Part shown: positions 1 through 64,000 of the stretch, in pieces
Layout of the letters: each line of letters begins with the position of its first letter
How positions within the stretch are numbered: the first letter of the stretch is position 1
Source of the DNA: a virus
DNA: 64,000 bases
Reading direction: 5' to 3' (one strand)
IMG/VR virus record: IMGVR_UViG_3300035490_000050
Location: 64,001-128,000 of that record
Notes under the pieces: generated by a model
The model's input: only the letters and a program-made list of their open reading frames with translations
What the model was told of the DNA's origin: nothing
The model's database searches: none
Position numbers and translations under genes: made by a program

Positions 1-13
1 CATACCTAAGCAA

Positions 14-691
14 ATGATCCCTCGTGTTCAAAAACAGATTCTTTTGGACACAATATATGAAGCGACAGGAAAAGAAACAAAAGCGTTCGATGAAAAACTA
101 TTTGCCAAGAGAATGCTTCAAATAGGAGATGAGAGAGGAGAGGTATTATTCGGTAGAAATTGGCCTAAAATAAGGGATTTTTCGGAATTATTGAACAAGA
201 TAAGCGAGAGCGGTGGCTTACAAGCTGCATCTCTATCAAATCCAGAAATAGCCAAGCAAACAAGCAGGTTTATTTTGGAAACAGTTTTTGCAGGAACAGG
301 TGCTCACGTTACAGGCACTTCACTTACAACTGCTGCAATTCCTGTGATGTCAGAGGCTATTTTATGGAAGACTGCTGCTGCTGCTCTCACCCATCCAGCG
401 GCAGCGGAAAAAATAATCATTGCAATGCAAATCCTTGCCCGGTTAACTCCTTACGCTGGAAGCGGAGCATATTACATTCATAAGGAAGCGCATAGGGACC
501 ATACTAAGCCATCACATAATATAGAGGATATAAAGAAGCAGGCAGAGGAACTTCAAAAGTCAATGCACTTAGGAGGATTCGCACCTGCACCGAAAGAGAC
601 ACCACCACCTGCTCCGGGGCCACAGTCGAATACAAAGCCTGTATGGACTCATGTGTTTAATCCCACCACGGGCGCAATTGAGGCTGTCTGA
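14..691 (+). CDS. Phage virion/internal protein, C-terminal part (probably begins upstream of the window)
   Basis: Long ORF coupled (TGATG overlap) to the next gene; no recognisable motif. Confidence 0.5.
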   Translation: MIPRVQKQILLDTIYEATGKETKAFDEKLFAKRMLQIGDERGEVLFGRNWPKIRDFSELLNKISESGGLQAASLSNPEIAKQTSRFILETVFAGTGAHVTGTSLTTAAIPVMSEAILWKTAAAALTHPAAAEKIIIAMQILARLTPYAGSGAYYIHKEAHRDHTKPSHNIEDIKKQAEELQKSMHLGGFAPAPKETPPPAPGPQSNTKPVWTHVFNPTTGAIEAV

Positions 692-3600
692 TGGCCGAAC
701 CCAAGCGGAAACTCGTCAAAGTGGACGATAGCATTATTGCTTTTCCTGACGCGATGCCAGATGAGCACGTCGCAAGAGCTATAAAGTCCTTTCGCGCAAA
801 GAAAACTCCTCAACCTCTAGCGACAGAGGAATCGGAACAGGACCGTCAACTTAAGCCTGCACAGCCGTTAAGCACTGCAATTCCTAGCCTTCCACAGTGG
901 GCAAATACTCCTTTGTCTCCTATCCTCGATAAGAAAGTGGATTATGTAGATCGCGCTCTGTGGCCGGGAGGAACTGCGAACTGGGATAAAGGTACAGCGG
1001 CAGCGGAAGCCGATAAACAGAAATTCATGACTAACCATCCTATCGGCGGTGGGATATTTGAGGGCGTTTCTGAGACGGCTGAGGGACTGACGACACCGGC
1101 CAATTTAGCGTTGATGATATTAGCGCCGGAGTCAAAGATCATGAGCGGTCTGTTCGCTATCCAGTCGCTCCACGGCTCGTACAAGGACGTAGAAGAGGCT
1201 AGGAAGGCTTACAGGGAGGGAAGGAACGCCGAGGCAAGCAAGTACGCCACACAAGCCATCCTGAATCTAGGAATAGCTGGTCTAGCAGGGCATCACGCAG
1301 TCAAAGATATTCCTGTTCCTGAGCCGGTAAAGGCGTTCATGAAAGATGAAAGTGGATTTGTCGATCCAATCAAGCAATGGCCTCAATTCAAGCAGTGGTT
1401 CGGGAACTCTAAGGTTGTAGAACAAAACGGAGCACCACGCGCTGTATTTCATAGCACCCCAGAAGAGTTTGATGAGTTCGACCCACGTAAGAGCCACGAT
1501 ATAGGAATCCATTTTGGTACGCCTGAGCAAGCAGACGCGGCGGCAAAACCTATAGGAAAATACAGAGAAGGTACTCGCCTTATTCCAGCCTACATTAAGG
1601 TGGAAAATCCTCTTCGCGTTAAGGATATGTTCTCCACATTGAAAAACAGATTCATAAACCGAGCAAAAATCCTAACGTTGGATACGCCGGGACTGTATTT
1701 CAGCAGTGACGAAAGGGCAGAGATTTACGACGCCGCAAAAAAGGCTGATGCGGCAAGGAGTAAAGCAGGCGGGGATTATAGTATTGAGCTAATCCCATCC
1801 AACGCAAAGTTGCGAGAAGAATACAATACTCAAAGCAAACGGTTTTGGAGTGTAGCTGAGAAAGCGATACGACGTAACGGTTACGATGGTCTTGTCTACA
1901 ACAATAAAGTGGAAGGCAAAGGAGACAGTTACGCTGTATTTGAACCTACGCAAATCAAATCCGCCATCGGCAACAGTGGAGCATTTGATCCTAAGAGCGG
2001 AAGCCTAACAGACCCACGTGCTCCCAAACTTGCCGACGTAAAGGCTAAAGCAGCCGAACTCAAGCCCACCACTGCGTACAAGTCAGCAGACCAGTCTCAG
2101 CCGTTCTACCTAAAGTCTGAGAACCTGATTAACGAGAAGATGAAAGGTCCAATGCCCGCAGAGGACGTTCACAGGATGCTCTTATCGAACGGGGTAAAGC
2201 CAGAGGAGATGAAGTGGACAGGATTGGATGAATTGCTAACGTCAAAGGGCAAGCAAAAGGTAACGCCACAGGAGATTCAGGAGCATCTGGCAGGGAATAA
2301 TCTTCAGATTCAGGAAGTGACAAAGGGTGCTCCTTCCCGCCCTTCTAGTGGCCTAACTTTTGACAGTGTTGCGAATCAAGAGTACGGGAAACCATTCAGC
2401 GAGTTGACAGATAAGGAAAAGGGGATCGTAAAGCGCGTCTTTGATGAACAGTTGGATTCTTTTCAAGCAGGAGAACCAACCAAGTTCGGCTCCTACGCTC
2501 TTCCCGGCGCAGAACCAGGATCATACAGAGAACTACTGGTAACGATGCCACCGAAAACAGCGCCACAACATTTCATCGCGTACAAAGGTGGTCCAACAAT
2601 AGGGCAAGGATACGCTAACCTAACGGAAGCGCAATCTGAGATGGCCGATCTGTTTCCTAATCGAGACGATATTGAAATTCGTCAAGGTAGAGGCGACAGG
2701 TCCACAACAACTAGGACACCTGAGAATTTCCGCTCCTCTCACTGGGACGAACCCAACGTACTAGGACACGTCAGATTCAATGACAGGACTGGTCCTAACG
2801 GGGAGAGGATTTTGCATCTGGAGGAGCTTCAGAGCGATTGGGGACAACATATTAGGAGCGAAGGAGTTAAAAAATCCCCTGTGGAATTAGCCAAACTCCC
2901 GATGAAAGCCGCAAGACACGCTGGATTTTGGGAAATCCATACTGAAGATGGACAATTCGTAACGAACGTACAAGAGTGGGAACATCCAGATGTTAAAACT
3001 GATGAAGATGCCATAAAGGAGGCGCGTAGAAGGATAATTGAAGCTCCGAACAGGACGAAGATTGTGAATAAAGGTCATCCCGACATGCCCTTCAAGAAGA
3101 CGGAGGATTGGGCAGGACTTCTCTTTAAGAGAATGATGCGCTATGCCGCAGAAAAAGGATACGACGGTATTTCATGGACACCGGGAGAGGAACAGGTAAA
3201 AAGGTATCCTAATCTTTCGGAAGTCACAGACAGGTTGATGTATGATCCAAAAACAGAAACGTTGAGGACTTGGAAATACGATAACAATGAAAGCCAATCG
3301 TTCAACGTCCCGCCTGAAAAGCTGTCGGATCATATAGGAAAAGAGGCAACACAAAGGCTATTGAACTCTCCGCTAGAAGAAGGAGAGCATGTTTTGGAAG
3401 GAGAAGGCTTAATAACAGGCGGCAAAGGACAGCGTGTGTTTTATGACACGATGGTTCCGCAAATGGCCAACAAACTAGGAAAGCAGTGGGGCGCGAAGGT
3501 AGGAGAAACGAAAATAAATACTGGACGCCCTACATCTGGCGAGGGTTGGGAACAAACAAAGATGTGGGACCAGTTAAGATCAGATGGGCGTCGTGGACAG

Positions 3601-3927
3601 ATGCCATTATATGCAATCTTTGATAGAGGGGGGAATTGGGTAGGCACAACGGGTGACCCATCTTCGGTAGATGATTCTGGAGGGGAAGAAACAGCCGTAA
3701 AAGTAATAGACGAAAAAGGAAACCTACTCAAAGATGCGAAGTTGCCATCTACACAGAAATCCGTCCCCTACCTTCCCATCACTCCCCAGATGCGGGCAGG
3801 AGTCAAGTCTATTCCTTATTCTCTTTTCTCTATTCCTCTGGCTGCTGGTGCGCTAACATTGCAACAGGTGAAGGCGCAGGGTGATGAATTGCAAAAGAAA
3901 TTCAAGCCGACAGGAGTGACAAAGTGA
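691..3927 (+). CDS. Large polyvalent phage protein with ADP-ribosyltransferase-like (ART-PolyVal-type) domain
   Basis: FKQWFGNSKVV..FHST..GIHFG..GYDGLVY..YAVFEPTQIKSAIGNSGAFDP, followed by SHW..NVLGHVR..EELQSDW..GYDGISW segment typical of phage polyvalent proteins. Confidence 0.65.
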   Translation: MAEPKRKLVKVDDSIIAFPDAMPDEHVARAIKSFRAKKTPQPLATEESEQDRQLKPAQPLSTAIPSLPQWANTPLSPILDKKVDYVDRALWPGGTANWDKGTAAAEADKQKFMTNHPIGGGIFEGVSETAEGLTTPANLALMILAPESKIMSGLFAIQSLHGSYKDVEEARKAYREGRNAEASKYATQAILNLGIAGLAGHHAVKDIPVPEPVKAFMKDESGFVDPIKQWPQFKQWFGNSKVVEQNGAPRAVFHSTPEEFDEFDPRKSHDIGIHFGTPEQADAAAKPIGKYREGTRLIPAYIKVENPLRVKDMFSTLKNRFINRAKILTLDTPGLYFSSDERAEIYDAAKKADAARSKAGGDYSIELIPSNAKLREEYNTQSKRFWSVAEKAIRRNGYDGLVYNNKVEGKGDSYAVFEPTQIKSAIGNSGAFDPKSGSLTDPRAPKLADVKAKAAELKPTTAYKSADQSQPFYLKSENLINEKMKGPMPAEDVHRMLLSNGVKPEEMKWTGLDELLTSKGKQKVTPQEIQEHLAGNNLQIQEVTKGAPSRPSSGLTFDSVANQEYGKPFSELTDKEKGIVKRVFDEQLDSFQAGEPTKFGSYALPGAEPGSYRELLVTMPPKTAPQHFIAYKGGPTIGQGYANLTEAQSEMADLFPNRDDIEIRQGRGDRSTTTRTPENFRSSHWDEPNVLGHVRFNDRTGPNGERILHLEELQSDWGQHIRSEGVKKSPVELAKLPMKAARHAGFWEIHTEDGQFVTNVQEWEHPDVKTDEDAIKEARRRIIEAPNRTKIVNKGHPDMPFKKTEDWAGLLFKRMMRYAAEKGYDGISWTPGEEQVKRYPNLSEVTDRLMYDPKTETLRTWKYDNNESQSFNVPPEKLSDHIGKEATQRLLNSPLEEGEHVLEGEGLITGGKGQRVFYDTMVPQMANKLGKQWGAKVGETKINTGRPTSGEGWEQTKMWDQLRSDGRRGQMPLYAIFDRGGNWVGTTGDPSSVDDSGGEETAVKVIDEKGNLLKDAKLPSTQKSVPYLPITPQMRAGVKSIPYSLFSIPLAAGALTLQQVKAQGDELQKKFKPTGVTK

Positions 3928-4139
3928 TTGAACTAGCTGAAGGTGTTTGGATTGCTCCAGAGCATGTAACGATGGTCAAAGAGGCGGGAGAGGATAAATG
4001 CCTTATCTATTTTGTAGGTCAAAGCACGTTGGAAGGGTTTGCTCTTCCTTACCCGGCAAGTGAAGTCGCAGAGGCGATTGAGGACTCGTTTTGCGATGAC
4101 GGAAATGACGTAGAGGATGAACCGGACGAAGAAGAATAG
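3924..4139 (+). CDS. Small acidic hypothetical protein
   Basis: GTGA overlap with upstream stop; GGAG RBS. Confidence 0.6.
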   Translation: MIELAEGVWIAPEHVTMVKEAGEDKCLIYFVGQSTLEGFALPYPASEVAEAIEDSFCDDGNDVEDEPDEEE

Positions 4140-4398
4140 GAAAATGATTGGATTAAATAATCCTCGAAGTCCATGTATTATTGCCGTTTAGATGGCACGA
4201 ATATACTTGAAACACCATGCCTATGGTGTGTCTGCTACACAGGGTCAAAGGAGGATTATCCTGCACTTATCGACTTACATAAGGTCAAGTGGATGCGTAA
4301 AAATTTGAAAAGACACAACTTAGGTCTTGACAAGAACATAAGAATGTGCCTTTGATAGGGAATGAGTGTTTCTGCTGAATCCGCAATCGCGCAACCGC

Positions 4399-4677
4399 TC
4401 AACCGTGTTCCTTCTTCAGCCGGTCCCGAACCTCAACCTCAGCCAACTGGGACTGTAGTAGAACTGTTTGAGGCTTGTCTCGAATTGGCTGCTCTTCGCG
4501 CAAGGCGTCGGCTAGAGAGTTGTAGACTTCATCCGACTCTTCAAGGAAAATCTTGTGAGCCGTCAGCCAATCCACCTCTGGATGCTCCTGTAAATAGCGG
4601 TACTCCTGAAACGTCATCCACAGATGCCTATGAGCAAACAGGAGTTCGGTAAATAGCAACATTTCAGCTTCTTTCAT
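4399..4677 (-). CDS. Hypothetical protein
   Basis: ORF coupled to 4674..4919. Confidence 0.5.
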   Translation of the reverse strand: MKEAEMLLFTELLFAHRHLWMTFQEYRYLQEHPEVDWLTAHKIFLEESDEVYNSLADALREEQPIRDKPQTVLLQSQLAEVEVRDRLKKEHG

Positions 4678-5324
4678 TTCTTCTTGTTCTCCAGTTCATC
4701 AATTCGCTTAATGATTCGGTTTGCCGCGTGGTCGATAGTCATTTTCAGAATCCAGGTCCAGCAAGTACCTGCAATAAGGGCAACATAAACGATTTGGTTG
4801 CTAGTCATATTCGTTTTCCTCGAAACTACAGGAGTGTGCCAAGATGCAAACGCTGCTAACGCAAGCCGAATTGATCTCCATTTACGACAGGCTGGCATCG
4901 GAAGATTTAGGTATTCCAACGCCCCTGTATTCTCACCGCGAACATCTCTTGTTGGCCCTTAAAAGGTGGATCGAGTCATTCGGGCCAACGACGGAATATG
5001 ACAAATGGTTCAACTCAATTTCGACCAGTTAATTGCTCCGAACAGTGTTCCATCGCTCTTGATTTGGACTTGGGCCAGCCAAGCGGTGCAGTTTGTGTTA
5101 CGTGCCGCTCTTGCAACGATGGCTTTCTGTTCCACCAACTCACCCTTCCGCCGTTGTGGTACACTACGGCTAGAAAGGGTCAGGGTAGCGATCAGGGGGG
5201 CAACCCTGGCGGCTATCGGCCCAGCGCAACAGCTAAATTAGGTATATCCCCGCCACTCGCCACGAGCAGCCGGTACTTCTATGCGAATCTTCGCACAGGA
5301 CTGGCCCTACATGCAATCCCCACG

Positions 5325-5636
5325 CTATTCGGAGTCTTCTTCCTCAAAGATCAGCCACTCGACATCGCCGCGCGAGACGACCATTCTGCCAGGTTCAATG
5401 GAAAACTCCGCCGTCGTCACATCAAACTGCCCAAAGGAATGCATAGCTTTCCCCACGACTCCAACCAAAGACTGCTCCCAATCCAGCCCGCAGATTCGGA
5501 CAGAGAGCGCGTCCTCCGGCTGGCCGCGCTCTATGACTGTCACTTTGAGCCAAGTTTTATCCTTGCTCCACGTCGAGAATTTCTCGAATGCTTCAGATGC
5601 AGAAGCCATGTTCTTCTTCACCCTCTTTTTTCGCAT
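5325..5636 (-). CDS. Hypothetical protein (island cargo)
   Basis: Protein-like composition; no motif. Confidence 0.5.
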   Translation of the reverse strand: MRKKRVKKNMASASEAFEKFSTWSKDKTWLKVTVIERGQPEDALSVRICGLDWEQSLVGVVGKAMHSFGQFDVTTAEFSIEPGRMVVSRGDVEWLIFEEEDSE

Positions 5637-6474
5637 GTGCGCTAATGCGAAGACTTTGACGCGCGATGCAGACGGGAAGTGCGACCGCGCAAGTCAAGCG
5701 TTCATTGCGGCACTGGAAGGCATCACCGGCCCACCGGATTATAGTATTCTAAAAGCGCATCCTCAATCAAAGGGATAATTGTTCCGATCGGTAAACAAAA
5801 CCGGCGAATTTTGGCCCGTTTGAGCTGGTTTTGAGCCAAAGGACAACGCTTTTCCGCCCAAATCCCCGAATATCCGCGCCTTCATTCGCCTTTGCCTGGC
5901 GCGTATAATCGCTCCGGCGTCTCAACGGAAGGAAGGAGTCTGCGAATGCGCGCCAAGCTGCTTCTCGCGATTGCGTTGTCCGCCGCCGCCATTCTTCCCG
6001 CGAACCCCTCCCCTACGCCAAATTGAAGGGCGGGGATAATCCGTTCTAGTCGCTGGCAGGTTCGGCACGTTTACGGCGTGGGGATGTGCCGATTACGTCC
6101 TTGAGCGGCAAGGGTTTGGTGCTGATGATCTTCCGAAGTACAGCATCGAACTTGTCTTTATCCACCATTATTTCTTGAGGTTCTGGCGAAGGTGTGTCCA
6201 TTGGGAATATCCTAACATCTTATCGAAAAAACACTTGCATAGACGTGCAAGATCAACTACACTAGGCAGCGTAACCAGTAGTACCGAGTGCCACTCGGAA
6301 TCCCGATGGCACCCGGCATGAAGGTTGGTCTGGAGTGTCCGCTCCAGTCGGTACAGCAAGGACGAGGAAGAATCTTAAGCATAGTACTCCTCGTTTGTCG
6401 GCTTTCTGCTGTTTTGGTGCTCCCACACCGTTCAGATCAGGATTGCCGAACCTCGTAATATCCAAGCCCCGGTC

Positions 6475-6888
6475 CTAAGCCGGGGCTTCGGTTTTTCCCT
6501 CTCCTTTCGTCCAAAGTTTCGCTAGACCTCTCTTGCCAACATTCTGCACTTGGTCCTCCAGCGAGACCAAGGCTTCATTTACGGCGATCATCGGCGTCTG
6601 GGAAACGAACACAAAGCCACTTCTCTGCATGGCGTCGGCGATTTCCTGAGTAGTTATTCCTGGATGTCCAGCAGGCGGAAGAGTTTCCCAGACCCTGCGC
6701 TTCAGTTCCCCGTAGGGCCGTGGCCGTGGTCGTATGGAGAAGTTGCCAGTCGTCGGCGGCGCGGCAATCTGGCTGATTCTGGGGTCAAGGAAGACGGCTT
6801 TTGCCCTTTCCCAGAATGCCACTTCCTCTTTGGCTTTCGCCAACTTTTCGTCAATCGTGTTGAGATCAATACTTGGCATGTTCCTCAT
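6475..6888 (-). CDS. Coiled-coil plus winged-HTH-like protein
   Basis: N-terminal coiled coil, C-terminal ITTQEIADAMQRSG helix pattern. Confidence 0.5.
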   Translation of the reverse strand: MRNMPSIDLNTIDEKLAKAKEEVAFWERAKAVFLDPRISQIAAPPTTGNFSIRPRPRPYGELKRRVWETLPPAGHPGITTQEIADAMQRSGFVFVSQTPMIAVNEALVSLEDQVQNVGKRGLAKLWTKGEGKTEAPA

Positions 6889-6947
6889 TACCCATTTAGA
6901 TTCTCCTTCTACGCAGAGGAGTTGTCAAGATTCTTTACTATGCAAAT

Positions 6948-7199
6948 ATGGAATGTGCGAAACTCCGCACATTGCCAATGCCTGATCTTGCAGAGCAGCT
7001 AGGAACTCGGATTCGAGCCGCCAGAATCTCCAAGGGACTCCGACAGGAGGAACTCGCGGCGCGCTCCAACATGACGCGCGCGCACATCAGCCACATAGAG
7101 AACGGCCAGTTTAATATGCGCTTAGAAACACTTGAAGGGATTTGCAGAGGCTTACAGATTCAACCATTTACATTATTTGAGGGGATCAATATAGATTAG
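6948..7199 (+). CDS. XRE-family HTH regulator
   Basis: LGTRIRAARISKGLRQEELAA..HISHIENGQ. Confidence 0.85.
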   Translation: MECAKLRTLPMPDLAEQLGTRIRAARISKGLRQEELAARSNMTRAHISHIENGQFNMRLETLEGICRGLQIQPFTLFEGINID

Positions 7200-7331
7200 C
7201 GCCGTCCCTATAATCCTACGTCAAAGTGATAATCGTCCTAATTGATAAACACAGTAGGTTACCTAAGGAACCTCTGAAAAGCGCCGAGTTAGAAGAGTCC
7301 GTCGCCGGTATTTTTCTGCAAGGGCATGAAA

Positions 7332-7571
7332 TCAGCGCATTTTCGTATGTCCGGCAGGTCGTTTAACCCGCCGGAAGCCGCCGTGGCCTGCGGCGGGCAC
7401 ACTACGCCCCTTGGTGGGCCAGCCGAAGGTTGATCTTGGCCAGTCGCTTGCGGTTCCCGTAGAGGTTGGCCAGCGCATCGCGGCAACGAAATCAACGCAC
7501 ACGTCAGGGTCCGCGAAATAGCGGGTTGCCTGTAAGAGGCTTTTCGGCATATTGTTGGTACTCATTTTCAC
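7332..7571 (-). pseudogene. Truncated IS1595 transposase N-terminus
   Basis: MPKSLLQATRYFADPDVCVDFVAAMRWP matches the start of the intact transposase at 8944, then similarity stops. Confidence 0.7.
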
Positions 7572-7877
7572 CCCACAAGGATTAAGAAAACAGTTGCGGT
7601 CATCTCTGTAGAGGTGTATAGTTTCTACAGAGAGAAGCTCCTAGGACTCCCCACGCTTGATTGCGTAGGGAGCCTGATAGGCCATAGACTCCGGTGTTCT
7701 AGCACCATTGCCTGTGGGTATTACTGTGCGAAAGTACATTTCGCTTCTCCACCGTCCTAAGATTTGCCTGTCCGGGCTGAGGACGGAAATTCGTTGTACT
7801 CAAGGGACCTCTTTTCGGGGTCCCTTGTTTATTCGGCATAAATATACTTGAAACCGCGTTAGGCGTAGAATAACGGA

Positions 7878-8801
7878 ATGAACAGCCCCCAACTCCTTTC
7901 CGCGTATGAACGCTGCAATCGGGCGGGCGTATGGAACCGTGACTGGCGCAGGTGGAAAATCTCTGATACCGAGATGCTCCAGCGGTCCATCCGCGCAGGA
8001 CTCCTTTCCGATAGACCAGATTTCAATATCGCGTCAGGCGAAGAGACGATGACTCTGAGCGCGGAGCCGGGACTAGAAAGCAAAGAATACAACCTGTACG
8101 ACCAATGTGTTCACTTAGCCGCACTCTCAGACATCCTCACCGCCGCCGTCAGGAAGCCCTCAGAGCGGCCTTGGTTGCTTCCAGAGGATGTGAGGATAGG
8201 CGACGGACCTACGTGGCGCAGCGCGGCCTATCTCAGCCCCAGCGGTGATTATCTTAGGCGCATAGCGATTGTGAGCAATTGGGGGGATGATCGCCATTTC
8301 GGGGAATGCAGGGGCTGGTTTTCGATGGGAGAGATTTGCGCTTACTCTTTGCCGATGCAGTTGGTCGTAGCTGTCATTGGCCAGAGCAGGAGTGGGAAGC
8401 GCCACAGCCCGTTTACGAAAGGACTTTTACATCCCGCAAATAAAAAATTGCGATTCAAGAAAAAGAACTCGGTCAATGAACCTTTTAAGGCGTCATGGCT
8501 TCCCGTTTGGAGGGAAGATCACGATGAAATTTCAACCGAATCATGGCTTCAAAGTATGCTCACTGATTTAGTTCTTGAGGACCATCTCTTTAAGGTTGAT
8601 ATTCCTCTGCCAACCAAAGAAGCGCAAAGGAAAATAAGAGACTTGGCATCGAAGAAACTAGAAGAGATCGAAACAGCTAACATTATTCCTGACCAGCAAT
8701 TGTCAACCTGCGATCATCCTTATCCCTGCGTATTCCGAAACCCATGCCATTCTCAGCAAGAGCCGAGTGGACGGCATGGGTTTGTCAGAATTACAACCTA
8801 G
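7878..8801 (+). CDS. Cas4/AddB-like (PD-(D/E)XK-related) protein with 1+3 Cys cluster motif
   Basis: N-terminal LSAYERCNR and C-terminal CDHPYPCVFRNPC; catalytic residues not clear. Confidence 0.45.
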   Translation: MNSPQLLSAYERCNRAGVWNRDWRRWKISDTEMLQRSIRAGLLSDRPDFNIASGEETMTLSAEPGLESKEYNLYDQCVHLAALSDILTAAVRKPSERPWLLPEDVRIGDGPTWRSAAYLSPSGDYLRRIAIVSNWGDDRHFGECRGWFSMGEICAYSLPMQLVVAVIGQSRSGKRHSPFTKGLLHPANKKLRFKKKNSVNEPFKASWLPVWREDHDEISTESWLQSMLTDLVLEDHLFKVDIPLPTKEAQRKIRDLASKKLEEIETANIIPDQQLSTCDHPYPCVFRNPCHSQQEPSGRHGFVRITT

Positions 8802-8943
8802 ACGTTGCGTTGCATCGCAGGACAAAACGACACGCCACAAGACGGGATGAGGCGTAGTGGGGCGTTGTGGTGCGCGGCGGTGCGGATGAATTTATGGTAA
8901 TAATATACTTGACATTCCACGATTGTAGGTCTATATTTGAATC

Positions 8944-9909
8944 ATGGAAACGCCAAAGACTCTCCGAGATGCAATTATCTGGTTTGCGGATTTCGAGCAT
9001 TGCCGCAAGTTCATGGTACAACTGCGCTGGCCTGATGGCGCTGTAAAGTGCCCGATCTGCGGTGCGGAGAAGGTCACCTATCTGGAAAAGCAGCGTGTGT
9101 GGAAGTGCTACGCCAAACACGAGCGACCGACATTCTCCCTCAAGACTGGCACGATATTTGAAGACTCTCCGATTCCGCTGGAGAAGTGGCTGTGCGCGGC
9201 ATGGCTGCTCATCAACTGCAAGAACGGGATTAGCTCGTATGAAATACATCGTGATCTTGGTGTGACACAGAAAACAGCTTGGTTTATGCTTCACCGGATT
9301 CGGCTGGCAATGCGAGAGGGTGGATTCGACAAGTTGGGTGGTGAGGGTGGCCCAGTGGAAGTCGATGAATGTTTCATTGGCCCGAAGCCTCAGAAAATGC
9401 ATCGCTATAAGAGACTCGCCTTGCAGAGCGGCATCAACGCAAGGGCGAAGAATCCCATTATGGGGATGCTGGACCGTGAGAGCCGTAAGGTCCGCGCGAA
9501 GGTAGTTCCAGATGTGAAGCGGAGCACGTTGCAGCGGGAGATTCTGAACCATATCGAAAAGGGTTCCAAGGTCTACACCGATGGGTGGCCGGGATATGAT
9601 AATCTGGCCGCGCAGGAGTACATTCACGAGACGGTCAACCACGTCGAGGAATATGTACGTGGACAGGTTCACACTCAGGGAATCGACAACTTTTGGAGTC
9701 TCCTGAGACGCGGCCTGACCGGAACGTATATTGCCGTGGAACCGTTCCATCTTGACCGCTATGTTGGGGAGCAGGTATTCCGCTACAACAACCGCTTGAT
9801 CTCCGACGCTGAGCGGTTCACTACCGTCATGAAGCAAATCGTCGGTCGTCGGCTGACGTATGATGAACTGACAGGCAAGACTGAACGCTCATCAGAGATG
9901 CGTCCTTGA
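8944..9909 (+). CDS. IS1595-family transposase
   Basis: RWP..CPICG zinc ribbon; VEVDECFIG, VYTDG, HTQGIDNFWS, RYN, GRRLTY. Confidence 0.95.
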   Translation: METPKTLRDAIIWFADFEHCRKFMVQLRWPDGAVKCPICGAEKVTYLEKQRVWKCYAKHERPTFSLKTGTIFEDSPIPLEKWLCAAWLLINCKNGISSYEIHRDLGVTQKTAWFMLHRIRLAMREGGFDKLGGEGGPVEVDECFIGPKPQKMHRYKRLALQSGINARAKNPIMGMLDRESRKVRAKVVPDVKRSTLQREILNHIEKGSKVYTDGWPGYDNLAAQEYIHETVNHVEEYVRGQVHTQGIDNFWSLLRRGLTGTYIAVEPFHLDRYVGEQVFRYNNRLISDAERFTTVMKQIVGRRLTYDELTGKTERSSEMRP

Positions 9910-9961
9910 AGCAGAAGAAGAGGCAGGGACGCGGCAAGCGCAAGCCCGCTTCGGGAGGGTT

Positions 9962-10153
9962 ATGACGGAACCAGCCTTCGATTCAACGCCAGAATTCCAA
10001 CACTTCACGGAAGTCATGCGAGGCGTGTTGTCGGTTCCTAAAAAGCGTTTAGATGAACTCGTTGCGGCTGCAAAGGAAACTTCGCCTCGCAACGGCAATC
10101 GGAGTGCGCCTGGGAGAAAGGCCGGAACTGTCAAGAGGCGCAAACGGAAGTAA
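9962..10153 (+). CDS. Small IS1595-associated protein
   Basis: GGGAGG RBS; EFQHFTEVMRGVLSVPK. Confidence 0.6.
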   Translation: MTEPAFDSTPEFQHFTEVMRGVLSVPKKRLDELVAAAKETSPRNGNRSAPGRKAGTVKRRKRK

Positions 10154-10162
10154 TTCTTGGAC

Positions 10163-11257
10163 TTAGGAGCCTTTACCAACCTTGTAGGCTAAATCCCAAA
10201 GGCTCCGAGCAATCTTCCGAACATTCACTTCAGCATCTCTCCCACTAATGGGTAAGGATAACGCCGCAGCCTTGAGTCCCCTTAAAGCGAAGAGGTTGCT
10301 CAGTAGTTGGACCCGCATGGAGAAGCGTTGGAGGGCATAGCCTGCCTCCACTCTGTCGCACCACGTCTTAAGCGGCCCAGTAAATTCATGTCCCTGCGGA
10401 TAGTGAAATTCGCAAGCATCCGTATAGTCCACATCATTCGCATCGATCAGGGAACGCATCTTTGCGTCCGGCATGGTACGTACCTCTTCTTCTGTGTACT
10501 TGGGCGTCGGTCGTGGTCCAAGTTCATTTAGGAACTGGAGCAATTTTACCGAGAGTCGAAGCGCATGTCTCTGTAGAGGCTCAAGCACAATATCCTCTGG
10601 TAAAACCAACAGATCATCTTCCATACTCTCGGTCGTCACAGGTGGGTCGTTTTGATAAGAGTACGTGACCTCCACTCGCTTTATTTGGCCCTCAAACGGA
10701 TCGCGGGAAACAGGATCAAGTCCAGGTGCCTTAAAATCGCCTCTGTCCACCTTAAACACCAAACTATCGCCGACGATTTTGTGCTTCAATACTTCTGTTA
10801 CATCAGGTTTGTCGCCTCCTTCAGCGAACGCTCGGAACTCGGCTTTGATGATGTTCAACTGCGATGCAGATGAGTCAGTTCTTGACAACTTTTTTAACAA
10901 GGCATCTCTCTCCACAATTGCGGCCTGCTGAGATTCCATGGAACCTTTCAATCGCATCACAGAAATAGTAGTGCCGAACGTGCATAGCACCACAAAAGCC
11001 CAAGGAATCGCTATAGAGACCGTTCCGTTTTCAGCCAAAACAACTCCGACCCCTACGGCGAGAAGAAGTGCCGCAATTGCAGGCCAATAAAGTCCAATTT
11101 TATTGCGCCGAGTCGTCTCAGGCATTTTGATACCCGCCTGAGCAGCGAATATCCTGTTCTGCTCTCTGAATATTTGGTTTTGCTGCCAGCCGAAGAATAT
11201 ACCTGCCGCGTTGCTTGTGATCGCAACAATCGCAACGATCAAATCGAACGTGCTCAT
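10163..11257 (-). CDS. Membrane-anchored passenger protein
   Basis: Three hydrophobic segments at N-terminus; lies inside the IS ends. Confidence 0.75.
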   Translation of the reverse strand: MSTFDLIVAIVAITSNAAGIFFGWQQNQIFREQNRIFAAQAGIKMPETTRRNKIGLYWPAIAALLLAVGVGVVLAENGTVSIAIPWAFVVLCTFGTTISVMRLKGSMESQQAAIVERDALLKKLSRTDSSASQLNIIKAEFRAFAEGGDKPDVTEVLKHKIVGDSLVFKVDRGDFKAPGLDPVSRDPFEGQIKRVEVTYSYQNDPPVTTESMEDDLLVLPEDIVLEPLQRHALRLSVKLLQFLNELGPRPTPKYTEEEVRTMPDAKMRSLIDANDVDYTDACEFHYPQGHEFTGPLKTWCDRVEAGYALQRFSMRVQLLSNLFALRGLKAAALSLPISGRDAEVNVRKIARSLWDLAYKVGKGS

Positions 11258-11552
11258 ATTCCAAGCCCTCGAAGCAGTTGCCTACAAAGGTAAAGGAACG
11301 CTCGTGGAATGTCAAGTATATTATTGCCATTTCTTTTCCTCTCCCTCTACCTGCGTATTCGGCCAGCGTTTCCTTGCTTCTTCGATGGGCATTTCCTGTG
11401 TGAACTCAATCATGCTAGGCAAATCCTGCGGAAGAGGATCAAGAACTTGAAACTCAATCTTTCCCTCGGCGAACATAGTCCTGTGCGCGAACAGGAGGCT
11501 GTACAGTGCCAACTCCTCTTGCGTTGGAGGAGGAACGCGATGAATCGACCCA

Positions 11553-12017
11553 TCACTCCATTGGTAAAGCATATCTTTTCTCCTTAAACTCAAGCGCGTC
11601 AAGATAGTCCTTGCGCTGAGGGCATCGACACTCTTCCACTGCACCGAAAGGCATACCGGGAACTATGTGAATGTGAATCATACAGAATGGATGCGTTCCA
11701 ACGGTACGGTGTGCTTCAATCTCGTTCTTGTAGGGAGCAAAATTAGGACGCATAGCCTCCCATGTTTCAGGACTCATATCCGCTCCGTTTTGATATTTGA
11801 GCGGCTCAGGAAACTGCTTGTCGAAATCCTCTTTCATCTTGAGAAGTCCGCTAAGAGTAATAGGTTGAGTCTCTATTGGAGATGGATGGTACGGAGCGTT
11901 GTTGATCGGAGTGCCATTAAACATCCCTGTTACGGCATCCTGAGAGGCAAAGAACTCTTCCATCTCCTCTGGCGACCACTCTCTTTCACTTGGCGGATTC
12001 TGGTTTGCGTCCATCAT
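11553..12017 (-). CDS. Hypothetical phage protein
   Basis: GGAGG RBS; part of tightly packed leftward gene string. Confidence 0.6.
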   Translation of the reverse strand: MMDANQNPPSEREWSPEEMEEFFASQDAVTGMFNGTPINNAPYHPSPIETQPITLSGLLKMKEDFDKQFPEPLKYQNGADMSPETWEAMRPNFAPYKNEIEAHRTVGTHPFCMIHIHIVPGMPFGAVEECRCPQRKDYLDALEFKEKRYALPME

Positions 12018-12350
12018 TAGCCTCCAACATTAAATCGTCTGCTCTTCCACAACCGGGAAAACCAAAGTAGCACCTTCCCATATCCTTTTTTGGTAATCCG
12101 CAGTAAATACAATCCAAATCACTCTTGGCCAGTATGCCACGGAGCTTATCGTTCTCATCTTTGAAACGCGCTAGGATTTTCTCGTGGTCGCTAGTCCACA
12201 TCATCGAACCGTTAGGCTCATCGGCGCTGTCTACGAGAGCCTGCAACCTATCGGCCTTAGCTTTCGTGCAGGACATGCATAGGTCACCTTCTTCGAACTC
12301 GTAGCCGTCAGGAACGTGGACGGAAACGTTGCAGTTGGCGCACTCGCTCA

Positions 12351-12773
12351 TCAGTATTCTCCGATCATCGTGCCGCAACGCTTGCAATGAATGGAACCAC
12401 GCTCTTTCGTCGGCCTTCCCTCAAGCCATTTATCCCTGACCCAGTCGTTAAGTCCGCGTGCGGAGGACTCCATAAAGAACCGAGAAGGAGTACTGTAGTC
12501 CAGCGGCTCATTGAGCGCCGTCGCCACACCGCCATCTGGATAAAAGTCATGCGGTCCATCGTGAAACATTTGGAGACGACAAATTCCTCCCGGTCCTGGA
12601 TTCTGGCATACGGGTATGGAGCGTTTGCGGTTCTCCTCTATCTGCACTTTAATGTTGTCCCAATAAGGATCGTCATCATAGACGCCCTTCCACGGAACAA
12701 ACAGCGGTATCCGTACACCGTCTTGGTGCCCCTTGAATCGGCAGACAAAGTTGCGCATGAACCATTTTTTCAT
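12351..12773 (-). CDS. Hypothetical phage protein (Cys/His motifs)
   Basis: CRFKGH..CKRCG. Confidence 0.55.
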   Translation of the reverse strand: MKKWFMRNFVCRFKGHQDGVRIPLFVPWKGVYDDDPYWDNIKVQIEENRKRSIPVCQNPGPGGICRLQMFHDGPHDFYPDGGVATALNEPLDYSTPSRFFMESSARGLNDWVRDKWLEGRPTKERGSIHCKRCGTMIGEY

Positions 12774-12939
12774 TCAGTCCCTCTGATCGCCTTCTCGATA
12801 CGTTCGGTGTAGTAATGGCGAAACACCTTTGTTAAGCAATACGCCGCTTCTGCGTAATCAAGCGTTCTGGATTCATAAATAACATCCTTAAATAGTGCAT
12901 CAAATACTCGCGCTGCCGCTTGTTTGATTTCGTCTTCGC

Positions 12940-13356
12940 TCATGGCTTTTCCACCTTACAGTCTTTGAGAGGCTTTCCTGGTATCCACTTATAGCGTCCA
13001 GCCTCAACACGTTCTCCAGTAAGACCGTCCGCCAGTTTCTCCGCTTCTGCATCGGAGAGGTCGAATACGGTTATAGGCATGGTTCTCAGTAACTCACCCC
13101 GAAGCCGATTAGACTCGTTCAACATGCGCTCCATCTCCCCGTACAGGATTTCTCCAAACACCCAAAGCATAGCGCGTAGTTCTTCATCGTTTGCAGGGAG
13201 TTCATCGTTTATCCATGACGCGAAGGCATCAGCAGTCATGCGGATAGGATGCATCTCAATGTGCATCATCTCGTTTGCTTTCCTTGGAACATCAGGCTTC
13301 TTCGGCATGATCTCCGCAAGTCTTTTCATCAGGGGTGAGCGATGGTCAGGCATCAT
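12940..13356 (-). CDS. Hypothetical phage protein
   Basis: Coupled ORF with GGAGGA RBS. Confidence 0.55.
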   Translation of the reverse strand: MMPDHRSPLMKRLAEIMPKKPDVPRKANEMMHIEMHPIRMTADAFASWINDELPANDEELRAMLWVFGEILYGEMERMLNESNRLRGELLRTMPITVFDLSDAEAEKLADGLTGERVEAGRYKWIPGKPLKDCKVEKP

Positions 13357-13700
13357 TTCTCCTCCAACGGGTACTCACCCGGCATAGCAAGTTGCAACCC
13401 CACTGGCATCATCGAGTGATGATGTGGTTGAGAGAGGATAAGGTCAGCACCTTTCGCTATTGACTCACGCTCACTGTCTGAAAATCGGAAGCGTGTAAAA
13501 GAAACAGGATTAGGAGAATCGCAATCTCTATGGTCTGGCGACTCGCACCAAATTCTCGCCACGATGATAGGATAATATTCCTCTTGGCCAAGAGCGATAA
13601 CCTGCTCGGCTTCAACTTCGCGTTCAGTGAGAACTGGAGATATAGAATTCATTGTTTCCTCCCCCGTAAGCATCGTCTCACAAGCAAGCATAATATGCAA
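13353..13700 (-). CDS. Hypothetical phage protein
   Basis: Coupled ORF. Confidence 0.5.
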   Translation of the reverse strand: MHIMLACETMLTGEETMNSISPVLTEREVEAEQVIALGQEEYYPIIVARIWCESPDHRDCDSPNPVSFTRFRFSDSERESIAKGADLILSQPHHHSMMPVGLQLAMPGEYPLEEK

Positions 13701-13945
13701 GCATTAGTTCGGTTTTATTTCAACAATAGGAGATGTTTGGTGATCTATCTCTTTGTTAACCCACTCGAACACATCCCATTCTGAAACATTGAAAGCCTTT
13801 GCCACATGGCGCACAATATCTGCGATCACGATTCCGTACTCTTCGTATCGCATATTGTCGCTGTGAATGTGCGTCTCTATGTCGCCGTCACCATTCTTAA
13901 AGACGACCAAGAGAGGATTTTCAATCGGGATGATCTTCTCCATCG

Positions 13946-14683
13946 CTATACTCCTTTCGCATCGACTCCAAAGTTCTTCTCGTCAAACTGCTCATTGTAT
14001 TCTTTACTCCCAATAAAAAATCCCCATTTGTCTCTAAATGTCAATCTATCAGCGTCGGCTTGCATTTCAATTTCCTTCTTCTCTCTTGGTGGTGCATTCT
14101 TGATTGTAGAGCTACCATAGTGGAAGAAAGGTACTTGGGCATGATTCAACCGTATCCCTTTCCTATGCGCTCTAACATGGAGGTCGCAATCCGAAGCGTA
14201 ATTTATCATGGTTTCGTCCAGTCCCCCAAACTTATTCCATGCTTCCTTGCGCCATAGGAGACAAGAGAAGTCTGGATTCGGATTGATAGGCTGGACAGGA
14301 AAAGGCTTTTCTAAGTCTTCCATCGTTACTCTGTGACCGTCAATGTCCTGCACACCTGAGACGACAGGAAGATTGAGTTCAAGCAGTAGACGATAGTAGG
14401 ACGGCGGCATGATCGTGTCTGATCCGGGGCATAGGCAATAGTCGGCGCTCATTGCATCGAACACCCACTTCAAGCCGACATTGATTCCATGGCTAAATCC
14501 AGTGTTGGTTTGTAACCTCATACATGGAATATCTTCCACGCATGAAAAATACACCACGGTATCATCACTGCTCCCATTGTCAACGATGAATATGGAAACA
14601 GGTATATCCTGCTTGCGCAAGGACTCGACACATTGTTTTGTAAGGTCCAGATTATCGTGCGTGAGTATGAGTACAGGATTCAT
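13946..14683 (-). CDS. Glycosyltransferase family 2
   Basis: ILTHD..IFIVDNGSSD..GFSHGINVG..GGLDE..DCDL; start re-called at MNPVL. Confidence 0.9.
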   Translation of the reverse strand: MNPVLILTHDNLDLTKQCVESLRKQDIPVSIFIVDNGSSDDTVVYFSCVEDIPCMRLQTNTGFSHGINVGLKWVFDAMSADYCLCPGSDTIMPPSYYRLLLELNLPVVSGVQDIDGHRVTMEDLEKPFPVQPINPNPDFSCLLWRKEAWNKFGGLDETMINYASDCDLHVRAHRKGIRLNHAQVPFFHYGSSTIKNAPPREKKEIEMQADADRLTFRDKWGFFIGSKEYNEQFDEKNFGVDAKGV

Positions 14684-14687
14684 AATG

Positions 14688-15344
14688 TCACCATTTCTTT
14701 CTGTCTGGATGAAGTTTGTCATAGGCAGAACTAGTAATTGCTCTGCAAATCTTACATGTTCTTCCGCCATGTCTTTTGTCAATATACACATTATCATCTG
14801 ATAAAACATGACCACGCTTGCAATGAGTTCTCTTTCTACGGTTGATAACCTGTTCATGAGGTGTAGCCCAACGAACATTACCCGGTTCATAATTTCCGTT
14901 TGTGTCGGGATAGCGGTCAATGCTCATCGTGAAATCAGGTCGCGGTCCCATATAGTCAAAAAATTCTTCAAAGGAATTTTCCCATTCTCGGCAAACGCGA
15001 ATTCCTCTCCCTCCGTACAGGTTATAATCTTTGAACTTTGGGTTGTTGCAGCGAGTTTTCATCGCAGCCCAAATTCTATATTCGGCAGTTGTAGCGAGAA
15101 CGCGAGATTGGCCATGTGTAGTCGTCCTAGCGATGGTGTTTTCATCTCGTAGGCATCCGCAACTGCGAGAATTTCCATGTGTCAAATGATATGTATTTAC
15201 TCTTGTCTCTTTTCCGCACATGCATTTGCATATCCAGATTGTTTTCTTGTCTTTTTGGTCTTTGAAATACGACATAACAGTTAAGCGTCCGAACACTTGG
15301 CCGATAAGATTGATTGGTGGTACAGTTGCTTGTGGGGTTGTCAT
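14688..15344 (-). CDS. Phage HNH-type homing endonuclease-like protein
   Basis: GQVFGRLTV..CKCMCG..SCGC..YGGRGI..SIDR..GNYEPGNVRWAT and C-terminal HCKRGH..CKIC. Confidence 0.85.
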   Translation of the reverse strand: MTTPQATVPPINLIGQVFGRLTVMSYFKDQKDKKTIWICKCMCGKETRVNTYHLTHGNSRSCGCLRDENTIARTTTHGQSRVLATTAEYRIWAAMKTRCNNPKFKDYNLYGGRGIRVCREWENSFEEFFDYMGPRPDFTMSIDRYPDTNGNYEPGNVRWATPHEQVINRRKRTHCKRGHVLSDDNVYIDKRHGGRTCKICRAITSSAYDKLHPDRKKW

Positions 15345-15404
15345 TCGTCCTCCTGTGACGATAGGTGAGAGCCGGGGTTCCAGCCCCGACAACCCCATTA
15401 TACA

Positions 15405-16031
15405 TCAACTGTGGACAACCATACACTGAGTAAATCGCCCATGTTTGATACCTTTGGCTACTAACTCGTTGATTAGTATACCATCACTTACGCCATACAT
15501 ATCTACTTTATGTGGCCACTCTTCAGGAAACCAATCCCGCCGAATCAGGTACGCCGTTTTGTCGCAACGACACGCTTCAGGGTATGCGTCGAAGTAGAAA
15601 TACGGCATGTCTGGACGCCCCTGTACAAAATTGCAAATCACTAGTTCAAAGTTTCCTTCCTCCGCAAATGGGATCACTCTTTCGGCAAAGTATTTTGCGT
15701 ATATTGAATCGCAATTTGGGAACATTAGATATTTTCCCGTCGTCATCTTTACGCCGATCTCTGCTGCATCGTAAAGTGAGGGGATGCCAACTCGCGGGAA
15801 GTTCGTTAATGCGTTGTCATGAGTCCACTCATAACGAATGCGCGGGTCCATTCGACACAGCAATTCAATCTTTGCTCTGCACATAGGATCGTCACTGTTA
15901 TCGGTGACGATGGCTTCCCAGTCCGTGAACGTTTGGTCGATAATAGACGAAAGGCAGGTTCGCATACTGTTTGGGCGATTGAAACTTCCGATAATCCACG
16001 ACAGCAGAGGTTCACTCATAACTCTCCCCAT
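15405..16031 (-). CDS. Glycosyltransferase family 2
   Basis: SFNRP..SIIDQTFTDWEAIVTDN. Confidence 0.85.
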   Translation of the reverse strand: MGRVMSEPLLSWIIGSFNRPNSMRTCLSSIIDQTFTDWEAIVTDNSDDPMCRAKIELLCRMDPRIRYEWTHDNALTNFPRVGIPSLYDAAEIGVKMTTGKYLMFPNCDSIYAKYFAERVIPFAEEGNFELVICNFVQGRPDMPYFYFDAYPEACRCDKTAYLIRRDWFPEEWPHKVDMYGVSDGILINELVAKGIKHGRFTQCMVVHS

Positions 16032-16693
16032 TCTCTACCGATATTCCTAACGGTAGGTTCTGACTTTTTGCGTTCATATACTGACTGGTTGGCATACAGT
16101 TCGTAAACCGCTGGCGGATGCCATTGATGATGTACGAGAATATCGGTGAAGATAAACTCTACTCCTTCGCGCCGAAGTCGATCTGCAAAATCATCGTCTT
16201 CCCATCCCGCTCCGATAAAGTCTTCATCGAATCCCCGCAGCCGTTCAAACCACTCACGCTTGATCGCTCCGCAGAAAAAGTAGGGACGAGGACGGTCGAT
16301 TCCACAATAGAGTTCACGTTCTGTTCCGTCCTCATTCAAGGCAATCACTCTGGCAAACACGGCGTTTGTAGGCGTCACGAGCGCAGTAAGTTTCTCAATA
16401 GTCTGCGAGTCAATATGCTTGCACTCTGCGTTTTGGAGAATGATAATATCTCCTATCGCCTGCCGCAGACCGCAATTCAACGGTCTCGCTGAATTACGTC
16501 GAGCGGTAGGATCGGGGCGAGAAGGATGACAATATCTCACCCCATACTCTTCGCAAATCACTGGAGTCTCATCGTCTGCGCCATCGTCTACCACGATGAT
16601 TTCGTAGTCTTTGAAACTCTGGAGACGAATTGACTCAAGTGTATTCCTTAGTTGATGAGGACGATTGTAAGATGTCATTACTATTGAAAGCAT
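16016..16693 (-). CDS. Glycosyltransferase family 2 (GT7C-like C-terminus)
   Basis: SIVMTSYNR..IIVVDDG..GFDEDFIGAGWEDDDF..HQWH. Confidence 0.9.
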   Translation of the reverse strand: MLSIVMTSYNRPHQLRNTLESIRLQSFKDYEIIVVDDGADDETPVICEEYGVRYCHPSRPDPTARRNSARPLNCGLRQAIGDIIILQNAECKHIDSQTIEKLTALVTPTNAVFARVIALNEDGTERELYCGIDRPRPYFFCGAIKREWFERLRGFDEDFIGAGWEDDDFADRLRREGVEFIFTDILVHHQWHPPAVYELYANQSVYERKKSEPTVRNIGREWGEL

Positions 16694-17190
16694 CACCTTT
16701 TCCTCCAAAGTAGAGCCGTCCATGGAACTTGGCGGTCATCGACTAAAATCAGTGTAAGACCAGCAGATGCATCCTGATATTCTGTCCTCTCAAAGTCATG
16801 CGCCACAACTAAAGAGCGTCCTATGTGTGAAGCTACCCATTTCAGGGTATCGCAGCGCCTATCCAGAGATAAACTATTGTCAACAAAAATCAAGTCAAAA
16901 GCATCTAAGGACACATCTTCAAGAAACAGTTCGATAGGTTCAGGACAGATCACTATCTTATGGCGCGGATCGTCCTCGGCAATTACCCACTTTCTGTCCT
17001 GCTCTACGGTTACAAGTTCTCCAAGGTTGGGATAGTATCTACGGCTTAGAAATGTGCGCGTAGAGAACTCTCCCGCGCCAAGCTCAAGAACGCTTGTGAT
17101 GCCAGGACCAATGAGACGCAGCAGGTTCAAATGCGTAGCGAATATGTCTGACTGCGGCTCGTATTCAGAGATCGCCTGTGAAAAGTTCAT
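16693..17190 (-). CDS. Class I SAM-dependent methyltransferase-like protein
   Basis: VLELGAGEFST..FDLIFVD..VVAHD. Confidence 0.7.
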   Translation of the reverse strand: MNFSQAISEYEPQSDIFATHLNLLRLIGPGITSVLELGAGEFSTRTFLSRRYYPNLGELVTVEQDRKWVIAEDDPRHKIVICPEPIELFLEDVSLDAFDLIFVDNSLSLDRRCDTLKWVASHIGRSLVVAHDFERTEYQDASAGLTLILVDDRQVPWTALLWRKR

Positions 17191-18269
17191 AGTTGTCTCG
17201 TCGCTTTCAATGCGGCGGCTACCACCTGATCCATATTCAGGTACTTGTACTGTGCCAGCCTTCCAATGAATATAACATCCTTTTCTTTTGCTGCCAACTG
17301 ACGGTACTGGGCAGCAAGAGCCTCGTTTGCTGCGGTGGGAATAGGATAGTACGGTTCTCCTTCGGCTTCTGGGTATTCCCACACAATCGAAGTTCCATCC
17401 ACCCTTTGCCCGGTCAAATGCTTGAACTCTGTGATACGAGTATAAGGGAAATCATTGGGATAGTTGACTGTCCCGACTGGCTGTAATTGGCTTATGAAAA
17501 GATAGTCATGCTCGAAGCGGAGGGAACGATACGGAAGAGAGCCAAGGCAGGAACCGAAGTAGGCATCTAATGATCCAGTGTAGACCGTAAAGTGAGCGGA
17601 GAAGGAATCTCTTTTCTTGAAGTAATCTGTTTCCAGTTCTATGCGGATATTCTTATGGTCCAGTATCCTTTCAAACATCTTCGTGTATCCGTTTCCCGGC
17701 ATGAACTGAATGGCGTCCGTAAAATAGCGGTCGTCATAGTTGGTACGAACTGGAATCCGTCCTGTCACTCCTGGACTTAATTCCGATAGTTCTAACCCCC
17801 ATTGTTTACGAGTATAGTTGCGATAGAACTTGTCACAAAGGTCGTGACCGACACTGGCAAGCACAGCATCCTCACTGGATTCGATACGATCCTTGGGAAC
17901 GCGGACGCGGCTCAGGAATTCTCCTGCTTCGCAAGTGCTCATAGATAGATCATAAACCTGATTCAAAGTATCGCAGTTTATTGGGAAAGGAACCAACTTG
18001 CCGTCTATTTGAGAAAGAACGCGATGCTGATAAGCGTGCCAGTCTGTGAATCGGGAAAGGTAGGCAAAGACTGCTTGGCTGTTTGTATGGAAGATGTGAG
18101 GGCCGTAGCGATGAACTAATACGCCATGAGCATCATACTCATCGTAGGCGTTTCCTCCAAGATGATCTCGCTTGTCGATGATGAGGATGGAGTGTCCTGC
18201 GGAGGCTAAACGCTCTGCGACAACACACCCAGCAAATCCAGCACCGACGACTAATACGTTCATCGTCAC
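17187..18269 (-). CDS. glf: UDP-galactopyranose mutase
   Basis: VVGAGFAG, GGNAYD, HRYGPHIFHT, YTRKQWG, LPYRSL, TRITEFKH, EPYYP, GRLAQYKY. Confidence 0.97.
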   Translation of the reverse strand: MTMNVLVVGAGFAGCVVAERLASAGHSILIIDKRDHLGGNAYDEYDAHGVLVHRYGPHIFHTNSQAVFAYLSRFTDWHAYQHRVLSQIDGKLVPFPINCDTLNQVYDLSMSTCEAGEFLSRVRVPKDRIESSEDAVLASVGHDLCDKFYRNYTRKQWGLELSELSPGVTGRIPVRTNYDDRYFTDAIQFMPGNGYTKMFERILDHKNIRIELETDYFKKRDSFSAHFTVYTGSLDAYFGSCLGSLPYRSLRFEHDYLFISQLQPVGTVNYPNDFPYTRITEFKHLTGQRVDGTSIVWEYPEAEGEPYYPIPTAANEALAAQYRQLAAKEKDVIFIGRLAQYKYLNMDQVVAAALKATRQL

Positions 18270-18988
18270 AATCCTCTAATCCTATGCGCTTCAAACATAT
18301 CCTTTGGCATGAACGGCTCAGGAGAGAACCCTAAATGGCTTGTGATTGCATTGTTTCCTGATTGTGGTCCAGTCAAGAAATAGTGAGGCGTATTGACGAT
18401 GTATCTCCAATCTACATGAAGACGAATACCTTTGTCTCGCAACCTGTCTCCAACCCAAACATCGTCCCACGGTATAGCAACTGGCGCGTCAAGAAGGAAT
18501 TCAAACGCCTTTCGGCTGATCCAGTAACCTGCGCCTCCAGAGGCATACTCCAGATCGTCTCGGTAGAAGGGTGTGCCGATGTAGTCGAACTCTTGAAACC
18601 CGCTCTCCAGTAACCGAGGAACATCAACATAGGTGTCGGTATCAACTTTGAATACATAATCGTATCCGCGCTCCCATGCCCACCGAAAGATTTCTCTTAC
18701 CTTAAAAGGCAAATGTTTGAAGTCGTAGGGAACAGGAAGCAGGACTTCATCGTTTTTCGGGATGTACGATGTGAGAACGCTTTCGGAAGGTTTGTCCCTG
18801 TAGTTCCAAGGGCGATTATTCCATTCAACGTCGATAAGATCGTCATTCTCATGGACAGGTGTTCCGTCGCCCATAAAGAAACGGTAGTCTAAACCGTCCG
18901 CCTTTGTGAGCCAAGTGTCGCGGGAAGACTGATGATCTCCATTTTCCGCACTTGGAGGCCAACTAGCGATTGCGAGTAGAACTTTCAT
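18266..18988 (-). CDS. GT31/Fringe-like glycosyltransferase
   Basis: YDYVFKVDTDTYV, YASGGAGYWISR, DDVWVG. Confidence 0.85.
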   Translation of the reverse strand: MKVLLAIASWPPSAENGDHQSSRDTWLTKADGLDYRFFMGDGTPVHENDDLIDVEWNNRPWNYRDKPSESVLTSYIPKNDEVLLPVPYDFKHLPFKVREIFRWAWERGYDYVFKVDTDTYVDVPRLLESGFQEFDYIGTPFYRDDLEYASGGAGYWISRKAFEFLLDAPVAIPWDDVWVGDRLRDKGIRLHVDWRYIVNTPHYFLTGPQSGNNAITSHLGFSPEPFMPKDMFEAHRIRGL

Positions 18989-19809
18989 TCCGAATACTTC
19001 CTTTGAATAGCTTCGGCAAGAGATACATCACGGTCGTACTGATGCAAGATAGGAAACACGACATCGCTTCCTGGGGTATAAACCACAGCGTTTTCCTTAT
19101 CGAAAATAGGCCATACATCGTTAACCCACGGCTTCCATACGGCCTCGTAGCAGGACAGATACCATGAGCAGGTTGCAATGAAACCAGAACTCATATTGAC
19201 TTCGCGGGTAACTTCCTTGAGTGGAGGAATTCTGAGCAGGTAATTAAAGTATGCCTGATCGTATCCCCATCCTGAAATCTTCGCTGCGAACTCACACATC
19301 TTTTCTACTACATAGCTCACAGCTTTTATGGTTCCCACGATAGTGCCGCAGCAGAGAACGTCATACTCACCTAGCCAATCGAGAACCTCCTGTCCCAATG
19401 TATTCCGAATCCACTCAGAGTTTGTCGGTTGATGTTTGATGAGCATACACTCTGACGGTCCTATGATCTCCGCAGGAGAAAGGTTATTTTCTAACCAGAG
19501 TGACGGATCGGATTGAAACACAGCGTCTCTCACATCTACATAAAGTACATACCTGTACCGTTCGATATTATCTTTCAAAAAGTCTCTGACTGGGATATGT
19601 CGTGCTGTGGCGTAGGACTGTGAAGGATCGGCCACAACCTCGATCAAGGTCCAGCCTTTGCTCCTGAGCCTATCCTGAGCGTCCTGTGTGACGTTCTGCA
19701 TGAACATCACCTTGTCGCCAGAGAATCCGGACCTCTCAACTGAGACGATAAAAGCCATGATTTCCGGCCAGCCATAGTTTGCGACTGTCGTTACGATCAC
19801 ATCTTGCAT
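18985..19809 (-). CDS. Putative GT-A glycosyltransferase
   Basis: YVDVRDAVFQSDP, DQAYFN, ILHQYDR. Confidence 0.75.
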   Translation of the reverse strand: MQDVIVTTVANYGWPEIMAFIVSVERSGFSGDKVMFMQNVTQDAQDRLRSKGWTLIEVVADPSQSYATARHIPVRDFLKDNIERYRYVLYVDVRDAVFQSDPSLWLENNLSPAEIIGPSECMLIKHQPTNSEWIRNTLGQEVLDWLGEYDVLCCGTIVGTIKAVSYVVEKMCEFAAKISGWGYDQAYFNYLLRIPPLKEVTREVNMSSGFIATCSWYLSCYEAVWKPWVNDVWPIFDKENAVVYTPGSDVVFPILHQYDRDVSLAEAIQRKYSE

Positions 19810-20576
19810 TCGAGTCTCCTTTTTAGTTCCGGAAGGAATCGTTGAATCTCCTTATCATCTACATCCCAACCCTGAATCTCATCAAAACACTTTTCTGGAC
19901 TTGGACCGCAAGCCACACAGGGTTTGCCAAGGAGTTGACGCTTGACCCACTCCTGCCGGGATTTGGAACCGTAGTGGTTGATGCGAAGAATGTCATGTTC
20001 ATGCGGTATGGAGTGAGGCCCAGACGTGATTCTTCCCGATGGAGTAAATGTTGAAGCGTTAGCACAGTGAGGGTCTTGAATAGTGAAATGTTTATCCATG
20101 CGGACGATAGGCTTGACATAGTGATTGGAGGGGATGTCGGCAGGCTTCCTCCATGTAAACCTTTCGATTACTGGAATGTCTTTCCATTCCTGTTCTCCAC
20201 TAGAGCCAAAGCACATCCAGTTTACCGCTATGGATTGCCAGTGTGCAGGAAAGGAATCGAGCGCCTCTATAACGGTATCGTATTTTGGTGAAAAAAGAAA
20301 TTCATCTATATCTATGAAGCCACACCACTCTGACATTCCAATATGACCTTCAATGTAGTTATTGTAAGCCTCTATCTGGCAGGGAGGCGGATAGGGCCAG
20401 TCTGTAACTTCCACTAACCCGCTATCGATGTATGGTTGAAGCACAGATTGCCAGTCATCCACGCTTCGATTCTGGTAAAGAAAGAACTTCTCACAGCCTT
20501 GAAGCGCATGGAATTGGACCCACTCGCGCAAGTATTTGGATTCATCACGAAAGATCGCGCAGATGGAGAGTTTCAT
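19797..20576 (-). CDS. GT92/DUF23-like glycosyltransferase
   Basis: LSICAIFRDE..LREWVQFH..FIDIDEF..INHY. Confidence 0.85.
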   Translation of the reverse strand: MKLSICAIFRDESKYLREWVQFHALQGCEKFFLYQNRSVDDWQSVLQPYIDSGLVEVTDWPYPPPCQIEAYNNYIEGHIGMSEWCGFIDIDEFLFSPKYDTVIEALDSFPAHWQSIAVNWMCFGSSGEQEWKDIPVIERFTWRKPADIPSNHYVKPIVRMDKHFTIQDPHCANASTFTPSGRITSGPHSIPHEHDILRINHYGSKSRQEWVKRQLLGKPCVACGPSPEKCFDEIQGWDVDDKEIQRFLPELKRRLECKM

Positions 20577-20908
20577 TCTCTCTCCAGATTTTCGATCTTG
20601 ACCACTTCCAGGTTATCTAGTCTGTTGTTAAGCACGTTCCCGTCTTTGTGCAGCACACCCTCTTTTGTCGTCAATTTGCGTCCAAGATGGTGGGCTACTA
20701 TTTCGTCTTCCATGTACACGATTTTGCCTTCCTCTACTCTCCAAGCGTGGCCAGGACGATTGTGCTCTGCTTCGGCGGCGTAACAAGCCATACATTCCCT
20801 GTAAATGTAATCATCATGACACACGTCGTTCATGTGCGAGACGTATGGATGGAACTTGTAGAAACGGCGTGGACGCTTGCGGATTGGACCTGAGTACGTG
20901 CGAACCAT
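20573..20908 (-). CDS. Small HNH-motif protein
   Basis: LGRKL..VLHKDGNVLNNRLDNL. Confidence 0.75.
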   Translation of the reverse strand: MVRTYSGPIRKRPRRFYKFHPYVSHMNDVCHDDYIYRECMACYAAEAEHNRPGHAWRVEEGKIVYMEDEIVAHHLGRKLTTKEGVLHKDGNVLNNRLDNLEVVKIENLERE

Positions 20909-21582
20909 GAGTACCTCCGAGAATCATTGTACTACCGTAGCCACCACCTTTTTTCCGATGGCTCCTTGTAGGGATAGGCGGCAGGATCGACAATCTCCCA
21001 ATCGTCAGCTTGCAGGTCTTCGGGACTGAATCTCCAGCATGACGAACGGAACCATTCACCGGGAGCAAGAGGATGATCTAGGTAGAGCATCCAATATTTA
21101 ATGCGCTCTTTTGGGTCACGTTCGTAGCGGTAGCCATCGAAAGAACCGTGGCGAACTATATCCTTGCCTTCCTGTAAGGCTTTAGCGGCTTCGATGATGT
21201 TCATTTTCCATCCTCAAATACTACGGTAGAAGTGCCATTCATTTCACGCTCCGCCAAAGCCAATGCCCCGGTTTCCGATTCGGTGTCAAGCAGAAAATCT
21301 GCTAGTTCACGGCTGTAAACTTTCTTCTCAAGAGGAAGATTAAGATGTACGTCGTCTACATAGGGAAGCAGGGTTGCTACCCGAAGACGCTCTTTTATTG
21401 TGTGTTCACTCATTTCGCCGCCTCATCCCATATATGCATGACAGAAATTCGATACCCGGTCCAGCGGAGCACACCGTCTTTTTCAAGTTCCTTCACAAAT
21501 CGCAAACGCAGAGCATTCTTTCCAAGCAACCACCATCCAATCTTCCGCCGGACCGAATCTACTAGTGATCGCAACTTGGTTA

Positions 21583-22818
21583 TCATTTCGCTGCCTCCCG
21601 CAGGTATGTTTCCCATGCCTTCCAGTTGTTTTCCCAATCGTACTTCGGGTCAAGACTTGTTCGCTTACCGATCCATTCCTCAGCCTTTGCAGCCCACTCC
21701 TCTGCGCGATAGACAGGACGCTTACACGCATAGGAACCTTCGTAATAGAATCCGATTGGATCAACAAGCATACCAGGATCAACCAGCGCAGCCCCTCCCG
21801 CGTAGGAGCCGGTCACGCAAGGTACGCCGCAGGCCATACCCTCCGCATGGACGTAGCCGAAGCCTTCGGGGGCGATACCAAGAACAAGATCGGCTGCGCT
21901 GTAGATAGTTGCCATCCTTGAGTCGGTAATATTGCCGAGCGAGATCACTGTTTTGTCCAGCATCCCAAAATCTGCCAAAAGATTAGGAATTGACCAATAG
22001 CGTTCAAGCGAATCTATGTGTAGATGCAGCCTTATTTTGTGCTTTTGCGCCAAAATGCCTGCTGTTTCAATCCCAAGCGCAAAATTTTTCCGACTCTGAT
22101 TTGTCCCTAAGATCGAAACCAACACTTCATCATCCGCGATAGGAGCAGTAGTTTTGACCTGTCCTATCATGTGGAAGAAGTTCTGTGCCCCAGTGTAGTC
22201 AAGGAATAGTTTTCTGCTCAACTTGCGCGGGAGTTCATAGAAAATCTCGGAATCAATACCATGAGGAAGGTGAGTCAAATGCCTCTGGTTAGCGTTCTCA
22301 TCCCCTATAGTCCTGCGGATAACGCCCTCTCCGAACGGCCCATAGGCCAACAGGCGGTCGAAGCCGAGTAGTGTCTTCATGATTGGAAAGGTAAGGCGGT
22401 CGTTAGGCCCAGAAGAATCTATCGGCACATAACCCCACAACTCAAACGGTCTGCTCATGGCCCACTGCTGGAGGCCAGGGAACTTGCTAAAGAGTTCGTT
22501 GCATCCTCTTGGCGCGGCAAGCCATGTTAAGCGATGAAGATCCCAAATCGTAAGGATGGTCGCTTTTTCTTTACCGAAGAAGTCGTCGCATACCTGCGGT
22601 AAGGAAGGCAGAATCCAGTCACTCATCCCCTCCATTGGAAATTGCGGAACCTTGATTTTGGATGTTCCTACTCCGCCGTAGCCCATGGTTGCTACTTCAT
22701 AGACATCACTCAAGTTTTCGATGATCTTTCCAACCAGATCGCGGTGGATTCTTCCCAAGCCAGTCTGCGCTGAAATCGCATCACTGATCGTTAATAGCTT
22801 TCTCTTCTTGTCGGCCAT
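21583..22818 (-). CDS. GT-B (family 4-like) glycosyltransferase
   Basis: TGLGR, PHGID, NQSRKN, EGFGYVHAEGMACGVP. Confidence 0.9.
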   Translation of the reverse strand: MADKKRKLLTISDAISAQTGLGRIHRDLVGKIIENLSDVYEVATMGYGGVGTSKIKVPQFPMEGMSDWILPSLPQVCDDFFGKEKATILTIWDLHRLTWLAAPRGCNELFSKFPGLQQWAMSRPFELWGYVPIDSSGPNDRLTFPIMKTLLGFDRLLAYGPFGEGVIRRTIGDENANQRHLTHLPHGIDSEIFYELPRKLSRKLFLDYTGAQNFFHMIGQVKTTAPIADDEVLVSILGTNQSRKNFALGIETAGILAQKHKIRLHLHIDSLERYWSIPNLLADFGMLDKTVISLGNITDSRMATIYSAADLVLGIAPEGFGYVHAEGMACGVPCVTGSYAGGAALVDPGMLVDPIGFYYEGSYACKRPVYRAEEWAAKAEEWIGKRTSLDPKYDWENNWKAWETYLREAAK

Positions 22819-22913
22819 GACGAAAACTGTACCGCATAAGAGAACGGCTGTCAAGCGGAAAATAAAGCAAAAAAGTTCTTGACAAGCATATTCGCTTTTG
22901 CTAGTCTCGCTCC

Positions 22914-23171
22914 ATGAAACTTGCAGACATGAAGCCGTCCAAGCGCGTATTGGCGACAACAAAGAAGCCAACTAAAACGCGCCTACTTGTTGATCTTCAA
23001 GGGTTAAGGGAGGGGAAAGGGGTAACAATCCGGCAGGTAGAAAAGGCAATTAAGGTGAGCAACGCCACGCTCTGCCAGATTGAGCATGGATGCACCCCGC
23101 GTTTGGATTCCGCTTTGAAGATTGCGGCATTTGTTGATATTCCTGTTGAAAAGATTTGGGCGCTGAAGTAA
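22914..23171 (+). CDS. XRE/Cro HTH protein, likely leaderless
   Basis: LREGKGVTIRQV..LCQIEHG; TTGACA-17-TAGTCT just upstream. Confidence 0.85.
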   Translation: MKLADMKPSKRVLATTKKPTKTRLLVDLQGLREGKGVTIRQVEKAIKVSNATLCQIEHGCTPRLDSALKIAAFVDIPVEKIWALK

Positions 23172-23223
23172 AAGTGAGGAACTAGCGAAGTATCCTGACG
23201 GGATTCCATTTTAGGAGAAACAC

Positions 23224-23631
23224 ATGAACGCACAAGATATTCGTACTCTTAACGAGAGGATTCAGGAGCAGATGCTCAACGCACAGACTGTAGGTGAGCA
23301 GGAGGCTGGATTTAAGTCTCTATTACTCTCGCTGCTCTCTGAATTGGCCGTACAGATGGCCGATGCGAACGACTACCTGAAAATGTACTCTAACCCACCG
23401 ATGGTATTTGAAGGCACTCACCTTAATCCTGCTGATTTCTCGGATTTACCTCAACCTATTACTTTTACGCCCGCAGAGCCACGCGCCACCCTGCGCGATC
23501 AGTTTGCTATGGCGGCGATGCAGGGGATACTTGCGAGACCGTTGGCCGGTTATCGCCCTAGTAGAGAAGAGCTTGCAAAGGATGCATATTTCTACGCGGA
23601 AGGAATGCTGGAGGCTCGCAATGCCAAGTAA
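23224..23631 (+). CDS. Phage protein with LRDxFA motif
   Basis: TLRDQFAMAAMQG..AY.YAEGML.AR. Confidence 0.7.
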   Translation: MNAQDIRTLNERIQEQMLNAQTVGEQEAGFKSLLLSLLSELAVQMADANDYLKMYSNPPMVFEGTHLNPADFSDLPQPITFTPAEPRATLRDQFAMAAMQGILARPLAGYRPSREELAKDAYFYAEGMLEARNAK

Positions 23632-24056
23632 CGACCTTCCTAAGTGCTGTGAGGAATGCGGCGATCACGGTTCTCTCTACCTCCACAGCAGGTGTCATCC
23701 TGACGTTCCCACATGGTCTGTGCTGACAGGAAACGTGCTAACCATTCAATGCGCTGAGTGTGAAAACGTGATCGTTAGGTTGAAGGTTAGCGACGTGGTG
23801 AAAGAGGAGACGATTCAGTGAGCAGACATCCGTACACTTATGCAGATGATTATGTTCGTCATCTTGCGGGATATAATGAAACGGGTACAATCCTATCCAG
23901 ATCAGATGCCTCTAGGATATTGGAAGGTATTGCGTTAGCGATAGGATTGGAACATGAGCAACTCGCCACAAAGTTAAGCCTGTATTACCAAGATCACGAA
24001 GAAGAGTTCACAAACCAAGATGTAGAAGCATTTATTGCCTCTACTGGAGTACGCTA

Positions 24057-24332
24057 ATGGCAAAAACACCGAAGTATGCAGGAATCAACCCGATAGAACG
24101 TCTACACAGGGGCGAACCCTACTTTTTCATTCGCGGGCAGGACCGTTTAAGTGTAGCCGCCGTCATTGAATACAGCCATCTCTTACGCCATGAGTCGGTC
24201 AATTCATCTCTGCGTGGAGACAACGAACTGTCAGACTCTCTCGATAAACAGGCAGACGAAGTTTTATCCTATGCGCAGAAGTTCAAGGACTGGCAGCGCG
24301 AGAACCCAGACAAGGTGAAGTACCCGGATTAG
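24057..24332 (+). CDS. Hypothetical phage protein
   Basis: EPYFFIRGQD..KYPD. Confidence 0.6.
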   Translation: MAKTPKYAGINPIERLHRGEPYFFIRGQDRLSVAAVIEYSHLLRHESVNSSLRGDNELSDSLDKQADEVLSYAQKFKDWQRENPDKVKYPD

Positions 24333-24535
24333 CGAACTAGCGGATGACCGAAGCCACCACCGAAGCCACTAGCCAGCGGGACCAAAAGGTACAGAAGCCA
24401 GATGCAGAATATTACGACGATCACAACTCTGGCGATTTGTGCAAACGGGGCAGGAAGAGGAATCTGAGTGAAAATCCACCAGATCAGGCCGAAGATGATG
24501 CACATTACAAGTACCGTTATCAGCAGAGAAAGCAT
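24329..24535 (-). CDS. Small two-TM membrane protein
   Basis: Two hydrophobic helices joined by IPLPAP. Confidence 0.65.
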   Translation of the reverse strand: MLSLLITVLVMCIIFGLIWWIFTQIPLPAPFAQIARVVIVVIFCIWLLYLLVPLASGFGGGFGHPLVR

Positions 24536-25168
24536 GAGGCACCTCAGATTCCATTGAACGCCGATTTGATTGTGTAAGTTGAGCAAAACAGGACAGGAGA
24601 ACGAAAATGGCTTACGAAGAATTTTCACATTACGCCCAAAACCGTACTAGCCTCTGGTGTCCGATCTGCGGAGCTGCGGAAGGAAAGGGATGTAACGAAG
24701 TACACGGACTGCGGTTTTCTGGCCATAATTCCTTCGCGCTAGGACAGGTAAGACAAACTCCATCTGTACTTCACTACTACGACCCGCCAGCGTTCTTGGA
24801 CGTTTACCCTGCGCGTAAGGACAAGCCAAGAATAAGTTCAGGGCTGAGGGGATGGGTAAATTGACGAAAAAGAAATTCGAACACGCTCCAGAACTCAACA
24901 CCGATAGTCCTGCTTACGATAAGGTTATTTGTGAGTTGGATAAGATAATATACAGTGACCCGGAAGATGTGGCACAAGAGCTAACGCTCAGAGATGCTTA
25001 TATTTCGATTGAATCTCAGTTGGGAGATTTTATTACCCCGTTTGGAAAGACAAAAGAAGCGCGGCAGGAAGAAGTAAGAAAGTTGTCTGAGGTTTTGCAT
25101 CTGGACCTCACTTTGGGTACGCCAATCTGGAAGATTGTTAAGGACTACGAATCTATGATGAGGGTGAA

Positions 25169-25492
25169 TTGAAGACCACGAAGACTATTGAGATCACAAT
25201 TTGTGACGTGTGCGGAAACGAGAAGCGGCATCAAGACTGGCCGTGTTCTCGCTGCGGTCGGGATATATGCGATGGATGCGAAGAGCATTTTTACGTTGAG
25301 ATGCGTCACACGTCAAAAGAGAGAACATACGGCTCTGGAATGCGTGGATTTCATACGTCTCATATCGCACTAGGAGACTCAAAGCGTGTATGCAAAGAGT
25401 GCGCTGTGGCTATCGTGGAAGGTTTGAACGCCTTGGGGCTTGTGGGAAAGCCGCAGGATGAAGTAGACAAATTTATGGCGGTTATGGATTAA
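25169..25492 (+). CDS. Cys-rich zinc-finger protein
   Basis: Several CxxC pairs. Confidence 0.6.
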   Translation: MKTTKTIEITICDVCGNEKRHQDWPCSRCGRDICDGCEEHFYVEMRHTSKERTYGSGMRGFHTSHIALGDSKRVCKECAVAIVEGLNALGLVGKPQDEVDKFMAVMD

Positions 25493-25495
25493 CGC

Positions 25496-25524
25496 TTGAC
25501 ATCCATTTGATTCCGTGGGAGTAT
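25496..25524 (+). promoter_or_regulatory. Sigma70-type promoter of tRNA operon A
   Basis: TTGACA-17-GAGTAT. Confidence 0.6.
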
Positions 25525-25534
25525 TGAAACTGAC

Positions 25535-25618
25535 ATGCGATTCCTATTATCCAGTTCGCGCTATTGCCTCTCATCGTTGCTGAGAGCAGGCTCGCCATAT
25601 CTGGATAAAGGGATATAA
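25535..25618 (+). CDS. Attenuator leader peptide A (MRFLLSSSRYCLSSLLRAGSPYLDKGI)
   Basis: Leu/Ser/Tyr/Cys codons match the 10 downstream tRNAs; followed by antiterminator and terminator. Confidence 0.85.
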   Translation: MRFLLSSSRYCLSSLLRAGSPYLDKGI

Positions 25619-25642
25619 GATTTCAGAAATCCAGAGTTTGAC

Positions 25643-25673
25643 GAGCCGCTCAGAAATGGGCGGCTTTTGTTTT
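25643..25673 (+). terminator. Attenuator terminator A
   Basis: GAGCCGCTC-AGAAAT-GGGCGGCTT followed by TTGTTTT. Confidence 0.85.
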
Positions 25674-25675
25674 GT

Positions 25676-25760
25676 GCGAGATTGGCGAAATTGGGAGCCG
25701 CGTCCGATTTAAGATCGGATTCCTTTGGGAGTATGGGTTCAAGTCCCTTATCTCGCACCA
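25676..25760 (+). tRNA. tRNA-Leu(TAA)
   Basis: Cloverleaf, V-arm, CCA. Confidence 0.9.
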
Positions 25761-25761
25761 T

Positions 25762-25836
25762 GTACCGGAAGCCAATCGGTTAGGCGGCGGATTGCAGACC
25801 CGCTCTTGGCGAGTTCGATTCTCGCCCGGTACTCCA
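25762..25836 (+). tRNA. tRNA-Cys(GCA)
   Basis: Cloverleaf, U73, CCA. Confidence 0.9.
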
Positions 25837-25847
25837 AGTTTAGTAAG

Positions 25848-25930
25848 GCCCGGATGGTGGAATTGGCAGACACACCAGCTTGAGGGGTTGGCGCGAAAGC
25901 ATACGAGTTCAAGTCTCGTTTCGGGCACCA
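25848..25930 (+). tRNA. tRNA-Leu(GAG)
   Basis: Cloverleaf, V-arm, CCA. Confidence 0.93.
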
Positions 25931-25931
25931 T

Positions 25932-26014
25932 GGGGTTGTGGCGGAATTGGCAGACGCACCCGGCTCAGGACCGGACGCTTTGGCATAAGAGTTCGACTCT
26001 CTTCAGCCCCACCA
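25932..26014 (+). tRNA. tRNA-Leu(CAG)
   Basis: Cloverleaf, V-arm, CCA. Confidence 0.93.
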
Positions 26015-26021
26015 TAAGTTT

Positions 26022-26106
26022 GTCGATGTGGCGAAACTGGAAACCGCGATAGGCTCAAACCCTATTGTCTTATGACTTGCCGGTTCGATCCCGGCCATCG
26101 ACACCA
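26022..26106 (+). tRNA. tRNA-Leu(CAA)
   Basis: Cloverleaf, V-arm, CCA. Confidence 0.93.
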
Positions 26107-26114
26107 AGTTTTAC

Positions 26115-26204
26115 GGAGACGTGGCACAATGGTACTGCACAGCATTGCTAACGCTGCGATACCCCATAAAGGTATTGGGAGTTCAAGTCTCCCCGTCTCC
26201 GCCA
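26115..26204 (+). tRNA. tRNA-Ser(GCT)
   Basis: Cloverleaf, long V-arm, G73, CCA. Confidence 0.92.
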
Positions 26205-26213
26205 TGTTTTAAC

Positions 26214-26304
26214 GGAAGGATGAGCGGAATTGGTATCGCACTCGCTTGGAAAGCGAGCTTACGTCGAAAGGCGTATGCAGGTTCGAGTCCTGTTCCTTCC
26301 GCCA
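26214..26304 (+). tRNA. tRNA-Ser(GGA)
   Basis: Cloverleaf, long V-arm, G73, CCA. Confidence 0.93.
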
Positions 26305-26305
26305 C

Positions 26306-26395
26306 GGTAGAGTTGGGCATGGCTGGCAAGCCCACCGCTCTCGAAAAGCGACGTACCGCAAGGTACTGGCAGATCGTTCCTGCCCTCTACCGCCA
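26306..26395 (+). tRNA. tRNA-Ser(CGA)
   Basis: Cloverleaf, long V-arm, atypical T-loop ATCGTTC. Confidence 0.85.
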
Positions 26396-26400
26396 AGTTT

Positions 26401-26490
26401 GGATACGTTAGGCATGTGCCAAGCCTACCCCGTTTGAAGCGGGACGCTCCTGAAAGGGACTTGGGGGTTGAACTCCCTCCGTATCCGCCA
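26401..26490 (+). tRNA. tRNA-Ser(TGA)
   Basis: Cloverleaf, long V-arm, T-loop TTGAACT. Confidence 0.85.
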
Positions 26491-26495
26491 GTTGT

Positions 26496-26586
26496 GCGCG
26501 TGTGGCTCAGTGGCGACGGCGGCAGTCTGTAGAACTGCTACCCTTTGCGGTGAACATCGGTGGTTCGACTCCATCCACGCGCACCA
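26496..26586 (+). tRNA. tRNA-Tyr(GTA)
   Basis: Cloverleaf, V-arm, CCA. Confidence 0.92.
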
Positions 26587-26588
26587 CT

Positions 26589-26741
26589 CTACTTTGCCAG
26601 CGCCCGTTTTACAGTTCTCTTTTTCTGAGAAACCTTGGTGTAGGGAGTCTGGTTGAGGGCAGGTTTCACTGTTCCTGAGACCTTGTGTTTGGTGTACGGT
26701 TTTTCTTGCAGGGCTGGCTTGACTTCGCGCTTCGTTGGCAT
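26589..26741 (-). CDS. Small basic repeat peptide (50 aa)
   Basis: GAGG RBS; VKPAL/VKPAL/VKRAL and two PYTK repeats; below ORF-track cutoff. Confidence 0.55.
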   Translation of the reverse strand: MPTKREVKPALQEKPYTKHKVSGTVKPALNQTPYTKVSQKKRTVKRALAK

Positions 26742-26849
26742 TGATTCCACCTCATAAACAGATTAGCACAATAGGAATGTGTGGTACAATTCAGGTATTC
26801 CGTCGTTCCGGCCCGACGTTAAGCAACCGGAAAATCTGAAAGGAAAACC

Positions 26850-27311
26850 ATGAGCAAGATAAAAGGTGTAGACACGTCCGTTTCATCCACCCCAAAATTC
26901 TCACAGAACAAGCCTTCAGGCGATTTCACCCACAAAGACCTCAAGCCGTGCGGAGAAGGCGGTTGTCTCCCACTAGAACAGCCTGTAGGATTCGATGAGG
27001 TTGATATTCCTGAAGTGACCTCTCCTATCCCAACCAACTTTTCTACGGTCGTCCAGATCGTCAACGGCGTAGTAACGCCAACGCTGCAAGTACTGCTCTA
27101 CGATGTACTAAGCGTGATCGACGCCTCAATCCCAAACAAGGATCAGAATCGGGCGGTCAAGAAGTTGATTCACGATGGCTTTGACAAGGCGTATCTGGAC
27201 ATCATCCGAGAAGCCTACCCTGATTCCAACTTTGCAATTGGACCAGGACACGCCTTAACGCCTCTAGCCGACAAGAGTATGGCAATTCAGGCGGCAATCA
27301 GCAAGGTGTAA
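26850..27311 (+). CDS. Hypothetical protein
   Basis: AGGA RBS, 153 aa. Confidence 0.65.
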   Translation: MSKIKGVDTSVSSTPKFSQNKPSGDFTHKDLKPCGEGGCLPLEQPVGFDEVDIPEVTSPIPTNFSTVVQIVNGVVTPTLQVLLYDVLSVIDASIPNKDQNRAVKKLIHDGFDKAYLDIIREAYPDSNFAIGPGHALTPLADKSMAIQAAISKV

Positions 27312-27328
27312 AAAGCGCAGAATTATCC

Positions 27329-27357
27329 TTGACAACTCAGGAAAACGGTAGTACCTT
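27329..27357 (+). promoter_or_regulatory. Promoter directly upstream of tRNA-fMet
   Basis: TTGACA-17-TACCTT. Confidence 0.7.
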
Positions 27358-27363
27358 GGGAAA

Positions 27364-27438
27364 TGCGGGTTGGTAGCGCAGTGTCATACGTCAGGCTCAT
27401 AACCTGAAAATCTGGTGCAAGTCCAGTACCCGCAACCA
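27364..27438 (+). tRNA. tRNA-Met(CAT), initiator-like
   Basis: TCAGG-CTCATAA-CCTGA arm, CCCGCAACCA end; atypical D and T loops. Confidence 0.8.
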
Positions 27439-27646
27439 ATCTGGAGGATGTCATGGGAAATGGCATAATTCCGCATTAGCGGCTAGAAACCGCTAATCAG
27501 TAGAGCGAGAATCCGCTGCGGGAGGTAGTATATGCAGCAGCAGAAAAGGTTGGGGGAGATGGAGAAATCCCTCCCCCAGTCTCACAAGTAAAACGAGGCG
27601 TCGACACAAACCCACGCCTATCGCCTACAAATGAAAGTGGTGTGTT

Positions 27647-28330
27647 TTGAAAATCATCGGCGGTCATGATTATTATGATGTAGCACTGTCGATGGGCATT
27701 GATCCACGGATTGTTCTCTTGCGCGGAAAGAGTAAGAGCATACCAGTAAAGGCTGCTGGCGGGAGTTTGCTTGATCGGTACTTGGAACTCAAGCCACAGG
27801 TTACGTACAACACCTACGGCATAGGAATTGAGAATGTTGCCGTGGCATTTTGTGGGAAGGTTTATCGTGGCGCTGTAGGATTGAAGTCGCTGGAGAAGCC
27901 AGAAGGACTCTGGTCAGCAGATAAGGCAAGAGCATTCGTCGCGCAGGAAAAGAATAGAAAGATTGACGTGGACTCACGGTGGTATGATCGCAGAAACAGG
28001 ATGACCATGGAGGAATATTTCACTCCTTTTGATGCTCCTGATGCTTTGCGGAACTACATGATCGCCAACAAGATTTCGATTCTGGTTGAAGAGCCGCCAA
28101 AGTACCGTGGCGAGGAAAGCTATTTTCAGGTCAATCCTTTCACGCTGAAGCAACTAGGATTCGCAAAGGCTCTTGACCCATACACGGCTTTTCAGGAACT
28201 TTCGATGTGGATCGGTGGAGTTCTTGGGGGAACGAGTCCAGAGATCGTGACGATCAAGGATGACAAGGTTTTGATTGAGAATCACGGGTTTGACAACCGA
28301 TTCTCATTTCGCGGTCCTCGGATCGCATAG
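27647..28330 (+). CDS. Conserved-looking phage hypothetical protein
   Basis: DYYD..DPYTAFQELSMWIGG..HGFD..SFR. Confidence 0.7.
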   Translation: MKIIGGHDYYDVALSMGIDPRIVLLRGKSKSIPVKAAGGSLLDRYLELKPQVTYNTYGIGIENVAVAFCGKVYRGAVGLKSLEKPEGLWSADKARAFVAQEKNRKIDVDSRWYDRRNRMTMEEYFTPFDAPDALRNYMIANKISILVEEPPKYRGEESYFQVNPFTLKQLGFAKALDPYTAFQELSMWIGGVLGGTSPEIVTIKDDKVLIENHGFDNRFSFRGPRIA

Positions 28331-28337
28331 GATTTAC

Positions 28338-28413
28338 GCAACCGTAGCATAGCGGCTAATGTACTTGATTGTCGATCAAGGGTACGCCAGTTCGAATCTG
28401 GTCGGTTGCGCCA
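28338..28413 (+). tRNA. tRNA-Asp(GTC)
   Basis: Cloverleaf, G73, CCA. Confidence 0.92.
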
Positions 28414-28428
28414 TAATCTGAGGACGCC

Positions 28429-28935
28429 ATGAGAGATCGCGCAAAGACAATAGCATCTCTCAGACGGCTTATAGAGCGTCCTGGTACGCCGCAGGAAGGC
28501 GAAACAGCAAGACGCCTATTAGAAATGATGGGCGGGAAGGATTGGGTTCCGCGTCCTTTCGATGCAAGCATGTATCCTTGCGGAACTGAGGTTTTCTACT
28601 GCTACTGGACATACGATAACGAACATGGAGTGGTTTGCAAGCAGCCGCCAAAGATAGAAAGAGGCCAATGGTGGATGCGAATCAAATTCGATAAGCTGAA
28701 GCAGCCGCGTTGGGTAGCAGTAACGAGCGAACTTGGATGCCATTTAGGTTTTGAGCCGTTCAAGGGAAACGACAAGGAAGTTCTCTACCATCGGGATATA
28801 GAATGGGAAGAGACGTATCGGAAGATGATTGAAGAATTCAGGGCGCTAGGAATTGACGTAAGCCGACTTGAGCACGAAGAGGTACAAGATGCACGCGATA
28901 CCGGGTTGGATGTGCGGAGTGGACTTCTCCTGTGA
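28429..28935 (+). CDS. Hypothetical protein (DUF2786-like N-terminus)
   Basis: IASLRRL..TPQEGETARRLL. Confidence 0.55.
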   Translation: MRDRAKTIASLRRLIERPGTPQEGETARRLLEMMGGKDWVPRPFDASMYPCGTEVFYCYWTYDNEHGVVCKQPPKIERGQWWMRIKFDKLKQPRWVAVTSELGCHLGFEPFKGNDKEVLYHRDIEWEETYRKMIEEFRALGIDVSRLEHEEVQDARDTGLDVRSGLLL

Positions 28936-29183
28936 ATTAGGGGAAGCGAACGGCGGGAATACGATCTATCCGTCAGAGGAAAATCTCCGCGCCAACAGGA
29001 AATGCGTAAATTCCTCAGCGCCAGAGGATAAGATGTGCTACCCTGTTGAAGTCGTCACGATGTCGAAAGAGGACTTTCTTGAACTGGTAGAGAAGGCTGG
29101 CATTGATCCTGCGGCGATTCGGTCAAGCAATTGGGGACCAGCGGTTTGGACGAAAGAACAGGGATTGATTCAGTAGAGTTTTT

Positions 29184-29261
29184 GAGATGGCAGAGTGCGT
29201 TGGTTTGCTCCACGGCTTTTCACACCGTGCCACGCGGGTTCGATTCCCGTCCATCTCGCCA
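29184..29261 (+). tRNA. tRNA-Glu(TTC)
   Basis: Cloverleaf with 31:39 mismatch, CCA. Confidence 0.8.
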
Positions 29262-29267
29262 AGTTTT

Positions 29268-29345
29268 GGGGTCACCGTCTAAATGGATTTGGATACCTGA
29301 TTCTCACTCAGGAGATTGCGAGTTCGATCCTCGCTGACCCTACCA
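29268..29345 (+). tRNA. tRNA-Glu(CTC)
   Basis: Cloverleaf, CCA. Confidence 0.9.
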
Positions 29346-29423
29346 CAATTCAAGACTCGCGACCTGATCTGAGTCAACGGGCTGGCACGGTGACCAGTGC
29401 ATCAACCGAAAAGGAGAATAACG

Positions 29424-29798
29424 ATGCGTACCCGTTGCAAGTTCAGAGTCGTTGGTATTGAGAGTGTTGAACACGCGATCTTCAAGAAGGTATACAAGGC
29501 CGATGTGAGCGCCGAAGAATATGAAGCGATCACATCTCAAGAGTGGACCGAATATCCTCCCAATCCAGACAGGCGTCTCGGTGGTGGTCCTGAGCCAAAG
29601 TTGTACAAGCAGATATTTCTAGCGAACGCTCAGAATATCCGATTGGCTGCTCAGTACGACCCTTCCATTCCCGAAGATCAGCGGTTCATGGAAGCCACAC
29701 CCTCTGGGGAAATCAAGATGTATATTTCCAATCCCGCAGTGATAAACGGCTTCAAGATCGGAACGAACTACTACGTTGATCTGACGCCCTGCGATTAA
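29424..29798 (+). CDS. Phage hypothetical protein
   Basis: AGGAG RBS; RCKFRV..FMEATPSG..YYVDLTP. Confidence 0.7.
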   Translation: MRTRCKFRVVGIESVEHAIFKKVYKADVSAEEYEAITSQEWTEYPPNPDRRLGGGPEPKLYKQIFLANAQNIRLAAQYDPSIPEDQRFMEATPSGEIKMYISNPAVINGFKIGTNYYVDLTPCD

Positions 29799-29886
29799 CA
29801 TTGTCTGCCGTACCAGCACAAAAAGAGAAGCCCACCGATGTCTTGGTGGGCCTTTCTTTGCACTCCCCTCGTAAGGTGATACCAGT

Positions 29887-30636
29887 TTACTTCTTTGGAC
29901 TTCCCATGTCAACAGGAGCCATCCGACGCGACATTCCTGCCGCTCTCATTGCCCGCACGGGAACGCTCTTGTAGAAGTCGTTCGTCGTTCGTCCAACGCT
30001 TGCGGAGAACGCCATCGTAGCGTGCGCAGTGTTGGCGTAGGCTGCTCTTACATTGCTTTGGTCGAAGACAACCGAATTGGAGAGATTGATGCCCATTGAA
30101 TCTCCAGCCGTGAACGCACTGAGATCAGCGCCGAGGAAGACGAAGGTCCAGTTTCCTTCCTTCTCTTTATTCTCGATCAGTTCCTTGATCTTCGCAAGAT
30201 TGAATTCTCGTGACGAATTTTCCTGCCCGTCCGTCAAGATGACGGTGAGAATCTTTGGCATCATCCCAAGTGACGGAACGCCTGCAAATGATGCTTCGAC
30301 CTTGGAAACAGTGGACCCGATAGCGTCGAGAAGCGCGGTGCCGCCGCATGGAACGTAACTCTGCTTGGTGAGTTCCGGCACCTCAGAGAGAGCGATGGAT
30401 ACGTGACGGTTTTCAAACCGCGTATCGAACAATGTAAGGCTGAAAGCATACGTCGATTTCTTGTCTTTTTTCAACTCACTGATATACGTGTTGAAACCGC
30501 CGATGGTGTCGTCCAAACAGGTAGCCATGGAACCGGACTTGTCGAGAACAAAGTTGATGAGAACCTTACCGTTTTTTGCGGCGGCTGGATTTGACTTCTT
30601 TGCAATCTTCTTTGGTGCGGATTTCTTTGCTGGCAT
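29887..30636 (-). CDS. vWA-domain protein
   Basis: MIDAS DKSGS, GGTALLDA, TDGQENSS. Confidence 0.9.
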   Translation of the reverse strand: MPAKKSAPKKIAKKSNPAAAKNGKVLINFVLDKSGSMATCLDDTIGGFNTYISELKKDKKSTYAFSLTLFDTRFENRHVSIALSEVPELTKQSYVPCGGTALLDAIGSTVSKVEASFAGVPSLGMMPKILTVILTDGQENSSREFNLAKIKELIENKEKEGNWTFVFLGADLSAFTAGDSMGINLSNSVVFDQSNVRAAYANTAHATMAFSASVGRTTNDFYKSVPVRAMRAAGMSRRMAPVDMGSPKK

Positions 30637-30907
30637 TCGTATTCTCCTGTGCTGCTAACGCGGTTGAAAGTGTTGATTCAGGTACGCGGTAGCACCGCTC
30701 CGCGCCAAGGAAGCTGTAGATTGCAGGTCCAGGTTCACGCCGCGAGTTGTAAACGTCATTCAGATATTGCGGCGAGACACCCATCGTCTGCGCAAATTCC
30801 TTTTGCGTCCTCTCCCCTTGAATCTTCTGCATGATTTCCAAGAGTCCTGCGATATTCGTCACCCTGTACATAAATACTATAATACGCGGATTTGTGGTAT
30901 AATGCAA
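30566..30907 (-). CDS. HTH protein
   Basis: TQKEFAQTMGVSPQYLNDV..REPG. Confidence 0.6.
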   Translation of the reverse strand: MHYTTNPRIIVFMYRVTNIAGLLEIMQKIQGERTQKEFAQTMGVSPQYLNDVYNSRREPGPAIYSFLGAERCYRVPESTLSTALAAQENTNASKEIRTKEDCKEVKSSRRKKR

Positions 30908-30933
30908 GTAGAAAGTTTTTGAAAAGGAGTTTC

Positions 30934-31524
30934 ATGGGAGCGAAGCGTTTACCTGCCACCGTAAAAAATCTGACGCCTATGCGTGCTGCATGGCTTGCTG
31001 CTCTGATTGATGGAGAAGGAACAATCAGTATCCACCTAACGCCTAACGGATCAAAACGTGCGTGGATCGCGGTTTACAACACAAACACCGATATTCTTGA
31101 CAAATGTGCCTATGTGTGTGGCGCTGGCGTTGTTCGGAAGAAAATGCCGGGAAAGAAGAATGATGGATTCAAACGATTGCAAATGTGGGAATGGGAACTT
31201 GATAGAGCAAGAGATGCTCACCATCTTCTATGCCAACTTTATCCGTACCTGATAATCAAGCAACACAAAGCAATAGACCTCATTGTTCATTGGAGGGACG
31301 AAAGAACCAACGATATTTCAGAAAACGACCACGACGACGTAAAGGAAATGAAGATGGCGCAGCGTCATTTAAGCAACAGGGAATTTTCGGTCGCACTTGG
31401 TTTCGGATACGGATGCGTCAGCGGAATATATTCTCGGAATGATCCGCTTTCATCGAGAGTCAGAATCGCGTTGGATAAATACAAGACAGAAATGCCAAAC
31501 AGAAAAGAATTATCTTGGCGATGA
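30934..31524 (+). CDS. Free-standing LAGLIDADG endonuclease-like protein
   Basis: AWLAALIDGEGTI..LYPYLIIKQ. Confidence 0.85.
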   Translation: MGAKRLPATVKNLTPMRAAWLAALIDGEGTISIHLTPNGSKRAWIAVYNTNTDILDKCAYVCGAGVVRKKMPGKKNDGFKRLQMWEWELDRARDAHHLLCQLYPYLIIKQHKAIDLIVHWRDERTNDISENDHDDVKEMKMAQRHLSNREFSVALGFGYGCVSGIYSRNDPLSSRVRIALDKYKTEMPNRKELSWR

Positions 31525-31533
31525 AAATAGTCC

Positions 31534-31562
31534 TTGACAGCGATTCCCATCTGCGCTAAGGT
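31534..31562 (+). promoter_or_regulatory. Promoter of tRNA operon B
   Basis: TTGACA-17-TAAGGT; ATG 8 nt after the -10 box (leaderless). Confidence 0.75.
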
Positions 31563-31569
31563 AGAAAAC

Positions 31570-31650
31570 ATGAAGACGCGATTCCAAAACGCCAATCCAA
31601 CAGCGACGGCAACGCCGCAGGGTCATGGTGCGGAATCAGGGTCTCAGTAG
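31570..31650 (+). CDS. Attenuator leader peptide B (MKTRFQNANPTATATPQGHGAESGSQ)
   Basis: Codons 3-21 use only the nine amino acids of the 11 downstream tRNAs. Confidence 0.85.
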   Translation: MKTRFQNANPTATATPQGHGAESGSQ

Positions 31651-31683
31651 GATTTTTACTCGCATAGAGCGAGTAAAACTGAA

Positions 31684-31724
31684 GAGGCCCGGTCCAAAGA
31701 AGCGGATCGGGCCTCGGTGCTTTT
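31684..31724 (+). terminator. Attenuator terminator B
   Basis: GAGGCCCGGTCC-8nt-GGATCGGGCCTC followed by GGTGCTTTT (weak U-tract). Confidence 0.7.
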
Positions 31725-31732
31725 AGGGATGT

Positions 31733-31808
31733 TCCACGGTCGTCTAACTGTGAAGACACCGAACTGTTAATTCGGGTAATGCAGGTCAGAATCCTGCCTG
31801 TGGAGCCA
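31733..31808 (+). tRNA. tRNA-Asn(GTT)
   Basis: Cloverleaf, atypical T-loop TCAGAAT. Confidence 0.88.
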
Positions 31809-31817
31809 GTTTGAAGT

Positions 31818-31893
31818 TGGGGAGAAGTTCAACGGGTGGAACAATCGGCTCTGACCCGATAGGCAGAAAGTTCGAGACTTTCCTCCCCAGCCA
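31818..31893 (+). tRNA. tRNA-Gln(CTG)
   Basis: U1:A72, cloverleaf, CCA. Confidence 0.9.
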
Positions 31894-31900
31894 AGATCGT

Positions 31901-31974
31901 TGCCCGTTCGTTCAACGGTAGGACACCGCCCTTTGGAGGCGAGGATGGCGGTTCAAGTCCGTCACGGGTAGCCA
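31901..31974 (+). tRNA. tRNA-Gln(TTG)
   Basis: U1:A72, cloverleaf, CCA. Confidence 0.92.
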
Positions 31975-31981
31975 AATTAAC

Positions 31982-32055
31982 GCGGGCATAGCTCAGTGGT
32001 AGAGTGCTGGCTTGCCGAGCCGGAGACGCGGATTCAAGTTCCGCTGCCCGCTCCA
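31982..32055 (+). tRNA. tRNA-Gly(GCC)
   Basis: Cloverleaf, U73, CCA. Confidence 0.93.
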
Positions 32056-32136
32056 TATTGAAAGAGGAAGACGATGAAGGTTGATTTGGACGCCAGCATG
32101 GAATCGGTATACGGAAGGCTGGCAGGAAGGTTTCAG

Positions 32137-32211
32137 GCTGCTGTGGCAGAGAGCTTATGCGCTGACCCCGTAAGTCAGAATACAAGGGTTGAAATCCCTT
32201 CGGCAGCTCCA
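32137..32211 (+). tRNA. tRNA-Thr(CGT), C33 variant
   Basis: CTGAC-CCCGTAA-GTCAG arm, CCA. Confidence 0.85.
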
Positions 32212-32236
32212 GAATGTGACGAAAGCGAGTAGGACG

Positions 32237-32782
32237 ATGAACTTACTGAAAAAACCCGTACTTTTGCTCAACGCATCGTATGAGGCAATTCGCATAATTT
32301 CAGCAAAGAGATCGCTGACTCTCTTAACGAAAGGAAAAGTTGCGGTCGAACTTGCAACGGACAGGGAAGTTTATCCTGGCGTGTTTTTGCCTAGCGTTAT
32401 CCGTCTTCTTGTCTACAAGCATGTTCCCGTCAGAATGCAGCAGATGACGCGCAAAAACCTGTACTTGAGAGACGGTTACAAATGTGGCTATTGCGGTGAG
32501 CAGTTTTCTGGAAGCGAACTGACTTTGGATCACATTATCCCAAAGGCGCAAGGTGGAAAGAACACGTATGAGAACTTGATTACCTGCTGCCGCAAGGATA
32601 ACCATCGGAAAGCGGATCGGACGCCTCAACAGGCAGGAATGGTTTTGTTGAGACGGCCTATCCCGGCAACGGTTCACACTGGTAGGCACATCATGCGTTC
32701 GCTAGGATTAGAAACGCAGGGATGGGCAAAATATCTTTGGGCTGATGCTGATGGTGAGCAGAGGTTAGTGGCAAGAGGATGA
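32237..32782 (+). CDS. HNH endonuclease (McrA-like)
   Basis: VLLLNASYE..PSVIRL..RDGYKCGYCG..TLDHIIP..N..KADRTP. Confidence 0.93.
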   Translation: MNLLKKPVLLLNASYEAIRIISAKRSLTLLTKGKVAVELATDREVYPGVFLPSVIRLLVYKHVPVRMQQMTRKNLYLRDGYKCGYCGEQFSGSELTLDHIIPKAQGGKNTYENLITCCRKDNHRKADRTPQQAGMVLLRRPIPATVHTGRHIMRSLGLETQGWAKYLWADADGEQRLVARG

Positions 32783-32786
32783 GTTT

Positions 32787-32861
32787 GCACTCTAAACATT
32801 GCTGGTGATGCCTTCCCCTGTAAGGAAGTTTAACGGAGTTCGAGTCTCCGAGAGTGCTCCA
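32787..32861 (+). tRNA. tRNA-Thr(TGT), C33 variant
   Basis: CTTCC-CCTGTAA-GGAAG arm, CCA. Confidence 0.85.
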
Positions 32862-32864
32862 AGT

Positions 32865-32941
32865 GTGGCCGTAGTTCAAGAGGAAGAACACATGCCTGTG
32901 GCGCATGTATGATGGGCTTTCGAGCAGCCCCGGCCACCCCA
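32865..32941 (+). tRNA. tRNA-His(GTG)
   Basis: Cloverleaf, C73, CCA. Confidence 0.9.
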
Positions 32942-32946
32942 TTTGT

Positions 32947-33021
32947 GGGGGTGTAGTGACAATGAGAACACGTCCCGTTTGCACCGGGAAAATCGGAGTT
33001 TGAATCTCCGCATCTCCACCA
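32947..33021 (+). tRNA. tRNA-Ala(TGC)
   Basis: G3:U70, cloverleaf, CCA. Confidence 0.9.
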
Positions 33022-33031
33022 CGTAGTTTTT

Positions 33032-33107
33032 GTCTACTGAGCTAGTGCGGTCATAGCAATCGCCTGAAGAGCGATGGAATCCGGTTCGACTCCGGGAGTA
33101 GGCACCA
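33032..33107 (+). tRNA. tRNA-Phe(GAA)
   Basis: Cloverleaf, CCA. Confidence 0.92.
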
Positions 33108-33108
33108 T

Positions 33109-33182
33109 CAGGGAATAGTGTAGTGCTAACATCCGTGTTTTGGGCACACGTGTCCGGGGTTGGAATCCCCGTTCCCTGACCA
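33109..33182 (+). tRNA. tRNA-Pro(TGG)
   Basis: C1:G72, cloverleaf, CCA. Confidence 0.9.
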
Positions 33183-33187
33183 TTTTT

Positions 33188-33262
33188 CAACCCGTCGTTC
33201 AACGGAAAGGACGATGCGCTACGAACGCATAAATGGGGATTCGACTTCCTCCGGGTTGACCA
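33188..33262 (+). tRNA. tRNA-Arg(ACG)
   Basis: Cloverleaf, A20, CCA. Confidence 0.9.
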
Positions 33263-33298
33263 TAGTTCGCAAGCACGAAATAAAGTTGAAAATAATGC

Positions 33299-33327
33299 TT
33301 GCAAATGTCTGGAATGTGTAGTAGGCT
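33299..33327 (+). promoter_or_regulatory. Promoter of ncRNA/HNH/TROVE operon
   Basis: TTGCAA-17-TAGGCT. Confidence 0.65.
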
Positions 33328-33355
33328 TGATTTCGTTGGGTTTTGAAACACAGGT

Positions 33356-33482
33356 TTGCGTCTACTGTTGAGCGTACATGATGACTAGCTCACTCGGTAG
33401 AGCGATTCCCTTCAAAGGAATAGGTCACTGGTTCGATTCCAGTGTCATCTACTTCGGTAGATCGCTCAACGTCTTGACGCAG
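33356..33482 (+). ncRNA. Y-RNA-like tRNA mimic 1
   Basis: tRNA core (D, anticodon TCA, T arms) closed by extended stems GTTGAGCG/CGCTCAAC and TGCGTC/GACGCA; no CCA. Confidence 0.7.
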
Positions 33483-33487
33483 TAAAT

Positions 33488-33605
33488 TTGGGTGTAATTT
33501 TCGGCTTACATGAGCCTGTTTGGTCAGGCACTTGCCGTTGGAGCAAACTAACCCGGTTCGATTCCGGGATGTTACCCGAAAGGGTTGCCGAGAGACTTCA
33601 CCCAA
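33488..33605 (+). ncRNA. Y-RNA-like tRNA mimic 2
   Basis: Same layout: TTGGGTG/CACCCAA, TCGGC/GCCGA, T arm CCCGG-TTCGATT-CCGGG, extra GAAA hairpin. Confidence 0.7.
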
Positions 33606-33613
33606 TAAGTTGT

Positions 33614-33731
33614 GGGGGACCGCTTAGTAAACCGAGGACGACTTCTCGGAAACGAGTACGGTTCTAGGATACATGACAAGCATACAGCCGAAAGGCTGTG
33701 TATCGTGGCTAAACACCACGGTCCTCCACCA
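33614..33731 (+). ncRNA. 118-nt tRNA-like RNA with Ala-type acceptor stem
   Basis: GGGGGAC/GTCCTCC-ACCA (G3:U70), T-like arm CGTGG-CTAAACA-CCACG. Confidence 0.6.
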
Positions 33732-33752
33732 AAGTTTTGTAGTACAAGTTGT

Positions 33753-33873
33753 GGCGGGTTAGCAAAACGGAAAAGCTCTGCATGTCTTGACGCGCAATCG
33801 TCTATTTTGCAGGTTACATGCACATTCACTCGGAGAATGCACAATCTAGGTTCGACTCCTAGACCCGCCACCA
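33753..33873 (+). ncRNA. 121-nt expanded tRNA-like RNA
   Basis: GGCGGGT/ACCCGCC-ACCA, canonical T arm, enlarged anticodon and variable regions. Confidence 0.65.
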
Positions 33874-34082
33874 TAAGATTTACCGCATGGGAGTGCGGAA
33901 ACGAGTTTGGCTGACACTGGTTTCGTGGATACATGTTTTTGGGGATCATATCCCCACCCCCCGCCTAAGCCCTTTGGCAACGGAGGATTTAGGCGGGGGT
34001 TCTGAGGGCCGCAAGGCTGCTTAGAAAACAATTGCCCACAACCGACTTTCAGCCACTATTTTTGTGCCTTGGGAGAGGGAAT

Positions 34083-34643
34083 ATGGCCAGCGGTGATCGT
34101 TTCTACATGCTATCCTTGCGCCATCGCCCTGCGGTGTACGGCGATCTCGGAAACATCCTCAAAATCGAAGGTTTGGTGGTAGGCGGAGAAGGGGCGCATG
34201 TAATTCTTACGCTTCCCTCTTCCGATCTAAAAACTGATACCTACTGGGATGCTAATACATTCCCAGCAATTCATCAGTTATCCCTTGAGGAGTGGACCGA
34301 TTTTCTAGCGCGTACTGACGATCCAGAAATTCTAATCGGTCAAGCGAAGGCTTTCCATCGCAAATGCCGTTATGAAATTTCAGGGGCGGTACAGCAGAAG
34401 ATATGGGTAGCTGATGGTCTAAAGTGCATGTACTGCGGAGTCAGGATGGGCAGGGCACAACTCACAGTGGACCATTGGGAATCGCTTGAGGCTGGTGGAA
34501 AGAACGATAGCTCAAATTTTCTCGCAGCCTGCAAGACGTGTAATAAGGCCAAAGGTTCCATGCCGCCGCGTGACTGGTGCAGCCTTCGCAAAATTGATTA
34601 CGACTTCTTTGTGGAGTATCTGAGAACGAGGAAGTTGCCTTAA
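34083..34643 (+). CDS. HNH endonuclease
   Basis: DGLKCMYCG..LTVDH..GG..N..ACKTCNKAKG. Confidence 0.88.
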   Translation: MASGDRFYMLSLRHRPAVYGDLGNILKIEGLVVGGEGAHVILTLPSSDLKTDTYWDANTFPAIHQLSLEEWTDFLARTDDPEILIGQAKAFHRKCRYEISGAVQQKIWVADGLKCMYCGVRMGRAQLTVDHWESLEAGGKNDSSNFLAACKTCNKAKGSMPPRDWCSLRKIDYDFFVEYLRTRKLP

Positions 34644-34671
34644 CACTTTTCGCACCGGGAGGGCGAATACT

Positions 34672-36165
34672 ATGGCAGAAACAGGGCTTACACGTCAAAG
34701 AATTTTGTCGGAATTGTCGAAGAGTCCACACGGCTCTTTGAAAGAGTATCTTCCTATCGGCAAACAGGCCGTTCAACAGGAAGGTGAATTTTATCAACAC
34801 ATGCTTGCCTGGGATAGGACGCATGGGCAGATTAGGGACAGCAAGGTTGCGCTTCCTGTGATCGGCTTGGCTTTTGAGAAGGATGAGGAATTACTCGACA
34901 ACAGCCTTGCTCACATCGCTCTTTTGGGGCCGCGTGAACTGGCAAGAGCATATCGGTTTGGATTGGAGATTCGTCTCCCTGGCAAGATGCGTCAGTTGCG
35001 TAGGCTTGTCGAAGACTACCTACACCAAAAGGAGCAAGACAAAGGTTGGGATCATCTGGCAATCCAGCACAGGGGTACGCTGAAGGAACTCTACTCTCTG
35101 GCGCACGCAAAGCCTGAAAAGGAGAGAACCAACGTCGTTCTCTATGGCAGGAACTTCGACAAGACAAAGGCACCGCTGCCCAAGGGATCAGTCTTTGAGG
35201 TAGTAGCAAACCTCAAGAACATGAGTCCTACGGAGGCTGCTGGTTCGATCATGAAGTACCGGATTCCTTTCCTTATCGCCATGGGCGCGTTAGGCGCAAA
35301 GGCGAAGGAGCCGGATTTGGTACTGGCTTTGATCGGAGCCATGTCTGCAACGGAGTTGACCACGAACGTCAAGATGCTGGAGAAGTTGGGCCTGAAGACG
35401 AATCCTGCGCTGCGTGGGGCATTCGACAACGCATTGGCTAAGGCGGCTACGTCGAAGAAGAATACGCTCAAGACGACTCAGGCGGTCGAGGCCGTACAGG
35501 ACGAGGGATTGAAGGAGAAGCTCCGTGGACTACAGGCAAAGCAGATAGCGGCTGCGGGTGGTCCAGACGGCGACTGGGTAATTTTAGTTGACAAATCTGG
35601 ATCGATGCACCATGCAATCGAAACTGGTTGCCATGTTGCAGGGGCGCTCACACAGTTCGTCAAAGGAAAGGTTGGGTTGATTTTCTTCGATACCTCTCCT
35701 ATGGCGGTGGACGTAACCGGCTTGTCGCTGGACCAAATCAAGAAGGCGACACGACACTTCACAGCGAACGGTGGAACATCCATCGGCTGCGGTCTGAATC
35801 GGATGCTGGTAGAGAAAGTTGCTGTGGATGGAATTGTGATCGTGTCGGACGGTGGAGACAACACTGCTCCACTATTCCATGACGTATATCCGAAGTACGC
35901 GAAATTCTGCGATAAGGATGTGCCGGTGTATTTCTACCAACTTAGCGGAGAATCGGACAAGCTGACGCCGAACATGCAACGGGCAGGAATCGAGATGACA
36001 ACATTCGATTTGCGCGGTTCAAAGCTGGACTACTACAGCATTCCGAACACGGTCAAGACGCTTCGCAGTAACCAGTACAGTTTGGTTGAGGAAATACTCT
36101 CGACCCCGCTTTTAACCCTCAACACCGTGCTCAAGGGAGCGCAGAAAGGACTGGTGACAGTCTAA
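34672..36165 (+). CDS. TROVE/Ro60-like protein with C-terminal vWA
   Basis: About 300-aa helical N-terminus (EFYQHMLAW..IRDSK) plus VDKSGSM, GGTSIG, VSDG MIDAS; Ro60-like length; next to Y-like RNAs. Confidence 0.7.
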   Translation: MAETGLTRQRILSELSKSPHGSLKEYLPIGKQAVQQEGEFYQHMLAWDRTHGQIRDSKVALPVIGLAFEKDEELLDNSLAHIALLGPRELARAYRFGLEIRLPGKMRQLRRLVEDYLHQKEQDKGWDHLAIQHRGTLKELYSLAHAKPEKERTNVVLYGRNFDKTKAPLPKGSVFEVVANLKNMSPTEAAGSIMKYRIPFLIAMGALGAKAKEPDLVLALIGAMSATELTTNVKMLEKLGLKTNPALRGAFDNALAKAATSKKNTLKTTQAVEAVQDEGLKEKLRGLQAKQIAAAGGPDGDWVILVDKSGSMHHAIETGCHVAGALTQFVKGKVGLIFFDTSPMAVDVTGLSLDQIKKATRHFTANGGTSIGCGLNRMLVEKVAVDGIVIVSDGGDNTAPLFHDVYPKYAKFCDKDVPVYFYQLSGESDKLTPNMQRAGIEMTTFDLRGSKLDYYSIPNTVKTLRSNQYSLVEEILSTPLLTLNTVLKGAQKGLVTV

Positions 36166-36464
36166 TGAATATCAACGCACTGAAGAACTTCAACGCCGAC
36201 CGTATGGACTTGGATGACATGGTAGGCTTGCTTGCGGACTGCAAGGCACTCCGCGCTGAGTACGAGGCGCTCCAGATCGAAGAGCCTGAGTATATCGACA
36301 CAACCATCAAGGCAATTCGCCGGGAGATCACATCCCGCAACGCTGACAAGATCGCGGCTCGTAAGCGTGAGCTTGCCGCACGGATCGACAGCCTCAAGAC
36401 TCCTGCACAGAAGAAGGCAGAACTTGAGAAGGAGCTTGCCAAGTTGGAAGCCGTTCCTGTCTAA
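36165..36464 (+). CDS. Small coiled-coil protein
   Basis: TAATG coupling to the TROVE-like gene. Confidence 0.75.
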   Translation: MNINALKNFNADRMDLDDMVGLLADCKALRAEYEALQIEEPEYIDTTIKAIRREITSRNADKIAARKRELAARIDSLKTPAQKKAELEKELAKLEAVPV

Positions 36465-36485
36465 CCCATCAACCATTTGAGCGAA

Positions 36486-36515
36486 GGGGCACAGGATAAC
36501 GTGCCCCACTTTTTT
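36486..36515 (+). terminator. Terminator of TROVE operon
   Basis: GGGGCAC-8nt-GTGCCCC followed by ACTTTTTT. Confidence 0.75.
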
Positions 36516-36518
36516 CTC

Positions 36519-36547
36519 TTGCATTCCTAATCGACCTGGGGTACAGT
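36519..36547 (+). promoter_or_regulatory. Promoter of tRNA operon C
   Basis: TTGCAT-17-TACAGT. Confidence 0.65.
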
Positions 36548-36557
36548 TTCTATAGTG

Positions 36558-36638
36558 ATGAAGAGGATCATTGGTATCACCTCTTTTCTGTTCGCCCACC
36601 CCCTTCGGCTCTCCCAAGTGTCCGGGGATGTAGGCTAA
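36558..36638 (+). CDS. Upstream leader ORF C1 (MKRIIGITSFLFAHPLRLSQVSGDVG)
   Basis: Near-leaderless start; begins AAG AGG ATC ATT GGT ATC ACC; its stop overlaps the RBS of C2. Confidence 0.5.
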   Translation: MKRIIGITSFLFAHPLRLSQVSGDVG

Positions 36639-36645
36639 GGAAAAC

Positions 36646-36732
36646 ATGCAGACGACCACCAGACGCGGGACCATAACCAGAATGACCAAGCGGGTCATTT
36701 GGGGAATAGTGCGCGAGGGTTGGGACGATTAA
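36646..36732 (+). CDS. Attenuator leader peptide C2 (MQTTTRRGTITRMTKRVIWGIVREGWDD)
   Basis: TAAGGA RBS; codons 3-23 use only the eight amino acids of the downstream tRNAs. Confidence 0.85.
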   Translation: MQTTTRRGTITRMTKRVIWGIVREGWDD

Positions 36733-36756
36733 ATCTGCAAAAAGATTGAATCTACC

Positions 36757-36782
36757 AGCCCGGTCTTAGGATCGGGCTTTTT
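36757..36782 (+). terminator. Attenuator terminator C
   Basis: AGCCCGGTC-TTAG-GATCGGGCT followed by TTTT. Confidence 0.88.
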
Positions 36783-36811
36783 GATGTTTGAAAACTGAAA
36801 CGAATAATCAT

Positions 36812-36886
36812 GCCTCGTTAAGCTAGTTGGGAAACTGTCGGTCTCCAAAGCCGAACTCAGGGGTTCAAATCCTCTACGGGGTGCCA
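36812..36886 (+). tRNA. tRNA-Trp(CCA)
   Basis: Cloverleaf, G73, CCA. Confidence 0.9.
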
Positions 36887-36891
36887 TTTTT

Positions 36892-36969
36892 GCCAGTGTA
36901 GTTCAGTCGGCTTAGAACGCTGCATTCATAACGCAGAGGTCAACAGTTCAATCCTGTTCACTGGCACCA
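36892..36969 (+). tRNA. tRNA(CAT), elongator Met or Ile2
   Basis: Cloverleaf, CCA; identity cannot be settled by eye. Confidence 0.88.
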
Positions 36970-36973
36970 AGTT

Positions 36974-37071
36974 GGAGCGGCGGCGCATAATTCACTGGCG
37001 GTATCGGACAGCTAAGACTACCGAGACGTGCAGAACTCACCGAAAGGTTAGCCGTTGCAGTGGGCCGCTCC
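36974..37071 (+). ncRNA. Unknown structured RNA within tRNA operon C
   Basis: Closing stem GGAGCGGC/GCCGCTCC with internal CACTG/CAGTG and a GAAA hairpin. Confidence 0.45.
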
Positions 37072-37158
37072 GAAAGTTCACGGCTGTAAAGCCTATACCG
37101 ATGGCGCAAGGCCATCCTGCCGTGATTAAGTTTCGAGTCCTAGTGGGGGCACCATAGT

Positions 37159-37245
37159 GGAACCGTGGCCTAGTCTGGTTTTGGGCACCCGGCTCTTACC
37201 CGGCGCAGAAATGCAACGCAGGTTCAAATCCTGCCGGTTCCACCA
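37159..37245 (+). tRNA. tRNA-Lys(CTT) with long variable arm
   Basis: Cloverleaf plus GCA-GAAA-TGC V-arm. Confidence 0.88.
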
Positions 37246-37255
37246 ACACTTTTAC

Positions 37256-37341
37256 GGAGTCGTACTCGAATTGGATGCAGAGACCTGACTTTTAATCAGC
37301 GGGGTAACCCAATGGGGGTTCGAGTCCCCCCGGCTCCACCA
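37256..37341 (+). tRNA. tRNA-Lys(TTT) with long variable arm
   Basis: Cloverleaf plus GGG-GTAA-CCC V-arm. Confidence 0.88.
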
Positions 37342-37346
37342 GTTAC

Positions 37347-37423
37347 GCGGCGGTATTCCCCTCGTCTTCTAAACGAGTAAGGATAATTGGAATATGTGAG
37401 TTCGATCCTCACCCGCTGCTCCA
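37347..37423 (+). tRNA. tRNA-Arg(TCT), D-loop-relocated topology
   Basis: Intact acceptor, anticodon and T arms; 7-nt 5' linker; 18-nt post-anticodon segment. Confidence 0.8.
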
Positions 37424-37427
37424 TTTT

Positions 37428-37504
37428 GGTCCCGTACCGGCCATGTTTCCTAAACATGTAACCGTAAGTGGATGATGTCAGTTCGAGCCTGACCGGGACT
37501 TCCA
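37428..37504 (+). tRNA. tRNA-Arg(CCT), D-loop-relocated topology
   Basis: Same geometry, 77 nt. Confidence 0.8.
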
Positions 37505-37508
37505 TTTT

Positions 37509-37585
37509 GCTGCCGTACCAGCCGCGCCTCCGAAGCGCGATACTGTAACTGAATGATGCAGGTTTGAGTCCTGTCGGCAGCGCCA
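37509..37585 (+). tRNA. tRNA-Arg(CCG), D-loop-relocated topology
   Basis: Same geometry, 77 nt. Confidence 0.8.
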
Positions 37586-37590
37586 GTTTT

Positions 37591-37668
37591 GGGAACGTGG
37601 GCCAGCGGCGACGCCACCTGTCCTACAAACAGGTATTACCGGAAGTTCGAGTCTTCCCGTTCCCACCA
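37591..37668 (+). tRNA. tRNA-Val(TAC), C33 variant
   Basis: CCTGT-CCTACAA-ACAGG arm, CCA. Confidence 0.87.
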
Positions 37669-37744
37669 AGTTCGGAGTCCTACGGTTAGAAGCCGTGGGA
37701 GGTTACAACGAGCAGATGCAACACCTGCTACTCTGGGATGATTT

Positions 37745-37818
37745 GCCGATGTAGCTCAGTGATAGAGTGCCGCACTGGTATTGCGGTGACGAGGGTTTGA
37801 TTCCCTCCTTCGGCCCCA
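37745..37818 (+). tRNA. tRNA-Thr(GGT)
   Basis: Cloverleaf, CCA. Confidence 0.9.
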
Positions 37819-37819
37819 T

Positions 37820-37897
37820 GGCGGTCTAGCTCACATTGAGAAGAGCGCAGTCCTGATAAGACTGAGGCACCCAGTTCAATTCTGGGGACCGCCACCA
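37820..37897 (+). tRNA. tRNA-Ile(GAT)
   Basis: Cloverleaf, CCA. Confidence 0.92.
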
Positions 37898-37903
37898 TAG
37901 TTT

Positions 37904-37979
37904 GCGGGAGTAACTCAGCGGCTAGAGTGTCAGCCTTCCAAGCTGTTCGTCGAGGGTTCGAGTCCCTTCTCCCGCTCCA
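37904..37979 (+). tRNA. tRNA-Gly(TCC)
   Basis: Cloverleaf, U73, CCA. Confidence 0.93.
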
Positions 37980-38098
37980 TGCTTGACATCAATTCCTATG
38001 CTCTGTACTCTATTCCTAGTGCGAAGTGATCTCCATCGCCTAGCGCCCATTGACTAGCCTACTCCCATAGGCTTCTCTCCCTAAAGCGGGCCGGTCAA

Positions 38099-38458
38099 CC
38101 TTCCCGGTAAACGGCCCGCTGCTCTCACTTATCAAATCTCACTCTCGCATCAAGATATGCCTCAATAAACTTCCAACTCTTTTTCTTACAGTACACGCCT
38201 CGATTGTTCTCAACACTTATGAGTACGATACCCTCTTTCAAAACAACAAAGAACCACCAGCATCCAGAACTCCAAGCCTCAGACCTCGCCTTTTTCATTT
38301 CCTCGCTTACCGCTTCACAGTAAACCATATCCTCATCGGTAACAGGTTCATCTGAAAGCTCCTGATCGTTGTAGAGGACGAAACTCTTGCCGCTCGTCTC
38401 GGCCACGAATACGTCGCTCATGGTTTTACCCTTCCCGGTAAACGGCCCACTGCTCTCA
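38099..38458. repeat. 29-bp direct repeat (38099-38127, 38430-38458) bracketing one small ORF
   Basis: CCTTCCCGGTAAACGGCCC(G/A)CTGCTCTCA. Confidence 0.9.
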
Positions 38459-38700
38459 AGCATAAAGCAAATCTTCTGTCATCTCTCTAGTCTTCTTTAT
38501 GATTTCCTCTGCCTGATCCTTAGCGGATTCAGGAGTTTCGTAGACAGGTCCACTTTCGAGTAGCACTCGCGGCCTCGAACATCCTGACGGCGTTTTGTCG
38601 TCGAATACTACTGCAAGGCCATACTTCCCACCTATGGGACCATAAGAATCTCCATAGATTAGATTGTCTGGGTTGCGGATTATAAGAGCGGTCAGACGTG

Positions 38701-38985
38701 TCATTGAGCCTCCAGAAGTTTCCTGTATTTCTTTTCTTCCTCTGCGCCGTGGATTACCCGAATCGTTTTCATGCAATCCTCGTATCGACCAGGAGTTCCT
38801 TCCCATGTTTTGTCATCGTCTGCGCGTTGAACTTTCTCTTCCGATCCCTTCGGTCCAAGATCGTATTCGTCCACACAATACTTGACCGCTTCTTCTCTTG
38901 TGGCGTTGTACATAACGAAATGGTCTACGGGGTCGGAGAAAGCTGCATACTTACCGTTGGGGGTCTTGACTATCCTGTGGGCCAT
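38701..38985 (-). CDS. Hypothetical phage protein
   Basis: Coupled to the RNA ligase stop. Confidence 0.65.
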   Translation of the reverse strand: MAHRIVKTPNGKYAAFSDPVDHFVMYNATREEAVKYCVDEYDLGPKGSEEKVQRADDDKTWEGTPGRYEDCMKTIRVIHGAEEEKKYRKLLEAQ

Positions 38986-39953
38986 TACGACTTCTCCATA
39001 TAACTGTTGCCCACGAGCTTCAAGTGGACCCGTCCAAGGTGTTCATGTATGCGCTCAGGTAAAGGCCGTACTACGATTCCTTCGCGGATATGGTTTGCGC
39101 CAGGAATTAGGCTAGGACCGTCAGATAACTTTACAAGCATATTAAAGTCGAACGGACCACCAAAGACGACAGGAACTCGCTTCTCTTCGGATAAATGAGC
39201 GGTCCAGTCATCGTATTCTCTCCATTCCCCGTTATGAAGCACATCGAAAGCGCGGAAGAAAACATCGTTGGGTTTAGCTCCGTACTTGAGGCTCTGCACG
39301 TTTCCGAAGACTTCCCCATAGAGAATATCGCTAGGAAACTTACGGCAGAATTCCTCAATCCACGGATGCTTTTCTAGCGCTCTCCACCATAGATTCCCCT
39401 CGTTCTTTGCCTTCCACTCGCCACGGCTACCGCAGTACATCCGGTTCTCTTCTGGCGCATAGACGAACCTGCTATTGGCTCCGTGAATCTTCTCGGTCGC
39501 AACGACCGGCTCCCCTTCCACGAATAGACTCTTGTAGCGGTACATTGACTCTACGTCGTACTTTGGAGCGTAAAGGCCGATAGGACCACCTTCCACTTCA
39601 CCGCAGCGCTCTCCGGGGATTGGAGGCTCGTAGTGAGTTACTCCGTAGTATTCAGCAACGTCATCCCCTTCCTGTGCGCCTTCGGGCGCTGGCATAAGCA
39701 GCCCCATAGAAACTACGCCGCGCAACTTCTTGACCTTGATGCGCTCGTGCCCTACCAGAAAATCGAACTCAGGACGTGTCGAGTCCACAACAGAATCAGG
39801 TTGAATGTAAGCAGCCAATTGGCCGTCAACAAATGATCCTTTGAGGACGCAGCAAGTGAATCCGAATATACGGGCAACGTCAAGCCTTTCCGCGTTGCCG
39901 TGGGGTTCAATTTTCACTCGCACAACTTCTACCTTATGCGTCTGCTCTGCCAT
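38985..39953 (-). CDS. ATP-dependent RNA ligase (DRB0094/Rnl5-like)
   Basis: N-terminal OB-like HGNAERL..LRGVVSMGL; TEKIHGAN (motif I), LYGEVFG, FRAFDV, REGIVVR, LK. Confidence 0.9.
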   Translation of the reverse strand: MAEQTHKVEVVRVKIEPHGNAERLDVARIFGFTCCVLKGSFVDGQLAAYIQPDSVVDSTRPEFDFLVGHERIKVKKLRGVVSMGLLMPAPEGAQEGDDVAEYYGVTHYEPPIPGERCGEVEGGPIGLYAPKYDVESMYRYKSLFVEGEPVVATEKIHGANSRFVYAPEENRMYCGSRGEWKAKNEGNLWWRALEKHPWIEEFCRKFPSDILYGEVFGNVQSLKYGAKPNDVFFRAFDVLHNGEWREYDDWTAHLSEEKRVPVVFGGPFDFNMLVKLSDGPSLIPGANHIREGIVVRPLPERIHEHLGRVHLKLVGNSYMEKS

Positions 39954-40310
39954 TTTCCTCTCCCTTCAATCCTTCCACTCCATCTTTAAGTCCACGCCTA
40001 TATGCTTCTTCTATACGGTCGTTTATATCTTCAGTATCCACAGAGATATGATCTGGGTAATACCAAACAGAAATTCTTAAATCTCGTATTCTCTTTGTTC
40101 CTTCCGGATCAAAGTGCCCAGGACTCAGCTCCCCATTTGTACTGCGATGCACTTTCCCTCCTACTTTCTCCATATTCACTCCACACTCAGAACAAAATAT
40201 CTTATGCCATTCAGGTACTATCCTGTTCTTGTCGGATAACCATTTAGGAATTTTCAATGTCTTAGCCGTGTCTCCCAACGTCACATTAGATGTCGAAATA
40301 TTATTGTCGA

Positions 40311-41684
40311 TCATACTTCTCCCTTCAACAGCTTGGCATTGCGCTTCCTGGCCTCTCTACGTGCTTGCAGGGATGCGTTAGCGCAGGTTCGGCATTCAAG
40401 TATCTTCTTGCCGTCTCGGATGCGTGTGATGAGGTTCTTGCCGCTTTTCCGGTGGCCTCGTTTGCAAAATAATGATGACTTCTTTACCTCCTCCAAATTC
40501 CGGCGGGAACTTTCATAGTTTCAGGAAATTCTTTTGGCCCCAGGAGATTATACTGATCCTTGAAGAAGTTCTTTCCCTTTTGCCTTAGCCCTCTCGCAAC
40601 TATCCTGCCATTCTTAGTAGTGGACAAGACAGAGAACGCGTGTTGTCTGCCAACGCCGGGGGCGCTTGCCTTGTGTGCAAATCTCATTGCCTCAAATACG
40701 TTGTAGACCGTTTGGTGCAGGGGCAAATCCTCGTTTTGCCCCCTAAAACACAGCATCGAATTCGCTACTACGCTTCCGGTCCCGATTGTTAAGAAGTTCT
40801 CGTCGGGAATTATCAATCGCTCTTCCGGCATCGTTGAAAAATCGCCACTGACTTGGAACATAAGTGGTATGCCTGCGGCGAAAGAACAGAGGATCAGACT
40901 ACAATCGGCCTTGATTTTCCCGATATTCTTCCAGACTGTGCTCCATACCGAAGGATCAACTTTGTCCTTGTTATCCCGGAAATAATCAAACGTAAGGTTT
41001 GTATGCGCTCTGACATATTCCTTAGTGAACTTTTCCTTATGGGCCAGTAGAGCTTCCATGATCCGATCTCTGGCATTCTCTTCTGTGATTCCCTTGCGAT
41101 TAAAGCTAGTTCGGAAGGTAGCAATCATATCCAAAGCATCGGACGTAGTTCCCGCTATGAGAGTGGGCCATGCATTGGTCCAAAGCCAATAGAGCTTGTT
41201 TTGGATTTCTGCTCCGGTGTATTCACCAAGTTCGGTTTTCCAATCTGAGGCGAGCACGATACAGCGGTTATTGTGTTCGTCCATGCAAGTAGCGGCAATG
41301 CAAAGAGTCATTCTCTGCCTCCAAGGTTGTTCTTTGATGCGAACCTGCTCATTAGGCATCATTGGACACCCCCTCCGAACCCTTTGTCAAGTAGATAATC
41401 TTGATGCTTTGCATGTCGAGTGGGAACATTCTTCCTTCCGCGTCGCGGCATTTTGGACAGCATCCGTTGACTAGCTTTAGATCGTGCTCTTCGCAATAGG
41501 ATTCGTATTTCATACCTCTCCCTTCAAAAGTTTCGCGTTGCGCTTCCTAGCCTCTCGCCGTGCTTGCAGGGATGCGTTAGCGCAGGTTCGGCATTCAAGT
41601 ATCTTCTTGCCGTCTCGGATGCGTGTGATGAGGTTCTTGCCGCTTTTCCGGTGGCCTCGTTTGCAAAATAATGATGACTTCTTT
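40311..41684. repeat. About 175-bp direct repeat (40311-40485, 41510-41684) encoding a CKRGH..CRTC mini-protein
   Basis: Near-identical DNA; same peptide in ORFs 40311..40496 and 41510..41698. Confidence 0.95.
40484..41311 (-). CDS. Ntn-hydrolase / proteasome beta-like peptidase
   Basis: GGAGG RBS; M-T1-LCIAA..ASD..K..LIAG..TIGTGS..APGVG. Confidence 0.7.
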   Translation of the reverse strand: MTLCIAATCMDEHNNRCIVLASDWKTELGEYTGAEIQNKLYWLWTNAWPTLIAGTTSDALDMIATFRTSFNRKGITEENARDRIMEALLAHKEKFTKEYVRAHTNLTFDYFRDNKDKVDPSVWSTVWKNIGKIKADCSLILCSFAAGIPLMFQVSGDFSTMPEERLIIPDENFLTIGTGSVVANSMLCFRGQNEDLPLHQTVYNVFEAMRFAHKASAPGVGRQHAFSVLSTTKNGRIVARGLRQKGKNFFKDQYNLLGPKEFPETMKVPAGIWRR

Positions 41685-41698
41685 GGTTTCCTAAGCAT
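41510..41698 (-). CDS. Small Cys/His (CKRGH) DNA-binding-like protein
   Basis: Same motif as the C-terminus of the HNH protein at 14688. Confidence 0.65.
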   Translation of the reverse strand: MLRKPKKSSLFCKRGHRKSGKNLITRIRDGKKILECRTCANASLQARREARKRNAKLLKGEV

Positions 41699-42805
41699 GG
41701 AATAATTCTGCGCCTTGTCTGGAAAGTTGTCAAGCGGAAAAGTGCAGGAATTTACGCGGCGATCTCGTCAAAGTCGAAGCCGAGTTGGGATACACGGAAG
41801 CCTTCGTCAAGGATGAGCATATCGGGATCGTGGCGAGTAGGATGACCAAGGTCGAGATCGTACCACTCGACTATTGCCTTGCCGGAGCGGTCAAAGCCGA
41901 TAACGCACCCAGGATCGCCAGCTACCGCAATCTTTAGGTACACTCTATCGCCGAGATTGATCCTTGCGTCCATTGCAAGCAGTATGCAAGGATTTTTTGT
42001 AAATGTCAAGCATTTTAACGAAATGCTTACAGAAAAGTAAGGATTCTTACTGCTTGCATCCGCATTCCCGGCAGACTTTCAGGTGTTCTCGCCGCCTCTG
42101 TAGGAGCATCTGAGCGGTTCTTTCCCATTCCTCAGCGCACTGGGTGCCTTCGTTGCATGACTTGGCGATGCGGCGACAGGTGATTTCCTCTAGTTCGAGG
42201 TATTGGCAGTGATTACACTTCATGCTGGCCTCTTGCAACCATTCCATCCCATCCTGGACTCGTGATCTTGCCACGATGAGACAGGCGAGTGGCAGTTCAT
42301 GCAGTATTCCAGCGGCGGATAGCTGATGTGCTTTACTCGTGCCTCTCTGACCGCTAGAGGCTTGTGATAGGGGTCAACAGGCTTTGGCTTCTCCTTGCGC
42401 TCTGGGGGCGTCCTGGAGGCCGCAGGACGCGGTTTAGGCGGTGTACTGACCCAGCTTGTCAGTCCTAGTTTCTTGATTTGTTTCCTAACGCCTTCGGTAG
42501 AGCGTCCGATCTGGGTGCTGATGTACGGCGCAGAGAAGTGACCGGCGAGTTCCTTGAGTTGGTTGAGTTCAAAGTCAGACCACGGACTAAACTGATTTCC
42601 CATGACTAAAATAATCCCTTCGATTCCTTTGTGTCTGTATTTCCTGTCGGATTATGACAATCCTTGTGTCTAATTCTACCATCACTTCCGATCTGCCACT
42701 TATGCCTTTTGCGAATTGGCATACCGCATAGAGAACATATCCTTCGGTTCGCTGGCTGTACGCCAACGTGCATGGGGCGGCTGCAATATGGGCATAGATC
42801 GGGTG

Positions 42806-44530
42806 TCATTTGAGCATATCCTCTACCATTTGAATCCTTTTTCCTATCCACGCCACGCAAGGAACAGCGAAGCCGTTTCCGATCATTCGGTATCGCGGTC
42901 CATCTGATGACTTCTCCGTAATCTTTGTCCAACCGTCAGGTATGCCTTGTAACCGCTCACACTCTGTAGGAGTAAGACGGCGTACTTGCATCCCAGTGGA
43001 TATGCCATGCACATCAGTTACGTTTAAGGTAAATGAGCAGTCTTCTTTGATTGTACTTCCTTGCGAATTCTGTGAAGTCTTCCCCCCACCCTGTAACGCA
43101 AAGGCAACAGCGGGAGGATGATCTTGCGCCAAACTATCCGTTACTTCTTCGGAATGAATTGGACCTTGAGCAGATGTTTGATTCGTCCTAAACGCAATCG
43201 TTGGCGCATCCGAACCTTTGGCGAGTGTATGACATGGATCGCCTACTTGCGGATTGGAACGGTTTGTTTTGCTGGTTACTTGTGTCGTGTCAAAGGCAAG
43301 GATTTGTGTGCAAGGATCGGTATTTGATGTCAGTGCATCGGATTTATCTCCTTGAGGATCAACCTGTCCAGCCGCATTTGTACGATAGGCAAGATAAGTG
43401 GTCTGATGTGTTCCTGTTTCCGCTGAGAGCGATCCTGAAACCTCTCCTTCATCGCCTATTACTCTAACTTCATCTCTTGAGTTTTGAGTGAAGGCGACTG
43501 GAATAACATATCCAGAGTCTACCCCTTGATTACTTTGGAAGTTCCCTGCGTCGTGCCCGTTTGGTCCTGTATTGCAAGCCATAGTGCCGACTATATACGG
43601 TTGCTCATGTGTGGCGTTAAGAGCCAAGGCTTGATCTTCCGCAAAAGCAGCGTTAACCTGTCCATCGGTTGCATAAATAGGCTTGGATGTTAGTATGTGA
43701 TGATCCCCTTTGAATGCTTCCTGATCGCCTAACCCCCACTTATCTCCGTAGTTTGCACAGAGACACGGAAATGTATCCTTACCGCTTCCAGTTGGGCCTA
43801 CAGGAACAAATGCCCCTGCTCCGTCATGGTTCTGCCATCCTCGTTCTCCGCTTCCTCCTCCCAGAGTTCCAGCGACTTCAATGAGTCCTCCTCCGTTTCC
43901 ATCAGAGGGATCGGGCCAGCCACGCTCTCCAGAGCCACCTTTAAGGCATCCGGCAACGCCTTTCCCCGCTTCTCTGCGCGGCGCAGGATACCCTGACAGG
44001 CTTTGGCGCTCAAATAGTACCGCTGCGGCACGACGCCAGTCTCCAAGATATCCGACAACGAAGACCCTACGCCTTCGCTGTGGAACTCCGCAGTATTGAG
44101 CGTCAAGAATTCTGTAAGCGAACCCATACCCGAATTGCCCCAAGATTCGGAGAAAGGTTCCAAACGCTCGTCCTCCGTCAACCGACAGCACACCGGGAAC
44201 GTTCTCCCAGACCAACCATCTGGGCCTGAGTCTCTCAGCAACCCTAGCGAACTCGATTGTGAGTTGACCACGATCTCCGTCCATTCCTGCTCTGAGACCG
44301 GCGACTGAGAAATCTTGACAAGGTGTTCCTCCGACCAAAAGGTCGATTGTTCCGACATCTTCAACTCCGATCTTTGTAAAATCTCCCAAGTTAGGTACGT
44401 CTGGAAATCTTGCTTTAAGCACAGCGCAAGCAGAGGAATCTATTTCGCATACAGCCGCACACTCCCATCCTAGAGAAGTAAATGCTAACTCCGCACCACC
44501 TAATCCTGAGCAAACCGAAAGGTATCTCAT
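42806..44530 (-). CDS. dcm: C5-cytosine DNA methyltransferase with long repetitive variable region
   Basis: SVCSGLGG, GGTPCQDFS, WENVPG, PQRRRR, RRLTPTECERLQG, IGNG. Confidence 0.95.
   Translation of the reverse strand: MRYLSVCSGLGGAELAFTSLGWECAAVCEIDSSACAVLKARFPDVPNLGDFTKIGVEDVGTIDLLVGGTPCQDFSVAGLRAGMDGDRGQLTIEFARVAERLRPRWLVWENVPGVLSVDGGRAFGTFLRILGQFGYGFAYRILDAQYCGVPQRRRRVFVVGYLGDWRRAAAVLFERQSLSGYPAPRREAGKGVAGCLKGGSGERGWPDPSDGNGGGLIEVAGTLGGGSGERGWQNHDGAGAFVPVGPTGSGKDTFPCLCANYGDKWGLGDQEAFKGDHHILTSKPIYATDGQVNAAFAEDQALALNATHEQPYIVGTMACNTGPNGHDAGNFQSNQGVDSGYVIPVAFTQNSRDEVRVIGDEGEVSGSLSAETGTHQTTYLAYRTNAAGQVDPQGDKSDALTSNTDPCTQILAFDTTQVTSKTNRSNPQVGDPCHTLAKGSDAPTIAFRTNQTSAQGPIHSEEVTDSLAQDHPPAVAFALQGGGKTSQNSQGSTIKEDCSFTLNVTDVHGISTGMQVRRLTPTECERLQGIPDGWTKITEKSSDGPRYRMIGNGFAVPCVAWIGKRIQMVEDMLK
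43798..44358 (-). CDS. Out-of-frame overlapping MTase beta-type subunit
   Basis: SSLSDILETG..YYLSAKACQGILRRA..GK.LP..L..AL; GGAG RBS inside dcm. Confidence 0.75.
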   Translation of the reverse strand: MSEQSTFWSEEHLVKISQSPVSEQEWTEIVVNSQSSSLGLLRDSGPDGWSGRTFPVCCRLTEDERLEPFSESWGNSGMGSLTEFLTLNTAEFHSEGVGSSLSDILETGVVPQRYYLSAKACQGILRRAEKRGKALPDALKVALESVAGPIPLMETEEDSLKSLELWEEEAENEDGRTMTEQGHLFL

Positions 44531-44913
44531 GCAACCCCATAAAATCCGTGAGTTCTACTTCCACGAGCAGCGTTGCAAGTGGCGTGTGCAGCCGCAATGT
44601 TTTCCTGGCGGTCGTCTATAGACCCGGCTCCCATGCCACGGACTCGGATATGGTCTACTGTAGAGTCTGCCCAGTTTAAGTGAAGGTGGCAAATAGAGCA
44701 CAGTTTCCCTTGTTTTTCCCATGCGATGCGCTTACGCTGCTGGTAAAGATCACGGCCTTCCTTGCAATTCTGATTGATTTTCGTTCTCCCATCTCGGAAG
44801 GTATGCTCAACTTCAATCTCTTTTTTCACTTCACATGGCCTCGGAATTGCTAGAGGTATCCTCTCAACAGGAGGCTTAGGTGGTTTACGCTTGATGTAGC
44901 CGCCACGCTTCAT
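44527..44913 (-). CDS. HNH endonuclease
   Basis: CSICH..TVDHI..N..AHATCN. Confidence 0.8.
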   Translation of the reverse strand: MKRGGYIKRKPPKPPVERIPLAIPRPCEVKKEIEVEHTFRDGRTKINQNCKEGRDLYQQRKRIAWEKQGKLCSICHLHLNWADSTVDHIRVRGMGAGSIDDRQENIAAAHATCNAARGSRTHGFYGVA

Positions 44914-45520
44914 GTCACTCTCTCGGTTTCTTATCTCCATAAACGTAAGCCTGTGCCATCGCAACGGACTGAATAGCCGAATGGATAGATTGAAGAGCGT
45001 TTTCGTAGAAACATTTAGCGGAGATGTTATTGTGAATGAATTCTTCTCCATGTGCTTGCGCTGCTACTTGCGCGTGGGCGCGAAGGAGAAGACCTGTTAT
45101 GCTTTCATCGCTCATGCTCCAACTCCAAACTGGCTGTTGCTTGCAGCCTCTTCTTTCCTCAACTCTTCCGCGCAAGGAATACATAACGCGATACAGGTTT
45201 CAGGGTCGTAACTAGGTTTATCCATGCAATCAGGACAAACATCGTCACCACATTCTTTACACCACGCATAGGCGGTATATTCGACTGATTCCTTACCGCA
45301 CTTATCGCAAACGGAATGAAACATCACTGTGCTCATGCTTGCCTTTCTCTAAATCCCCACGGAGGGCGTCTGTCGAACATAGGTTCGTTGTGAGGTGTAG
45401 GAGGATCAACTGTAATCTCCTTAACCTCAAATAGTTTTGCGCAGGAACCGCAGACGTAGAACTGTTCATCATGCTCATCACTCTTACGTTTACGGCGTAT
45501 GACATTATGCGGACAGTTTC

Positions 45521-45826
45521 TCATTCCACTACCTCTTCCTCATCCTCTTGATACTGTTCTTCGTCTCTCAATCTTTCCATCTCCCAATACTCCTGCCGCC
45601 TACGTTCGGCTCTGGCTTCTTCCTGACGGCGTTCCTCGCGTTCCTGTTCTTCTTTTTCCTCGCGGCGGCGCTCCTCTTCGCGTTCGGCTTGCCTATAGCC
45701 GTCCATGTAATCCCCATCAGGCGTATAGGATGATGCGTAACGATCACGGTTATAATCCCTATGCCCGCGTCTTTCAAAGTCACGTTGACCTTGAGCATAA
45801 TCTGAACCCCATCCATATCTGCTCAT
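45521..45826 (-). CDS. Glu/Arg-rich protein
   Basis: GGAGG RBS; charged helix. Confidence 0.65.
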   Translation of the reverse strand: MSRYGWGSDYAQGQRDFERRGHRDYNRDRYASSYTPDGDYMDGYRQAEREEERRREEKEEQEREERRQEEARAERRRQEYWEMERLRDEEQYQEDEEEVVE

Positions 45827-46275
45827 GCTACTACCTCCATTTCTTGCACCACAAGACGCTCCGGCGCTACGCCCTTCTTCCATCCCTTGTGCGGCCCACG
45901 TCGCCGCTGGACCATAATCCTGATGCGCTCAAGCAAATCAGCCATTGATGGTTTATGCATCACTGCATCGGCTAAACATCCTGTCACATCTGCTCCTTTA
46001 TCGTATAGGACTACTGTCGGCATCCTATCGTCAATAGCCTTTGCATGGCTTAGGAGCGATTCCAGGGACGCGACAGGACACTGACAGAGCATCAAGTCGT
46101 ATTGGTTCCTCCTGAGCCATCCTAGCGCCTCTTGTGCTGTGTTTGCTGAGGTAACAGTATAGACGCGCCCTTTCTTATCCAGCGGCTCTGGCTGTGAATT
46201 GGACAGGACATAGCGGAGAGGACCGAGTGTGTCGTCGTTCTCACCTACGAGCAAAATCGTTCGTGCTGGGCGCAT
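45823..46275 (-). CDS. Degenerate response-regulator receiver protein
   Basis: ILLVGEND..EALGWL..YDLMLCQ..LLERIR..RRRGPHKG. Confidence 0.75.
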   Translation of the reverse strand: MRPARTILLVGENDDTLGPLRYVLSNSQPEPLDKKGRVYTVTSANTAQEALGWLRRNQYDLMLCQCPVASLESLLSHAKAIDDRMPTVVLYDKGADVTGCLADAVMHKPSMADLLERIRIMVQRRRGPHKGWKKGVAPERLVVQEMEVVA

Positions 46276-46277
46276 CT

Positions 46278-47027
46278 TTACTCCCCTGGAAACTCGCGGA
46301 TTAGTAATTCGGCTGGGATTAACCTTGCACCTTCTTCTGGAGTTCGTGCCCCGAACTGCTTCATGAAAAACTTCGTTCCACGCTCTGCACATTCCTTTTG
46401 AATGTTTTCAACCCAATATTTCTCCATGGGTCTACGATTTGCACCGCTTTCCGCACCACAAATCAACCAATCAAGTTGCCAGTTTGGACGAGTGCTTAAA
46501 GTTAGGGGTCCAAGAGCAGGTTCGTAGCTGATAAATGCAACCGTCCCGCGATCAATACTCGCGTCAATTAAATGATCGGCACGAATCTCGAAATTCTTTT
46601 GGTTCTCAGCACTCATGCCAAGCCACACATTACAATACTTGAACTCTTTCGGCAGGTAGCGCATGTACCGCTGTGGTCGCTTGGTTAGCAGTTGCCAAAT
46701 AAGATTAGGAGTGTTGTCAATCAACTCCCATAACCTTTCCCGCTGACCAGCAGGAGCTTCGTCGTCCATCACATCGGCCATCGATGCACAGAATACTTTA
46801 TGCTTGACTCCTTCCTTTTCGGCGTTAGCGTTCCACCGCAAAGGTTGCCTCCAATACGCATCACTCATTACCTTACGGGATACGCCCTTTCCCCAGTGCG
46901 GATCGCCGCCCCAACGTGCGTCAAGGACACGGGCATAGCAATTGTCGCAGCCAGGAGATACCTCAGTACAACCATGCCACGGATTCATCGTGTGCGTCGT
47001 CCAACTTATACCAGTTTTTTCACCCAT
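46278..47027 (-). CDS. Phage Gp37/Gp68 (DUF5131) protein
   Basis: GCTEVSPGCDNCYA, LLTKRP, SYEP, GAESG, FMKQ. Confidence 0.92.
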   Translation of the reverse strand: MGEKTGISWTTHTMNPWHGCTEVSPGCDNCYARVLDARWGGDPHWGKGVSRKVMSDAYWRQPLRWNANAEKEGVKHKVFCASMADVMDDEAPAGQRERLWELIDNTPNLIWQLLTKRPQRYMRYLPKEFKYCNVWLGMSAENQKNFEIRADHLIDASIDRGTVAFISYEPALGPLTLSTRPNWQLDWLICGAESGANRRPMEKYWVENIQKECAERGTKFFMKQFGARTPEEGARLIPAELLIREFPGE

Positions 47028-47235
47028 TCTGTTTCCTCGCTTCTAAAAGTCTGCGGCAGTGACGTATTCTCCGCTGTCCCGAATCCGTGCAGCAATGCTC
47101 CCCTACCTCAGCACCGCAGGATTTGAGCGGACAGGCTACAGAAAGTGCTTCTAAATCCTCTCGGTCCATACGTGCATTAAACTCGTTGATTCCTTCTTCG
47201 TCTGTGCATAGTGCGGAATGTCTCAATGTGCGCTC

Positions 47236-49113
47236 CTAATCGTTGTTGTAAGGCATTCGCGGTTGAACCTCAGTTGAAGATTTAACGCGCCCGTTACCAT
47301 TTCCATTGCCATTATTATGCCTCTCGATTTTCTCTACCAATAGAATCCGGGATTGATTTTTGTCGTCCGATTGCCAATACTTCACTGAGCGTGGAGCTAT
47401 TAACCCCTGAGCTTTGGTTTTTATGGTCACTGTCTTCAAAGATTCATCTATGGGGTCTTGTTCGAGTTTACAGATGAAGTCTGCCCAACCCTCAATCGTT
47501 GTAGAACCACGCGAGTTTCCTGTACGCCCAAGGTGATGAATAACACATATCTGAGAACCAGACAATGCTGCCAGTTCATCAAATTTTATCATCACTTTGG
47601 TCATATCGTCAGTAGAATTTTCATTTTGGAAATGCAGCCTATTCAACACATCGACTACACAGAATTCTACTCTTCCCGCCTTTAACCATTGCGCCATCTC
47701 CTCAAGTTCTTTTTGTGAGTCAATATGAAAACTGGAAGACTGTTTCACGGTATTCACAAGGATGTACGGATTTACTTGCTCAAGACTCAAACCTCTACCT
47801 GCCGCAAGTTGTGTAAGTCTTCTCTTGACTAACTCTGGCCCATCCTCTCTGCTGATAATAGCCGTCCTGATTGGATGATTGGAAGGCTCTACACCAAGGA
47901 ATCTAGTTTGCGATGCAAGGGACACACACATATCGAGGAATAGAAGCGACTTCCCAACCTTCGGCGGAGCAACAACCAAGCCGCGTTGCCCACGCTCAAT
48001 CAACCCATCTACTAGCCAATCAACCTGTGGCTTTGTTTCTCTTCCTGTTAGCTCGACAGGATGAACTAACACCACACGAGGTTCGTTCCTGTCTCCTACT
48101 TTTGTTTCCTTTGGTTTCGCAACCTCCCACTTCTTTAAGCTAGTCTCCATCAGTTTAATCAAATCTTCTATCGTGTGATCTTTGAGATAATCTGAAATGT
48201 CCTCTTTCTCTCCAACAGGTAATTCTAGCGTGTAGAGTTGCAGAGCATACTTGGCAACGTCTTTGCATACAGCGGCGTCATGTAGGCGACCAGGAGCATC
48301 GTTATCGCCGAGTTTAACTACCACTTTCCCGGTGAAGTATTTTCCGTATTCGTATTCCAGCTTCCATCCTGACGAACCTCCCATGTTCGTTGTAACACCT
48401 ACGCGGTCAAGAAGTAGGTTTGCAATCTTAAAACCGTTTGTGCGTGAGATGTAGAGCGCCAACGCACGGCTCAGGTTATTTACGTCTTTCTCGCCTTCTA
48501 CCACAAAGCAGAAACTAGACTGGATAATGTCTGGAAGCCTGTACAGGACTCTCCGAACATCCTTGGCACCCCATACCCTACCATCCACGCAACCAGCCTC
48601 ACATTCGGCGTCAGGATTCCTTTGGCAAGCACAGGCGTGATCTGGCGGCGTTACCTTATTCCCGCTGCGGTCTACGAACCTCCAAACGCGATACAATTCC
48701 CTTCCTAGTTCATCTTGATAAACGTAGTAATCCTGCGCTTGCTTGCGATCCCATCCGGTTCCTTTTGCCTTATTCGGAATGTCTTCTTGGTAAACCCTGC
48801 TGACGAACGGTGTTCCTAGCACCGTATGAATCGACTCAGTGACCTTCCCTGCCTCCGGCGCTTGACCTGAATTGCTTTCATGGCGGAGAAGTACCTGTTC
48901 AAAAGAATAAATCCCTCCGCCTTTTTCTTGGCATGAAAAACAACAAAACCCTCCAGTCGCAATATCTACCCAAAGCGAATTAGGATTATCCCCGCCATGC
49001 AGGATACACCGCGACCTCCACTCGTTTCCCTTGACGTGATGAAATCCTGCACGGTCAAGCCGGATGCGGTAATACTGCTCGATTTCGGATTGAGTAAACT
49101 GACTAAGAGACAT
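47236..49113 (-). CDS. Primase-helicase (Zn finger, TOPRIM, RepA-type AAA)
   Basis: CILH..CFSC; VVEGEKD..DNDAPG; APPKVGKS, VVD, IHH..RGS. Confidence 0.9.
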   Translation of the reverse strand: MSLSQFTQSEIEQYYRIRLDRAGFHHVKGNEWRSRCILHGGDNPNSLWVDIATGGFCCFSCQEKGGGIYSFEQVLLRHESNSGQAPEAGKVTESIHTVLGTPFVSRVYQEDIPNKAKGTGWDRKQAQDYYVYQDELGRELYRVWRFVDRSGNKVTPPDHACACQRNPDAECEAGCVDGRVWGAKDVRRVLYRLPDIIQSSFCFVVEGEKDVNNLSRALALYISRTNGFKIANLLLDRVGVTTNMGGSSGWKLEYEYGKYFTGKVVVKLGDNDAPGRLHDAAVCKDVAKYALQLYTLELPVGEKEDISDYLKDHTIEDLIKLMETSLKKWEVAKPKETKVGDRNEPRVVLVHPVELTGRETKPQVDWLVDGLIERGQRGLVVAPPKVGKSLLFLDMCVSLASQTRFLGVEPSNHPIRTAIISREDGPELVKRRLTQLAAGRGLSLEQVNPYILVNTVKQSSSFHIDSQKELEEMAQWLKAGRVEFCVVDVLNRLHFQNENSTDDMTKVMIKFDELAALSGSQICVIHHLGRTGNSRGSTTIEGWADFICKLEQDPIDESLKTVTIKTKAQGLIAPRSVKYWQSDDKNQSRILLVEKIERHNNGNGNGNGRVKSSTEVQPRMPYNND

Positions 49114-49942
49114 GAATCCCTGTGTCTTTCCAGAACTCCTGTGGCGAAACTTCCACAATGTCGTATTGCGGCGGCGGCTTCAAATCGTCATCTTCGTATC
49201 GCCCTTGATTAAACCAAGTAGCCGGGTGAGGAATAAATTCCTTTTCTAGTTTTCCATCAGCAATTCTCTTTGCCGTCTGAGCAGCGTAAGCCTGTACGAT
49301 GGGAAGGAGTACATCAAAAGGTTTTTCTTTTAATGCCTTTTCGATTGCCTTACGCGCTGCTTTTGGAGCGGTGTGACGGGGGTAGGCTTTATAAAGAGCA
49401 TCAATTTCTTCGCCTGTAGATGCTGTTTGTTTTTTTGTATTTGTTAATGTACCTGTTATTGTGTTGGCAGAGCGTGACGGTGTGCCATTAGTCACCGTAT
49501 GGTCACCGTCTTGATTGTCTTCGGTGACTGTAGAAAATAAACGCGGTGACCGTATTTCTGTGGTTTTTATTGCCGCAGCCTTTCTTGCTTCAAATATTCT
49601 TTTTGCTTCTCTCCATTCTTCATAGCAGACGCTATTCCGCAATCTTCCATTGCCGCTTACAGGAAAAAATTTACGCAAAATACGAGCGCCGCATTTTTCC
49701 CAAAGATCATCGCCAAGTCCGCTAGTTTCTGCTAAATCGAGAGGATCGGAAGAAATCGTACAATCTTCGCTTTGCCATGAAGCCATCAAAAGGCGAAGGT
49801 ATCCCATCTGGGCGGATGGAGACATGGCTTGAACAGCAGGACTACCTAAGAAGCGGTCAATATGGAGCGGCATCCATTGTTGCCATTTTGCGGACAAAAT
49901 ATTCCCCCTTTTCCCTAATGACAGGGAAATCCTCATAGCCAA
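49103..49942 (-). CDS. Phage replication initiator-like protein (DUF1376/YdaU-like N-terminus); start uncertain
   Basis: WMPLHIDRFL..GYLRLL..W; YPR..PHPATWFNQGRYED. Confidence 0.8.
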   Translation of the reverse strand: MAMRISLSLGKRGNILSAKWQQWMPLHIDRFLGSPAVQAMSPSAQMGYLRLLMASWQSEDCTISSDPLDLAETSGLGDDLWEKCGARILRKFFPVSGNGRLRNSVCYEEWREAKRIFEARKAAAIKTTEIRSPRLFSTVTEDNQDGDHTVTNGTPSRSANTITGTLTNTKKQTASTGEEIDALYKAYPRHTAPKAARKAIEKALKEKPFDVLLPIVQAYAAQTAKRIADGKLEKEFIPHPATWFNQGRYEDDDLKPPPQYDIVEVSPQEFWKDTGIHVS

Positions 49943-50830
49943 AATTCCGCAGCCGTTGAAAAGGTATCCGAACAGCGCCGTTCTATCTTGAAGGTGGTTG
50001 GGGCCAGTCTGGGCAACCGGCCCCCAGACCTGTTCGGATAGAGGGCATCCAAGGGAGCTACCCCGGACATCACCACCCTATCGAATCCTCTGCGGTTTGT
50101 CAAGAACTTTTTTTGCGCAAAATTTCTCACAAGTCTTTTGCTTTCATATTCCTGCGCCTTTATGCGTTCTGTAAGCGCCGCTAGGAATATCGTTTTTGTA
50201 GGTGTAATTGATTTTCGCAAACCATAGAAAACAAAGGATGATAAAAATAATTCAATTCCATGCTTGACAAAGGCGGAAACAGGGTATACCGTAATCACAA
50301 TCGACCGGGAGGGAGAGAAATGCCAGAATACCTGAAAGCGTTTCTATCGGGCCTGACGCCGGAGCAGGCGGATGAGGTGTGGCTGTGGTTTGACGGAAAC
50401 CCTAATGCGGTAGGAGAGATGATCGAAGTGGTAGCTCCTATCGCGCAGCCGGAAGAAGTGCCGTTTAGCGAGAAAATCGCGCTGGGGTAATAGTAGGGGA
50501 GAACGAGGATGCCAAAGGAAGAATGGCTTACTTATGAGCGGGAGTGGAGTGGGTCTGTAATGCGGGTCACTCAATTAAGCACAGAGCCGCGTCCACGCAC
50601 AGGATTCAGCCAGCCGCCGCGTCCGGCAACCAAGGTTGAGATCACAGAAGAAAAGGCGAAGCGGGCGAAACGAGAGCAAGATCGTGTTCTGCGGGCGAAA
50701 TTTGAGGAGCGGCAGGATTATAAGGATGCCAAAGCAATCCACGACATTCTTGAGTGGATGGAACCTAACAGCCATCCTCTTGACCGCCTTACGCCTGCTG
50801 AGTGGGCAGAACTGAGACGGAGGTTGACCG

Positions 50831-51274
50831 ATGGCCGCTGATTTACATATTCACATCTACGAGGGAATCACGGAAGCCGATCTAGCAGACTTCAATTCCA
50901 ATGTCATAGGGTCAAAGTGGTTTGCTGGGTTTGGACTGATACCTCGTGGAAAAAGGACTTACGAGGAACAGTTTGGTCCGGGGTCTGTCCATCAACGCAT
51001 CACTGATACTCCTAACGTTTGGGTAGGAGAGGTTAGCTGGCTCAAGGCAAAACTAACAGGAGACAATGAATCATTTATTCCTGACGTAGTAGGGAAAATC
51101 AACGAACTAATCGGTGAGGATTTGCCAGTCATCGACGATGATTTTCTGGACAAGGTTCGTGCGATTTATGCAGCAGCAAAGGAGCATGAGCATTACGGCG
51201 TAGCAGCGGAAAAAGACGTACTCCCGTTCTTGGAAGCAAACAAAGGCAAACAGGTATTCACGATTTCGTGGTGA
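50831..51274 (+). CDS. Hypothetical phage protein
   Basis: GGAGG RBS; coupled gene string. Confidence 0.65.
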   Translation: MAADLHIHIYEGITEADLADFNSNVIGSKWFAGFGLIPRGKRTYEEQFGPGSVHQRITDTPNVWVGEVSWLKAKLTGDNESFIPDVVGKINELIGEDLPVIDDDFLDKVRAIYAAAKEHEHYGVAAEKDVLPFLEANKGKQVFTISW

Positions 51275-51627
51275 CGGAGGTTGACGGCATGAATTTCGGA
51301 GAGTGGGCAAAGAGCCAAGAGGCGGCAGGATTAGCGGAAGTTCACACGCTTACCGAACTCCAGTACGCGGAGATCGGTGAAGGACCGTGGAAAATCTACT
51401 GTTACCAACGTGACGGTTATCACAGCGGAGGCATGTGGTTTCGCAAAGGACCGATGAAATATCCTGACGAGGAAATCACACTGTCCGAAGCTAAACGGCG
51501 TTCTGATGCTTATATAGCCAAAGGACTCGAAGTGAAAGTCTGCGACGGCGGGGATATGCTGGTATTCCATTCAGTGAACGGCGCTGTGGTCTACGGTGAG
51601 GGATTTTGGGAGGCGGTGACGGCATGA
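51268..51627 (+). CDS. Hypothetical phage protein
   Basis: Coupled ORF. Confidence 0.55.
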   Translation: MVTEVDGMNFGEWAKSQEAAGLAEVHTLTELQYAEIGEGPWKIYCYQRDGYHSGGMWFRKGPMKYPDEEITLSEAKRRSDAYIAKGLEVKVCDGGDMLVFHSVNGAVVYGEGFWEAVTA

Positions 51628-51929
51628 GCGAACCTAAGTTCACACAAGGGCCGTGGGTGGCAAAAGATCACAACGGTTGCCAATGGGAAATATCTGTCGC
51701 TGGCGAGAGGTTCCATTTTATCGCTATCACATCTCAAGGCAACGATGAAGCCAACGCTCACCTTATCGCCGCAGGACCGGATATGTACGTTGCTCTTGAG
51801 CAGTTAATTGACGACGAACCATGCCAGTACGATCACCATGGAAACTGTCAAGCGCATAACCTTGGAAATCCTTGCGGCGTAGCCATGGCAATAAAAGCGT
51901 TGGCTAAAGCGCGAGGAGAGGTAAAATAA
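51606..51929 (+). CDS. Phage protein (TxGPW..ANAxLIAA motif)
   Basis: FTQGPW..EANAHLIAAGPDM. Confidence 0.7.
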   Translation: MGGGDGMSEPKFTQGPWVAKDHNGCQWEISVAGERFHFIAITSQGNDEANAHLIAAGPDMYVALEQLIDDEPCQYDHHGNCQAHNLGNPCGVAMAIKALAKARGEVK

Positions 51930-52564
51930 CTGCATGGGATTAGGATCAGCACCTACGTGTGATTTCCCCGGTTGCACAGCCCAGCGCCGAGAGGTAAATA
52001 ATTGGTATGTAGTCCTTCCTGAATCCTCTGGCGTTCATGTGTACCACTGGGATGAGTGTCCTCAAAAGGCAATGAAAGAGGGAAAGCATTTATGCGGGAT
52101 AGGACACATGATGCAGACGGTGAGCAACCTGATGACGCCTGACACAACCGTGGCAAATCGGGAATCGACTTTGGAATTAAAGCCGCCGCTGACTAGGGAA
52201 GGGACCGTACCAGCAGCCAAGGAACAGGAAACGACGGGAGAGAAAGAGAATGACACTATTAGATCACTTGAGGTTCCAACATCCCAATCTGATGAAGCAG
52301 TTTGACAGAGCACCTTGGGATTTCAAAATCTTTGGGCCTATGGGGATGGATGATGACGCAAGCGTAGCCGTTTACCTATATTTTGGGAGAAAGCGGTGTA
52401 CGAGAACGGCGATTATTGATATGCCTTTAGGCGGTCCATCGACTATTCGGGAAGACAAACCCGGCAATCCAAGAGGATGGGCCGCAAGTGAGAAATTAAG
52501 GCAATTAGAGCAGGAGTAGTGGAACATTTTGAAACCACACCGGGAGAACCGGAAAAGGAGCAGC

Positions 52565-53746
52565 ATGGCGAACGAGGAATACCTTCCACCAGAGAATGAA
52601 TCAAATTTGGAGATTATTGACTCATCTCCTTCGACATTAGCGATTATCACACAGTCGGAATATGCGGCCATGGTTGCCACAGCAAACCTTCCAGCGAACA
52701 GGAGAAACATTACCACTTTTCAAAAGCAACTCATGTCCTACGCAACCCATTCTCAGCCTGTTGCACTGAGCATGTTTTATACGCTTCCCCGCGCAGGAAA
52801 GCAGATTGTCGGACCAGGAGTTCGCTTTGCTGAGATTGTGGCTCCAACATGGAGAAACACGTCCACAGCAACAAGGATTTTTGGAAGCACAGACGACACT
52901 ATTACCGCGCAAGGCGTGTTTCTTGACTACGAGTTTAATAACAAGAACGCCAAAGAGGTTCCTCGCCGGATCACAGACAAAGAAGGCCGGAAGTTCAATG
53001 CCGATATGATCCTAACGACCGGAAAGGCTGCGTTGAGCATTGCTTACCGCGATGCAGTTCTCAAAGGCGGCGTTCCGATGGCTCTTTGGGACCCAGCCTA
53101 CCAACAAGCGAAGCTGACCGCCGTAGGACAAGCTGTAAGCCATTCACAGCGCATCGACGCGGCTATGGAGTACCTGACGAAGCTGGGCGTGAGCGAGTGG
53201 CAGATCATGAACGCGGTAGGAGTCACTTCGCCAAAGGAACTGGAGATCGACCACCTTGTCACCCTGAAAGCTCTCTGTGAGGAGATTAAGAAGGGCGTCA
53301 GGACGATTGAAGAGGTATTCGGTTCTCCATTTGACAAGGAGATTGAATCTCTGTTTACTCAACTCGGCAAGAACGAGACAGAGAAGCGTCTTCTCAAGAA
53401 CTCATACATGGGACGGGCGAAGGAGTTGCTTGAGTACCTACGTGGACGCCTAGCGCCGACAGGACAGACAGTAGCCAAGACGGAAACGAAGGCAACTGAG
53501 AAGCCAGCGGAGCAAGCAACACAGCAAGCATCGCAAGCAGAGGTCAAGACTGAGCAAGCAAAGACCGAGACGCCGCAGGAAACGGAAGTGAAGCGCGGTC
53601 GTGGACGGCCAAAGAAGATCGACTCAGCGCCAGAGGAGAAGCCTGAGCCGCAACAGGAAACACAAGAAACCAAGCCCGCGCAGGACGAGAAACCGGCACA
53701 GCAAGCGGAACCAGGGCGACCGAAGACGTTGAACTTGGAATTTTAG
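52565..53746 (+). CDS. Conserved phage protein, possibly recombination-related
   Basis: FYTLPRAGKQIVGPGVRFAEI..WRN; C-terminal AT-hook KRGRGRPKK. Confidence 0.65.
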   Translation: MANEEYLPPENESNLEIIDSSPSTLAIITQSEYAAMVATANLPANRRNITTFQKQLMSYATHSQPVALSMFYTLPRAGKQIVGPGVRFAEIVAPTWRNTSTATRIFGSTDDTITAQGVFLDYEFNNKNAKEVPRRITDKEGRKFNADMILTTGKAALSIAYRDAVLKGGVPMALWDPAYQQAKLTAVGQAVSHSQRIDAAMEYLTKLGVSEWQIMNAVGVTSPKELEIDHLVTLKALCEEIKKGVRTIEEVFGSPFDKEIESLFTQLGKNETEKRLLKNSYMGRAKELLEYLRGRLAPTGQTVAKTETKATEKPAEQATQQASQAEVKTEQAKTETPQETEVKRGRGRPKKIDSAPEEKPEPQQETQETKPAQDEKPAQQAEPGRPKTLNLEF

Positions 53747-54168
53747 ACCTTTCGGCAGCTAGGGGAGTTGTCGAGAGTGCGCGGCGTGTCCCTCTAAGGC
53801 ACATCGGGTCGCGTCCGGGCGAAGTCTCAGCATCCGAGCGCCGCGCATCAACACATTGGGAGAGGGACAATGAAAATCATCGGAACTATAGGAGACGGGA
53901 ATTTTCTCGTTGAGGCGACTTTTCGAGAGATTGACTACCTAGCAGGTCGAACAGTAGGTTCACAGCAAGGGTACTACTCAAGCGACCGTAAGATTCAAAC
54001 CGGAACGACCTTCAATATCGTCAAAGCCTTCGATCAGATTCACCGCAATAACCAACGTAAGAGTGAGGTTGAGAGTCTTCGTGCCACGCTCAAGGCTATT
54101 CTGGTAGGACTCGACATGATTGAGCCTTTGATTGAGGAACCGAAGGTAGAGGGAACGGAGACTTCTGA

Positions 54169-55218
54169 GTGAGCGAACTACAACTCATCTACGACAAGCT
54201 AGACGGAGCCTGCTGCCCAGAGGATGTGTTTGGTTCTGGCGACGATCCAGCAATAGTCTTTCGTAAACTTGCTCGTGCTTGCCATCCAGATCACAATCCT
54301 ACGGAGCCTATCGCAAAGAAGGCTTTTCAAAAACTCAACGAACTCAAGCAAATAGCCGATGAGAGAGTGAGGAAAGGAATATGGGGCAAGAGAGTACCTT
54401 TACCTCACTGTGTCCCTCTGGAGATCGGCAAGTACAAAGCCAAGCCTCATCCGCATATAGGAGACATAGCAGACCTTTACACGGTTGAAGGCGGAAAGAT
54501 TCTGGTAAAGGTTGCTCGCTCTCACGACGACAATGATCTTCTACGCGCAGAAGTCAATGCGCTCAAGATTCTGGCAAAGATTGATGGTCCTGTCCGAGAC
54601 GGTGTTCCTGAGTTGGTAGGCAACTTTTGGGTAGAGGGACTGTGGAAGCGAGAGGCGAATGTTATTACTCGCTTCCCTGGGTTCGTGACGGCTCAGGAAG
54701 TTCATGCAAAGTTTGGAGACAACACAGTAGAGAAGAAGACTGGAGTGTGGATGTTTAAGAGAATCCTAACTCTTCTTACCTGGGTTCATCATTTCAAGAT
54801 CATTCATGGAGCCATCCTTCCGCCTCACGTTTTATTTTATCCAGACAATGACGGAAACACGATAACAAAAGACTCAAGAAAACATTCGATCAGGCTCGTG
54901 GATTGGTGCTATAGTGTTGACTATACCCAGAGGACGAGACTTTCTTCGTGGGTTCCTGCGTGGCAAGATCACTATGCTCCAGAATTGCTTTCAAAGAAGT
55001 ACATTGGGCCACCATCCGACATCTACATGGCAGCGCGGTTAATGACATATCTGTGCGGAACCTTGTGGCTGCCGGAGTTAGGAAAAGTTCTATCGAAGTG
55101 TCTTGATGAAAATCCAGATAAGCGTTACCAGAAAGCCGGTGATGTTCTTGAGGATTGGAAGCAAGCTGCTGCTAAGGGGTACGGCTCCCCTAAGTGGGTT
55201 GAATTTAACTTGCCGTAA
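54169..55218 (+). CDS. J-domain plus kinase-like protein
   Basis: FRKLARACHPD; VKVA..E, IIHGAILPPHVL, LVDW, APE, SDIYM. Confidence 0.8.
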   Translation: MSELQLIYDKLDGACCPEDVFGSGDDPAIVFRKLARACHPDHNPTEPIAKKAFQKLNELKQIADERVRKGIWGKRVPLPHCVPLEIGKYKAKPHPHIGDIADLYTVEGGKILVKVARSHDDNDLLRAEVNALKILAKIDGPVRDGVPELVGNFWVEGLWKREANVITRFPGFVTAQEVHAKFGDNTVEKKTGVWMFKRILTLLTWVHHFKIIHGAILPPHVLFYPDNDGNTITKDSRKHSIRLVDWCYSVDYTQRTRLSSWVPAWQDHYAPELLSKKYIGPPSDIYMAARLMTYLCGTLWLPELGKVLSKCLDENPDKRYQKAGDVLEDWKQAAAKGYGSPKWVEFNLP

Positions 55219-55235
55219 AGAAAAGGAGACAAACG

Positions 55236-56180
55236 ATGGGCGGGGGAGCCTGGGATAGCGGTGCATATCATTCGTCAGCAACCACTCGTAAGGCAACCGG
55301 CGTAGCCGATTTTGCCTATACCAAAACAGCAACGTCAGTTCACACGAACCTTGACCCGCTGAGGATCAATAGCAAGCCTTTCGGAAAACTCGAAGCGCGT
55401 GACTCGACAGAGCATCCACAATCCAACCCTGTACTAGTTTGCTTTGACGTGACAGGCTCGAACTATGAGCGAGCAGTGGACGCGCAGAAGCGTTTGCCTA
55501 ACCTGATGGAACTGCTCAACAAGTACCTGACTGATCCGCAAGTTGCGGTTGCGGCGAATGATGACTACAACTATGCGGGGTCCAACTGTGTTCAGCTTTC
55601 AGACTTCGAGAGTGACAACCGCGTAGACGATCACATTCGCAACATCTATCTGGTCTGTCTTGGAGGCGGCAATGATGGTGAGTCTTACGATCTGCTGCTC
55701 TACGCGGCAGCGCGGAAGATGGTGCTTGATTCTGTCGAGAAACGTGGGAAAAAGGGCTATATGTTCCTGTATGCCGATGAGCCAATCTTCACCCATGTTC
55801 AAGCGAAGGAAGTGAAGGCGATCTTCGGCGATACCATCGAAAAAGATATTCCTATCGCGGAGATCATCGAAGAGGCCCGCAGGAACTTCAATATCTTCGT
55901 GATCTGGCCGGATGGTGGATACCGTCATGCTCGTGAGCAGTACGTCAGACTGTTTGGCGAGGAATCTGTGCTAACCAGCCAGCATCCAAATCTGCTTTGC
56001 GAGTTGATTGCTTCGACTATTGGCCTGTATGAGTCCAAGGCAACTCCGGCGTCGGTGGTCACTGACCTTGTGGCTATCGGCGTAGGAGATAGCGAAGCCA
56101 AGGCTCTAGTCAAGTCAATGAAGCATGTTACCACTGACTCACTGGCTACGTCTGGAGCGGGGAAGGCGGCAAGGCTGTGA
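55236..56180 (+). CDS. vWA-like protein
   Basis: MGGGAW..FDVTGS..GGGNDGESY..YADE. Confidence 0.8.
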   Translation: MGGGAWDSGAYHSSATTRKATGVADFAYTKTATSVHTNLDPLRINSKPFGKLEARDSTEHPQSNPVLVCFDVTGSNYERAVDAQKRLPNLMELLNKYLTDPQVAVAANDDYNYAGSNCVQLSDFESDNRVDDHIRNIYLVCLGGGNDGESYDLLLYAAARKMVLDSVEKRGKKGYMFLYADEPIFTHVQAKEVKAIFGDTIEKDIPIAEIIEEARRNFNIFVIWPDGGYRHAREQYVRLFGEESVLTSQHPNLLCELIASTIGLYESKATPASVVTDLVAIGVGDSEAKALVKSMKHVTTDSLATSGAGKAARL

Positions 56181-57298
56181 GAGCAATCTCTGTAGCCGGG
56201 TTAGGTTTCGGCGACGAGTCCAAAGGGGCTACGGTGGATGCACTCTGCCGTAGCCTTCCAGTGGACTTAATCGTGCGGCATGGGGGTGGATCGCAATGCG
56301 CTCATAACGTGATTACCCCCGAAGGCGTACATCATACCTTTTCCCAGTTCGGCTCTGGAATGATGGCGAACGATCAAGTTAGGACGCATTTATCACGTTT
56401 TATGCTTATCGATCCAATTACCATGTTGAACGAGGCGGATGAGTTAGCCAAGAAAACTCCTGGCTGGTGGAGAAGATTGACCATATCCGCCAGATGTGTT
56501 GTTATTACACCTTTTCACAAGCGTCTCAACCGGCTTAGAGAGACGGCGCGTGGTACGGGACGGCATGGAAGTTGTGGGATGGGAGTTGGGGTGGCGCGAG
56601 AGTTTGAATTGAAATACGGGCGCGATAATGTGCTCTGCGCGGAGGATATTTACGATTGGGTGGACCTGCGAGAGAAATTGAAATTTCAGAAAAACCTTGT
56701 TCAAAAAGAAATGGGAGTAGAGGCTACCTCTGATCTAAATATTGAAGATATAAAGGTTGGGTATGATCGCTGGAAGGCATTTGTTCGTTTAGTACCGGAG
56801 GACAGTTCAATCATTGGCGAATCGAGGTGCATGGTTTTCGAGGGAGCGCAGGGAGTAATGCTGGACGAAAAGCACGGTACTGCTCCGCACAACACATGGA
56901 CGAACACTACCTTTGAGAACGCCGATACGCTGCTTGACGAGATCGGTTGTACGGACAGAATGAGGATTGGATGCCTGAGAACGTACTACACTCGTCACGG
57001 AGTAGGACCATTTCCGACCGAAGATAACACTCTTGATCTTCCTGAGCCGCACAATGGAAACGACGGATTCCAAGGTAAGTTCCGCGTAGGACGCTTTGAC
57101 TTCACTTTGGCTAAACAAGCACTAAGCATTGTTGGCGGGGTGGATGTATTGGCTTTGAGTCATCTCGACTACCTACCCCGCTTAGGATGGCAGGAACGAG
57201 TGTTTATTGATCGGGTCAGTGAACTCGCTCCTGTTGTTATGCAAGGGAGAGGCCCGACAGCGGCGCACAGGACAATCAATATGGAGGTAACGGCATGA
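56177..57298 (+). CDS. Adenylosuccinate synthetase-like protein
   Basis: GFGDESKG, HGSCGMG, FEGAQG.MLD, TRHG.GPFPTE. Confidence 0.88.
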   Translation: MRAISVAGLGFGDESKGATVDALCRSLPVDLIVRHGGGSQCAHNVITPEGVHHTFSQFGSGMMANDQVRTHLSRFMLIDPITMLNEADELAKKTPGWWRRLTISARCVVITPFHKRLNRLRETARGTGRHGSCGMGVGVAREFELKYGRDNVLCAEDIYDWVDLREKLKFQKNLVQKEMGVEATSDLNIEDIKVGYDRWKAFVRLVPEDSSIIGESRCMVFEGAQGVMLDEKHGTAPHNTWTNTTFENADTLLDEIGCTDRMRIGCLRTYYTRHGVGPFPTEDNTLDLPEPHNGNDGFQGKFRVGRFDFTLAKQALSIVGGVDVLALSHLDYLPRLGWQERVFIDRVSELAPVVMQGRGPTAAHRTINMEVTA

Positions 57299-57709
57299 AG
57301 AGAGGAAAGAATAAAGGCAAGAGCGGTGCCATCAAAACGGTTGAAGACTTGAGAAGGATAGGTGAGGCACGTATCCTTAACGAAAAGATAGAGCAATCGA
57401 ACAACCGTCACAAGTTGATGGCGAAGTTGGACCCGAAGACGGCGGAATTTACCCGACGTGAGTTTGCCAGATTAGGACTATTTTAGGAGGTACCAGCATG
57501 GTATTCGTAAAGAAGCGGCGTACATTTCGTAAGCCGAAGGATATACTAACTCTTGCGCTCAAGAGCCTATGGGCTGGAGAGGAATTGCTCTGCACGTCAC
57601 GCACCTATGGAAACATACGTGAGCGTGTGGATGCGTTTTCCGTGTCGCACAAGGACCGGAGACTGGCTACGATTTCATGGGGCGAGATAAAGAAGATTAG
57701 GAGGGTTGC

Positions 57710-58267
57710 GTGACTATAGCAGTCGAGCAGGAATTCAAAAACGTAACTAGTGTGCAGCACATGGGCGGCTATGCGATTCGTATTCAGATACAAGGCATAG
57801 AGCGGGAGTTTACCGAAGATGAAAAGTTTGCGATTGATAGAGCGCGAGATTCGATTGACGACGCTCTCCTGAAGGGAGAGACAGGAGCCAACCCAAAGAC
57901 GCACGAGAAAGCCGCTTGCGACAAGGCGAAGATTCTTGAATGTTTTGGTCGTCACGCTCTATATATGGAAGAGATTCCTAACGGCTATTGTAGTCGTGGA
58001 TGCTGCGCTTTTTACCCTTGGTTTATCGTGGCAACTCCGAAGGGAAGGATTAAGATTGGATGGAGAAAGAGTGTCATCCATCTTGAGTGGACGGATTCCG
58101 AAATAAAAGCTGATGCATCTGAAATCTTTCCGAAGGAAGAAGCGTGGCCGGGATACGAGACAACGCAGTACGACCATGTAATTCATGCTCACGGATACGA
58201 CGCGGCAAAGAGTTACATCGACAGGTTAATGGTTTTTGACTGCACACAGAAAGGACTGAATGCCTAA
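57710..58267 (+). CDS. Hypothetical phage protein
   Basis: EIPNGYC..PWF..GRIKIGWRK. Confidence 0.65.
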   Translation: MTIAVEQEFKNVTSVQHMGGYAIRIQIQGIEREFTEDEKFAIDRARDSIDDALLKGETGANPKTHEKAACDKAKILECFGRHALYMEEIPNGYCSRGCCAFYPWFIVATPKGRIKIGWRKSVIHLEWTDSEIKADASEIFPKEEAWPGYETTQYDHVIHAHGYDAAKSYIDRLMVFDCTQKGLNA

Positions 58268-59645
58268 GAGAAAATCTACCGAGTTGGTTCAAATTCAGAA
58301 GAGTCCTATCCCACCACTCAGGCAGTCCACTCAGGAAACGATGGCCTGTCCTCGTTTCTATACGGAAGTATTCATTAAAGGAAATAAACCACCGGGAGGA
58401 CTTGAGGCGGCGCGTGGAACTGAAATCCACAAGACAATGGCGCTTTATCTCTCCCACTGCGCCCGTAAATCGGTAGGGATGGACTTGGATGCCTTTGAAT
58501 CTTTCAGTCATGGCGCAGGGCCACAAGCGGCTAGGATTCTATCAGGACTCCGCGATGGATTTGTAGTTGACCACGAACATTTATTTGCTACAGAACTAGG
58601 CATGGCTCTTGATGAGCATTTTCAGCCTACCGATGTGGCAACGGAGGTAGAAGGGATAAGCGGAGACAGTGGGTTGCCTCCATGCTATCAGGGAACACTT
58701 GACGGCGTGTACGTCTTCCGCACAGAAAACAAGATTCTAGTGGATGACTTCAAATCACACGCTCGCGCTTTTGAGCCAAGCGAAACAATGCAGGCTAAGA
58801 TGTACGCGCTTTTTATTTATCAACACTTTACATGGGTGGAGACTGTTGTATTCCGTTTGACTTTCGTCCGTTACAAAAATATGACTAGGACGGTGGAATA
58901 CACGCGCCAAGACGTTCCTAAGTTGATTGAGGAAGCGAAGGCTGCGAGAGAGCGCCAGAAAACCATCCATGTGAGTTTCGACGGCGGCAAGGAAATTGAA
59001 GCAATCTCAGGCGCTCAATGTGTCTACTGCCCTCTTCTTTCCAACCGTGAGTGCCCCATTAGCCAATGGAACCCTCAAATGCAACTAGAGCCAGTTGATA
59101 GGCTCCGCTATCTGCTTTGGTACAGTGCTTTTTCAAAGGTCAACAGCAAGACGCTGCGCGATTATGTTAACGGGACAGGAAAGAGAGTAGTTCTCAAAGA
59201 CTACAACGGGAAGGCTTACGTCTTCGGACCCGTCGAGAGTGAATCTAGCGTGTATCCTCTTTTCAGGACAACAGGAGAAAGTATCGCAACTAGGTGTGAC
59301 TGCGGAAAACAATTCGACTATGTTCCTGAAAATGGACTATGCCCAAAATGTAAGGAAGGAAGAGTCAGGCCGATAATGCCGATTGCGGATTTGATCGTAG
59401 AAGATTACGCTTTCGGTAATACAGGCGATACGGCATGGATGGGAAAACTGGTTATCTCTTCAACCAAGCTCAATAGCTATTTGGGAACAAAAAAGAGGGC
59501 GTTTCTTGACCAAGCCTGTCAGGACACCGCAGACAAGGTAACGAAGGCAACGCTCAAGGTGAGCAAGCCTTTGGACGCGGTTCCTGACGAGGAGCAGGAA
59601 GAGGACAGCGAAGGGGAAGGATGGGGAGATGAAGATGAGTTCTGA
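58260..59645 (+). CDS. PD-(D/E)XK (Cas4/RecB-like) exonuclease
   Basis: CPR..RGTEIH..GTLD..DDFKS..QAKMY..CVYC..C. Confidence 0.85.
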   Translation: MPKRKSTELVQIQKSPIPPLRQSTQETMACPRFYTEVFIKGNKPPGGLEAARGTEIHKTMALYLSHCARKSVGMDLDAFESFSHGAGPQAARILSGLRDGFVVDHEHLFATELGMALDEHFQPTDVATEVEGISGDSGLPPCYQGTLDGVYVFRTENKILVDDFKSHARAFEPSETMQAKMYALFIYQHFTWVETVVFRLTFVRYKNMTRTVEYTRQDVPKLIEEAKAARERQKTIHVSFDGGKEIEAISGAQCVYCPLLSNRECPISQWNPQMQLEPVDRLRYLLWYSAFSKVNSKTLRDYVNGTGKRVVLKDYNGKAYVFGPVESESSVYPLFRTTGESIATRCDCGKQFDYVPENGLCPKCKEGRVRPIMPIADLIVEDYAFGNTGDTAWMGKLVISSTKLNSYLGTKKRAFLDQACQDTADKVTKATLKVSKPLDAVPDEEQEEDSEGEGWGDEDEF

Positions 59646-59797
59646 GGTAGACGAAGGCGATCCGTGCCCTATAGATGGATGCGAAGGAAGGATGATCTAT
59701 CCTCCATCGGAGAACTGCACATGCTTTAAGAGTGCGCCGTGCGGATCGTGCATGGACGTGGTTTTAACCTGTAACACTTGCGGATGGGAGAGAGAAG

Positions 59798-61702
59798 ATG
59801 CGTCTGAAGAAACTGACACTCAAGGACTATAGGATTCATGAAAACTCCACGCTCGACTGCGGAGACGCCTCTTTCGTAATCCTTCGCGGTAAGAACATGA
59901 GCGGCAAGACGAGTTTCGCGGAAGCTTTGTCGATGAATCTTGCGCAGACAACTGTATCCCTTTCCAGTGATGGTAAAGGATTCCAAAAGAAGATTCGGCA
60001 AGGCGAGAGCAAGGCAATAATCACAGCGGAGATTCAGGGCACACATCTGTTGCGAAATATTGTAACGCTCAATACTAATTCGAGCGGTCGCACCGTGAAT
60101 ACTGAGTGCTTGGATGATCCCGATAATAGCAAAATTGTGAATGGATTCAAGAACTTCCTTGCCGACAGGAAAGCAGCGATGTTGATTGCCACGGCGACAG
60201 ACTACTTCTCACGTCTAGATGAAAAGGCTCAGACAGACCTATTAGCCAAGCTGGTTCTTCCGCCGCACTACGACTTTCCAAAGGACAAGACGGATGCCGT
60301 GGAGGAGATGTTAGGCGAAGGAAAGGTTGACTTCGACGCAGAGCCTTTCACTGTGATTACAGGTGCGTATAAGTTGCTCCACAAGGAGCGTGAAACGACC
60401 AATCGACAGGTAAAGGACTTCGTAATTCCTGACGCCTTACCTACGCCGAGAGGAGTAGACTCAGAATCTCTCCAAACCAAGTTGACTGAGATTAAAGCAA
60501 AGCGCCACAACCTGCAACTGGAGCGGGATACAGCGGTTGCAACGGCTAACAATATCGAGGTCAAGCGCGGCAAATTACAGACCAAGATCGAGGGTCTGAG
60601 AGCGGAGCTAGGTAAGGGAAAGGCGAGACTAGAGCAGCTAGAGACGGAAATCCTCAGCGCGGAACAGGTAAAAGGATTTACTGCGACCGCTGCAAAGGCT
60701 CAAGAATTAGCCGAACTCAACAAAAATCACGCTAGTTGGCTTGGTGGTATCCAAGTATCCAATGAGCAGATAGAAAAACTCAAAGGATTATTAGGCGATC
60801 AAGCCAAGTGCCCTATGTGCGAACAGGACATAGACGCTACCAAACTAGAAGCCATGATTAGCGATCTTCAAAAAGAGGTTGCCGATTCAGATCGAGAGAT
60901 TCAATATGTAGACAAACAGATCGAGGCGATAGGAGACATCGGAGCAGCAAAGGAATCACTCAGAAAGCATGAAGCGGCGGTCAAGGAAAAGATCACACTT
61001 GAAGCGTCTTTGACAGAGACGGTCAAGGCGGGTAAGGCAACCAAGGCCGAACTGGAGGCACTACCAGAGGCAGTCAACGCCACGCTCCCGTTCAACGACC
61101 CTCTGGCTACCCTACAGGCTGAGGAAGATAAGGTTAACGAGCAGCTACGTCCTGTCATTGCGGCTGAGGAGAGAGCGGCGGAAAGGACACGACTGACAGA
61201 GCAGTTGACGAAGCTGCAAAAGAAAGCGGCAACGCTGGATTCCCTAGTCAAGTATTTCGACAAAGACGGCGTGAAGAAAACCTTGATTGAGGAATATATC
61301 GGTGGTTTTGAATCGAAGCTCTGTGAGGTTATGAGCGCCTTTGGGTACGAATCCTCTTTGTCGGAAGACCTTCGCTTTGAGGTTAAAACCGCACGCGGAT
61401 ACGTTGGCCCGGTCAAGGAAATCTCAGGCGCGGAGGAACATATCTTCAAGGCGGCTTTCCAGTGCGCTGTATCTATCGCCGCAGGAATCAGGTTGGTAGT
61501 CATTGACGAAATGCAGGAGCTTGGTGAGGATATTCGTCCCTTCTTGTACGGTTCTGTCCTAGACTTGATTAAGCGTGGTCAGTTGGATCAGGCTATCCTT
61601 ATCGGTTTTAGTTTGGATAAGACTTTGCCTCCAAAGGAAAAGAGAGCGGAAGGTACGAAGTGGTTCTTCGTTGAGAATGGAACAGTGGAGGAGTTGAAGT
61701 GA
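59798..61702 (+). CDS. Rad50/SbcC-like SMC ATPase
   Basis: GKNMSGKT, coiled coil with CPMC hook, ISGAE, VVIDE. Confidence 0.9.
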   Translation: MRLKKLTLKDYRIHENSTLDCGDASFVILRGKNMSGKTSFAEALSMNLAQTTVSLSSDGKGFQKKIRQGESKAIITAEIQGTHLLRNIVTLNTNSSGRTVNTECLDDPDNSKIVNGFKNFLADRKAAMLIATATDYFSRLDEKAQTDLLAKLVLPPHYDFPKDKTDAVEEMLGEGKVDFDAEPFTVITGAYKLLHKERETTNRQVKDFVIPDALPTPRGVDSESLQTKLTEIKAKRHNLQLERDTAVATANNIEVKRGKLQTKIEGLRAELGKGKARLEQLETEILSAEQVKGFTATAAKAQELAELNKNHASWLGGIQVSNEQIEKLKGLLGDQAKCPMCEQDIDATKLEAMISDLQKEVADSDREIQYVDKQIEAIGDIGAAKESLRKHEAAVKEKITLEASLTETVKAGKATKAELEALPEAVNATLPFNDPLATLQAEEDKVNEQLRPVIAAEERAAERTRLTEQLTKLQKKAATLDSLVKYFDKDGVKKTLIEEYIGGFESKLCEVMSAFGYESSLSEDLRFEVKTARGYVGPVKEISGAEEHIFKAAFQCAVSIAAGIRLVVIDEMQELGEDIRPFLYGSVLDLIKRGQLDQAILIGFSLDKTLPPKEKRAEGTKWFFVENGTVEELK

Positions 61703-62081
61703 ACTTCAAACAGATCGCAGTCGCTGTTGACGCAGAGGGAAATGAATCTCTTTACGCCCTCAGCGAATCTGGTCGTTTATTAGTCAAGAAATCATCTTAC
61801 ACATTTGTACCAGATGGACGTGGAAACCGCAGGGAATGGCGTTATTGGTGGGAAGAAGTCGATCATCCTATCGGCGATCCAACGGCAAATACTCCAGTTC
61901 CGCAAGAGCCGGTGTTTAGGCATCTCTGGACCGATGAAGAGGTAGAAAAACTTAAAGCGAAAGGACTCATCAGTACGGAGCCTCCAGCATCCACGCCCGG
62001 AATATGTGTCCACTGCAACACGCCAACAGGAGACGAAAGCTCTGTTTGCAAGGACTGTGAGTACCCATTTTAGGAGAGCCA

Positions 62082-62567
62082 ATGAACGTCATCGACTATG
62101 TACGCGAAGAGGTAACGCGCCAAGGACACGATGTAGAGTCTCTTGACGGCATAGAGCGTGTAGGGTGGATGCTGGATGCGTGGAGCTACGCGCTTAGGAA
62201 GACTTCTATTTCAGACAGGAAACCGACGGTCAAAGATGTGATTGCTCTTGGAAAATTGGTTGAACGGAAAAAGAACAAGCAAGGACTGCGAACCTGCGGG
62301 GTTTATGTGCGGACAAGGACAGGGATAAAAAGATTTCCAGAATGGCAGGAAGTTCCTCGGCTTTTGGATATATTATTTAACCAGTGTCCAGAGAACAAGA
62401 GAGAACTGGAACCGCTAGAGTTTTACAAGGCTTTCGAGGGGATACACGCATTTGTAGATGGCAACGGGCGAGTTGGTAAAATCCTCTTGGCTTGGCTAAG
62501 TCACACCCTCTACTATCCTGAGTTTCCACCAAACGATCTTTTTGGAGAATGGATTGCAAACCCGTAA
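62082..62567 (+). CDS. Fic-domain protein
   Basis: [13 protein letters not shown]. Confidence 0.88.
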
Positions 62568-62581
62568 GAGAAAGGAAAGAC

Positions 62582-62788
62582 ATGAAAGGCGTTGTAATCT
62601 GGTTCAATAACAGCAAGGGCTTCGGGTTTTTGAAGCCTGACGACGGAAGTGCCGATGTGTTCACGCATTTCAGTGCCATCCAATGCGAAGGATACAAGAA
62701 GCTCGAACAGGGACAGAAAGTCCAATTTGAAATAGAACAGGGGCCAAAAGGAAAGCCGCAGGCCGCAAACGTAGTTGTGGTGGACTGA
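62582..62788 (+). CDS. csp: Cold-shock protein
   Basis: [24 protein letters not shown]. Confidence 0.95.
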
Positions 62789-62789
62789 C

Positions 62790-63278
62790 ATGCCTGACCG
62801 CATATCCTTTACCGTTCTTGGACGCCCACAGCCCCAAGGCTCAATGAAGGGATTCGTCTTGCCGGGTAAAGATGGCAAGAAGCCACGAGCCATTCTAACG
62901 AGCGACAACACAAAGATGAAGCCCTACCGTCAGCAGGTAGGATGGGCCGCTCTGGACGCCCGTGCAAAGGCAGGATACGCTGGTTTATTTGCAGAGAAGC
63001 AAGTGGCGGTAGGAGTAGAAATGAAGTTCTACTTTGAAAAGCCTCCATCTATATCTAAGAAGCGCCAGCACATCTCTGTAAAACCAGATATAGATAAAAT
63101 CTGTCGCAGCAGCATAGATGCCATGACTGGAGTGTTATGGGCAGACGACGCGCAAATCATTCAATTGATAGCCTCAAAGCACTATGGAATACCAGAGAGG
63201 GCGGAGATTGTCGTAACTAATCTGGAGAGCACAGAGACGCCGCGTATGTTGTTTGAGAGTGGGTATCATCCATTCTAG
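62790..63278 (+). CDS. rusA: RusA-family Holliday junction resolvase
   Basis: KPDIDK..DAMTG..DDAQI. Confidence 0.9.
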   Translation: MPDRISFTVLGRPQPQGSMKGFVLPGKDGKKPRAILTSDNTKMKPYRQQVGWAALDARAKAGYAGLFAEKQVAVGVEMKFYFEKPPSISKKRQHISVKPDIDKICRSSIDAMTGVLWADDAQIIQLIASKHYGIPERAEIVVTNLESTETPRMLFESGYHPF

Positions 63279-63549
63279 GGAGAGGAATTATGTGGAAGTA
63301 TCTCAAGCGTGAGTTTTTTGGTTGGTTCTCAGGATTCAAGGACTATATCAGAGGGTTGGATTCCTGCGAACTGTGTGGAAACGAAATAGCCGACAATATC
63401 TGTGTAGGTTGCGACCGCAGGATATGTAATATGTGCAATTCAGGCTACTATGAAGACGCTGAGTTATGTCAAGCCTGTCGGCACGATATAACGCCGGAAG
63501 AGGAAGAAGAGGACCGCAGACTAGCGGCGGAGTTGGATGGAGATACCGA

Positions 63550-63999
63550 GTGAAAGCATTATCTCTCTGGCAACCCCACGCTCAAGCGATAGGATTGAAG
63601 TTGAAGCCTTACGAAACGAGAGGCTGGAAAACTGACTATCGTGGTCCTCTGGCGATCCACGCGGCAAAGAAACTTTTCAATTACAAAGACTATCTTCTCG
63701 ACTATTATCAGGAAGTGGGTAGGAGATTTAAGCAGATCGATTTTCCTCTGTACGCTCTGGACTACGGAAAGGTACTCTGTGTAGTCGATCTAGTTGATTG
63801 CGTTCCTACAGGCAAGCTGAGGGGCAGGATAGGGGACTGTGAGTTTTGGGGAGACTTCCGAGACAAAGGAGACGACGGCAAGGACAGGTATGCATTCAAA
63901 CTGGAAAATGTTCGATTGATTCCTGCGCTCAAACGGCCAGCGGTGACAGGACGGCAAGGATTCTTTAACGTACCAGATGAACTAATCGTTTGGGAGTAA
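63550..63999 (+). CDS. ASCH-domain protein
   Basis: LSLWQPHA..KPYETRGW..YRGPLAIHA..GRQGFF. Confidence 0.9.
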   Translation: MKALSLWQPHAQAIGLKLKPYETRGWKTDYRGPLAIHAAKKLFNYKDYLLDYYQEVGRRFKQIDFPLYALDYGKVLCVVDLVDCVPTGKLRGRIGDCEFWGDFRDKGDDGKDRYAFKLENVRLIPALKRPAVTGRQGFFNVPDELIVWE

Positions 64000-64000
64000 C

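What the first reader, a model, noticed from the sequence alone, without database searches (positions are those of the whole stretch)
25496..37979. Codon-matched leader-peptide attenuators appear to control three phage tRNA operons (tRNA-depletion sensor)
Seen: each of three tRNA operons has the same layout: promoter, a 26-28 codon ORF (missed by the 60-aa ORF track), a segment able to pair with the terminator's 5' arm, an intrinsic terminator, then tRNAs. Each leader uses the amino acids of its own operon, largely at isoacceptor level. Thr: only ACG/ACA in B (tRNAs CGT/TGT) but five ACC in C (GGT). Gly: GGT in the B sensing stretch (GCC) but GGG/GGA in C (TCC). Arg: CGA in B (ACG) but AGA/CGG in C (TCT/CCG). 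Established: this is the architecture of trp/his/thr ribosome-mediated attenuation, and host anticodon nucleases (PrrC, RloC, PARIS, VapC/MazF types) deplete tRNAs during infection. Inference: stalling at any leader codon gives read-through, supplying replacement tRNAs for that group on demand. I know of no description of such a multi-codon sensor for tRNA genes, but could not search the literature.
Basis: partly seen in the sequence, partly recalled or inferred. Interest (0 to 1): 0.97.

Follow-up and report, generated by a model that had tools for sequence, protein, structure and literature searches.

The report
Leader-peptide attenuators gating phage tRNA operons
Each of three tRNA gene clusters of this uncultured soil/peat phage sits behind a tiny test gene written in the codons that cluster's tRNAs read and joined to a switchable transcription stop, so the phage probably makes a tRNA set only when ribosomes decode those codons slowly.

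Summary
Three ORFs of 26-28 codons (25535-25618, 31570-31650, 36646-36732) each lie between a promoter and a terminator hairpin, 10-35 nt before a tRNA cluster. Their codons cover 10/10, 11/11 and 10/11 anticodons of their own cluster. No random control reached this: 0 of 200,000 windows and 0 of 100,000 deals of the codons among leaders.

Relatives were found through a neighbouring protein, not through the leaders. All 16 operon starts in 6 genomes keep the layout although the peptides have diverged. Anticodon coverage is 156/164. Codon match is 62% in frame against 32% and 25% out of frame.

Matched codons sit mid-ORF (189/249). The last five codons (26/80) overlap the strand that pairs with the terminator's 5' arm. 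That is the geometry expected if a stalled ribosome gives read-through.

The best reading is trp/his-type ribosome-mediated attenuation applied to tRNA genes, acting as feedback on tRNA supply. Nothing is experimental. Isoacceptor tuning shows only in aggregate. The link to anticodon nucleases is untested.

Nine literature searches found no description. This scan noted the same design before in other phage genomes.

The parts
25496..25524 (+). Promoter of unit A (TTGACA, 17 nt, GAGTAT). The start codon lies 10 nt after the -10 hexamer.
   Evidence: The motif TTGACA-N17-KANNNT has 12 matches in the window against 1.16 expected; sequence read.
25535..25618 (+). Leader ORF A (P0001, 27 codons): 6 Leu, 6 Ser, 2 Tyr and 1 Cys among 26 codons after the start.
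   Evidence: 14/26 codons are read by operon A tRNAs and 10/10 anticodons are covered. It ranks 1st of 584 small ORFs.
25583..25597 (+). Candidate antiterminator 5' strand of unit A, pairing with 25640-25652.
   Evidence: RNAduplex gives -18.7 kcal/mol against -10.8 for shuffles; 0 of 300 shuffles are as good.
25643..25666 (+). Terminator hairpin A (10 bp) followed by a U-rich tail, 10 nt before the first tRNA.
25676..26586 (+). tRNA operon A: Leu UAA, Cys GCA, Leu GAG, Leu CAG, Leu CAA, Ser GCU, Ser GGA, Ser CGA, Ser UGA, Tyr GUA.
27329..29344 (+). Contrast unit. Promoter 27329-27357 abuts tRNA-Met(CAU) with no leader ORF or hairpin. Asp GUC (28338) and Glu UUC/CUC (29184-29344) follow, separated by ORFs.
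   Evidence: The layout is the same in L010/L012 and L006/L013.
31534..31562 (+). Promoter of unit B (TTGACA, 17 nt, TAAGGT). The start codon lies 7 nt after the -10 hexamer, so the mRNA is leaderless or nearly so.
31570..31650 (+). Leader ORF B (P0002, 26 codons), rich in Thr, Ala, Gln, Asn, Pro and Gly, with one His, Phe and Arg.
   Evidence: 19/25 codons match and 11/11 anticodons are covered. It ranks 1st of 584.
31631..31646 (+). Antiterminator 5' strand of unit B (core GGGUCUC). It lies in the last codons of the ORF and pairs with the terminator's 5' arm.
   Evidence: The same core sits at or next to the stop codon in L005, L008 and L010.
31654..31678 (+). Small hairpin enclosed by the antiterminator of unit B. 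The stem is kept in relatives with different sequence.
31684..31715 (+). Terminator-like hairpin B (12 bp). The U run starts 5 nt after the stem.
31733..33262 (+). tRNA operon B: Asn GUU, Gln CUG, Gln UUG, Gly GCC, Thr CGU, an HNH gene at 32189-32782, Thr UGU, His GUG, Ala UGC, Phe GAA, Pro UGG, Arg ACG.
36519..36547 (+). Promoter of unit C (TTGCAT, 17 nt, TACAGT), followed by a 5' UTR of about 100 nt with a Shine-Dalgarno AAGGA 5 nt before the ATG.
   Evidence: Read. The same promoter and UTR are in L008.
36646..36732 (+). Leader ORF C (P0003, 28 codons), with Thr (5 ACC), Arg, Ile, Gly, Val, Trp, Met and Lys.
   Evidence: 16/27 codons match and 10/11 anticodons are covered. It ranks 2nd of 584.
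36717..36723 (+). Core of the antiterminator 5' strand of unit C (GGGUUGG), pairing with 36753-36759.
   Evidence: In L010/L012 the neighbouring letters pair with a different terminator arm.
36757..36778 (+). Terminator hairpin C (9 bp) followed by UUUUU.
36812..37979 (+). tRNA operon C: Trp CCA, Met CAU, an unassigned 190 nt, Lys CUU, Lys UUU, Arg UCU, Arg CCU, Arg CCG (the last three non-canonical), Val UAC, Thr GGU, Ile GAU, Gly UCC.

Best explanation
Each unit is a ribosome-mediated (leader-peptide) transcription attenuator placed in front of tRNA genes.

Proposed sequence of events:
1. RNA polymerase starts at a sigma-70-type promoter.
2. A ribosome loads on the leader ORF. In A and B it loads on a leaderless or nearly leaderless 5' start codon; in C it loads through a Shine-Dalgarno site.
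3. If every codon is decoded quickly, the ribosome reaches the last codons and the stop. There it covers the RNA strand that would pair with the 5' arm of the terminator. The terminator hairpin then forms and transcription ends before the tRNAs.
4. If the ribosome is held up at a central codon for want of a charged cognate tRNA, that strand stays free. It pairs with the terminator's 5' arm (the antiterminator), and the polymerase reads on into the tRNA genes.

The central codons are those read by the tRNAs downstream, with about one codon for each tRNA. Each operon is therefore under negative feedback from its own products and is induced by shortage of any of them.

Shown here: the parts, their order, the codon match, its reading frame and position, the possible pairings, and their conservation.
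Inferred: translation of the leaders, termination at the hairpins, and the response to tRNA supply.
For: 1. Codon match in the window:
- Anticodons covered are 10/10, 11/11 and 10/11. Own-operon matches are 14/26, 19/25 and 16/27, against 0-6 for the other operons.
- 0 of 200,000 random windows reach this. The leaders rank 1st, 1st and 2nd among 584 small ORFs.
- The deal-out permutation gives 46 observed against 20.8 +/- 3.7, reached in 0 of 100,000.

2. Conservation:
- Relatives were found with the neighbouring 497-aa protein at 65-78% identity.
- All 16 operon starts examined in 6 genomes have a promoter, a short ORF and a hairpin.
- With ARAGORN's own tRNA calls, the own-operon match is highest in 15 of 15 rows and coverage is 156/164.
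- The five A leaders can hardly be aligned, yet all are rich in Leu, Ser, Cys and Tyr.

3. Reading frame: match is 224/361 in frame against 109/345 and 85/345 in the shifted frames. Frame 0 is best in 16 of 16 leaders.

4. Position: matched codons are 9/32 at codons 2-3, 189/249 in the middle and 26/80 in the last five (odds ratio 6.5).

5. Antiterminator pairing:
- The best partner of the terminator's 5' arm ends -19 to +27 nt from the stop codon in 16 of 16 leaders.
- Masking a ribosome footprint changes how often that arm is paired. The probability is 0.71 with the A site mid-ORF and 0.41 at the last two codons or the stop. This holds in 14 of 16 leaders (for 11 leaders).

6. Translation of leaderless starts is plausible. 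The same promoter motif (12 matches against 1.16 expected) stands 6-7 nt before ATGs that open ORFs of 321, 411 and 85 codons.

7. Internal contrast: the Met-Asp-Glu-Glu unit has its promoter abutting the first tRNA, with no ORF or hairpin, in all 3 genomes where it is present.

8. Pooled over 16 leaders, synonymous codon choice also favours the operon's own isoacceptors. Match is 224 against 193.5 +/- 6.0 and coverage 156 against 133.1 +/- 4.2, reached in 0 of 20,000.

9. From the literature: loss of one tRNA-Phe gene (pheR) de-represses the Salmonella pheA attenuator 6- to 7-fold (passage read in PMC3082878). Leader-peptide attenuators are therefore known to report tRNA dosage.
Against: - There is no experimental evidence. 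The four RNA runs are assembled contigs, gave no information on ends or on the leaders, and may hold DNA.
- With the whole terminator present, equilibrium folding favours the terminator at nearly every ribosome position. P is 0.9-1.0 in 7 of 11 leaders. Any switch must therefore be kinetic, which I could not model.
- The antiterminator duplex beats shuffled controls at P<=0.05 in only 6 of 16 leaders.
- In unit A of the window, masking a ribosome at the stop does not lower the pairing (0.65 against 0.66).
- The hairpins of B in the window, L008, L010/L012 and L005 are not followed at once by a U run. Termination there may be weak or may work otherwise.
- In the window alone, codon choice given the amino acids is not significant.
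- In record G008 the Thr(GGU) gene lies in operon B, yet leader C keeps four ACC codons.
- L006/L013 leader B has no His codon although His(GUG) is in the operon.
- 29 of 78 window leader codons are not cognate.
- Each tRNA is probed by one or a few scattered codons rather than a run, which should give low sensitivity.
- Several relatives' leaders start with GTG at a leaderless 5' end. From general knowledge this is a poor start in E. coli; the host here is unknown.
- The 16 leaders share ancestry, so the pooled P-values overstate independence.
Confidence: 0.72

Rival explanations
1. The leader ORFs are translated and do sense decoding of cognate codons, but the output is not intrinsic termination. 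The hairpin and its alternative pairing would instead control processing or stability of the precursor (for example RNase E, RNase III or RNase P access), or Rho loading.
For: B-type hairpins in 4 of 6 genomes lack a U run directly after the stem. Every hairpin lies only 10-35 nt before the first tRNA's 5' end, where processing takes place.
Against: The A and C hairpins, and B in G007 and G008, are canonical GC stems with U runs. The conserved competition between the stop-proximal strand and the 5' arm is what termination control needs.
Confidence: 0.12
2. The leader RNA is not translated. It binds tRNAs directly through codon-like triplets, as a T-box-like element with many specifiers, or it acts as a tRNA sponge.
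For: The triplets are complementary to the anticodons encoded downstream. T-box RNAs show that RNA can read anticodons (general knowledge).
Against: The match is confined to one frame that opens with a start codon and closes with a stop in 16 of 16 leaders. The stop keeps its place next to the antiterminator strand. No T-box or other family scores above its cut-off. Leaderless long ORFs from the same promoter type show that such starts are used.
Confidence: 0.05
3. The small ORFs encode peptides with a function of their own, for example the signal-peptide-like A leaders. Their composition would then match the operons only by shared ancestry or chance.
For: A leaders begin with a basic residue and a Leu/Ser-rich stretch, and some hold an L-S-S-C-like motif.
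Against: The peptide sequences are poorly conserved while the composition is kept. Three different compositions each track their own operon. The peptides end after 18-29 residues, with no mature part.
Confidence: 0.04
4. Chance: short ORFs picked after the fact near tRNA genes.
For: Single-leader P-values for match or coverage taken alone are only about 0.001.
Against: The joint controls were reached in 0 of 200,000, 0 of 100,000 and 0 of 20,000 trials. The leaders rank at the top among 584 ORFs. The layout is present in 16 of 16 operon starts of relatives found independently of the leaders.
Confidence: 0.01

Closest known systems
Enterobacterial leader-peptide transcription attenuators (trpL, hisL, leuL, pheL, thrL; multivalent ilvGMEDA leader)
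   Same: A promoter is followed by a short translated ORF with regulatory codons, alternative antiterminator and terminator pairings, and an intrinsic terminator before the controlled genes. A ribosome that reaches the stop favours termination; a stalled one favours read-through. The thr and ilv leaders sense more than one amino acid.
   Different: The controlled genes are tRNAs, not biosynthetic enzymes. The leader holds about one codon for each of 10-12 different tRNAs (4-9 amino acids) instead of a run of one or two. Most leaders are leaderless mRNAs. There is no sequence membership: the best Rfam hit is Trp_leader at 24 bits against a cut-off of 41.
T-box riboswitches
   Same: They gate transcription by a terminator/antiterminator choice according to the state of a specific tRNA.
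   Different: A T-box reads one uncharged tRNA directly, without a ribosome. It controls aminoacyl-tRNA synthetase and amino-acid genes. No T-box match was found here, and the signal here lies in an ORF's reading frame.
Long tRNA array (trn operon) of Anabaena PCC 7120, silent until translation is impaired, under the repressor TrcR (PMC8421152, PMC10272220)
   Same: An accessory tRNA operon is switched on under translational stress. Homing endonuclease genes lie among the tRNA genes.
   Different: Control is ascribed to a protein repressor. The words leader, attenuat, terminator (both papers) and stall (searched in PMC10272220 only) do not occur in the main texts (term searches; beyond that I saw only the abstracts as listed, plus two passages of PMC8421152 that hold the word phage). 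It is a bacterial megaplasmid, not a phage.
Drug-inducible leader peptides (ermC, cat, vmlR type)
   Same: A ribosome stalled on a short upstream ORF remodels the downstream RNA structure and turns on a gene that relieves the translational problem.
   Different: The stall there is caused by an antibiotic and a specific nascent peptide. Here the ORF composition points to tRNA supply, and the peptide sequences are not conserved.

Membership tests
Ribosome-mediated (leader-peptide) transcription attenuator | A short ORF lies between the promoter and the terminator on the same strand as the controlled genes. | tested here: met
   Three of three units in the window; 16 of 16 operon starts in 6 genomes.
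Ribosome-mediated (leader-peptide) transcription attenuator | The ORF holds regulatory codons tied to the product of the controlled genes. | tested here: met
   Anticodons covered are 10/10, 11/11 and 10/11 in the window and 156/164 over 16 leaders. The match is frame-specific.
Ribosome-mediated (leader-peptide) transcription attenuator | An intrinsic terminator (GC-rich hairpin plus U run) precedes the controlled genes. | tested here: inconclusive
   Units A and C are canonical. Unit B of the window and of 3 relatives has a strong hairpin, but the U run is displaced or partly paired.
Ribosome-mediated (leader-peptide) transcription attenuator | An alternative antiterminator pairing uses the terminator's 5' arm and is placed so that a ribosome at the stop blocks it. 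| tested here: met
   The partner strand ends -19 to +27 nt from the stop in 16 of 16 leaders. Pairing probability is 0.71 against 0.41, in 14 of 16 leaders. The duplex beats shuffles at P<=0.05 in only 6 of 16.
Ribosome-mediated (leader-peptide) transcription attenuator | The leader is translated, and read-through rises when cognate charged tRNA is scarce. | not testable with these tools
   The only RNA data are metatranscriptome contigs, which were uninformative.
Rfam leader families (Trp_leader, His_leader, Thr_leader, Leu_leader and others) | A score at or above the family's gathering cut-off. | tested here: not met
   The only hit is Trp_leader at 36715-36785: 24 bits against a cut-off of 41, E = 0.34.
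T-box riboswitch | A specifier loop and the T-box motif (Rfam model). | tested here: not met
   No match up to E = 5 in 25400-38200.

The most novel reading that the evidence does not exclude
These leaders are programmable multi-input sensors of the tRNA pool. Each works as an OR gate over the 10-12 tRNAs of its operon, giving the phage operon-by-operon homeostasis of its own tRNAs. They also act as an inducible countermeasure: when a host anticodon nuclease or other tRNA-depleting defence cuts a tRNA species, ribosomes stall on the matching leader codon and the phage switches on replacement tRNAs. Some of those tRNAs have unusual arms and an RNA ligase gene lies nearby. The same design in unrelated phages, noted earlier in this scan, would make it a widespread and undescribed class of phage regulation.
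Probability: 0.3. Interest if true: 0.95.

Novelty: new variant of a known kind. Interest (0 to 1): 0.86.

Why it matters
How phages regulate their tRNA genes is largely unknown. Those genes are usually discussed as constitutive codon-usage helpers or as decoys against tRNA-cleaving defences.

A leader-peptide attenuator written in the operon's own codons would be a direct feedback loop from decoding speed to tRNA synthesis. It would extend a textbook mechanism (trp/his attenuation) to a new class of genes and to a many-codon sensor.

It gives a simple, testable design rule: one codon per tRNA, placed upstream of the strand that pairs with the terminator. It also yields compact parts for reporting the availability of specific tRNAs in cells.

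The idea can be tested with ordinary reporter fusions and defined in-vitro translation systems.

Tried and rejected
- Megablast and blastn of the region against cultured phages found no relative, only scattered tRNA similarity. tblastn with the primase/helicase gave matches of at most about 25% identity.
- The search for related loci with the protein at 29887-30636 found none.
- With the RNA ligase it found L001-L004, none of which holds a tRNA. These were no use for the question.
- Equilibrium folding with the whole terminator showed no clear switch. I replaced it by folding up to the 5' arm.
- The MAFFT alignment of the five B leaders was too poor in the stems for the count of structure pairs, so helices were compared one sequence at a time.
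- RNA runs X17-X20 laid on 25000-38500 are contigs only. Some pieces are identical to the window (for example 33349-33606 and 36878-37058). There was no cover of leader B, no ends and no strand, and DNA carry-over is possible, so they are no evidence either way. DNA holders are peat, wetland and soil metagenomes.
- A quick look at the tRNA region of the cultured phage DSS3_MAL1 showed no obvious codon-matched leader among ORFs of 20 aa or more. This was by eye only, not a test.
- Ro60/Y-RNA idea for the 497-aa protein and the structured RNAs at 33500-33880: only a VWA domain and one PHROG name, no PDB sequence match and no Rfam match. Left open.
- Pfam on six further neighbours gave nothing.
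- Search for co-variation of tRNA gain or loss with leader codons among relatives: the sets are too alike. The one clear move (Thr GGU in G008) is matched by one ACC in leader B, but leader C did not lose its ACC codons.
- Literature: nine searches found no paper on leader-peptide control of tRNA genes. Only listings and abstracts were seen, apart from term searches and passages in PMC10272220, PMC8421152 and PMC3082878. Subscription journals and supplements were not searchable.

Full report
WHAT THE WINDOW IS

The window is bases 64001-128000 of a 136,454-bp virus record that CheckV rates as complete. All of its tRNA genes lie in window 25676-37979, on the + strand.

No cultured phage is close. 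Megablast found nothing, blastn found only scattered tRNA similarity, and the primase/helicase reaches about 25% identity at best. DNA of this phage is held by peat, wetland and soil metagenomes.

Homing-endonuclease genes are interspersed among the tRNAs at 30892-31524, 32189-32782 and 34032-34643. An RNA ligase gene lies at 38985-39953 on the minus strand.

CHECK OF THE OBSERVATION

ARAGORN found 31 tRNAs. Rfam and lower-threshold ARAGORN added:
- Ser(UGA) at 26401-26490;
- Glu(CUC) at 29267-29344;
- a weak Met(CAU) at about 27364;
- three Arg tRNAs (UCU, CCU, CCG) at 37337-37581.

The three Arg tRNAs have good acceptor stems, anticodon stem-loops and CCA ends, but a shortened D region and an enlarged variable region. 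They align with the Arg tRNAs of relatives.

A terminator-like hairpin stands 10-35 nt before the first tRNA of each of three clusters, at 25643-25666, 31684-31715 and 36757-36778. Upstream of each hairpin is an ORF of 27, 26 or 28 codons: 25535-25618, 31570-31650 and 36646-36732 (proteins P0001-P0003). Upstream of each ORF is a promoter.

IS THE CODON MATCH MORE THAN CHANCE?

I used strict wobble rules (G34 reads C/U, U34 reads A/G, C34 reads G, A34 as inosine reads U/C/A).

| Leader | Codons read by own operon | Read by the other two operons | Own anticodons covered |
|---|---|---|---|
| A | 14 of 26 | 6 and 3 | 10/10 |
| B | 19 of 25 | 2 and 2 | 11/11 |
| C | 16 of 27 | 0 and 5 | 10/11 |

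Five controls followed.

(a) I drew 200,000 random windows of the same length from 105 long ORFs of the genome. Match alone or coverage alone reaches the observed value with P between 2.5e-5 and 4.5e-3. Both together were reached 0 times for each leader.

(b) Among all 584 ATG ORFs of 20-40 codons in six frames of the whole genome, leaders A and B rank first for their operon and leader C ranks second.

Dealing the 78 leader codons at random among the three leaders gives 20.8 +/- 3.7 own-operon matches, with a maximum of 38 in 100,000 deals. The observed value is 46, using ARAGORN's automatic tRNA sets.

(d) Shifted frames of the same nucleotides match far less (figures below).

(e) Holding the amino acids fixed and resampling synonymous codons from the genome's usage, the window's leaders are not individually remarkable. 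Coverage P is 0.21, 0.20 and 0.38; match P is 0.85, 0.012 and 0.28.

The strong signal is therefore at the level of which amino acids are used.

RELATIVES

To avoid choosing relatives by the leaders, I searched IMG/VR with the 497-aa protein that lies between operons B and C. Nine loci at 65-78% identity came back. Some are near-duplicates: L006 resembles L013, and L010, L011 and L012 are alike.

With added stretches from the same records this gives six distinct genomes: the window, G005 (L008), G006 (L012 plus L014), G007 (L013 plus L015), G008 (L016) and the fragment L005.

All 16 operon starts that could be examined (A in 5 genomes, B in 6, C in 5) show a promoter, an ORF of 18-29 codons and a strong hairpin before the tRNAs. 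In G008 a homing-endonuclease gene has been inserted between the B hairpin and the first tRNA.

The following figures use only ARAGORN's own calls:
- The own-operon match is the highest in 15 of 15 rows that have three operons.
- 156 of 164 anticodons are covered. Several of the eight misses are evident miscalls, such as a Lys UUU called a stop-reader.
- In-frame match is 224/361 codons, against 109/345 and 85/345 in the two shifted frames. Frame 0 is best in 16 of 16 leaders.
- Pooled over the 16 leaders, synonymous choice also leans to the operon's own isoacceptors. Match is 224 against 193.5 +/- 6.0 and coverage 156 against 133.1 +/- 4.2, reached in 0 of 20,000 resamplings.

The leaders share ancestry, so these pooled values overstate independence. 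The peptides have nevertheless diverged a great deal. The five A leaders can hardly be aligned, yet each is built mainly of Leu, Ser, Cys and Tyr.

Four further contigs were found with a 21-nt conserved stretch of leader C, so they are biased toward having that leader. They show variable N-terminal halves of the same composition in front of the same operon.

GEOMETRY

Matched codons are not spread evenly along the leaders:
- codons 2-3: 9 of 32 matched;
- central codons: 189 of 249 matched;
- last five codons: 26 of 80 matched (odds ratio 6.5, middle against end).

The best pairing partner of the terminator's 5' arm lies at the end of the ORF. Its 3' end falls between -19 and +27 nt from the stop codon in 16 of 16 leaders.

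In the B leaders a conserved core GGGUCUC, at or touching the stop codon, pairs with the arm GAGRCCC and encloses a small hairpin. The stem of that hairpin is kept with different letters in relatives. In C the same conserved ORF end pairs with different terminator arms in the window and in G006.

I then folded each transcript up to the 5' arm with a 28-nt ribosome footprint masked (for 11 leaders):
- With the A site in the central codons, the arm is paired with mean probability 0.71.
- With the A site in the last two codons or the stop, the mean probability is 0.41.
- The drop is seen in 14 of 16 leaders. Unit A of the window is an exception (0.65 against 0.66). There the helix would have to close around a loop that carries the ribosome, which the model does not penalise.

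This is the arrangement expected if a ribosome held at a central codon permits the antiterminator, and a ribosome that finishes the ORF destroys it.

With the full terminator present, equilibrium folding almost always prefers the terminator, as in classical attenuators. The choice must therefore be kinetic.

ARE THE LEADERS TRANSLATED?

There is no direct evidence. In 14 of 16 leaders the start codon lies 6-10 nt after the -10 hexamer (read). These would be leaderless or nearly leaderless mRNAs. In the window's unit C and in L008 the ORF follows a UTR of about 100 nt with a Shine-Dalgarno sequence.

The promoter motif is real: 12 matches in the window against 1.16 +/- 0.99 expected. At three of those matches an ATG 6-7 nt after the -10 opens an ORF of 321, 411 or 85 codons. 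This phage and its host therefore use leaderless starts for ordinary genes.

AN INTERNAL CONTRAST

The Met(CAU)-Asp-Glu-Glu unit has its promoter abutting the first tRNA, with no ORF and no hairpin. This holds in the window, in L010/L012 and in L006/L013.

WHAT ARGUES AGAINST, OR LIMITS, THE READING

- Nothing is experimental. The four metatranscriptome runs are contigs without ends or strand, have no cover of leader B, and may hold DNA.
- The B hairpins of the window, L008, L010/L012 and L005 are not followed directly by a U run.
- The antiterminator duplex beats shuffles at P<=0.05 in only 6 of 16 leaders.
- In G008 the Thr(GGU) gene sits in operon B. Leader B there has one ACC, but leader C keeps four ACC codons.
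- L006/L013 leader B lacks a His codon.
- 29 of the window's 78 leader codons are non-cognate.
- Scattered single codons should sense less sharply than the runs of classical leaders.

COMPARISON WITH WHAT IS KNOWN

The design works like the enterobacterial leader-peptide attenuators, most like the multivalent thr and ilv leaders. It is not a sequence member of any Rfam leader family: the best hit is Trp_leader at 24 bits against a cut-off of 41. It is not a T-box.

It differs from known attenuators in three ways:
- the controlled genes are tRNAs;
- the sensor has about one codon per tRNA, for 10-12 tRNAs;
- most leaders are leaderless mRNAs.

A passage in PMC3082878 reports that deleting one tRNA-Phe gene de-represses the pheA attenuator 6- to 7-fold. 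Such attenuators are therefore known to respond to tRNA dosage.

The nearest published case of regulated accessory tRNA genes that I found is the Anabaena trn operon. It is induced under translational stress and is ascribed to the repressor TrcR (PMC8421152, PMC10272220). Term searches found none of the words leader, attenuat or terminator in either main text, nor stall in PMC10272220, where alone it was searched.

Nine full-text searches found no description of leader-peptide control of tRNA genes. Subscription journals and supplements could not be searched.

Earlier notes of this scan report the same design in several other, apparently unrelated phage genomes. I did not test those.

VERDICT

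The attenuator reading is well supported by sequence statistics, geometry and conservation, at about 0.7. The role as a sensor of defence-inflicted tRNA loss is open, at about 0.3. I class it as a new variant of a known kind of control, and it is of high interest because it is simple to test.

Noticed in passing
window 37159-37581; L008 13619-13702; L012 15541-15634: Several phage tRNAs have unusual shapes. Lys(CUU) and Lys(UUU) carry long variable arms. The three Arg tRNAs have a shortened D region and an enlarged variable region. Relatives carry an Ile(UAU) tRNA with a long variable arm. Whether this helps escape host tRNA nucleases is unknown.
   Followed up: partly
window 36970-37158: A 190-nt stretch between Met(CAU) and Lys(CUU) ends in ...CCA and lies where relatives have Ile(UAU), but no tRNA is called there. 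Leader C has two ATA codons whose reader is therefore not identified in this genome. One RNA-library contig covers 36878-37058 without a difference.
   Followed up: partly
window 33379-33452 (promoter-like site about 33299-33327): A well-scoring tRNA (63 bits) with anticodon UCA, which would read the stop codon TGA, lies outside the gated operons. Relatives carry tRNAs that ARAGORN calls with anticodon CUA, for example at L006 2861 and L013 3824. I did not test whether any genes need stop read-through.
   Followed up: no
window 33500-33880 and 34672-36165: A run of structured, tRNA-like RNAs includes a tRNA-like gene with a 46-nt insert at 33753-33873. It lies upstream of a 497-aa protein with a VWA domain and a weak match to a PHROG named 'RNA-binding protein'. 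A Ro60/Y-RNA-like pair is possible but unsupported: there is no PDB or Rfam match.
   Followed up: partly
window 8909-8946, 22826-22854 (-), 22879-22916: Ordinary genes of 321, 411 and 85 codons start 6-7 nt after the -10 hexamer of TTGACA-N17-TAnnnT promoters. This phage therefore makes leaderless mRNAs.
   Followed up: yes
window 37983-38125: Another promoter of the same type stands directly after the last tRNA of operon C. It is followed by a 12-codon GTG ORF and a GC-rich hairpin around 38085-38120. No gene is recognised downstream on this strand.
   Followed up: no
L016 620-990 (record G008); window 32189-32782: HNH homing-endonuclease genes sit inside the tRNA operons. In G008 one sits between the leader-B hairpin and the first tRNA, so the attenuator would gate the endonuclease gene too.
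   Followed up: partly
L005 3246-3317: A tRNA in the place of Ala(UGC) is called Val(UAC) by low-threshold ARAGORN, yet it has a G3:U70 pair in the acceptor stem (read by eye). From general knowledge that pair is the alanine identity mark. It is either a miscalled anticodon or an odd tRNA.
   Followed up: no
L001-L003 (RNA-ligase relatives): Contigs whose RNA ligase is 79% identical to the window's (38985-39953) hold no tRNA gene at all, although one is rated 81% complete. The tRNA island may be a recent gain or loss in this group.
   Followed up: partly
window 36715-36785: The end of leader C plus its terminator gives a sub-threshold match to Rfam Trp_leader (24 bits, cut-off 41, E = 0.34). 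This probably reflects the similar terminator hairpin.
   Followed up: yes

What the first reader, a model, noticed from the sequence alone, without database searches (positions are those of the whole stretch)
25535..25673. Attenuator A: Leu/Ser/Tyr/Cys leader with full 1:2, 2:3 and 3:4 hairpin set
Codons 4-16 are CTA TTA TCC AGT TCG CGC TAT TGC CTC TCA TCG TTG CTG. Twelve of 13 are L/S/Y/C, and all 10 downstream tRNAs have a cognate codon. Alternative pairings are visible: TTATCCAG with CTGGATAA (1:2); GGCTCG..TCTGGAT with ATCCAGA..CGAGCC (2:3, taking the terminator's GAGCC arm); GAGCCGCTC with GGGCGGCTT plus U-tract (3:4). Caveat: CTA, CGA, TTC and CGC have no tRNA in this operon.
Basis: partly seen in the sequence, partly recalled or inferred. 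Interest (0 to 1): 0.85.

Follow-up and report, generated by a model that had tools for sequence, protein, structure and literature searches.

The report
Codon-sampling attenuator of phage tRNA genes
A tiny gene written in leucine, serine, tyrosine and cysteine codons sits between a promoter and a transcription stop signal just ahead of the phage's tRNA genes for those same amino acids, so the phage probably makes these tRNAs only when ribosomes run short of them.

Summary
Observation confirmed. The leader holds a cognate codon for 10 of 10 downstream tRNAs, all within 12 consecutive codons (exact P 5e-7).

Two more leaders in the window match their own tRNA clusters: 11 of 11 and 8 of 8, against 0-6 for the wrong cluster.

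The promoter, mini-ORF, terminator, tRNA module recurs in 10 of 11 related uncultured phages with a Leu-led cluster. Peptide order differs, but Leu/Ser/Tyr/Cys content stays at 55-81%, and only in that frame.

A stretch at the ORF's 3' end pairs with the terminator's 5' arm in all 10.

Best reading (0.75): a trp-type, ribosome-mediated attenuator that senses tRNA supply.

Weak points: nothing is experimental. Equilibrium folding predicts the switch in only 5 of 10 relatives. Start codons are leaderless or nearly so.

Eight literature searches found no account of such control of tRNA genes. This scan has already noted the same kind of element in other phage lineages.

The parts
25496..25524 (+). 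Promoter: -35 TTGACA (25496-25501), 17-nt spacer, TGn (25516-25518), -10 GAGTAT (25519-25524). The start codon lies 10 nt after the -10, so the leader mRNA has at most a 2-4 nt 5' UTR.
   Evidence: Sequence read. TTGACA-17-(TGn)NANNAT stands at the same distance in 10 of 10 class-A relatives, with a gap of 6-10 nt to the start codon. The simple promoter scan did not list it, because the -10 matches only 3 of 6.
25535..25618 (+). Leader ORF: 27 codons plus TAA, MRFLLSSSRYCLSSLLRAGSPYLDKGI.
   Evidence: Equivalent ORFs were recovered by a codon-blind, promoter-anchored rule in 10 of 11 loci with a Leu-TAA-led cluster.
25544..25582 (+). Regulatory codon run, codons 4-16. Codons 5-16 hold a cognate codon for each of the 10 downstream tRNAs.
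25547..25554 (+). Segment 1 (TTATCCAG). It pairs with 25601-25608 (CTGGATAA). The whole 1:2 domain, 25541-25614, folds at -28.3 kcal/mol.
   Evidence: The helix is kept in L024 as GTCCAG/CTGGAT (sequence).
25584..25606 (+). Segment 2: GAGC, GGCTCG and TCTGGAT. This is the 5' strand of the antiterminator.
   Evidence: The best complement to the terminator's 5' arm lies at ORF positions 49-60.
25629..25651 (+). Segment 3: ATCCAGA, CGAGCC and GCTC. This is the 3' strand of the antiterminator and overlaps the terminator's 5' arm.
   Evidence: 2:3 domain -30.3 kcal/mol.
25643..25675 (+). Intrinsic terminator: 10-bp stem GAGCCGCTCA / TGGGCGGCTT, GAAA loop, and T-rich tail from 25667.
   Evidence: -17.3 kcal/mol. 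A GC-rich hairpin with a T-rich tail stands in the same place in all 10 relatives.
25676..26586 (+). Regulated tRNA operon: Leu-TAA, Cys-GCA, Leu-GAG, Leu-CAG, Leu-CAA, Ser-GCT, Ser-GGA, Ser-CGA, Ser-TGA, Tyr-GTA. The first tRNA starts 9 nt after the terminator stem, with no room for another promoter.

Best explanation
This is a ribosome-mediated (leader-peptide) transcription attenuator that gates a phage tRNA operon and reads the supply of the tRNAs that operon encodes.

Proposed mechanism:
1. A strong promoter (25496-25524) starts a transcript that begins at or within a few bases of the ATG at 25535.
2. A ribosome translates a 27-codon leader in which codons 5-16 present one test codon for each of the ten downstream tRNAs.
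3. If any of these codons is decoded slowly, the ribosome stops inside 25544-25582. Segment 2 (25584-25606) stays free and pairs with segment 3 (25629-25651), taking the terminator's 5' arm. RNA polymerase then runs on into the tRNA genes.
4. If all codons are read quickly, the ribosome moves onto segment 2. The hairpin 25643-25666 plus its U tract forms and transcription stops 9 nt before tRNA-Leu.

The result is negative feedback on tRNA supply.

Shown from sequence: the elements, their statistics, their conservation and the in-silico switch. Inferred: translation of the ORF, the transcription start, termination, and the physiological signal.
For: 1. Match of leader to operon.
- 10 of 10 tRNAs are covered, all within 12 codons. 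Exact P is 5.2e-7.
- The wrong leaders cover 2 of 10 and 0 of 10 of these tRNAs.

2. Three parallel cases in one genome.
- Leader B covers 11 of 11 tRNAs of its operon and leader C 8 of 8.
- Over all promoter-anchored leaders in relatives, own-operon coverage is 251 of 267 and other-operon coverage 98 of 371.

3. Conservation of composition, not of sequence.
- The 10 class-A leaders have 12-17 L/S/Y/C residues out of 19-26, with binomial P from 6e-9 to 1e-4.
- The signal is frame-specific: 144 of 225 in frame 0, against 55 of 215 and 53 of 215 in the other frames. tRNA coverage is 87 of 90 against 42 and 37 of 90.

4. Architecture.
- The conserved promoter lies upstream of the terminator, and the terminator abuts the first tRNA. 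A constitutive stop would therefore silence the operon.
- The flanking protein genes are not conserved.

5. The switch in silico.
- In the window, the 2:3 domain is -30.3 kcal/mol and the terminator -17.3.
- Terminator probability is 0.03-0.5 for stalls at codons 5-13. It is 0.96 without a ribosome or with one at the stop codon.
- In all 10 homologs the best complement of the terminator's 5' arm lies in the last ~25 nt of the ORF.
- Own pairings beat non-own pairings: -14.25 against -12.05 kcal/mol, with 62 of 20000 permutations as good.
- In transcripts cut before the 3' arm, the 5' arm is paired at P 0.6-0.9 over most of the L/S/Y/C run. This falls to 0.0-0.5 once the ribosome passes the run's end, in 9 of 10. 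L024 is irregular.

6. Leaderless initiation has a precedent. In mycobacteria, ATG or GTG at the 5' end of an mRNA is necessary and sufficient for translation (PMC4633059, passages read).
Against: - There are no experimental data. RNA-library contigs cover 25546-25694 (a variant strain, one run) and 26495-26700 (two runs), but contigs cannot show transcript ends and may derive from DNA.
- Equilibrium folding puts the terminator below P 0.5 for a stall inside the codon run in only 5 of 10 homologs. L050 reaches 0.57. L024, L021 and L029r never drop. Leader B's terminator is never disrupted. The model therefore needs kinetic trapping.
- Taken singly, the segment 2: 5'-arm complementarity beats dinucleotide shuffles at p < 0.05 in only 2 of 10 homologs.
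- The last test codons (14-16 in the window) lie so close to segment 2 that a stall there is predicted to leave the terminator intact, P 0.8-0.9.
- There is no isoacceptor-level covariation. The window's leader has CTA but no Leu-TAG gene, and 4 of 4 relatives with no Leu-GAG gene called still have CTC or CTT.
- 2 of 10 leaders start with GTG, and there is no usable Shine-Dalgarno if the predicted start site is right. The host is unknown.
- The homologs are related, so they are not independent trials.
Confidence: 0.75

Rival explanations
1. The same attenuator hardware is at work, but the signal is amino-acid starvation or general translational stress of the host, not tRNA supply. The link to tRNA genes would be a stress-induced boost of translation capacity, as with the Anabaena accessory tRNA array.
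For: A leader peptide reads charged tRNA, which depends on the amino acid as well as the tRNA. A silent accessory tRNA array induced under translational stress is in print (PMC8421152, passages read; PMC10272220, abstract).
Against: Extra tRNA does not relieve amino-acid starvation. Each of three leaders is matched codon by codon to its own operon, which a general stress sensor would not need.
Confidence: 0.1
2. The leader is translated, but control is not by termination. A stalled or passing ribosome would alter processing or stability of the primary transcript (for example RNase access to the 5' side of tRNA-Leu), and the hairpin would be a stability or processing element.
For: The hairpin lies 9 nt from the mature 5' end of the first tRNA. 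Equilibrium folds fail to open the terminator in several relatives.
Against: The hairpin is a GC-rich stem followed by a T-rich tail in all 10 homologs, which is the signature of an intrinsic terminator. The complement of its 5' arm is conserved in position.
Confidence: 0.05
3. There is no regulation. The hairpin would be a constitutive or leaky terminator that sets a low tRNA level or ends upstream transcription, and the ORF would be a chance open frame.
For: Over 24000-39000, terminator-like sites are not more frequent than in shuffles: 19 against 14.1, sd 4.5. An open frame of about 27 codons is not rare.
Against: The composition and coverage statistics, their frame specificity, three parallel cases, and conservation in 10 relatives despite sequence turnover all argue against chance. 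The promoter lies between the upstream gene and the terminator.
Confidence: 0.05
4. The ORF encodes a functional small hydrophobic peptide with its own promoter and terminator, unrelated to the tRNA genes.
For: Leu/Ser-rich 20-27-residue peptides resemble membrane or signal segments.
Against: The peptide sequence is not conserved; only its composition is. Leaders B and C are polar and match their own tRNA sets. The terminator would then cut the tRNA genes off from the only nearby promoter.
Confidence: 0.03
5. A T-box-like RNA senses uncharged tRNA by direct binding, without translation.
For: It controls tRNA-related genes through a terminator/antiterminator pair.
Against: No T-box or any other Rfam family matches 25496-25675, at gathering score or at E up to 1. 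Ten different tRNAs cannot be read by one specifier. The signal is confined to the reading frame.
Confidence: 0.02

Closest known systems
Multivalent leader-peptide attenuators of enterobacterial amino-acid operons (ilvGMEDA leader sensing Ile/Val/Leu; thr leader sensing Thr/Ile); recalled, not fetched here
   Same: A short translated ORF mixes codons for several amino acids. A stalled ribosome selects an antiterminator over an intrinsic terminator.
   Different: Here the regulated genes are tRNAs, not enzymes, so the sensed molecule is the operon's own product. There is about one codon per isoacceptor instead of runs of one codon. The start is leaderless or nearly so. No Rfam leader family matches.
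trp operon attenuator (trpL) with segments 1:2, 2:3 and 3:4; recalled, with Rfam Trp_leader RF00513 tested
   Same: The window has the same four-segment logic, with 1:2 at -28.3, 2:3 at -30.3 and 3:4 at -17.3 kcal/mol. Without a ribosome the terminator forms, P 0.96.
   Different: There is no sequence or model similarity at 25496-25675. Only leader C gives a chance-level Trp_leader hit (24 bits against a gathering score of 41, E 0.36). The antiterminator is bipartite and encloses a small hairpin.
T-box riboswitches; recalled, with Rfam tested
   Same: They report tRNA status and act through a terminator/antiterminator choice.
   Different: T-boxes bind one uncharged tRNA directly and have no ORF. 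No T-box match is found here. This element needs translation and reads ten tRNAs.
Cryptic long tRNA array (trn operon) of Anabaena sp. PCC 7120 (PMC8421152, PMC10272220)
   Same: It is an accessory tRNA gene array kept silent and switched on when translation is impaired, with a homing endonuclease gene beside the array (PMC8421152, passage read).
   Different: It is controlled by the protein repressor TrcR (PMC10272220, abstract). The words 'leader peptide', 'attenuat' and 'terminator' occur 0 times in PMC8421152.
Leader-peptide attenuators of tRNA operons noted earlier by this scan in phiCbK-like Caulobacter phages and large lake phages (AI notes, not tested here)
   Same: They have the same architecture and the same reading: promoter, mini-ORF mirroring the downstream anticodons, terminator, tRNA block.
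   Different: They are in other phage lineages. The present lineage is an uncultured group whose only matches in the phage collection are at 32% and 25% protein identity. Whether the modules share ancestry was not tested.

Membership tests
Leader-peptide (ribosome-mediated) transcription attenuators | Short ORF with a usable start between the promoter and the regulated genes | tested here: met
   A 27-codon ORF begins 10 nt after the -10. An equivalent ORF was found by a codon-blind rule in 10 of 11 loci. Translation itself is not shown.
Leader-peptide (ribosome-mediated) transcription attenuators | Enrichment of codons whose decoding reports the operon's end product | tested here: met
   10 of 10 tRNAs are covered within 12 codons, P 5.2e-7. 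L/S/Y/C is 15 of 26 against a background of 0.207. The signal is frame-specific.
Leader-peptide (ribosome-mediated) transcription attenuators | Intrinsic terminator between the leader ORF and the first regulated gene | tested here: met
   A 10-bp GC-rich stem with a T-rich tail at 25643-25675. It is present in 10 of 10 homologs.
Leader-peptide (ribosome-mediated) transcription attenuators | Antiterminator that takes the terminator's 5' arm and is freed by a ribosome stalled on the regulatory codons | tested here: inconclusive
   Met in the window. The complement is conserved in position in 10 of 10, and own pairings beat non-own pairings. Truncated-transcript folds fit in 9 of 10. Equilibrium folds support the switch in only 5 of 10.
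Leader-peptide (ribosome-mediated) transcription attenuators | Termination depends on translation of the leader | not testable with these tools
   This needs in vitro coupled transcription-translation or reporter genetics.
Leader-peptide (ribosome-mediated) transcription attenuators | Regulated genes are amino-acid biosynthesis or aminoacyl-tRNA synthetase genes | tested here: not met
   The downstream genes are ten tRNA genes. This is the point of difference from the classical family.
Rfam leader families (Leu_leader, Trp_leader, His_leader, Thr_leader and others) | Match to the covariance model at gathering score | tested here: not met
   No match on 25496-25675 at gathering score or at E up to 1.
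T-box riboswitch | Stem I specifier and the conserved T-box sequence (Rfam model match) | tested here: not met
   No T-box hit in the window.

The most novel reading that the evidence does not exclude
The three leaders together form a codon-resolved surveillance of the tRNA pool. Each isoacceptor of the phage's near-complete tRNA set has its own test codon. Loss or cleavage of any single host tRNA species, for example by an anticodon nuclease defence, would then open only the operon that holds its replacement. On this reading the module is the sensing arm of a tRNA-centred counter-defence island that also carries an RNA ligase and HNH-spread tRNA blocks.
Probability: 0.3. Interest if true: 0.92.

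Novelty: new variant of a known kind. Interest (0 to 1): 0.85.

Why it matters
If it works as read, phages regulate their own tRNA genes with the oldest known RNA switch. The switch is turned to a new use: the ribosome tests each codon and the operon supplies the missing decoder.

- It would explain how tRNA-rich phages avoid making 30 or more tRNAs when the host pool suffices.
- It would give a direct, testable link between phage tRNA genes and depletion of host tRNAs by shut-off or by defence nucleases.
- It would provide natural multi-codon sensors of decoding speed for synthetic biology.
- Annotation pipelines miss these 20-30-codon ORFs.

Tried and rejected
Searches for relatives that led nowhere:
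- The upstream 107-aa protein as anchor gave only 24-residue matches in loci without tRNAs. These were dropped.
- The 227-aa protein as anchor gave no match.
- Flanking proteins of operon A are not conserved in relatives, so the 497-aa VWA protein 9 kb downstream was used as anchor.
- A DNA pattern from the leader's 3' part found only the one relative already in hand.
- tRNA sequences are too diverged for a pattern search.
- blastn and tblastn against the phage collection found no cultured relative.

Structure work that was set aside:
- The MAFFT alignment of the ten segment 2 to terminator regions (A2) misaligns the arms. I made no pair counts on it and used duplex energies instead.
- In one search the automatic choice of terminator took the wrong hairpin in L045 and L028. 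One search repeats the analysis with the hairpins and replaces it.
- In one search the fixed 12-nt window misses L024's true 5' arm, so its own pairing ranks 10 of 10. I kept it in the test.

Isoacceptor-level covariation between leader codons and tRNA genes was looked for and not found.

Distant relatives:
- L014/L052, L023, L073, L077 and L078 have 0-1 tRNA near the anchor.
- L074 and L075/L076 have tRNAs but no recognisable module.
- L086 fails the promoter rule.

Sequencing runs:
- RNA runs X18-X20 hold only small shares of the stretch.
- Most of their pieces on the two middle tRNA-Leu genes continue into unlike sequence and are probably other organisms' tRNAs. I draw no conclusion on expression level.
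- Parts of the stretch without cover in these runs are no evidence.

Duplicates dropped before the counts: L016 and L017 (same as L015), L022 and L067 (same as L010), L059 (same record as L018), L079-L085 and L087 (repeat fetches), L076 (same as L075), and L025-L027 (fragments of G003).

Supplementary files of papers were not opened. Supplements of PMC8421152 could hold promoter mapping that bears on the comparison.

Full report
WHAT IS THERE

The window is bases 64001-128000 of a 136,454-base virus record rated complete. All 31 tRNA genes that ARAGORN finds in the genome lie in the window between 25676 and 37979. They form three main blocks on the + strand.

The finding lies directly upstream of the first block. 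I read the sequence and checked every coordinate:
- TTGACA at 25496-25501.
- A 17-nt spacer ending in TGG.
- GAGTAT at 25519-25524.
- ATG at 25535.
- A 27-codon ORF ending with TAA at 25616-25618.
- A hairpin GAGCCGCTCA-GAAA-TGGGCGGCTT at 25643-25666, followed by TTGTTTTGT.
- tRNA-Leu(TAA) starting at 25676.

The terminator scan lists this hairpin with 10 pairs, 6 of them G-C. The promoter scan does not list the promoter, because its -10 matches only 3 of 6. Over 24000-39000, terminator-like sites are not more frequent than in shuffles (19 against 14.1, sd 4.5).

Codons 4-16 are as quoted, and 12 of 13 encode L, S, Y or C. Nine tRNAs are called at default settings. The tenth, Ser-TGA at 26401-26490, needs a relaxed threshold. 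Relatives have it at default settings in the same place.

With simple wobble rules, 10 of 10 tRNAs have a cognate codon in the leader, all within codons 5-16.
- Under iid sampling from this genome's codon usage, full coverage in 26 codons has P = 4.7e-4.
- Full coverage in 12 codons has P = 5.2e-7, or 7.7e-6 after multiplying by 15 windows.
- Of 584 mechanical ATG ORFs of 20-40 codons in the genome, one reaches 10 of 10.
- Of 41,195 windows of 26 codons in long ORFs, 24 do.

The three pairings exist. The minimum-energy fold of 25530-25680 contains the 1:2 helix and the terminator (-51.1 kcal/mol, z = -2.6, 2 of 200 shuffles as good). The 2:3 helix appears as soon as segment 1 is masked.

PARALLEL CASES IN THE SAME WINDOW

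The other two tRNA blocks are also preceded by a short ORF and a terminator.
- Leader B is MKTRFQNANPTATATPQGHGAESGSQ at 31570-31650, with a terminator at 31684-31715.
- Leader C is MQTTTRRGTITRMTKRVIWGIVREGWDD at 36646-36732, with a terminator at 36757-36778.

Each covers its own block: A 10 of 10, B 11 of 11, C 8 of 8. The six cross-comparisons give 0 to 6 covered. With the three low-scoring Arg genes added, C covers 10 of 11. The iid P values for B and C are 1.5e-3 and 7.8e-3.

RELATIVES

The genes flanking operon A are not conserved. I therefore anchored on the 497-aa VWA-domain protein at 34672-36165. It has 727 database relatives at E 0.001 or better, among 8000 candidates scored.

Scans of viral and metagenome contigs gave 15, 43, 9 and 15 loci, with overlaps. 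Three operon-A starts lay just beyond the fetched flanks. I took them from the records themselves.

The close relatives keep the same three tRNA blocks in the same order. Eleven loci have a cluster led by Leu-TAA.

I applied a rule that ignores codon content: take the best TTGACA/TATAAT-like promoter in the 300 nt upstream, then the first ATG or GTG 3-16 nt after its -10 that opens at least 12 codons. This returns a leader in 10 of 11 loci. The distant L086 fails. In all 10:
- The -35 is TTGACA with a 17-nt spacer.
- The gap from the -10 to the start codon is 6-10 nt.
- Where I read the sequence, a TGn precedes the -10.

The ten peptides are:
- MRFLLSSSRYCLSSLLRAGSPYLDKGI
- MKLCLSSSRLYSSLLRMGSPFLDRGI
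- MNNLCSLSLSSYSLSLSAREAMG
- MKNFGLSSLCSSSYLLSLSGREAMG
- MKNLCSNSLLSSLSYLLCVERRV
- (V)KTLSLSSCLYLSSSEGWVD
- (V)KTYCLSSYCLSLLSSLSNEGAFV
- MKTVCLSSLSSYSSLLSGGGGS
- MKFLCLSSLSSYCSLLSSSGGS
- MKLLSLLSSSLYSCSLSGMEARM

Residue order is not conserved but composition is. L/S/Y/C makes up 12-17 of 19-26 residues against a background of 0.207, with P from 6e-9 to 1e-4.

Own-operon coverage at the relaxed tRNA threshold, in the order's table (WIN, L024, L012, L037, L045, L019, L021, L028, L050, L029r), is 10/10, 11/12, 9/9, 7/9, 6/6, 11/11, 7/7, 10/11, 10/10 and 6/6. The misses are one dubious 96-nt 'Ala', one uncalled anticodon, Ser-GGA and Leu-CAA.

The signal belongs to the reading frame:
- L/S/Y/C is 144 of 225 in frame 0, against 55 of 215 and 53 of 215 in the other frames.
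- tRNA coverage is 87 of 90 in frame 0, against 42 and 37 of 90.

Over all leaders of the three classes picked by the promoter rule, own-operon coverage is 251 of 267 and other-operon coverage 98 of 371. Duplicates were dropped as listed under Tried and rejected. These phages are related, so the counts are not independent trials.

THE SWITCH

In the window, the 1:2 domain folds at -28.3 kcal/mol, the 2:3 domain at -30.3 and the terminator at -17.3.

I masked everything from the 5' end to 12 nt past the A-site codon. The mean probability of the ten terminator pairs is then:
- 0.85-0.91 for codons 1-4.
- 0.46-0.51 for codons 5-7.
- 0.03-0.14 for codons 8-10.
- About 0.5 for codons 11-13.
- 0.77-0.96 from codon 14 to the stop.

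Without a ribosome it is 0.96. Masking only a 30-nt footprint gives the same picture for codons 4-12, and an intact terminator for codons 19-28.

For the relatives the result is mixed, and I report it in full.
- At equilibrium the terminator falls below 0.5 for a stall inside the codon run in 5 of 10: the window, L037, L045, L019 and L028.
- It reaches 0.57 in L050.
- It falls below 0.5 only at codon 1 in L012.
- It never falls in L024, L021 or L029r.
- Leader B's 12-bp terminator is never opened, and C's only partly.

Classical attenuators also have terminators more stable than their antiterminators and work kinetically (recalled). I therefore asked two further questions.

First, where is the best complement of the terminator's 5' arm? 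In 10 of 10 it lies in the last ~25 nt of the ORF, just after the L/S/Y/C run. The z scores against dinucleotide shuffles run from -0.4 to -4.3, and only 2 of 10 are below p 0.05 singly. Own pairings are better than pairings with other homologs' arms: -14.25 against -12.05 kcal/mol, with 62 of 20000 permutations as good. The printed sequences show changes on both sides. L028 has CGGGGG facing CCUCCG, and L050 has UGGGGG facing CCUCCA. The window has GAGC facing GCUC, where L024 has CUGAGG facing CCUCAG.

Second, what happens in transcripts cut before the 3' arm is made? The 5' arm is paired at P 0.6-0.9 over most of the L/S/Y/C run. This falls to 0.0-0.5 once the ribosome passes the end of the run, in 9 of 10. 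The fall begins one to three codons before the run ends. L024 is irregular. Most B and C leaders behave alike, although the automatic choice of hairpin failed for some.

This is what the model predicts, but it is a proxy, since masking more RNA can only reduce pairing. Whether an untranslated leader terminates is unsettled. Full-length equilibrium says yes (0.75-1.00 in 10 of 10). The truncated folds leave the 5' arm largely paired even without a ribosome (0.29-0.88).

INITIATION

With the predicted promoter, the transcript would begin 0-4 nt before the start codon. The leaders are then leaderless or nearly so, and 2 of 10 class-A leaders start with GTG.

The GGGAG at 25517-25521 would be outside the transcript, unless transcription reads through from the upstream gene, whose stop codon ends 4 nt before the -35. 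In mycobacteria, ATG or GTG at the 5' end is necessary and sufficient for translation. In E. coli, leaderless GTG is weak (PMC4633059, passages read). The host is unknown, so this step is inferred.

EXPRESSION DATA

Besides three rows marked as possible sources, runs labelled peat or wetland metagenome from other samples hold more than half of the stretch's sampled words.

In three metatranscriptome runs kept as contigs:
- One 212-nt contig of a variant strain covers 25546-25694. That is the leader, the terminator and the start of tRNA-Leu.
- Two exact contigs cover 26495-26700.

Contigs cannot show ends or strand and may come from DNA, so this is at most a hint that the region is present in RNA libraries.

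WHAT IT IS NOT

No Rfam family other than tRNA matches at gathering score. Nothing matches 25496-25675 at E up to 1. Leader C gives a chance-level Trp_leader hit of 24 bits against a gathering score of 41. The element is therefore not a member of the curated leader families or of the T-box family. It works like the first group.

KNOWN OR NEW

Eight full-text searches found no paper describing a leader-peptide attenuator in front of tRNA genes. A survey of premature terminators does not mention tRNA genes (PMC2965389, term search).

The nearest thing in print is the silent 26-gene tRNA array of Anabaena, which is induced under translational stress. Its paper has 0 occurrences of 'leader peptide', 'attenuat' or 'terminator' (PMC8421152). 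Its regulator is the repressor TrcR (PMC10272220, abstract).

The library holds only open papers and preprints, and supplements were closed, so absence in print is not proven.

This scan has noted the same kind of module before in other phages: phiCbK-like Caulobacter phages and large lake phages. Follow-up agents there reached the same reading. I did not test those notes. They are AI notes, not independent evidence.

VERDICT

I put 0.75 on a ribosome-mediated attenuator that feeds back on tRNA supply. The remainder is divided among:
- the same hardware reading general translation stress;
- a translation-dependent processing element;
- a constitutive terminator with a chance ORF;
- a peptide gene;
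- direct tRNA binding.

The mechanism class is known. Its use on tRNA genes, with one test codon per isoacceptor, is a new variant.

Noticed in passing
31534-31727 and 36519-36786: Two further promoter, mini-ORF, terminator modules stand ahead of the Asn...Arg and Trp...Gly tRNA blocks (leaders B and C). B's terminator is not opened in any equilibrium fold. C is preceded by a second short ORF (36559-36639) whose TAA overlaps the AAGGA before C's ATG.
   Followed up: partly
33379-33452; relatives L010, L012, L036, L037: A tRNA with anticodon TCA, which reads TGA (ARAGORN calls it SeC; Rfam tRNA 63 bits). Relatives carry tRNAs with anticodons CTA and TTA. These may be suppressor tRNAs. Whether phage genes contain in-frame stops was not examined.
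   Followed up: no
37159-37581 and 29268-29342: Unusual tRNAs. Two tRNA-Lys are 86-87 nt long. Three tRNA-Arg (TCT, CCT, CCG) are found only at a relaxed threshold and match the AGA and CGG codons of leader C. One tRNA is found by Rfam only, and ARAGORN reads it with a four-base anticodon.
   Followed up: partly
36970-37158: A stretch of about 190 nt between tRNA-Met and tRNA-Lys ends like a T arm plus acceptor and CCA. No tRNA is called there.
   Followed up: no
L086:13060-13300: This is a distant relative with a rearranged tRNA block (Leu, Asn, Arg, Cys, Ile, Leu, Tyr, Leu, Arg...). A 29-codon ORF, MKFLRYNERCSLHIETRYLRLDDFLNRIR, ends 16 nt before the first tRNA. It covers 9 of the first 9 tRNAs, and 21 of 28 codons are cognate to the first 14 (background 0.41, P 3e-4, chosen post hoc). 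No terminator lies between ORF and tRNA. Upstream are a 5-codon ORF and a terminator-like hairpin.
   Followed up: partly
25544-25546 versus operon A: The window's leader keeps a CTA codon although its operon has no Leu-TAG gene. All 9 relatives have that gene. This suggests a recent loss of the tRNA.
   Followed up: partly
25537-25544, 31540-31547, 31578-31585: The 8-mer GCGATTCC occurs at the start of leader A, in leader B and in B's promoter spacer. The window has 7 copies against 2.96 expected, and 2 of 100 shuffles reach 7. Leader A's unusual MRF start resembles B's TRF, so the 5' end may be chimeric.
   Followed up: partly
32189-32782, 34032-34643, 34672-36165, 38985-39953(-): Two HNH endonuclease genes lie inside or beside the tRNA blocks. 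There is also a VWA-domain protein with a large family in metagenomes, and an RNA ligase with a PHA02142 OB-fold domain. Together they form a tRNA- and RNA-repair-flavoured neighbourhood.
   Followed up: partly
window 25667-25675 and homologs: The T-rich tail after the terminator is nearly the same word in most homologs (TTTTAGTTTGT-like) right up to the tRNA 5' end. It may serve as both the termination tract and a 5' processing site.
   Followed up: no

What the first reader, a model, noticed from the sequence alone, without database searches (positions are those of the whole stretch)
31570..31724. Attenuator B: 19 consecutive codons drawn only from the downstream tRNA set
Codons 3-21 (ACG CGA TTC CAA AAC GCC AAT CCA ACA GCG ACG GCA ACG CCG CAG GGT CAT GGT GCG) encode only T, R, F, Q, N, A, P, G and H. 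They cover all 11 tRNAs from 31733 to 33262, including the six beyond the HNH gene, which implies one transcript with the HNH gene inside. Antiterminator: GGGTCTCAGT pairs with ACTGAAGAGGCCC around the hairpin TTTTACTCGC/GCGAGTAAAA. The ATG sits at the predicted transcription start (leaderless). The terminator U-tract is weak.
Basis: partly seen in the sequence, partly recalled or inferred. Interest (0 to 1): 0.85.

Follow-up and report, generated by a model that had tools for sequence, protein, structure and literature searches.

The report
Leader-peptide attenuator gating phage tRNA genes
A 26-codon test gene, written almost only in the codons read by the eleven phage tRNA genes that follow it and joined to a switchable transcription stop, probably lets this peat-soil phage make those tRNAs only when ribosomes read their codons slowly.

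Summary
ATG 31570 to TAG 31650 encodes 26 residues. Codons 3-21 use only T, R, F, Q, N, A, P, G and H, the nine amino acids of the 11 tRNA genes at 31733-33262, and every one of those tRNAs has a readable codon.

At codon level this 19-codon stretch (18 in set) is unique among 127,888 positions in six frames. None of 40,000 composition-matched shuffles reach it.

A TTGACA-17-TAAGGT promoter ends 7 nt before the ATG. A 12-bp terminator hairpin and a competing antiterminator are predicted.

Seven further distinct leaders from related uncultured phages, and the cultured Tunturiibacter phage Tunturi_5, keep the layout and the residue set while the peptide order drifts.

Best reading, at 0.6: a trp/thr-style ribosome-mediated attenuator applied to tRNA genes. 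Nothing was measured. The U-tract is weak, and the isoacceptor match is looser in relatives.

Six full-text searches found no paper on this control. This scan had already noted the same design at the other two tRNA blocks of this genome and in several other phage genomes.

The parts
31534..31562 (+). Sigma-70-type promoter: TTGACA (31534-31539), 17-nt spacer, TAAGGT (31557-31562). The ATG begins 7 nt after the -10 hexamer, so the mRNA would be leaderless or nearly so.
   Evidence: Read. The motif TTGACA-N16-18-TANNNT occurs 11 times in the window against 1.07 expected, and 0 of 100 shuffles reach 11. The same layout is found in 8 of 8 distinct leaders, with a variable middle in the -10 hexamer. 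The start site was not measured.
31570..31650 (+). Leader ORF, 26 codons plus TAG: MKTRFQNANPTATATPQGHGAESGSQ
   Evidence: Homologous short ORFs lie at the same place in seven other distinct leaders.
31576..31632 (+). Sensed codons 3-21. All 19 encode residues of tRNA block B, 18 are strictly cognate, and all 11 tRNAs are covered.
31632..31650 (+). Region 2, the upstream strand of the antiterminator. The core GGGTCTC is at 31639-31645, with flanks 31632-31634 and 31648-31650 (the stop codon). A ribosome sitting at the stop codon would cover it.
   Evidence: Folds. Its duplex with the terminator's 5' arm is -16.3 kcal/mol, and 10 of 2000 shuffles do as well.
31654..31678 (+). Inner hairpin (10 bp, 5-nt loop) enclosed by the antiterminator. 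It is present in both alternative folds.
   Evidence: 4 of its pairs show compensatory change among the 8 leaders.
31684..31715 (+). Terminator hairpin: 5' arm 31684-31695 (region 3), 8-nt loop, 3' arm 31704-31715 (region 4). It has 12 bp, 9 of them G-C, and -24.8 kcal/mol.
   Evidence: 8 of 11 consensus pairs show compensatory change. 10 of the 12 nt of the 5' arm are sequestered in the antiterminator fold.
31716..31725 (+). Tail GGTGCTTTTA. This is a weak, interrupted U-tract, with the T run at 31721-31724.
   Evidence: Tails are weak or lack a U run in most close relatives.
31733..32211 (+). tRNA genes Asn-gtt, Gln-ctg, Gln-ttg, Gly-gcc, Thr-cgt
   Evidence: ARAGORN and Rfam RF00005.
32237..32782 (+). 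HNH-domain protein gene (181 aa) inside the tRNA block
   Evidence: Pfam HNH, E 1.3e-14. It is 48% identical to the HNH gene at the same position in Tunturi_5. A gap of 576-595 nt lies at this place in the window, L002, L005 and L012. The gap is longer in L003 and L007.
32787..33262 (+). tRNA genes Thr-tgt, His-gtg, Ala-tgc, Phe-gaa, Pro-tgg, Arg-acg

Best explanation
This is a ribosome-mediated (leader-peptide) transcription attenuator that gates tRNA block B.

Proposed steps:
1. Host RNA polymerase starts at the TTGACA/TAAGGT promoter, and a ribosome loads on the 5'-terminal AUG.
2. If the 19 test codons are read quickly, the ribosome reaches the TAG and covers region 2 (31632-31650). Region 3 then pairs with region 4, the hairpin 31684-31715 forms, and transcription tends to stop before tRNA-Asn.
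3. If any of the tested codons is read slowly because its tRNA is scarce, the ribosome stalls upstream and region 2 stays free. Region 2 pairs with region 3 around the inner hairpin, the terminator cannot form, and the polymerase runs on through the five tRNAs, the HNH gene and the six further tRNAs.
4. As the phage tRNAs accumulate, the leader is read quickly again and the block shuts itself off. This is negative feedback.

Because several tRNAs are sampled by a single codon, the device would work as an OR gate for severe shortage rather than as a fine gauge.

Shown here: the sequence elements, their statistical rarity, their conservation and the hairpin covariation.
Inferred: the start site, translation, termination, read-through, and what is sensed.
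For: (1) Codon match. 18 of 19 codons are strictly cognate and 11 of 11 tRNAs are covered. The stretch is unique among 127,888 windows. 0 of 40,000 local shuffles reach it, and the match is frame-specific.

(2) Specificity within the genome. Leader B has 19 of 25 codons in set B, against 1 of 25 in set A and 2 of 25 in set C. Leaders A (25535) and C (36646) match their own blocks best, at 13 of 26 and 13 of 27.

(3) Conservation of composition, not sequence.
- Over 8 distinct leaders, 165 of 189 codons after the start encode set-B residues. The background is 0.469.
- In the zone at least 14 nt upstream of region 2 the count is 144 of 155, against 21 of 34 in the masked tail.
- All nine residues are present in that zone in 7 of 8 leaders.
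- Frame 0 gives 18-19 of 20 residues in set, against 9-15 in the other frames, in 8 of 8 leaders.

(4) Architecture. Promoter, short ORF, region 2 at the stop codon, inner hairpin and terminator are present in 8 of 8 leaders.
- The antiterminator fold takes 7-13 nt of the terminator's 5' arm in 8 of 8.
- The segment under a terminating ribosome pairs with that arm better than shuffles, with at most 87 of 2000 doing as well, in 7 of 8. It also beats every other ORF window tested in 8 of 8.
- The stop codon stays next to region 2, although the start-to-region-2 distance takes values that are not all equal modulo 3: 69, 74, 69, 72, 74, 74, 75. These distances are worked out by hand from the coordinates.
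- Terminator covariation: 8 of 11 pairs.

(5) Independent distant case. The cultured Tunturi_5 has the same three tRNA blocks, each behind a short ORF and a hairpin.
- Its B leader has 24 of 36 strict codons in its own set, against 2 and 10 for the other sets.
- 13 of 13 tRNAs are covered.
- The terminator is strong, with a T-rich tail.
- It has an antiterminator of the same topology.
- Its block C holds Asp, Glu and Arg tRNAs, and its leader is rich in D, E and R. Its block B holds Thr-ggt and Ala-ggc, and its leader uses ACC and GCC.

(6) The three best terminator-like sites on the + strand of 25000-38500 are the ones behind the three leaders.
Against: - No measurement exists of the start site, translation, 3' ends or read-through.
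- The four RNA runs that were laid gave no contig over the leader.
- The tail after the hairpin is a weak U-tract in the window. L002, L012 and L134 have no U run at all, and there an ORF with a Shine-Dalgarno-like site follows the hairpin instead of tRNA-Asn.
- Several tRNAs are sampled by one codon only (His, Phe, Arg). Classical attenuators use runs of codons.
- The isoacceptor-level match is looser in relatives. GCC is present in all 8 leaders although only Ala-tgc is in the block. ACC appears in 6 of the 7 relatives, although the Thr-ggt gene, where one was found (L003, L005), lies in block C. Strict counts are 14-16 of 20 in the relatives.
- Leader and tRNA set do not always agree. L003's leader has no His codon although tRNA-His is present. 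L005 has no detectable Ala tRNA, and L002 has none with an Ala anticodon, yet both keep Ala codons.
- A crude equilibrium model with a masked ribosome footprint gave no clean switch. In the window the 5' arm was predicted paired upstream at 0.8 without a ribosome and about 0.5 with the ribosome at the stop.
- The 1:2 (anti-antiterminator) helix is weakly supported in the window itself (-6.0 kcal/mol; 305 of 2000 shuffles do as well).
- L007 starts with GTG, which is a poor leaderless start in E. coli (recalled).
- Three of the seven relatives (L012, L112, L134) were fished with a region-2 pattern, so conservation of that motif in them is by construction.
Confidence: 0.6

Rival explanations
1. 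The mechanism is the same, but the signal is a different one. The leader gauges amino-acid supply (charged against uncharged tRNA) or general elongation capacity, as classical attenuators do, rather than the abundance of particular tRNA species.
For: A leader-peptide attenuator cannot tell a missing tRNA from an uncharged one (established for trp and his attenuators; recalled). The Anabaena trn array is induced by general translational stress (PMC8421152, passages read).
Against: Making more tRNA does not relieve amino-acid starvation, so the codon-to-gene match would have no pay-off. The match is to the block's own tRNAs, it differs between the three blocks of one genome, and it follows the different block contents of Tunturi_5.
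Confidence: 0.15
2. The hairpin is not a regulated terminator. It would be a processing or stability element of the tRNA precursor (for example an RNase III or RNase E site, or a 5' protective structure), and the short ORF may or may not be translated.
For: The U-tract is weak in the window and absent in L002, L012 and L134. There is no 3'-end data.
Against: This does not explain the frame-specific codon set, the stop codon kept next to region 2 in 8 of 8 leaders, or the conserved alternative pairing with the hairpin's 5' arm. In Tunturi_5 and at leaders A and C the equivalent hairpins carry good T runs.
Confidence: 0.12
3. The ORF encodes a working micro-protein, and its composition is incidental to the tRNA genes.
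For: A short ORF is conserved in all relatives, with a recurrent T-P-Q-G-N stretch in several.
Against: Residue order and length drift (21-28 codons) while the residue set is kept. The three leaders of one genome each use the set of their own tRNA block. No Rfam family matched this stretch. The 26-residue peptide itself was not scanned against protein libraries.
Confidence: 0.04
4. Direct RNA-tRNA sensing, T-box-like. The codon string binds anticodons without translation.
For: A row of codons is by nature complementary to anticodons.
Against: There is no Rfam T-box or other match at E up to 1. The signal is tied to one reading frame, to a start codon at the predicted 5' end, and to a stop codon at the switch. 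No specifier-loop architecture is present.
Confidence: 0.03
5. Chance: a T-poor stretch that happens to read as set-B codons.
For: The core is T-poor (6 T in 57 nt). This raises the expected in-set residues to 12.3 of 19. A 20-residue set-B run exists elsewhere in the window.
Against: 0 of 40,000 composition-matched shuffles reach the observed score. The stretch is unique at codon level in the window. It is conserved in 7 further distinct leaders and in Tunturi_5.
Confidence: 0.01

Closest known systems
Multivalent leader-peptide attenuators of enterobacterial amino-acid operons (thrL for Thr and Ile; ilvL/ivbL for Leu, Val, Ile) and the single-residue ones (trpL, hisL, pheL, leuL). Textbook knowledge, recalled. 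General descriptions were seen in the abstracts of PMC1183508 and PMC3082878.
   Same: A promoter-proximal short ORF carries regulatory codons. The stop codon sits at the upstream strand of an antiterminator that competes with an intrinsic terminator. The controlled genes lie downstream on the same transcript.
   Different: - The controlled genes are tRNA genes, not biosynthetic enzymes.
- Nine amino acids and eleven tRNAs are sampled, mostly by one to four scattered codons rather than by runs.
- The mRNA is probably leaderless.
- An extra hairpin sits inside the antiterminator.
- The U-tract is weak.
- No Rfam leader family matches the stretch.
pheM leader of the pheST operon (phenylalanyl-tRNA synthetase). 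Recalled; not looked up here.
   Same: Leader-peptide attenuation is used for a component of the decoding apparatus rather than for amino-acid synthesis.
   Different: It controls a synthetase gene, with a run of Phe codons only, and it is a host gene.
T-box riboswitches
   Same: Both sense the state of a particular tRNA and set read-through of a terminator by an alternative antiterminator.
   Different: T-boxes bind the tRNA directly through one specifier codon and need no ribosome. Here the signal is frame-bound with start and stop codons, and Rfam finds no T-box.
Inducible tRNA array (trn operon) of Anabaena sp. PCC 7120 (PMC8421152; PMC10272220)
   Same: A horizontally spreading block of extra tRNA genes is kept silent and switched on when translation is impaired.
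   Different: Control there is at the promoter, through direct repeats bound by the repressor TrcR. 'Leader peptide' and 'attenuat' occur 0 times in both texts (find mode).
The same design noted by this scan at blocks A and C of this genome, and in other phage genomes (notes listed)
   Same: Promoter, a codon-matched short ORF, a switchable terminator, then a tRNA block.
   Different: Those are AI notes, mostly unchecked. Here block B is tested on its own. It has the largest sampled set (11 tRNAs), a protein gene inside the block, and a cultured relative (Tunturi_5) has been identified.

Membership tests
Ribosome-mediated (leader-peptide) transcription attenuators | A short ORF with start and stop codons between the promoter and the first controlled gene | tested here: met
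   ATG 31570 to TAG 31650, 7 nt after the -10 hexamer and 82 nt before tRNA-Asn. Present in 8 of 8 distinct leaders.
Ribosome-mediated (leader-peptide) transcription attenuators | Regulatory codons that correspond to the product of the controlled genes | tested here: met
   18 of 19 codons are strictly cognate and 11 of 11 tRNAs are covered. Unique in the window. 0 of 40,000 shuffles reach it. 144 of 155 codons in set over 8 leaders.
Ribosome-mediated (leader-peptide) transcription attenuators | An intrinsic terminator (G+C-rich hairpin plus U-tract) between the leader ORF and the controlled genes | tested here: inconclusive
   A 12-bp hairpin with 9 G-C pairs, with covariation in 8 of 11 pairs. 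But the tail is GGTGCTTTTA, and three relatives have no U run. Tunturi_5's equivalent has a strong T run.
Ribosome-mediated (leader-peptide) transcription attenuators | An antiterminator that excludes the terminator, with its upstream strand covered by a ribosome at the stop codon | tested here: met
   Predicted only. The fold of 31634-31700 is -26.6 kcal/mol with z -5.7. Present in 8 of 8 leaders, with partners lying -21 to +12 nt from the stop. Better than shuffles in 7 of 8.
Ribosome-mediated (leader-peptide) transcription attenuators | A 1:2 helix (pause or anti-antiterminator) that holds region 2 when the leader is not being translated | tested here: inconclusive
   The full-length minimum-energy fold pairs 31575-31586 with 31631-31643. 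The 5'-terminal 10 nt are the best ORF partner of region 2 in 6 of 8 leaders. Support is weak in the window (305 of 2000 shuffles) and absent in L003.
Ribosome-mediated (leader-peptide) transcription attenuators | The leader is translated, and termination responds to decoding speed | not testable with these tools
   No raw RNA reads are available. The RNA contigs laid do not cover the leader.
Rfam leader families (Thr_leader, His_leader, Trp_leader, Leu_leader, Phe_leader and the like) | A match to the family's covariance model | tested here: not met
   No match at 31570-31724 at E up to 1. The only leader-type row is a sub-threshold Trp_leader hit (24 bits against 41) at 36715-36785, behind leader C.
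T-box riboswitch | Specifier loop and T-box antiterminator (covariance model match) | tested here: not met
   No match in 25000-38500 at E up to 1.

The most novel reading that the evidence does not exclude
The phage carries a three-channel sensor of the tRNA pool. Each tRNA block is a self-limiting supply module, opened when any one of the tRNAs it encodes runs out. For block B that is an eleven-input OR gate. Shortage could come from host-shutoff decay of host tRNAs, from codon-usage mismatch, or from host anticodon-nuclease defences. The phage would then replace exactly the tRNA class under attack and switch production off again. The design is old enough to be shared with a cultured Acidobacteriota jumbo phage, and it keeps a conserved HNH protein under the same control.
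Probability: 0.35. Interest if true: 0.9.

Novelty: new variant of a known kind. Interest (0 to 1): 0.8.

Why it matters
- Phage tRNA genes are usually discussed only in terms of why phages carry them. How their output is controlled is almost unknown.
- A leader-peptide attenuator in front of tRNA genes would be the first case of tRNA synthesis being fed back from decoding speed at the matching codons. It would extend a textbook mechanism to a new class of target and to an unusually high number of inputs.
- It bears on the contest between tRNA-cleaving host defences and phage tRNA resupply.
- It would give a natural, compact multi-codon sensor for cell-free and synthetic biology.
- The same layout is present in Tunturi_5, which has a culturable host (PMC11924767, passages read), so the idea can be tested at the bench.

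Tried and rejected
- Amino-acid-level run length alone as the statistic. Rejected as too weak: there is a 20-run elsewhere, and 4 of 200 shuffles reach 19. Replaced by codon-level and composition-matched tests.
- A Shine-Dalgarno reading of AAGG at 31558-31561. Set aside because the hexamer's middle varies in relatives while T-A-x-x-x-T and the spacing are kept.
- An equilibrium ribosome-masking model. It gave no clean switch, and its automatic terminator finder failed for L003 and L007. I report it as evidence against and did not tune it. Arms were then set by motif.
- RNAalifold on the MAFFT alignment of the antiterminator segment. The core pairs are invariant, L003 is misaligned, and the covariation term is +1.03. 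So covariation support for the 2:3 helix is limited to one-sided changes and to the wholly different L003 pair seen in single folds.
- Co-variation of leader and tRNA set among close relatives. The sets are nearly constant, so the test has little power. The mismatches found are listed under evidence against.
- RNA evidence. Four metatranscriptome runs hold only 0.05-0.10 of the sampled words.
  - Near-identical contig pieces lie on 31912-32169, 32011-32170, 32085-32235 and 32794-32957, all within the tRNA block.
  - None lies on 31534-31732.
  - These are contigs in RNA libraries that may contain DNA, so they show neither a single transcript nor the absence of the leader RNA.
- megablast of 25000-38500 against the phage collection gave only short tRNA matches (11 records, each covering 1% of the query or less). 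One of them led to Tunturi_5.
- L004 (a contig that starts inside block B) and L006 (a Ro60 relative with a single tRNA in 21 kb) gave no leader. L006 was not studied further.
- Of the 120 metagenome loci fished with the 15-base pattern, 117 had no similarity to the leader alignment at E 1e-3 and were dropped as chance matches.
- Supplementary files of the papers were not opened.
Full report
**What is there.** The window is the second half of a 136,454-bp viral record rated complete. It holds 31 tRNA genes on the + strand, grouped as follows:
- Block A, 25676-26586: Leu, Cys, Ser, Tyr.
- Single Asp and Glu genes.
- Block B, 31733-33262.
- A tca-anticodon tRNA at 33379.
- Block C, 36812-37979.

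The finding lies just ahead of block B. The ORF ATG 31570 to TAG 31650 reads MKTRFQNANPTATATPQGHGAESGSQ.

Block B holds Asn-gtt, Gln-ctg, Gln-ttg, Gly-gcc and Thr-cgt. An HNH gene follows at 32237-32782 (Pfam HNH, E 1.3e-14). Then come Thr-tgt, His-gtg, Ala-tgc, Phe-gaa, Pro-tgg and Arg-acg. The nine amino acids of these eleven tRNAs are exactly the nine used by codons 3-21, and each tRNA can read at least one leader codon.

**Is it more than chance?**
- At amino-acid level the case is modest. The run of 19 is only the second longest set-B run in the window, and 4 of 200 whole-window shuffles reach 19 somewhere.
- The set-B codons are nearly all T-poor, and the core has only 6 T in 57 nt, so local composition had to be controlled.
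- With conservative wobble rules, 18 of the 19 codons are cognate (GCC is the exception).
- This is the only one of 127,888 19-codon windows in six frames that reaches 18; the mean is 5.8.
- 0 of 40,000 shuffles of the 57 nt themselves reach 19 residues or 18 codons in set (means 12.3 and 7.7).
- The two other frames of the same DNA give 12 and 11 residues, and 9 and 8 codons.
- Within the genome the match is specific. Leader B has 19 of 25 codons in set B, 1 of 25 in set A and 2 of 25 in set C. The short ORFs ahead of blocks A (25535) and C (36646) match their own blocks best.
- In this genome Thr and Gly are even split by isoacceptor. Leader B uses ACG/ACA and GGT, which fit Thr-cgt, Thr-tgt and Gly-gcc in block B. 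Leader C uses ACC five times plus GGG and GGA, which fit Thr-ggt and Gly-tcc in block C.

**Anatomy.**
- *Promoter.* TTGACA (31534), a 17-nt spacer and TAAGGT (31557) end 7 nt before the ATG. The motif TTGACA-N16-18-TANNNT occurs 11 times in the window against 1.07 expected, and 0 of 100 shuffles reach 11. It therefore looks like a real promoter class here.
- *Terminator.* After the ORF lies a 12-bp hairpin, 31684-31715 (9 G-C pairs, -24.8 kcal/mol), with the tail GGTGCTTTTA. It is the top terminator-like site of the region, and the next good + strand sites include those behind leaders A and C.
The pairs are 31639-31645 with 31684-31690, 31632-34 with 31693-95, and 31648-50 with 31679-81, around the inner hairpin 31654-63/31669-78. 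This takes 10 of the 12 nt of the terminator's 5' arm.
- *Full-length fold.* The full leader folds at -66.7 kcal/mol (z -5.2) into an ORF-internal helix, the inner hairpin and the terminator.
- *Energy balance.* The terminator state is the ground state: -39.3 kcal/mol for the inner hairpin plus the terminator, against -30.0 for the antiterminator segment. As in classical attenuators, the antiterminator would have to win by forming first.

**Relatives.**
- The Ro60-like gene 34672-36165 served as an anchor and gave nine viral loci at 65-78% protein identity.
- Seven of them contain the place ahead of tRNA-Asn, and all seven have a homologous short ORF there. These make four distinct sequences: L002, L003=L010, L005 and L007=L008=L009.
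- L004 starts inside the block. L006 has no tRNA array in reach.
- A pattern from region 2 and the inner hairpin gave one more viral locus, L012. In metagenome contigs it gave 120 loci, of which 3 were true relatives by nhmmer: L034 (the same leader as L012), L112 and L134.
- In total there are eight distinct leaders, counting the window.

All eight share the following features:
- TTGACA, a 17-18 nt spacer, an xAxxxT hexamer whose middle varies, and a start codon 6-10 nt further on (ATG in seven, GTG in L007). This favours the leaderless reading over a Shine-Dalgarno reading of the window's AAGG.
- The peptides differ in order and in length (21-28 codons) but not in composition. 165 of 189 codons after the start encode set-B residues.
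- In the zone where a stalled ribosome would leave region 2 free, 144 of 155 codons are in set, against 21 of 34 in the tail. All nine residues are present in that zone in 7 of 8 leaders; L003 lacks His.
- The out-of-set codons of the window (GAA, TCA, TCT and the non-cognate GGG) lie in the masked tail.
- The stop codon lies inside or a few nt before region 2 in all eight.
- The antiterminator fold is found in 8 of 8. Its duplex beats shuffles in 7 of 8.
- The terminator hairpin shows compensatory change at 8 of 11 pairs, and the inner hairpin at 4 pairs.

In 6 of 8 leaders the first ten nucleotides, start codon included, are the best partner of region 2 within the ORF. This would explain the out-of-set second codon (AAG, ATG). 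The support is weak in the window itself.

**A cultured, distant case.** A tRNA-Gly match led to Tunturiibacter phage Tunturi_5, which has a 308,711-bp genome and the host Tunturiibacter psychrotolerans X4BP1.
- It has the same three blocks in the same order, with an HNH gene after Thr-cgt. That protein is 48% identical to the window's (E 2e-54), so the HNH gene is an old resident of the block, not a recent invader.
- Each block follows a short ORF and a hairpin.
- Its B leader, MQHVSTFRFAVPATAGNPAGQQGTNACDTGGGKVVKW, has 24 of 36 strict codons in its own block's set, against 2 and 10 for the other two sets, and covers 13 of 13 tRNAs.
- That leader is followed by a hairpin with a long T run, and it has an antiterminator of the same topology (-26.0 kcal/mol, z -2.9).
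- Leader content follows block content across the two genomes. Tunturi_5's block C holds Asp, Glu and Arg tRNAs, and its leader is rich in D, E and R (33 of 48 strict codons, 16 of 16 tRNAs). Its block B holds Thr-ggt and Ala-ggc, and its leader uses ACC and GCC.
- In 55 kb of that genome, the B-leader score is reached at one other place only.
- The paper describing Tunturi_5 lists 43 tRNA genes and never uses 'attenuat' or 'leader' (passages read by find).

**Mechanism.** The best reading is a trp/thr-style attenuator.
- A ribosome that runs to the TAG covers region 2, the terminator forms, and the block stays shut.
- A ribosome held up at any of codons 3 to about 19 leaves region 2 free to take the terminator's 5' arm, and transcription runs into the tRNAs.
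- The product then speeds up reading of the leader and closes the gate.
- The shown and inferred steps are separated under Best explanation.
- Single-codon sampling of His, Phe and Arg suits detection of a missing tRNA more than fine tuning.

**One transcript through the HNH gene.** This is supported only indirectly.
- No TTGACA-type promoter, even with one mismatch in the -35 hexamer, lies in 31733-33262.
- There is no good terminator there.
- Ten of the 19 sensed codons belong to tRNAs found only beyond the HNH gene.
- The arrangement is conserved.

**Against the reading.**
- Nothing was measured.
- The U-tract is weak. L002, L012 and L134 have no U run, and there an ORF follows the hairpin.
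- The isoacceptor match is looser in relatives: 14-16 of 20 strict codons, with GCC in all eight leaders and ACC in six relatives.
- Leader and tRNA set disagree in places. L003 has tRNA-His but no His codon. L005 has no detectable Ala tRNA, and L002 has none with an Ala anticodon, yet both keep Ala codons.
- A crude equilibrium model gave no clean switch.
- The RNA-library contigs cover parts of the block but not the leader, and they cannot show transcripts.

**Known or new.**
- Rfam has no match for the stretch.
- Six full-text searches found no paper that describes leader-peptide control of tRNA genes. I saw listings and abstracts only, except for the four papers read by find.
- The nearest in print is the Anabaena trn array, which is controlled by the repressor TrcR at the promoter (PMC8421152, PMC10272220; passages).
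- This scan had already noted the same design at blocks A and C of this genome and in several other phage genomes. One such note was later priced at 93/100 for what was seen and 30/100 for the bold reading.
- I rate it a new variant of a known kind.

Noticed in passing
window 32074-32232: A 52-codon ORF with a GAGGAAG ribosome-binding-like site starts 19 nt after tRNA-Gly and runs across the whole tRNA-Thr(cgt) gene (32137-32211). It ends 4 nt before the HNH start. It has no Pfam match. RNA-library contigs of relatives carry a similar AAGGAAG...ATGAAG after tRNA-Gly (loose ends).
   Followed up: partly
window 32237-32782 and L137 26149-26670: The HNH protein inside tRNA block B is 48% identical between this phage and Tunturi_5, and it sits at the same place, after Thr-cgt. 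It therefore looks like a conserved member of the tRNA operon rather than a roving homing endonuclease. An HNH endonuclease (alr0856) is also listed among genes derepressed with the Anabaena trn array (PMC10272220, passage).
   Followed up: partly
window 29268-29342 and 27369-27434: Rfam finds a tRNA (46.6 bits) right after tRNA-Glu that ARAGORN missed. It also finds a sub-threshold tRNA-like match (22.8 bits) 12 nt after the TTGACA-type promoter at 27329-27357.
   Followed up: no
L002 3246-3320: In the slot where relatives have tRNA-Ala, L002 has a tRNA-like sequence with a CCA end. It has an acceptor stem like the Ala tRNAs (G3:U70 by eye) but the anticodon TAC. ARAGORN calls it Val only at a lowered threshold, and Rfam finds nothing.
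   Followed up: partly
L012 4597 onward; L002 about 1083 onward; L134 about 330 onward: In three relatives an ORF with a Shine-Dalgarno-like site has been placed between the attenuator hairpin and tRNA-Asn, so it would fall under the attenuator's control. The ORFs were not identified.
   Followed up: no
window 37983-38011: A perfect TTGACA-17-TACTCT promoter motif starts 4 nt after the last tRNA of block C.
   Followed up: no
window 30934-31524: The ORF just upstream of the leader carries a LAGLIDADG-like motif (…LAALIDGEG…, read by eye) but has no Pfam match at E 0.01. It is probably a homing endonuclease. This would explain why the upstream neighbour is not conserved.
   Followed up: partly
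L136 7752-7901 and L137 17157-17255, 25223-25336 (Tunturi_5): The annotated 'hypothetical protein' gp308 of Tunturi_5 is the leader ORF of its tRNA block C. The leaders of blocks A and B are unannotated.
   Followed up: yes
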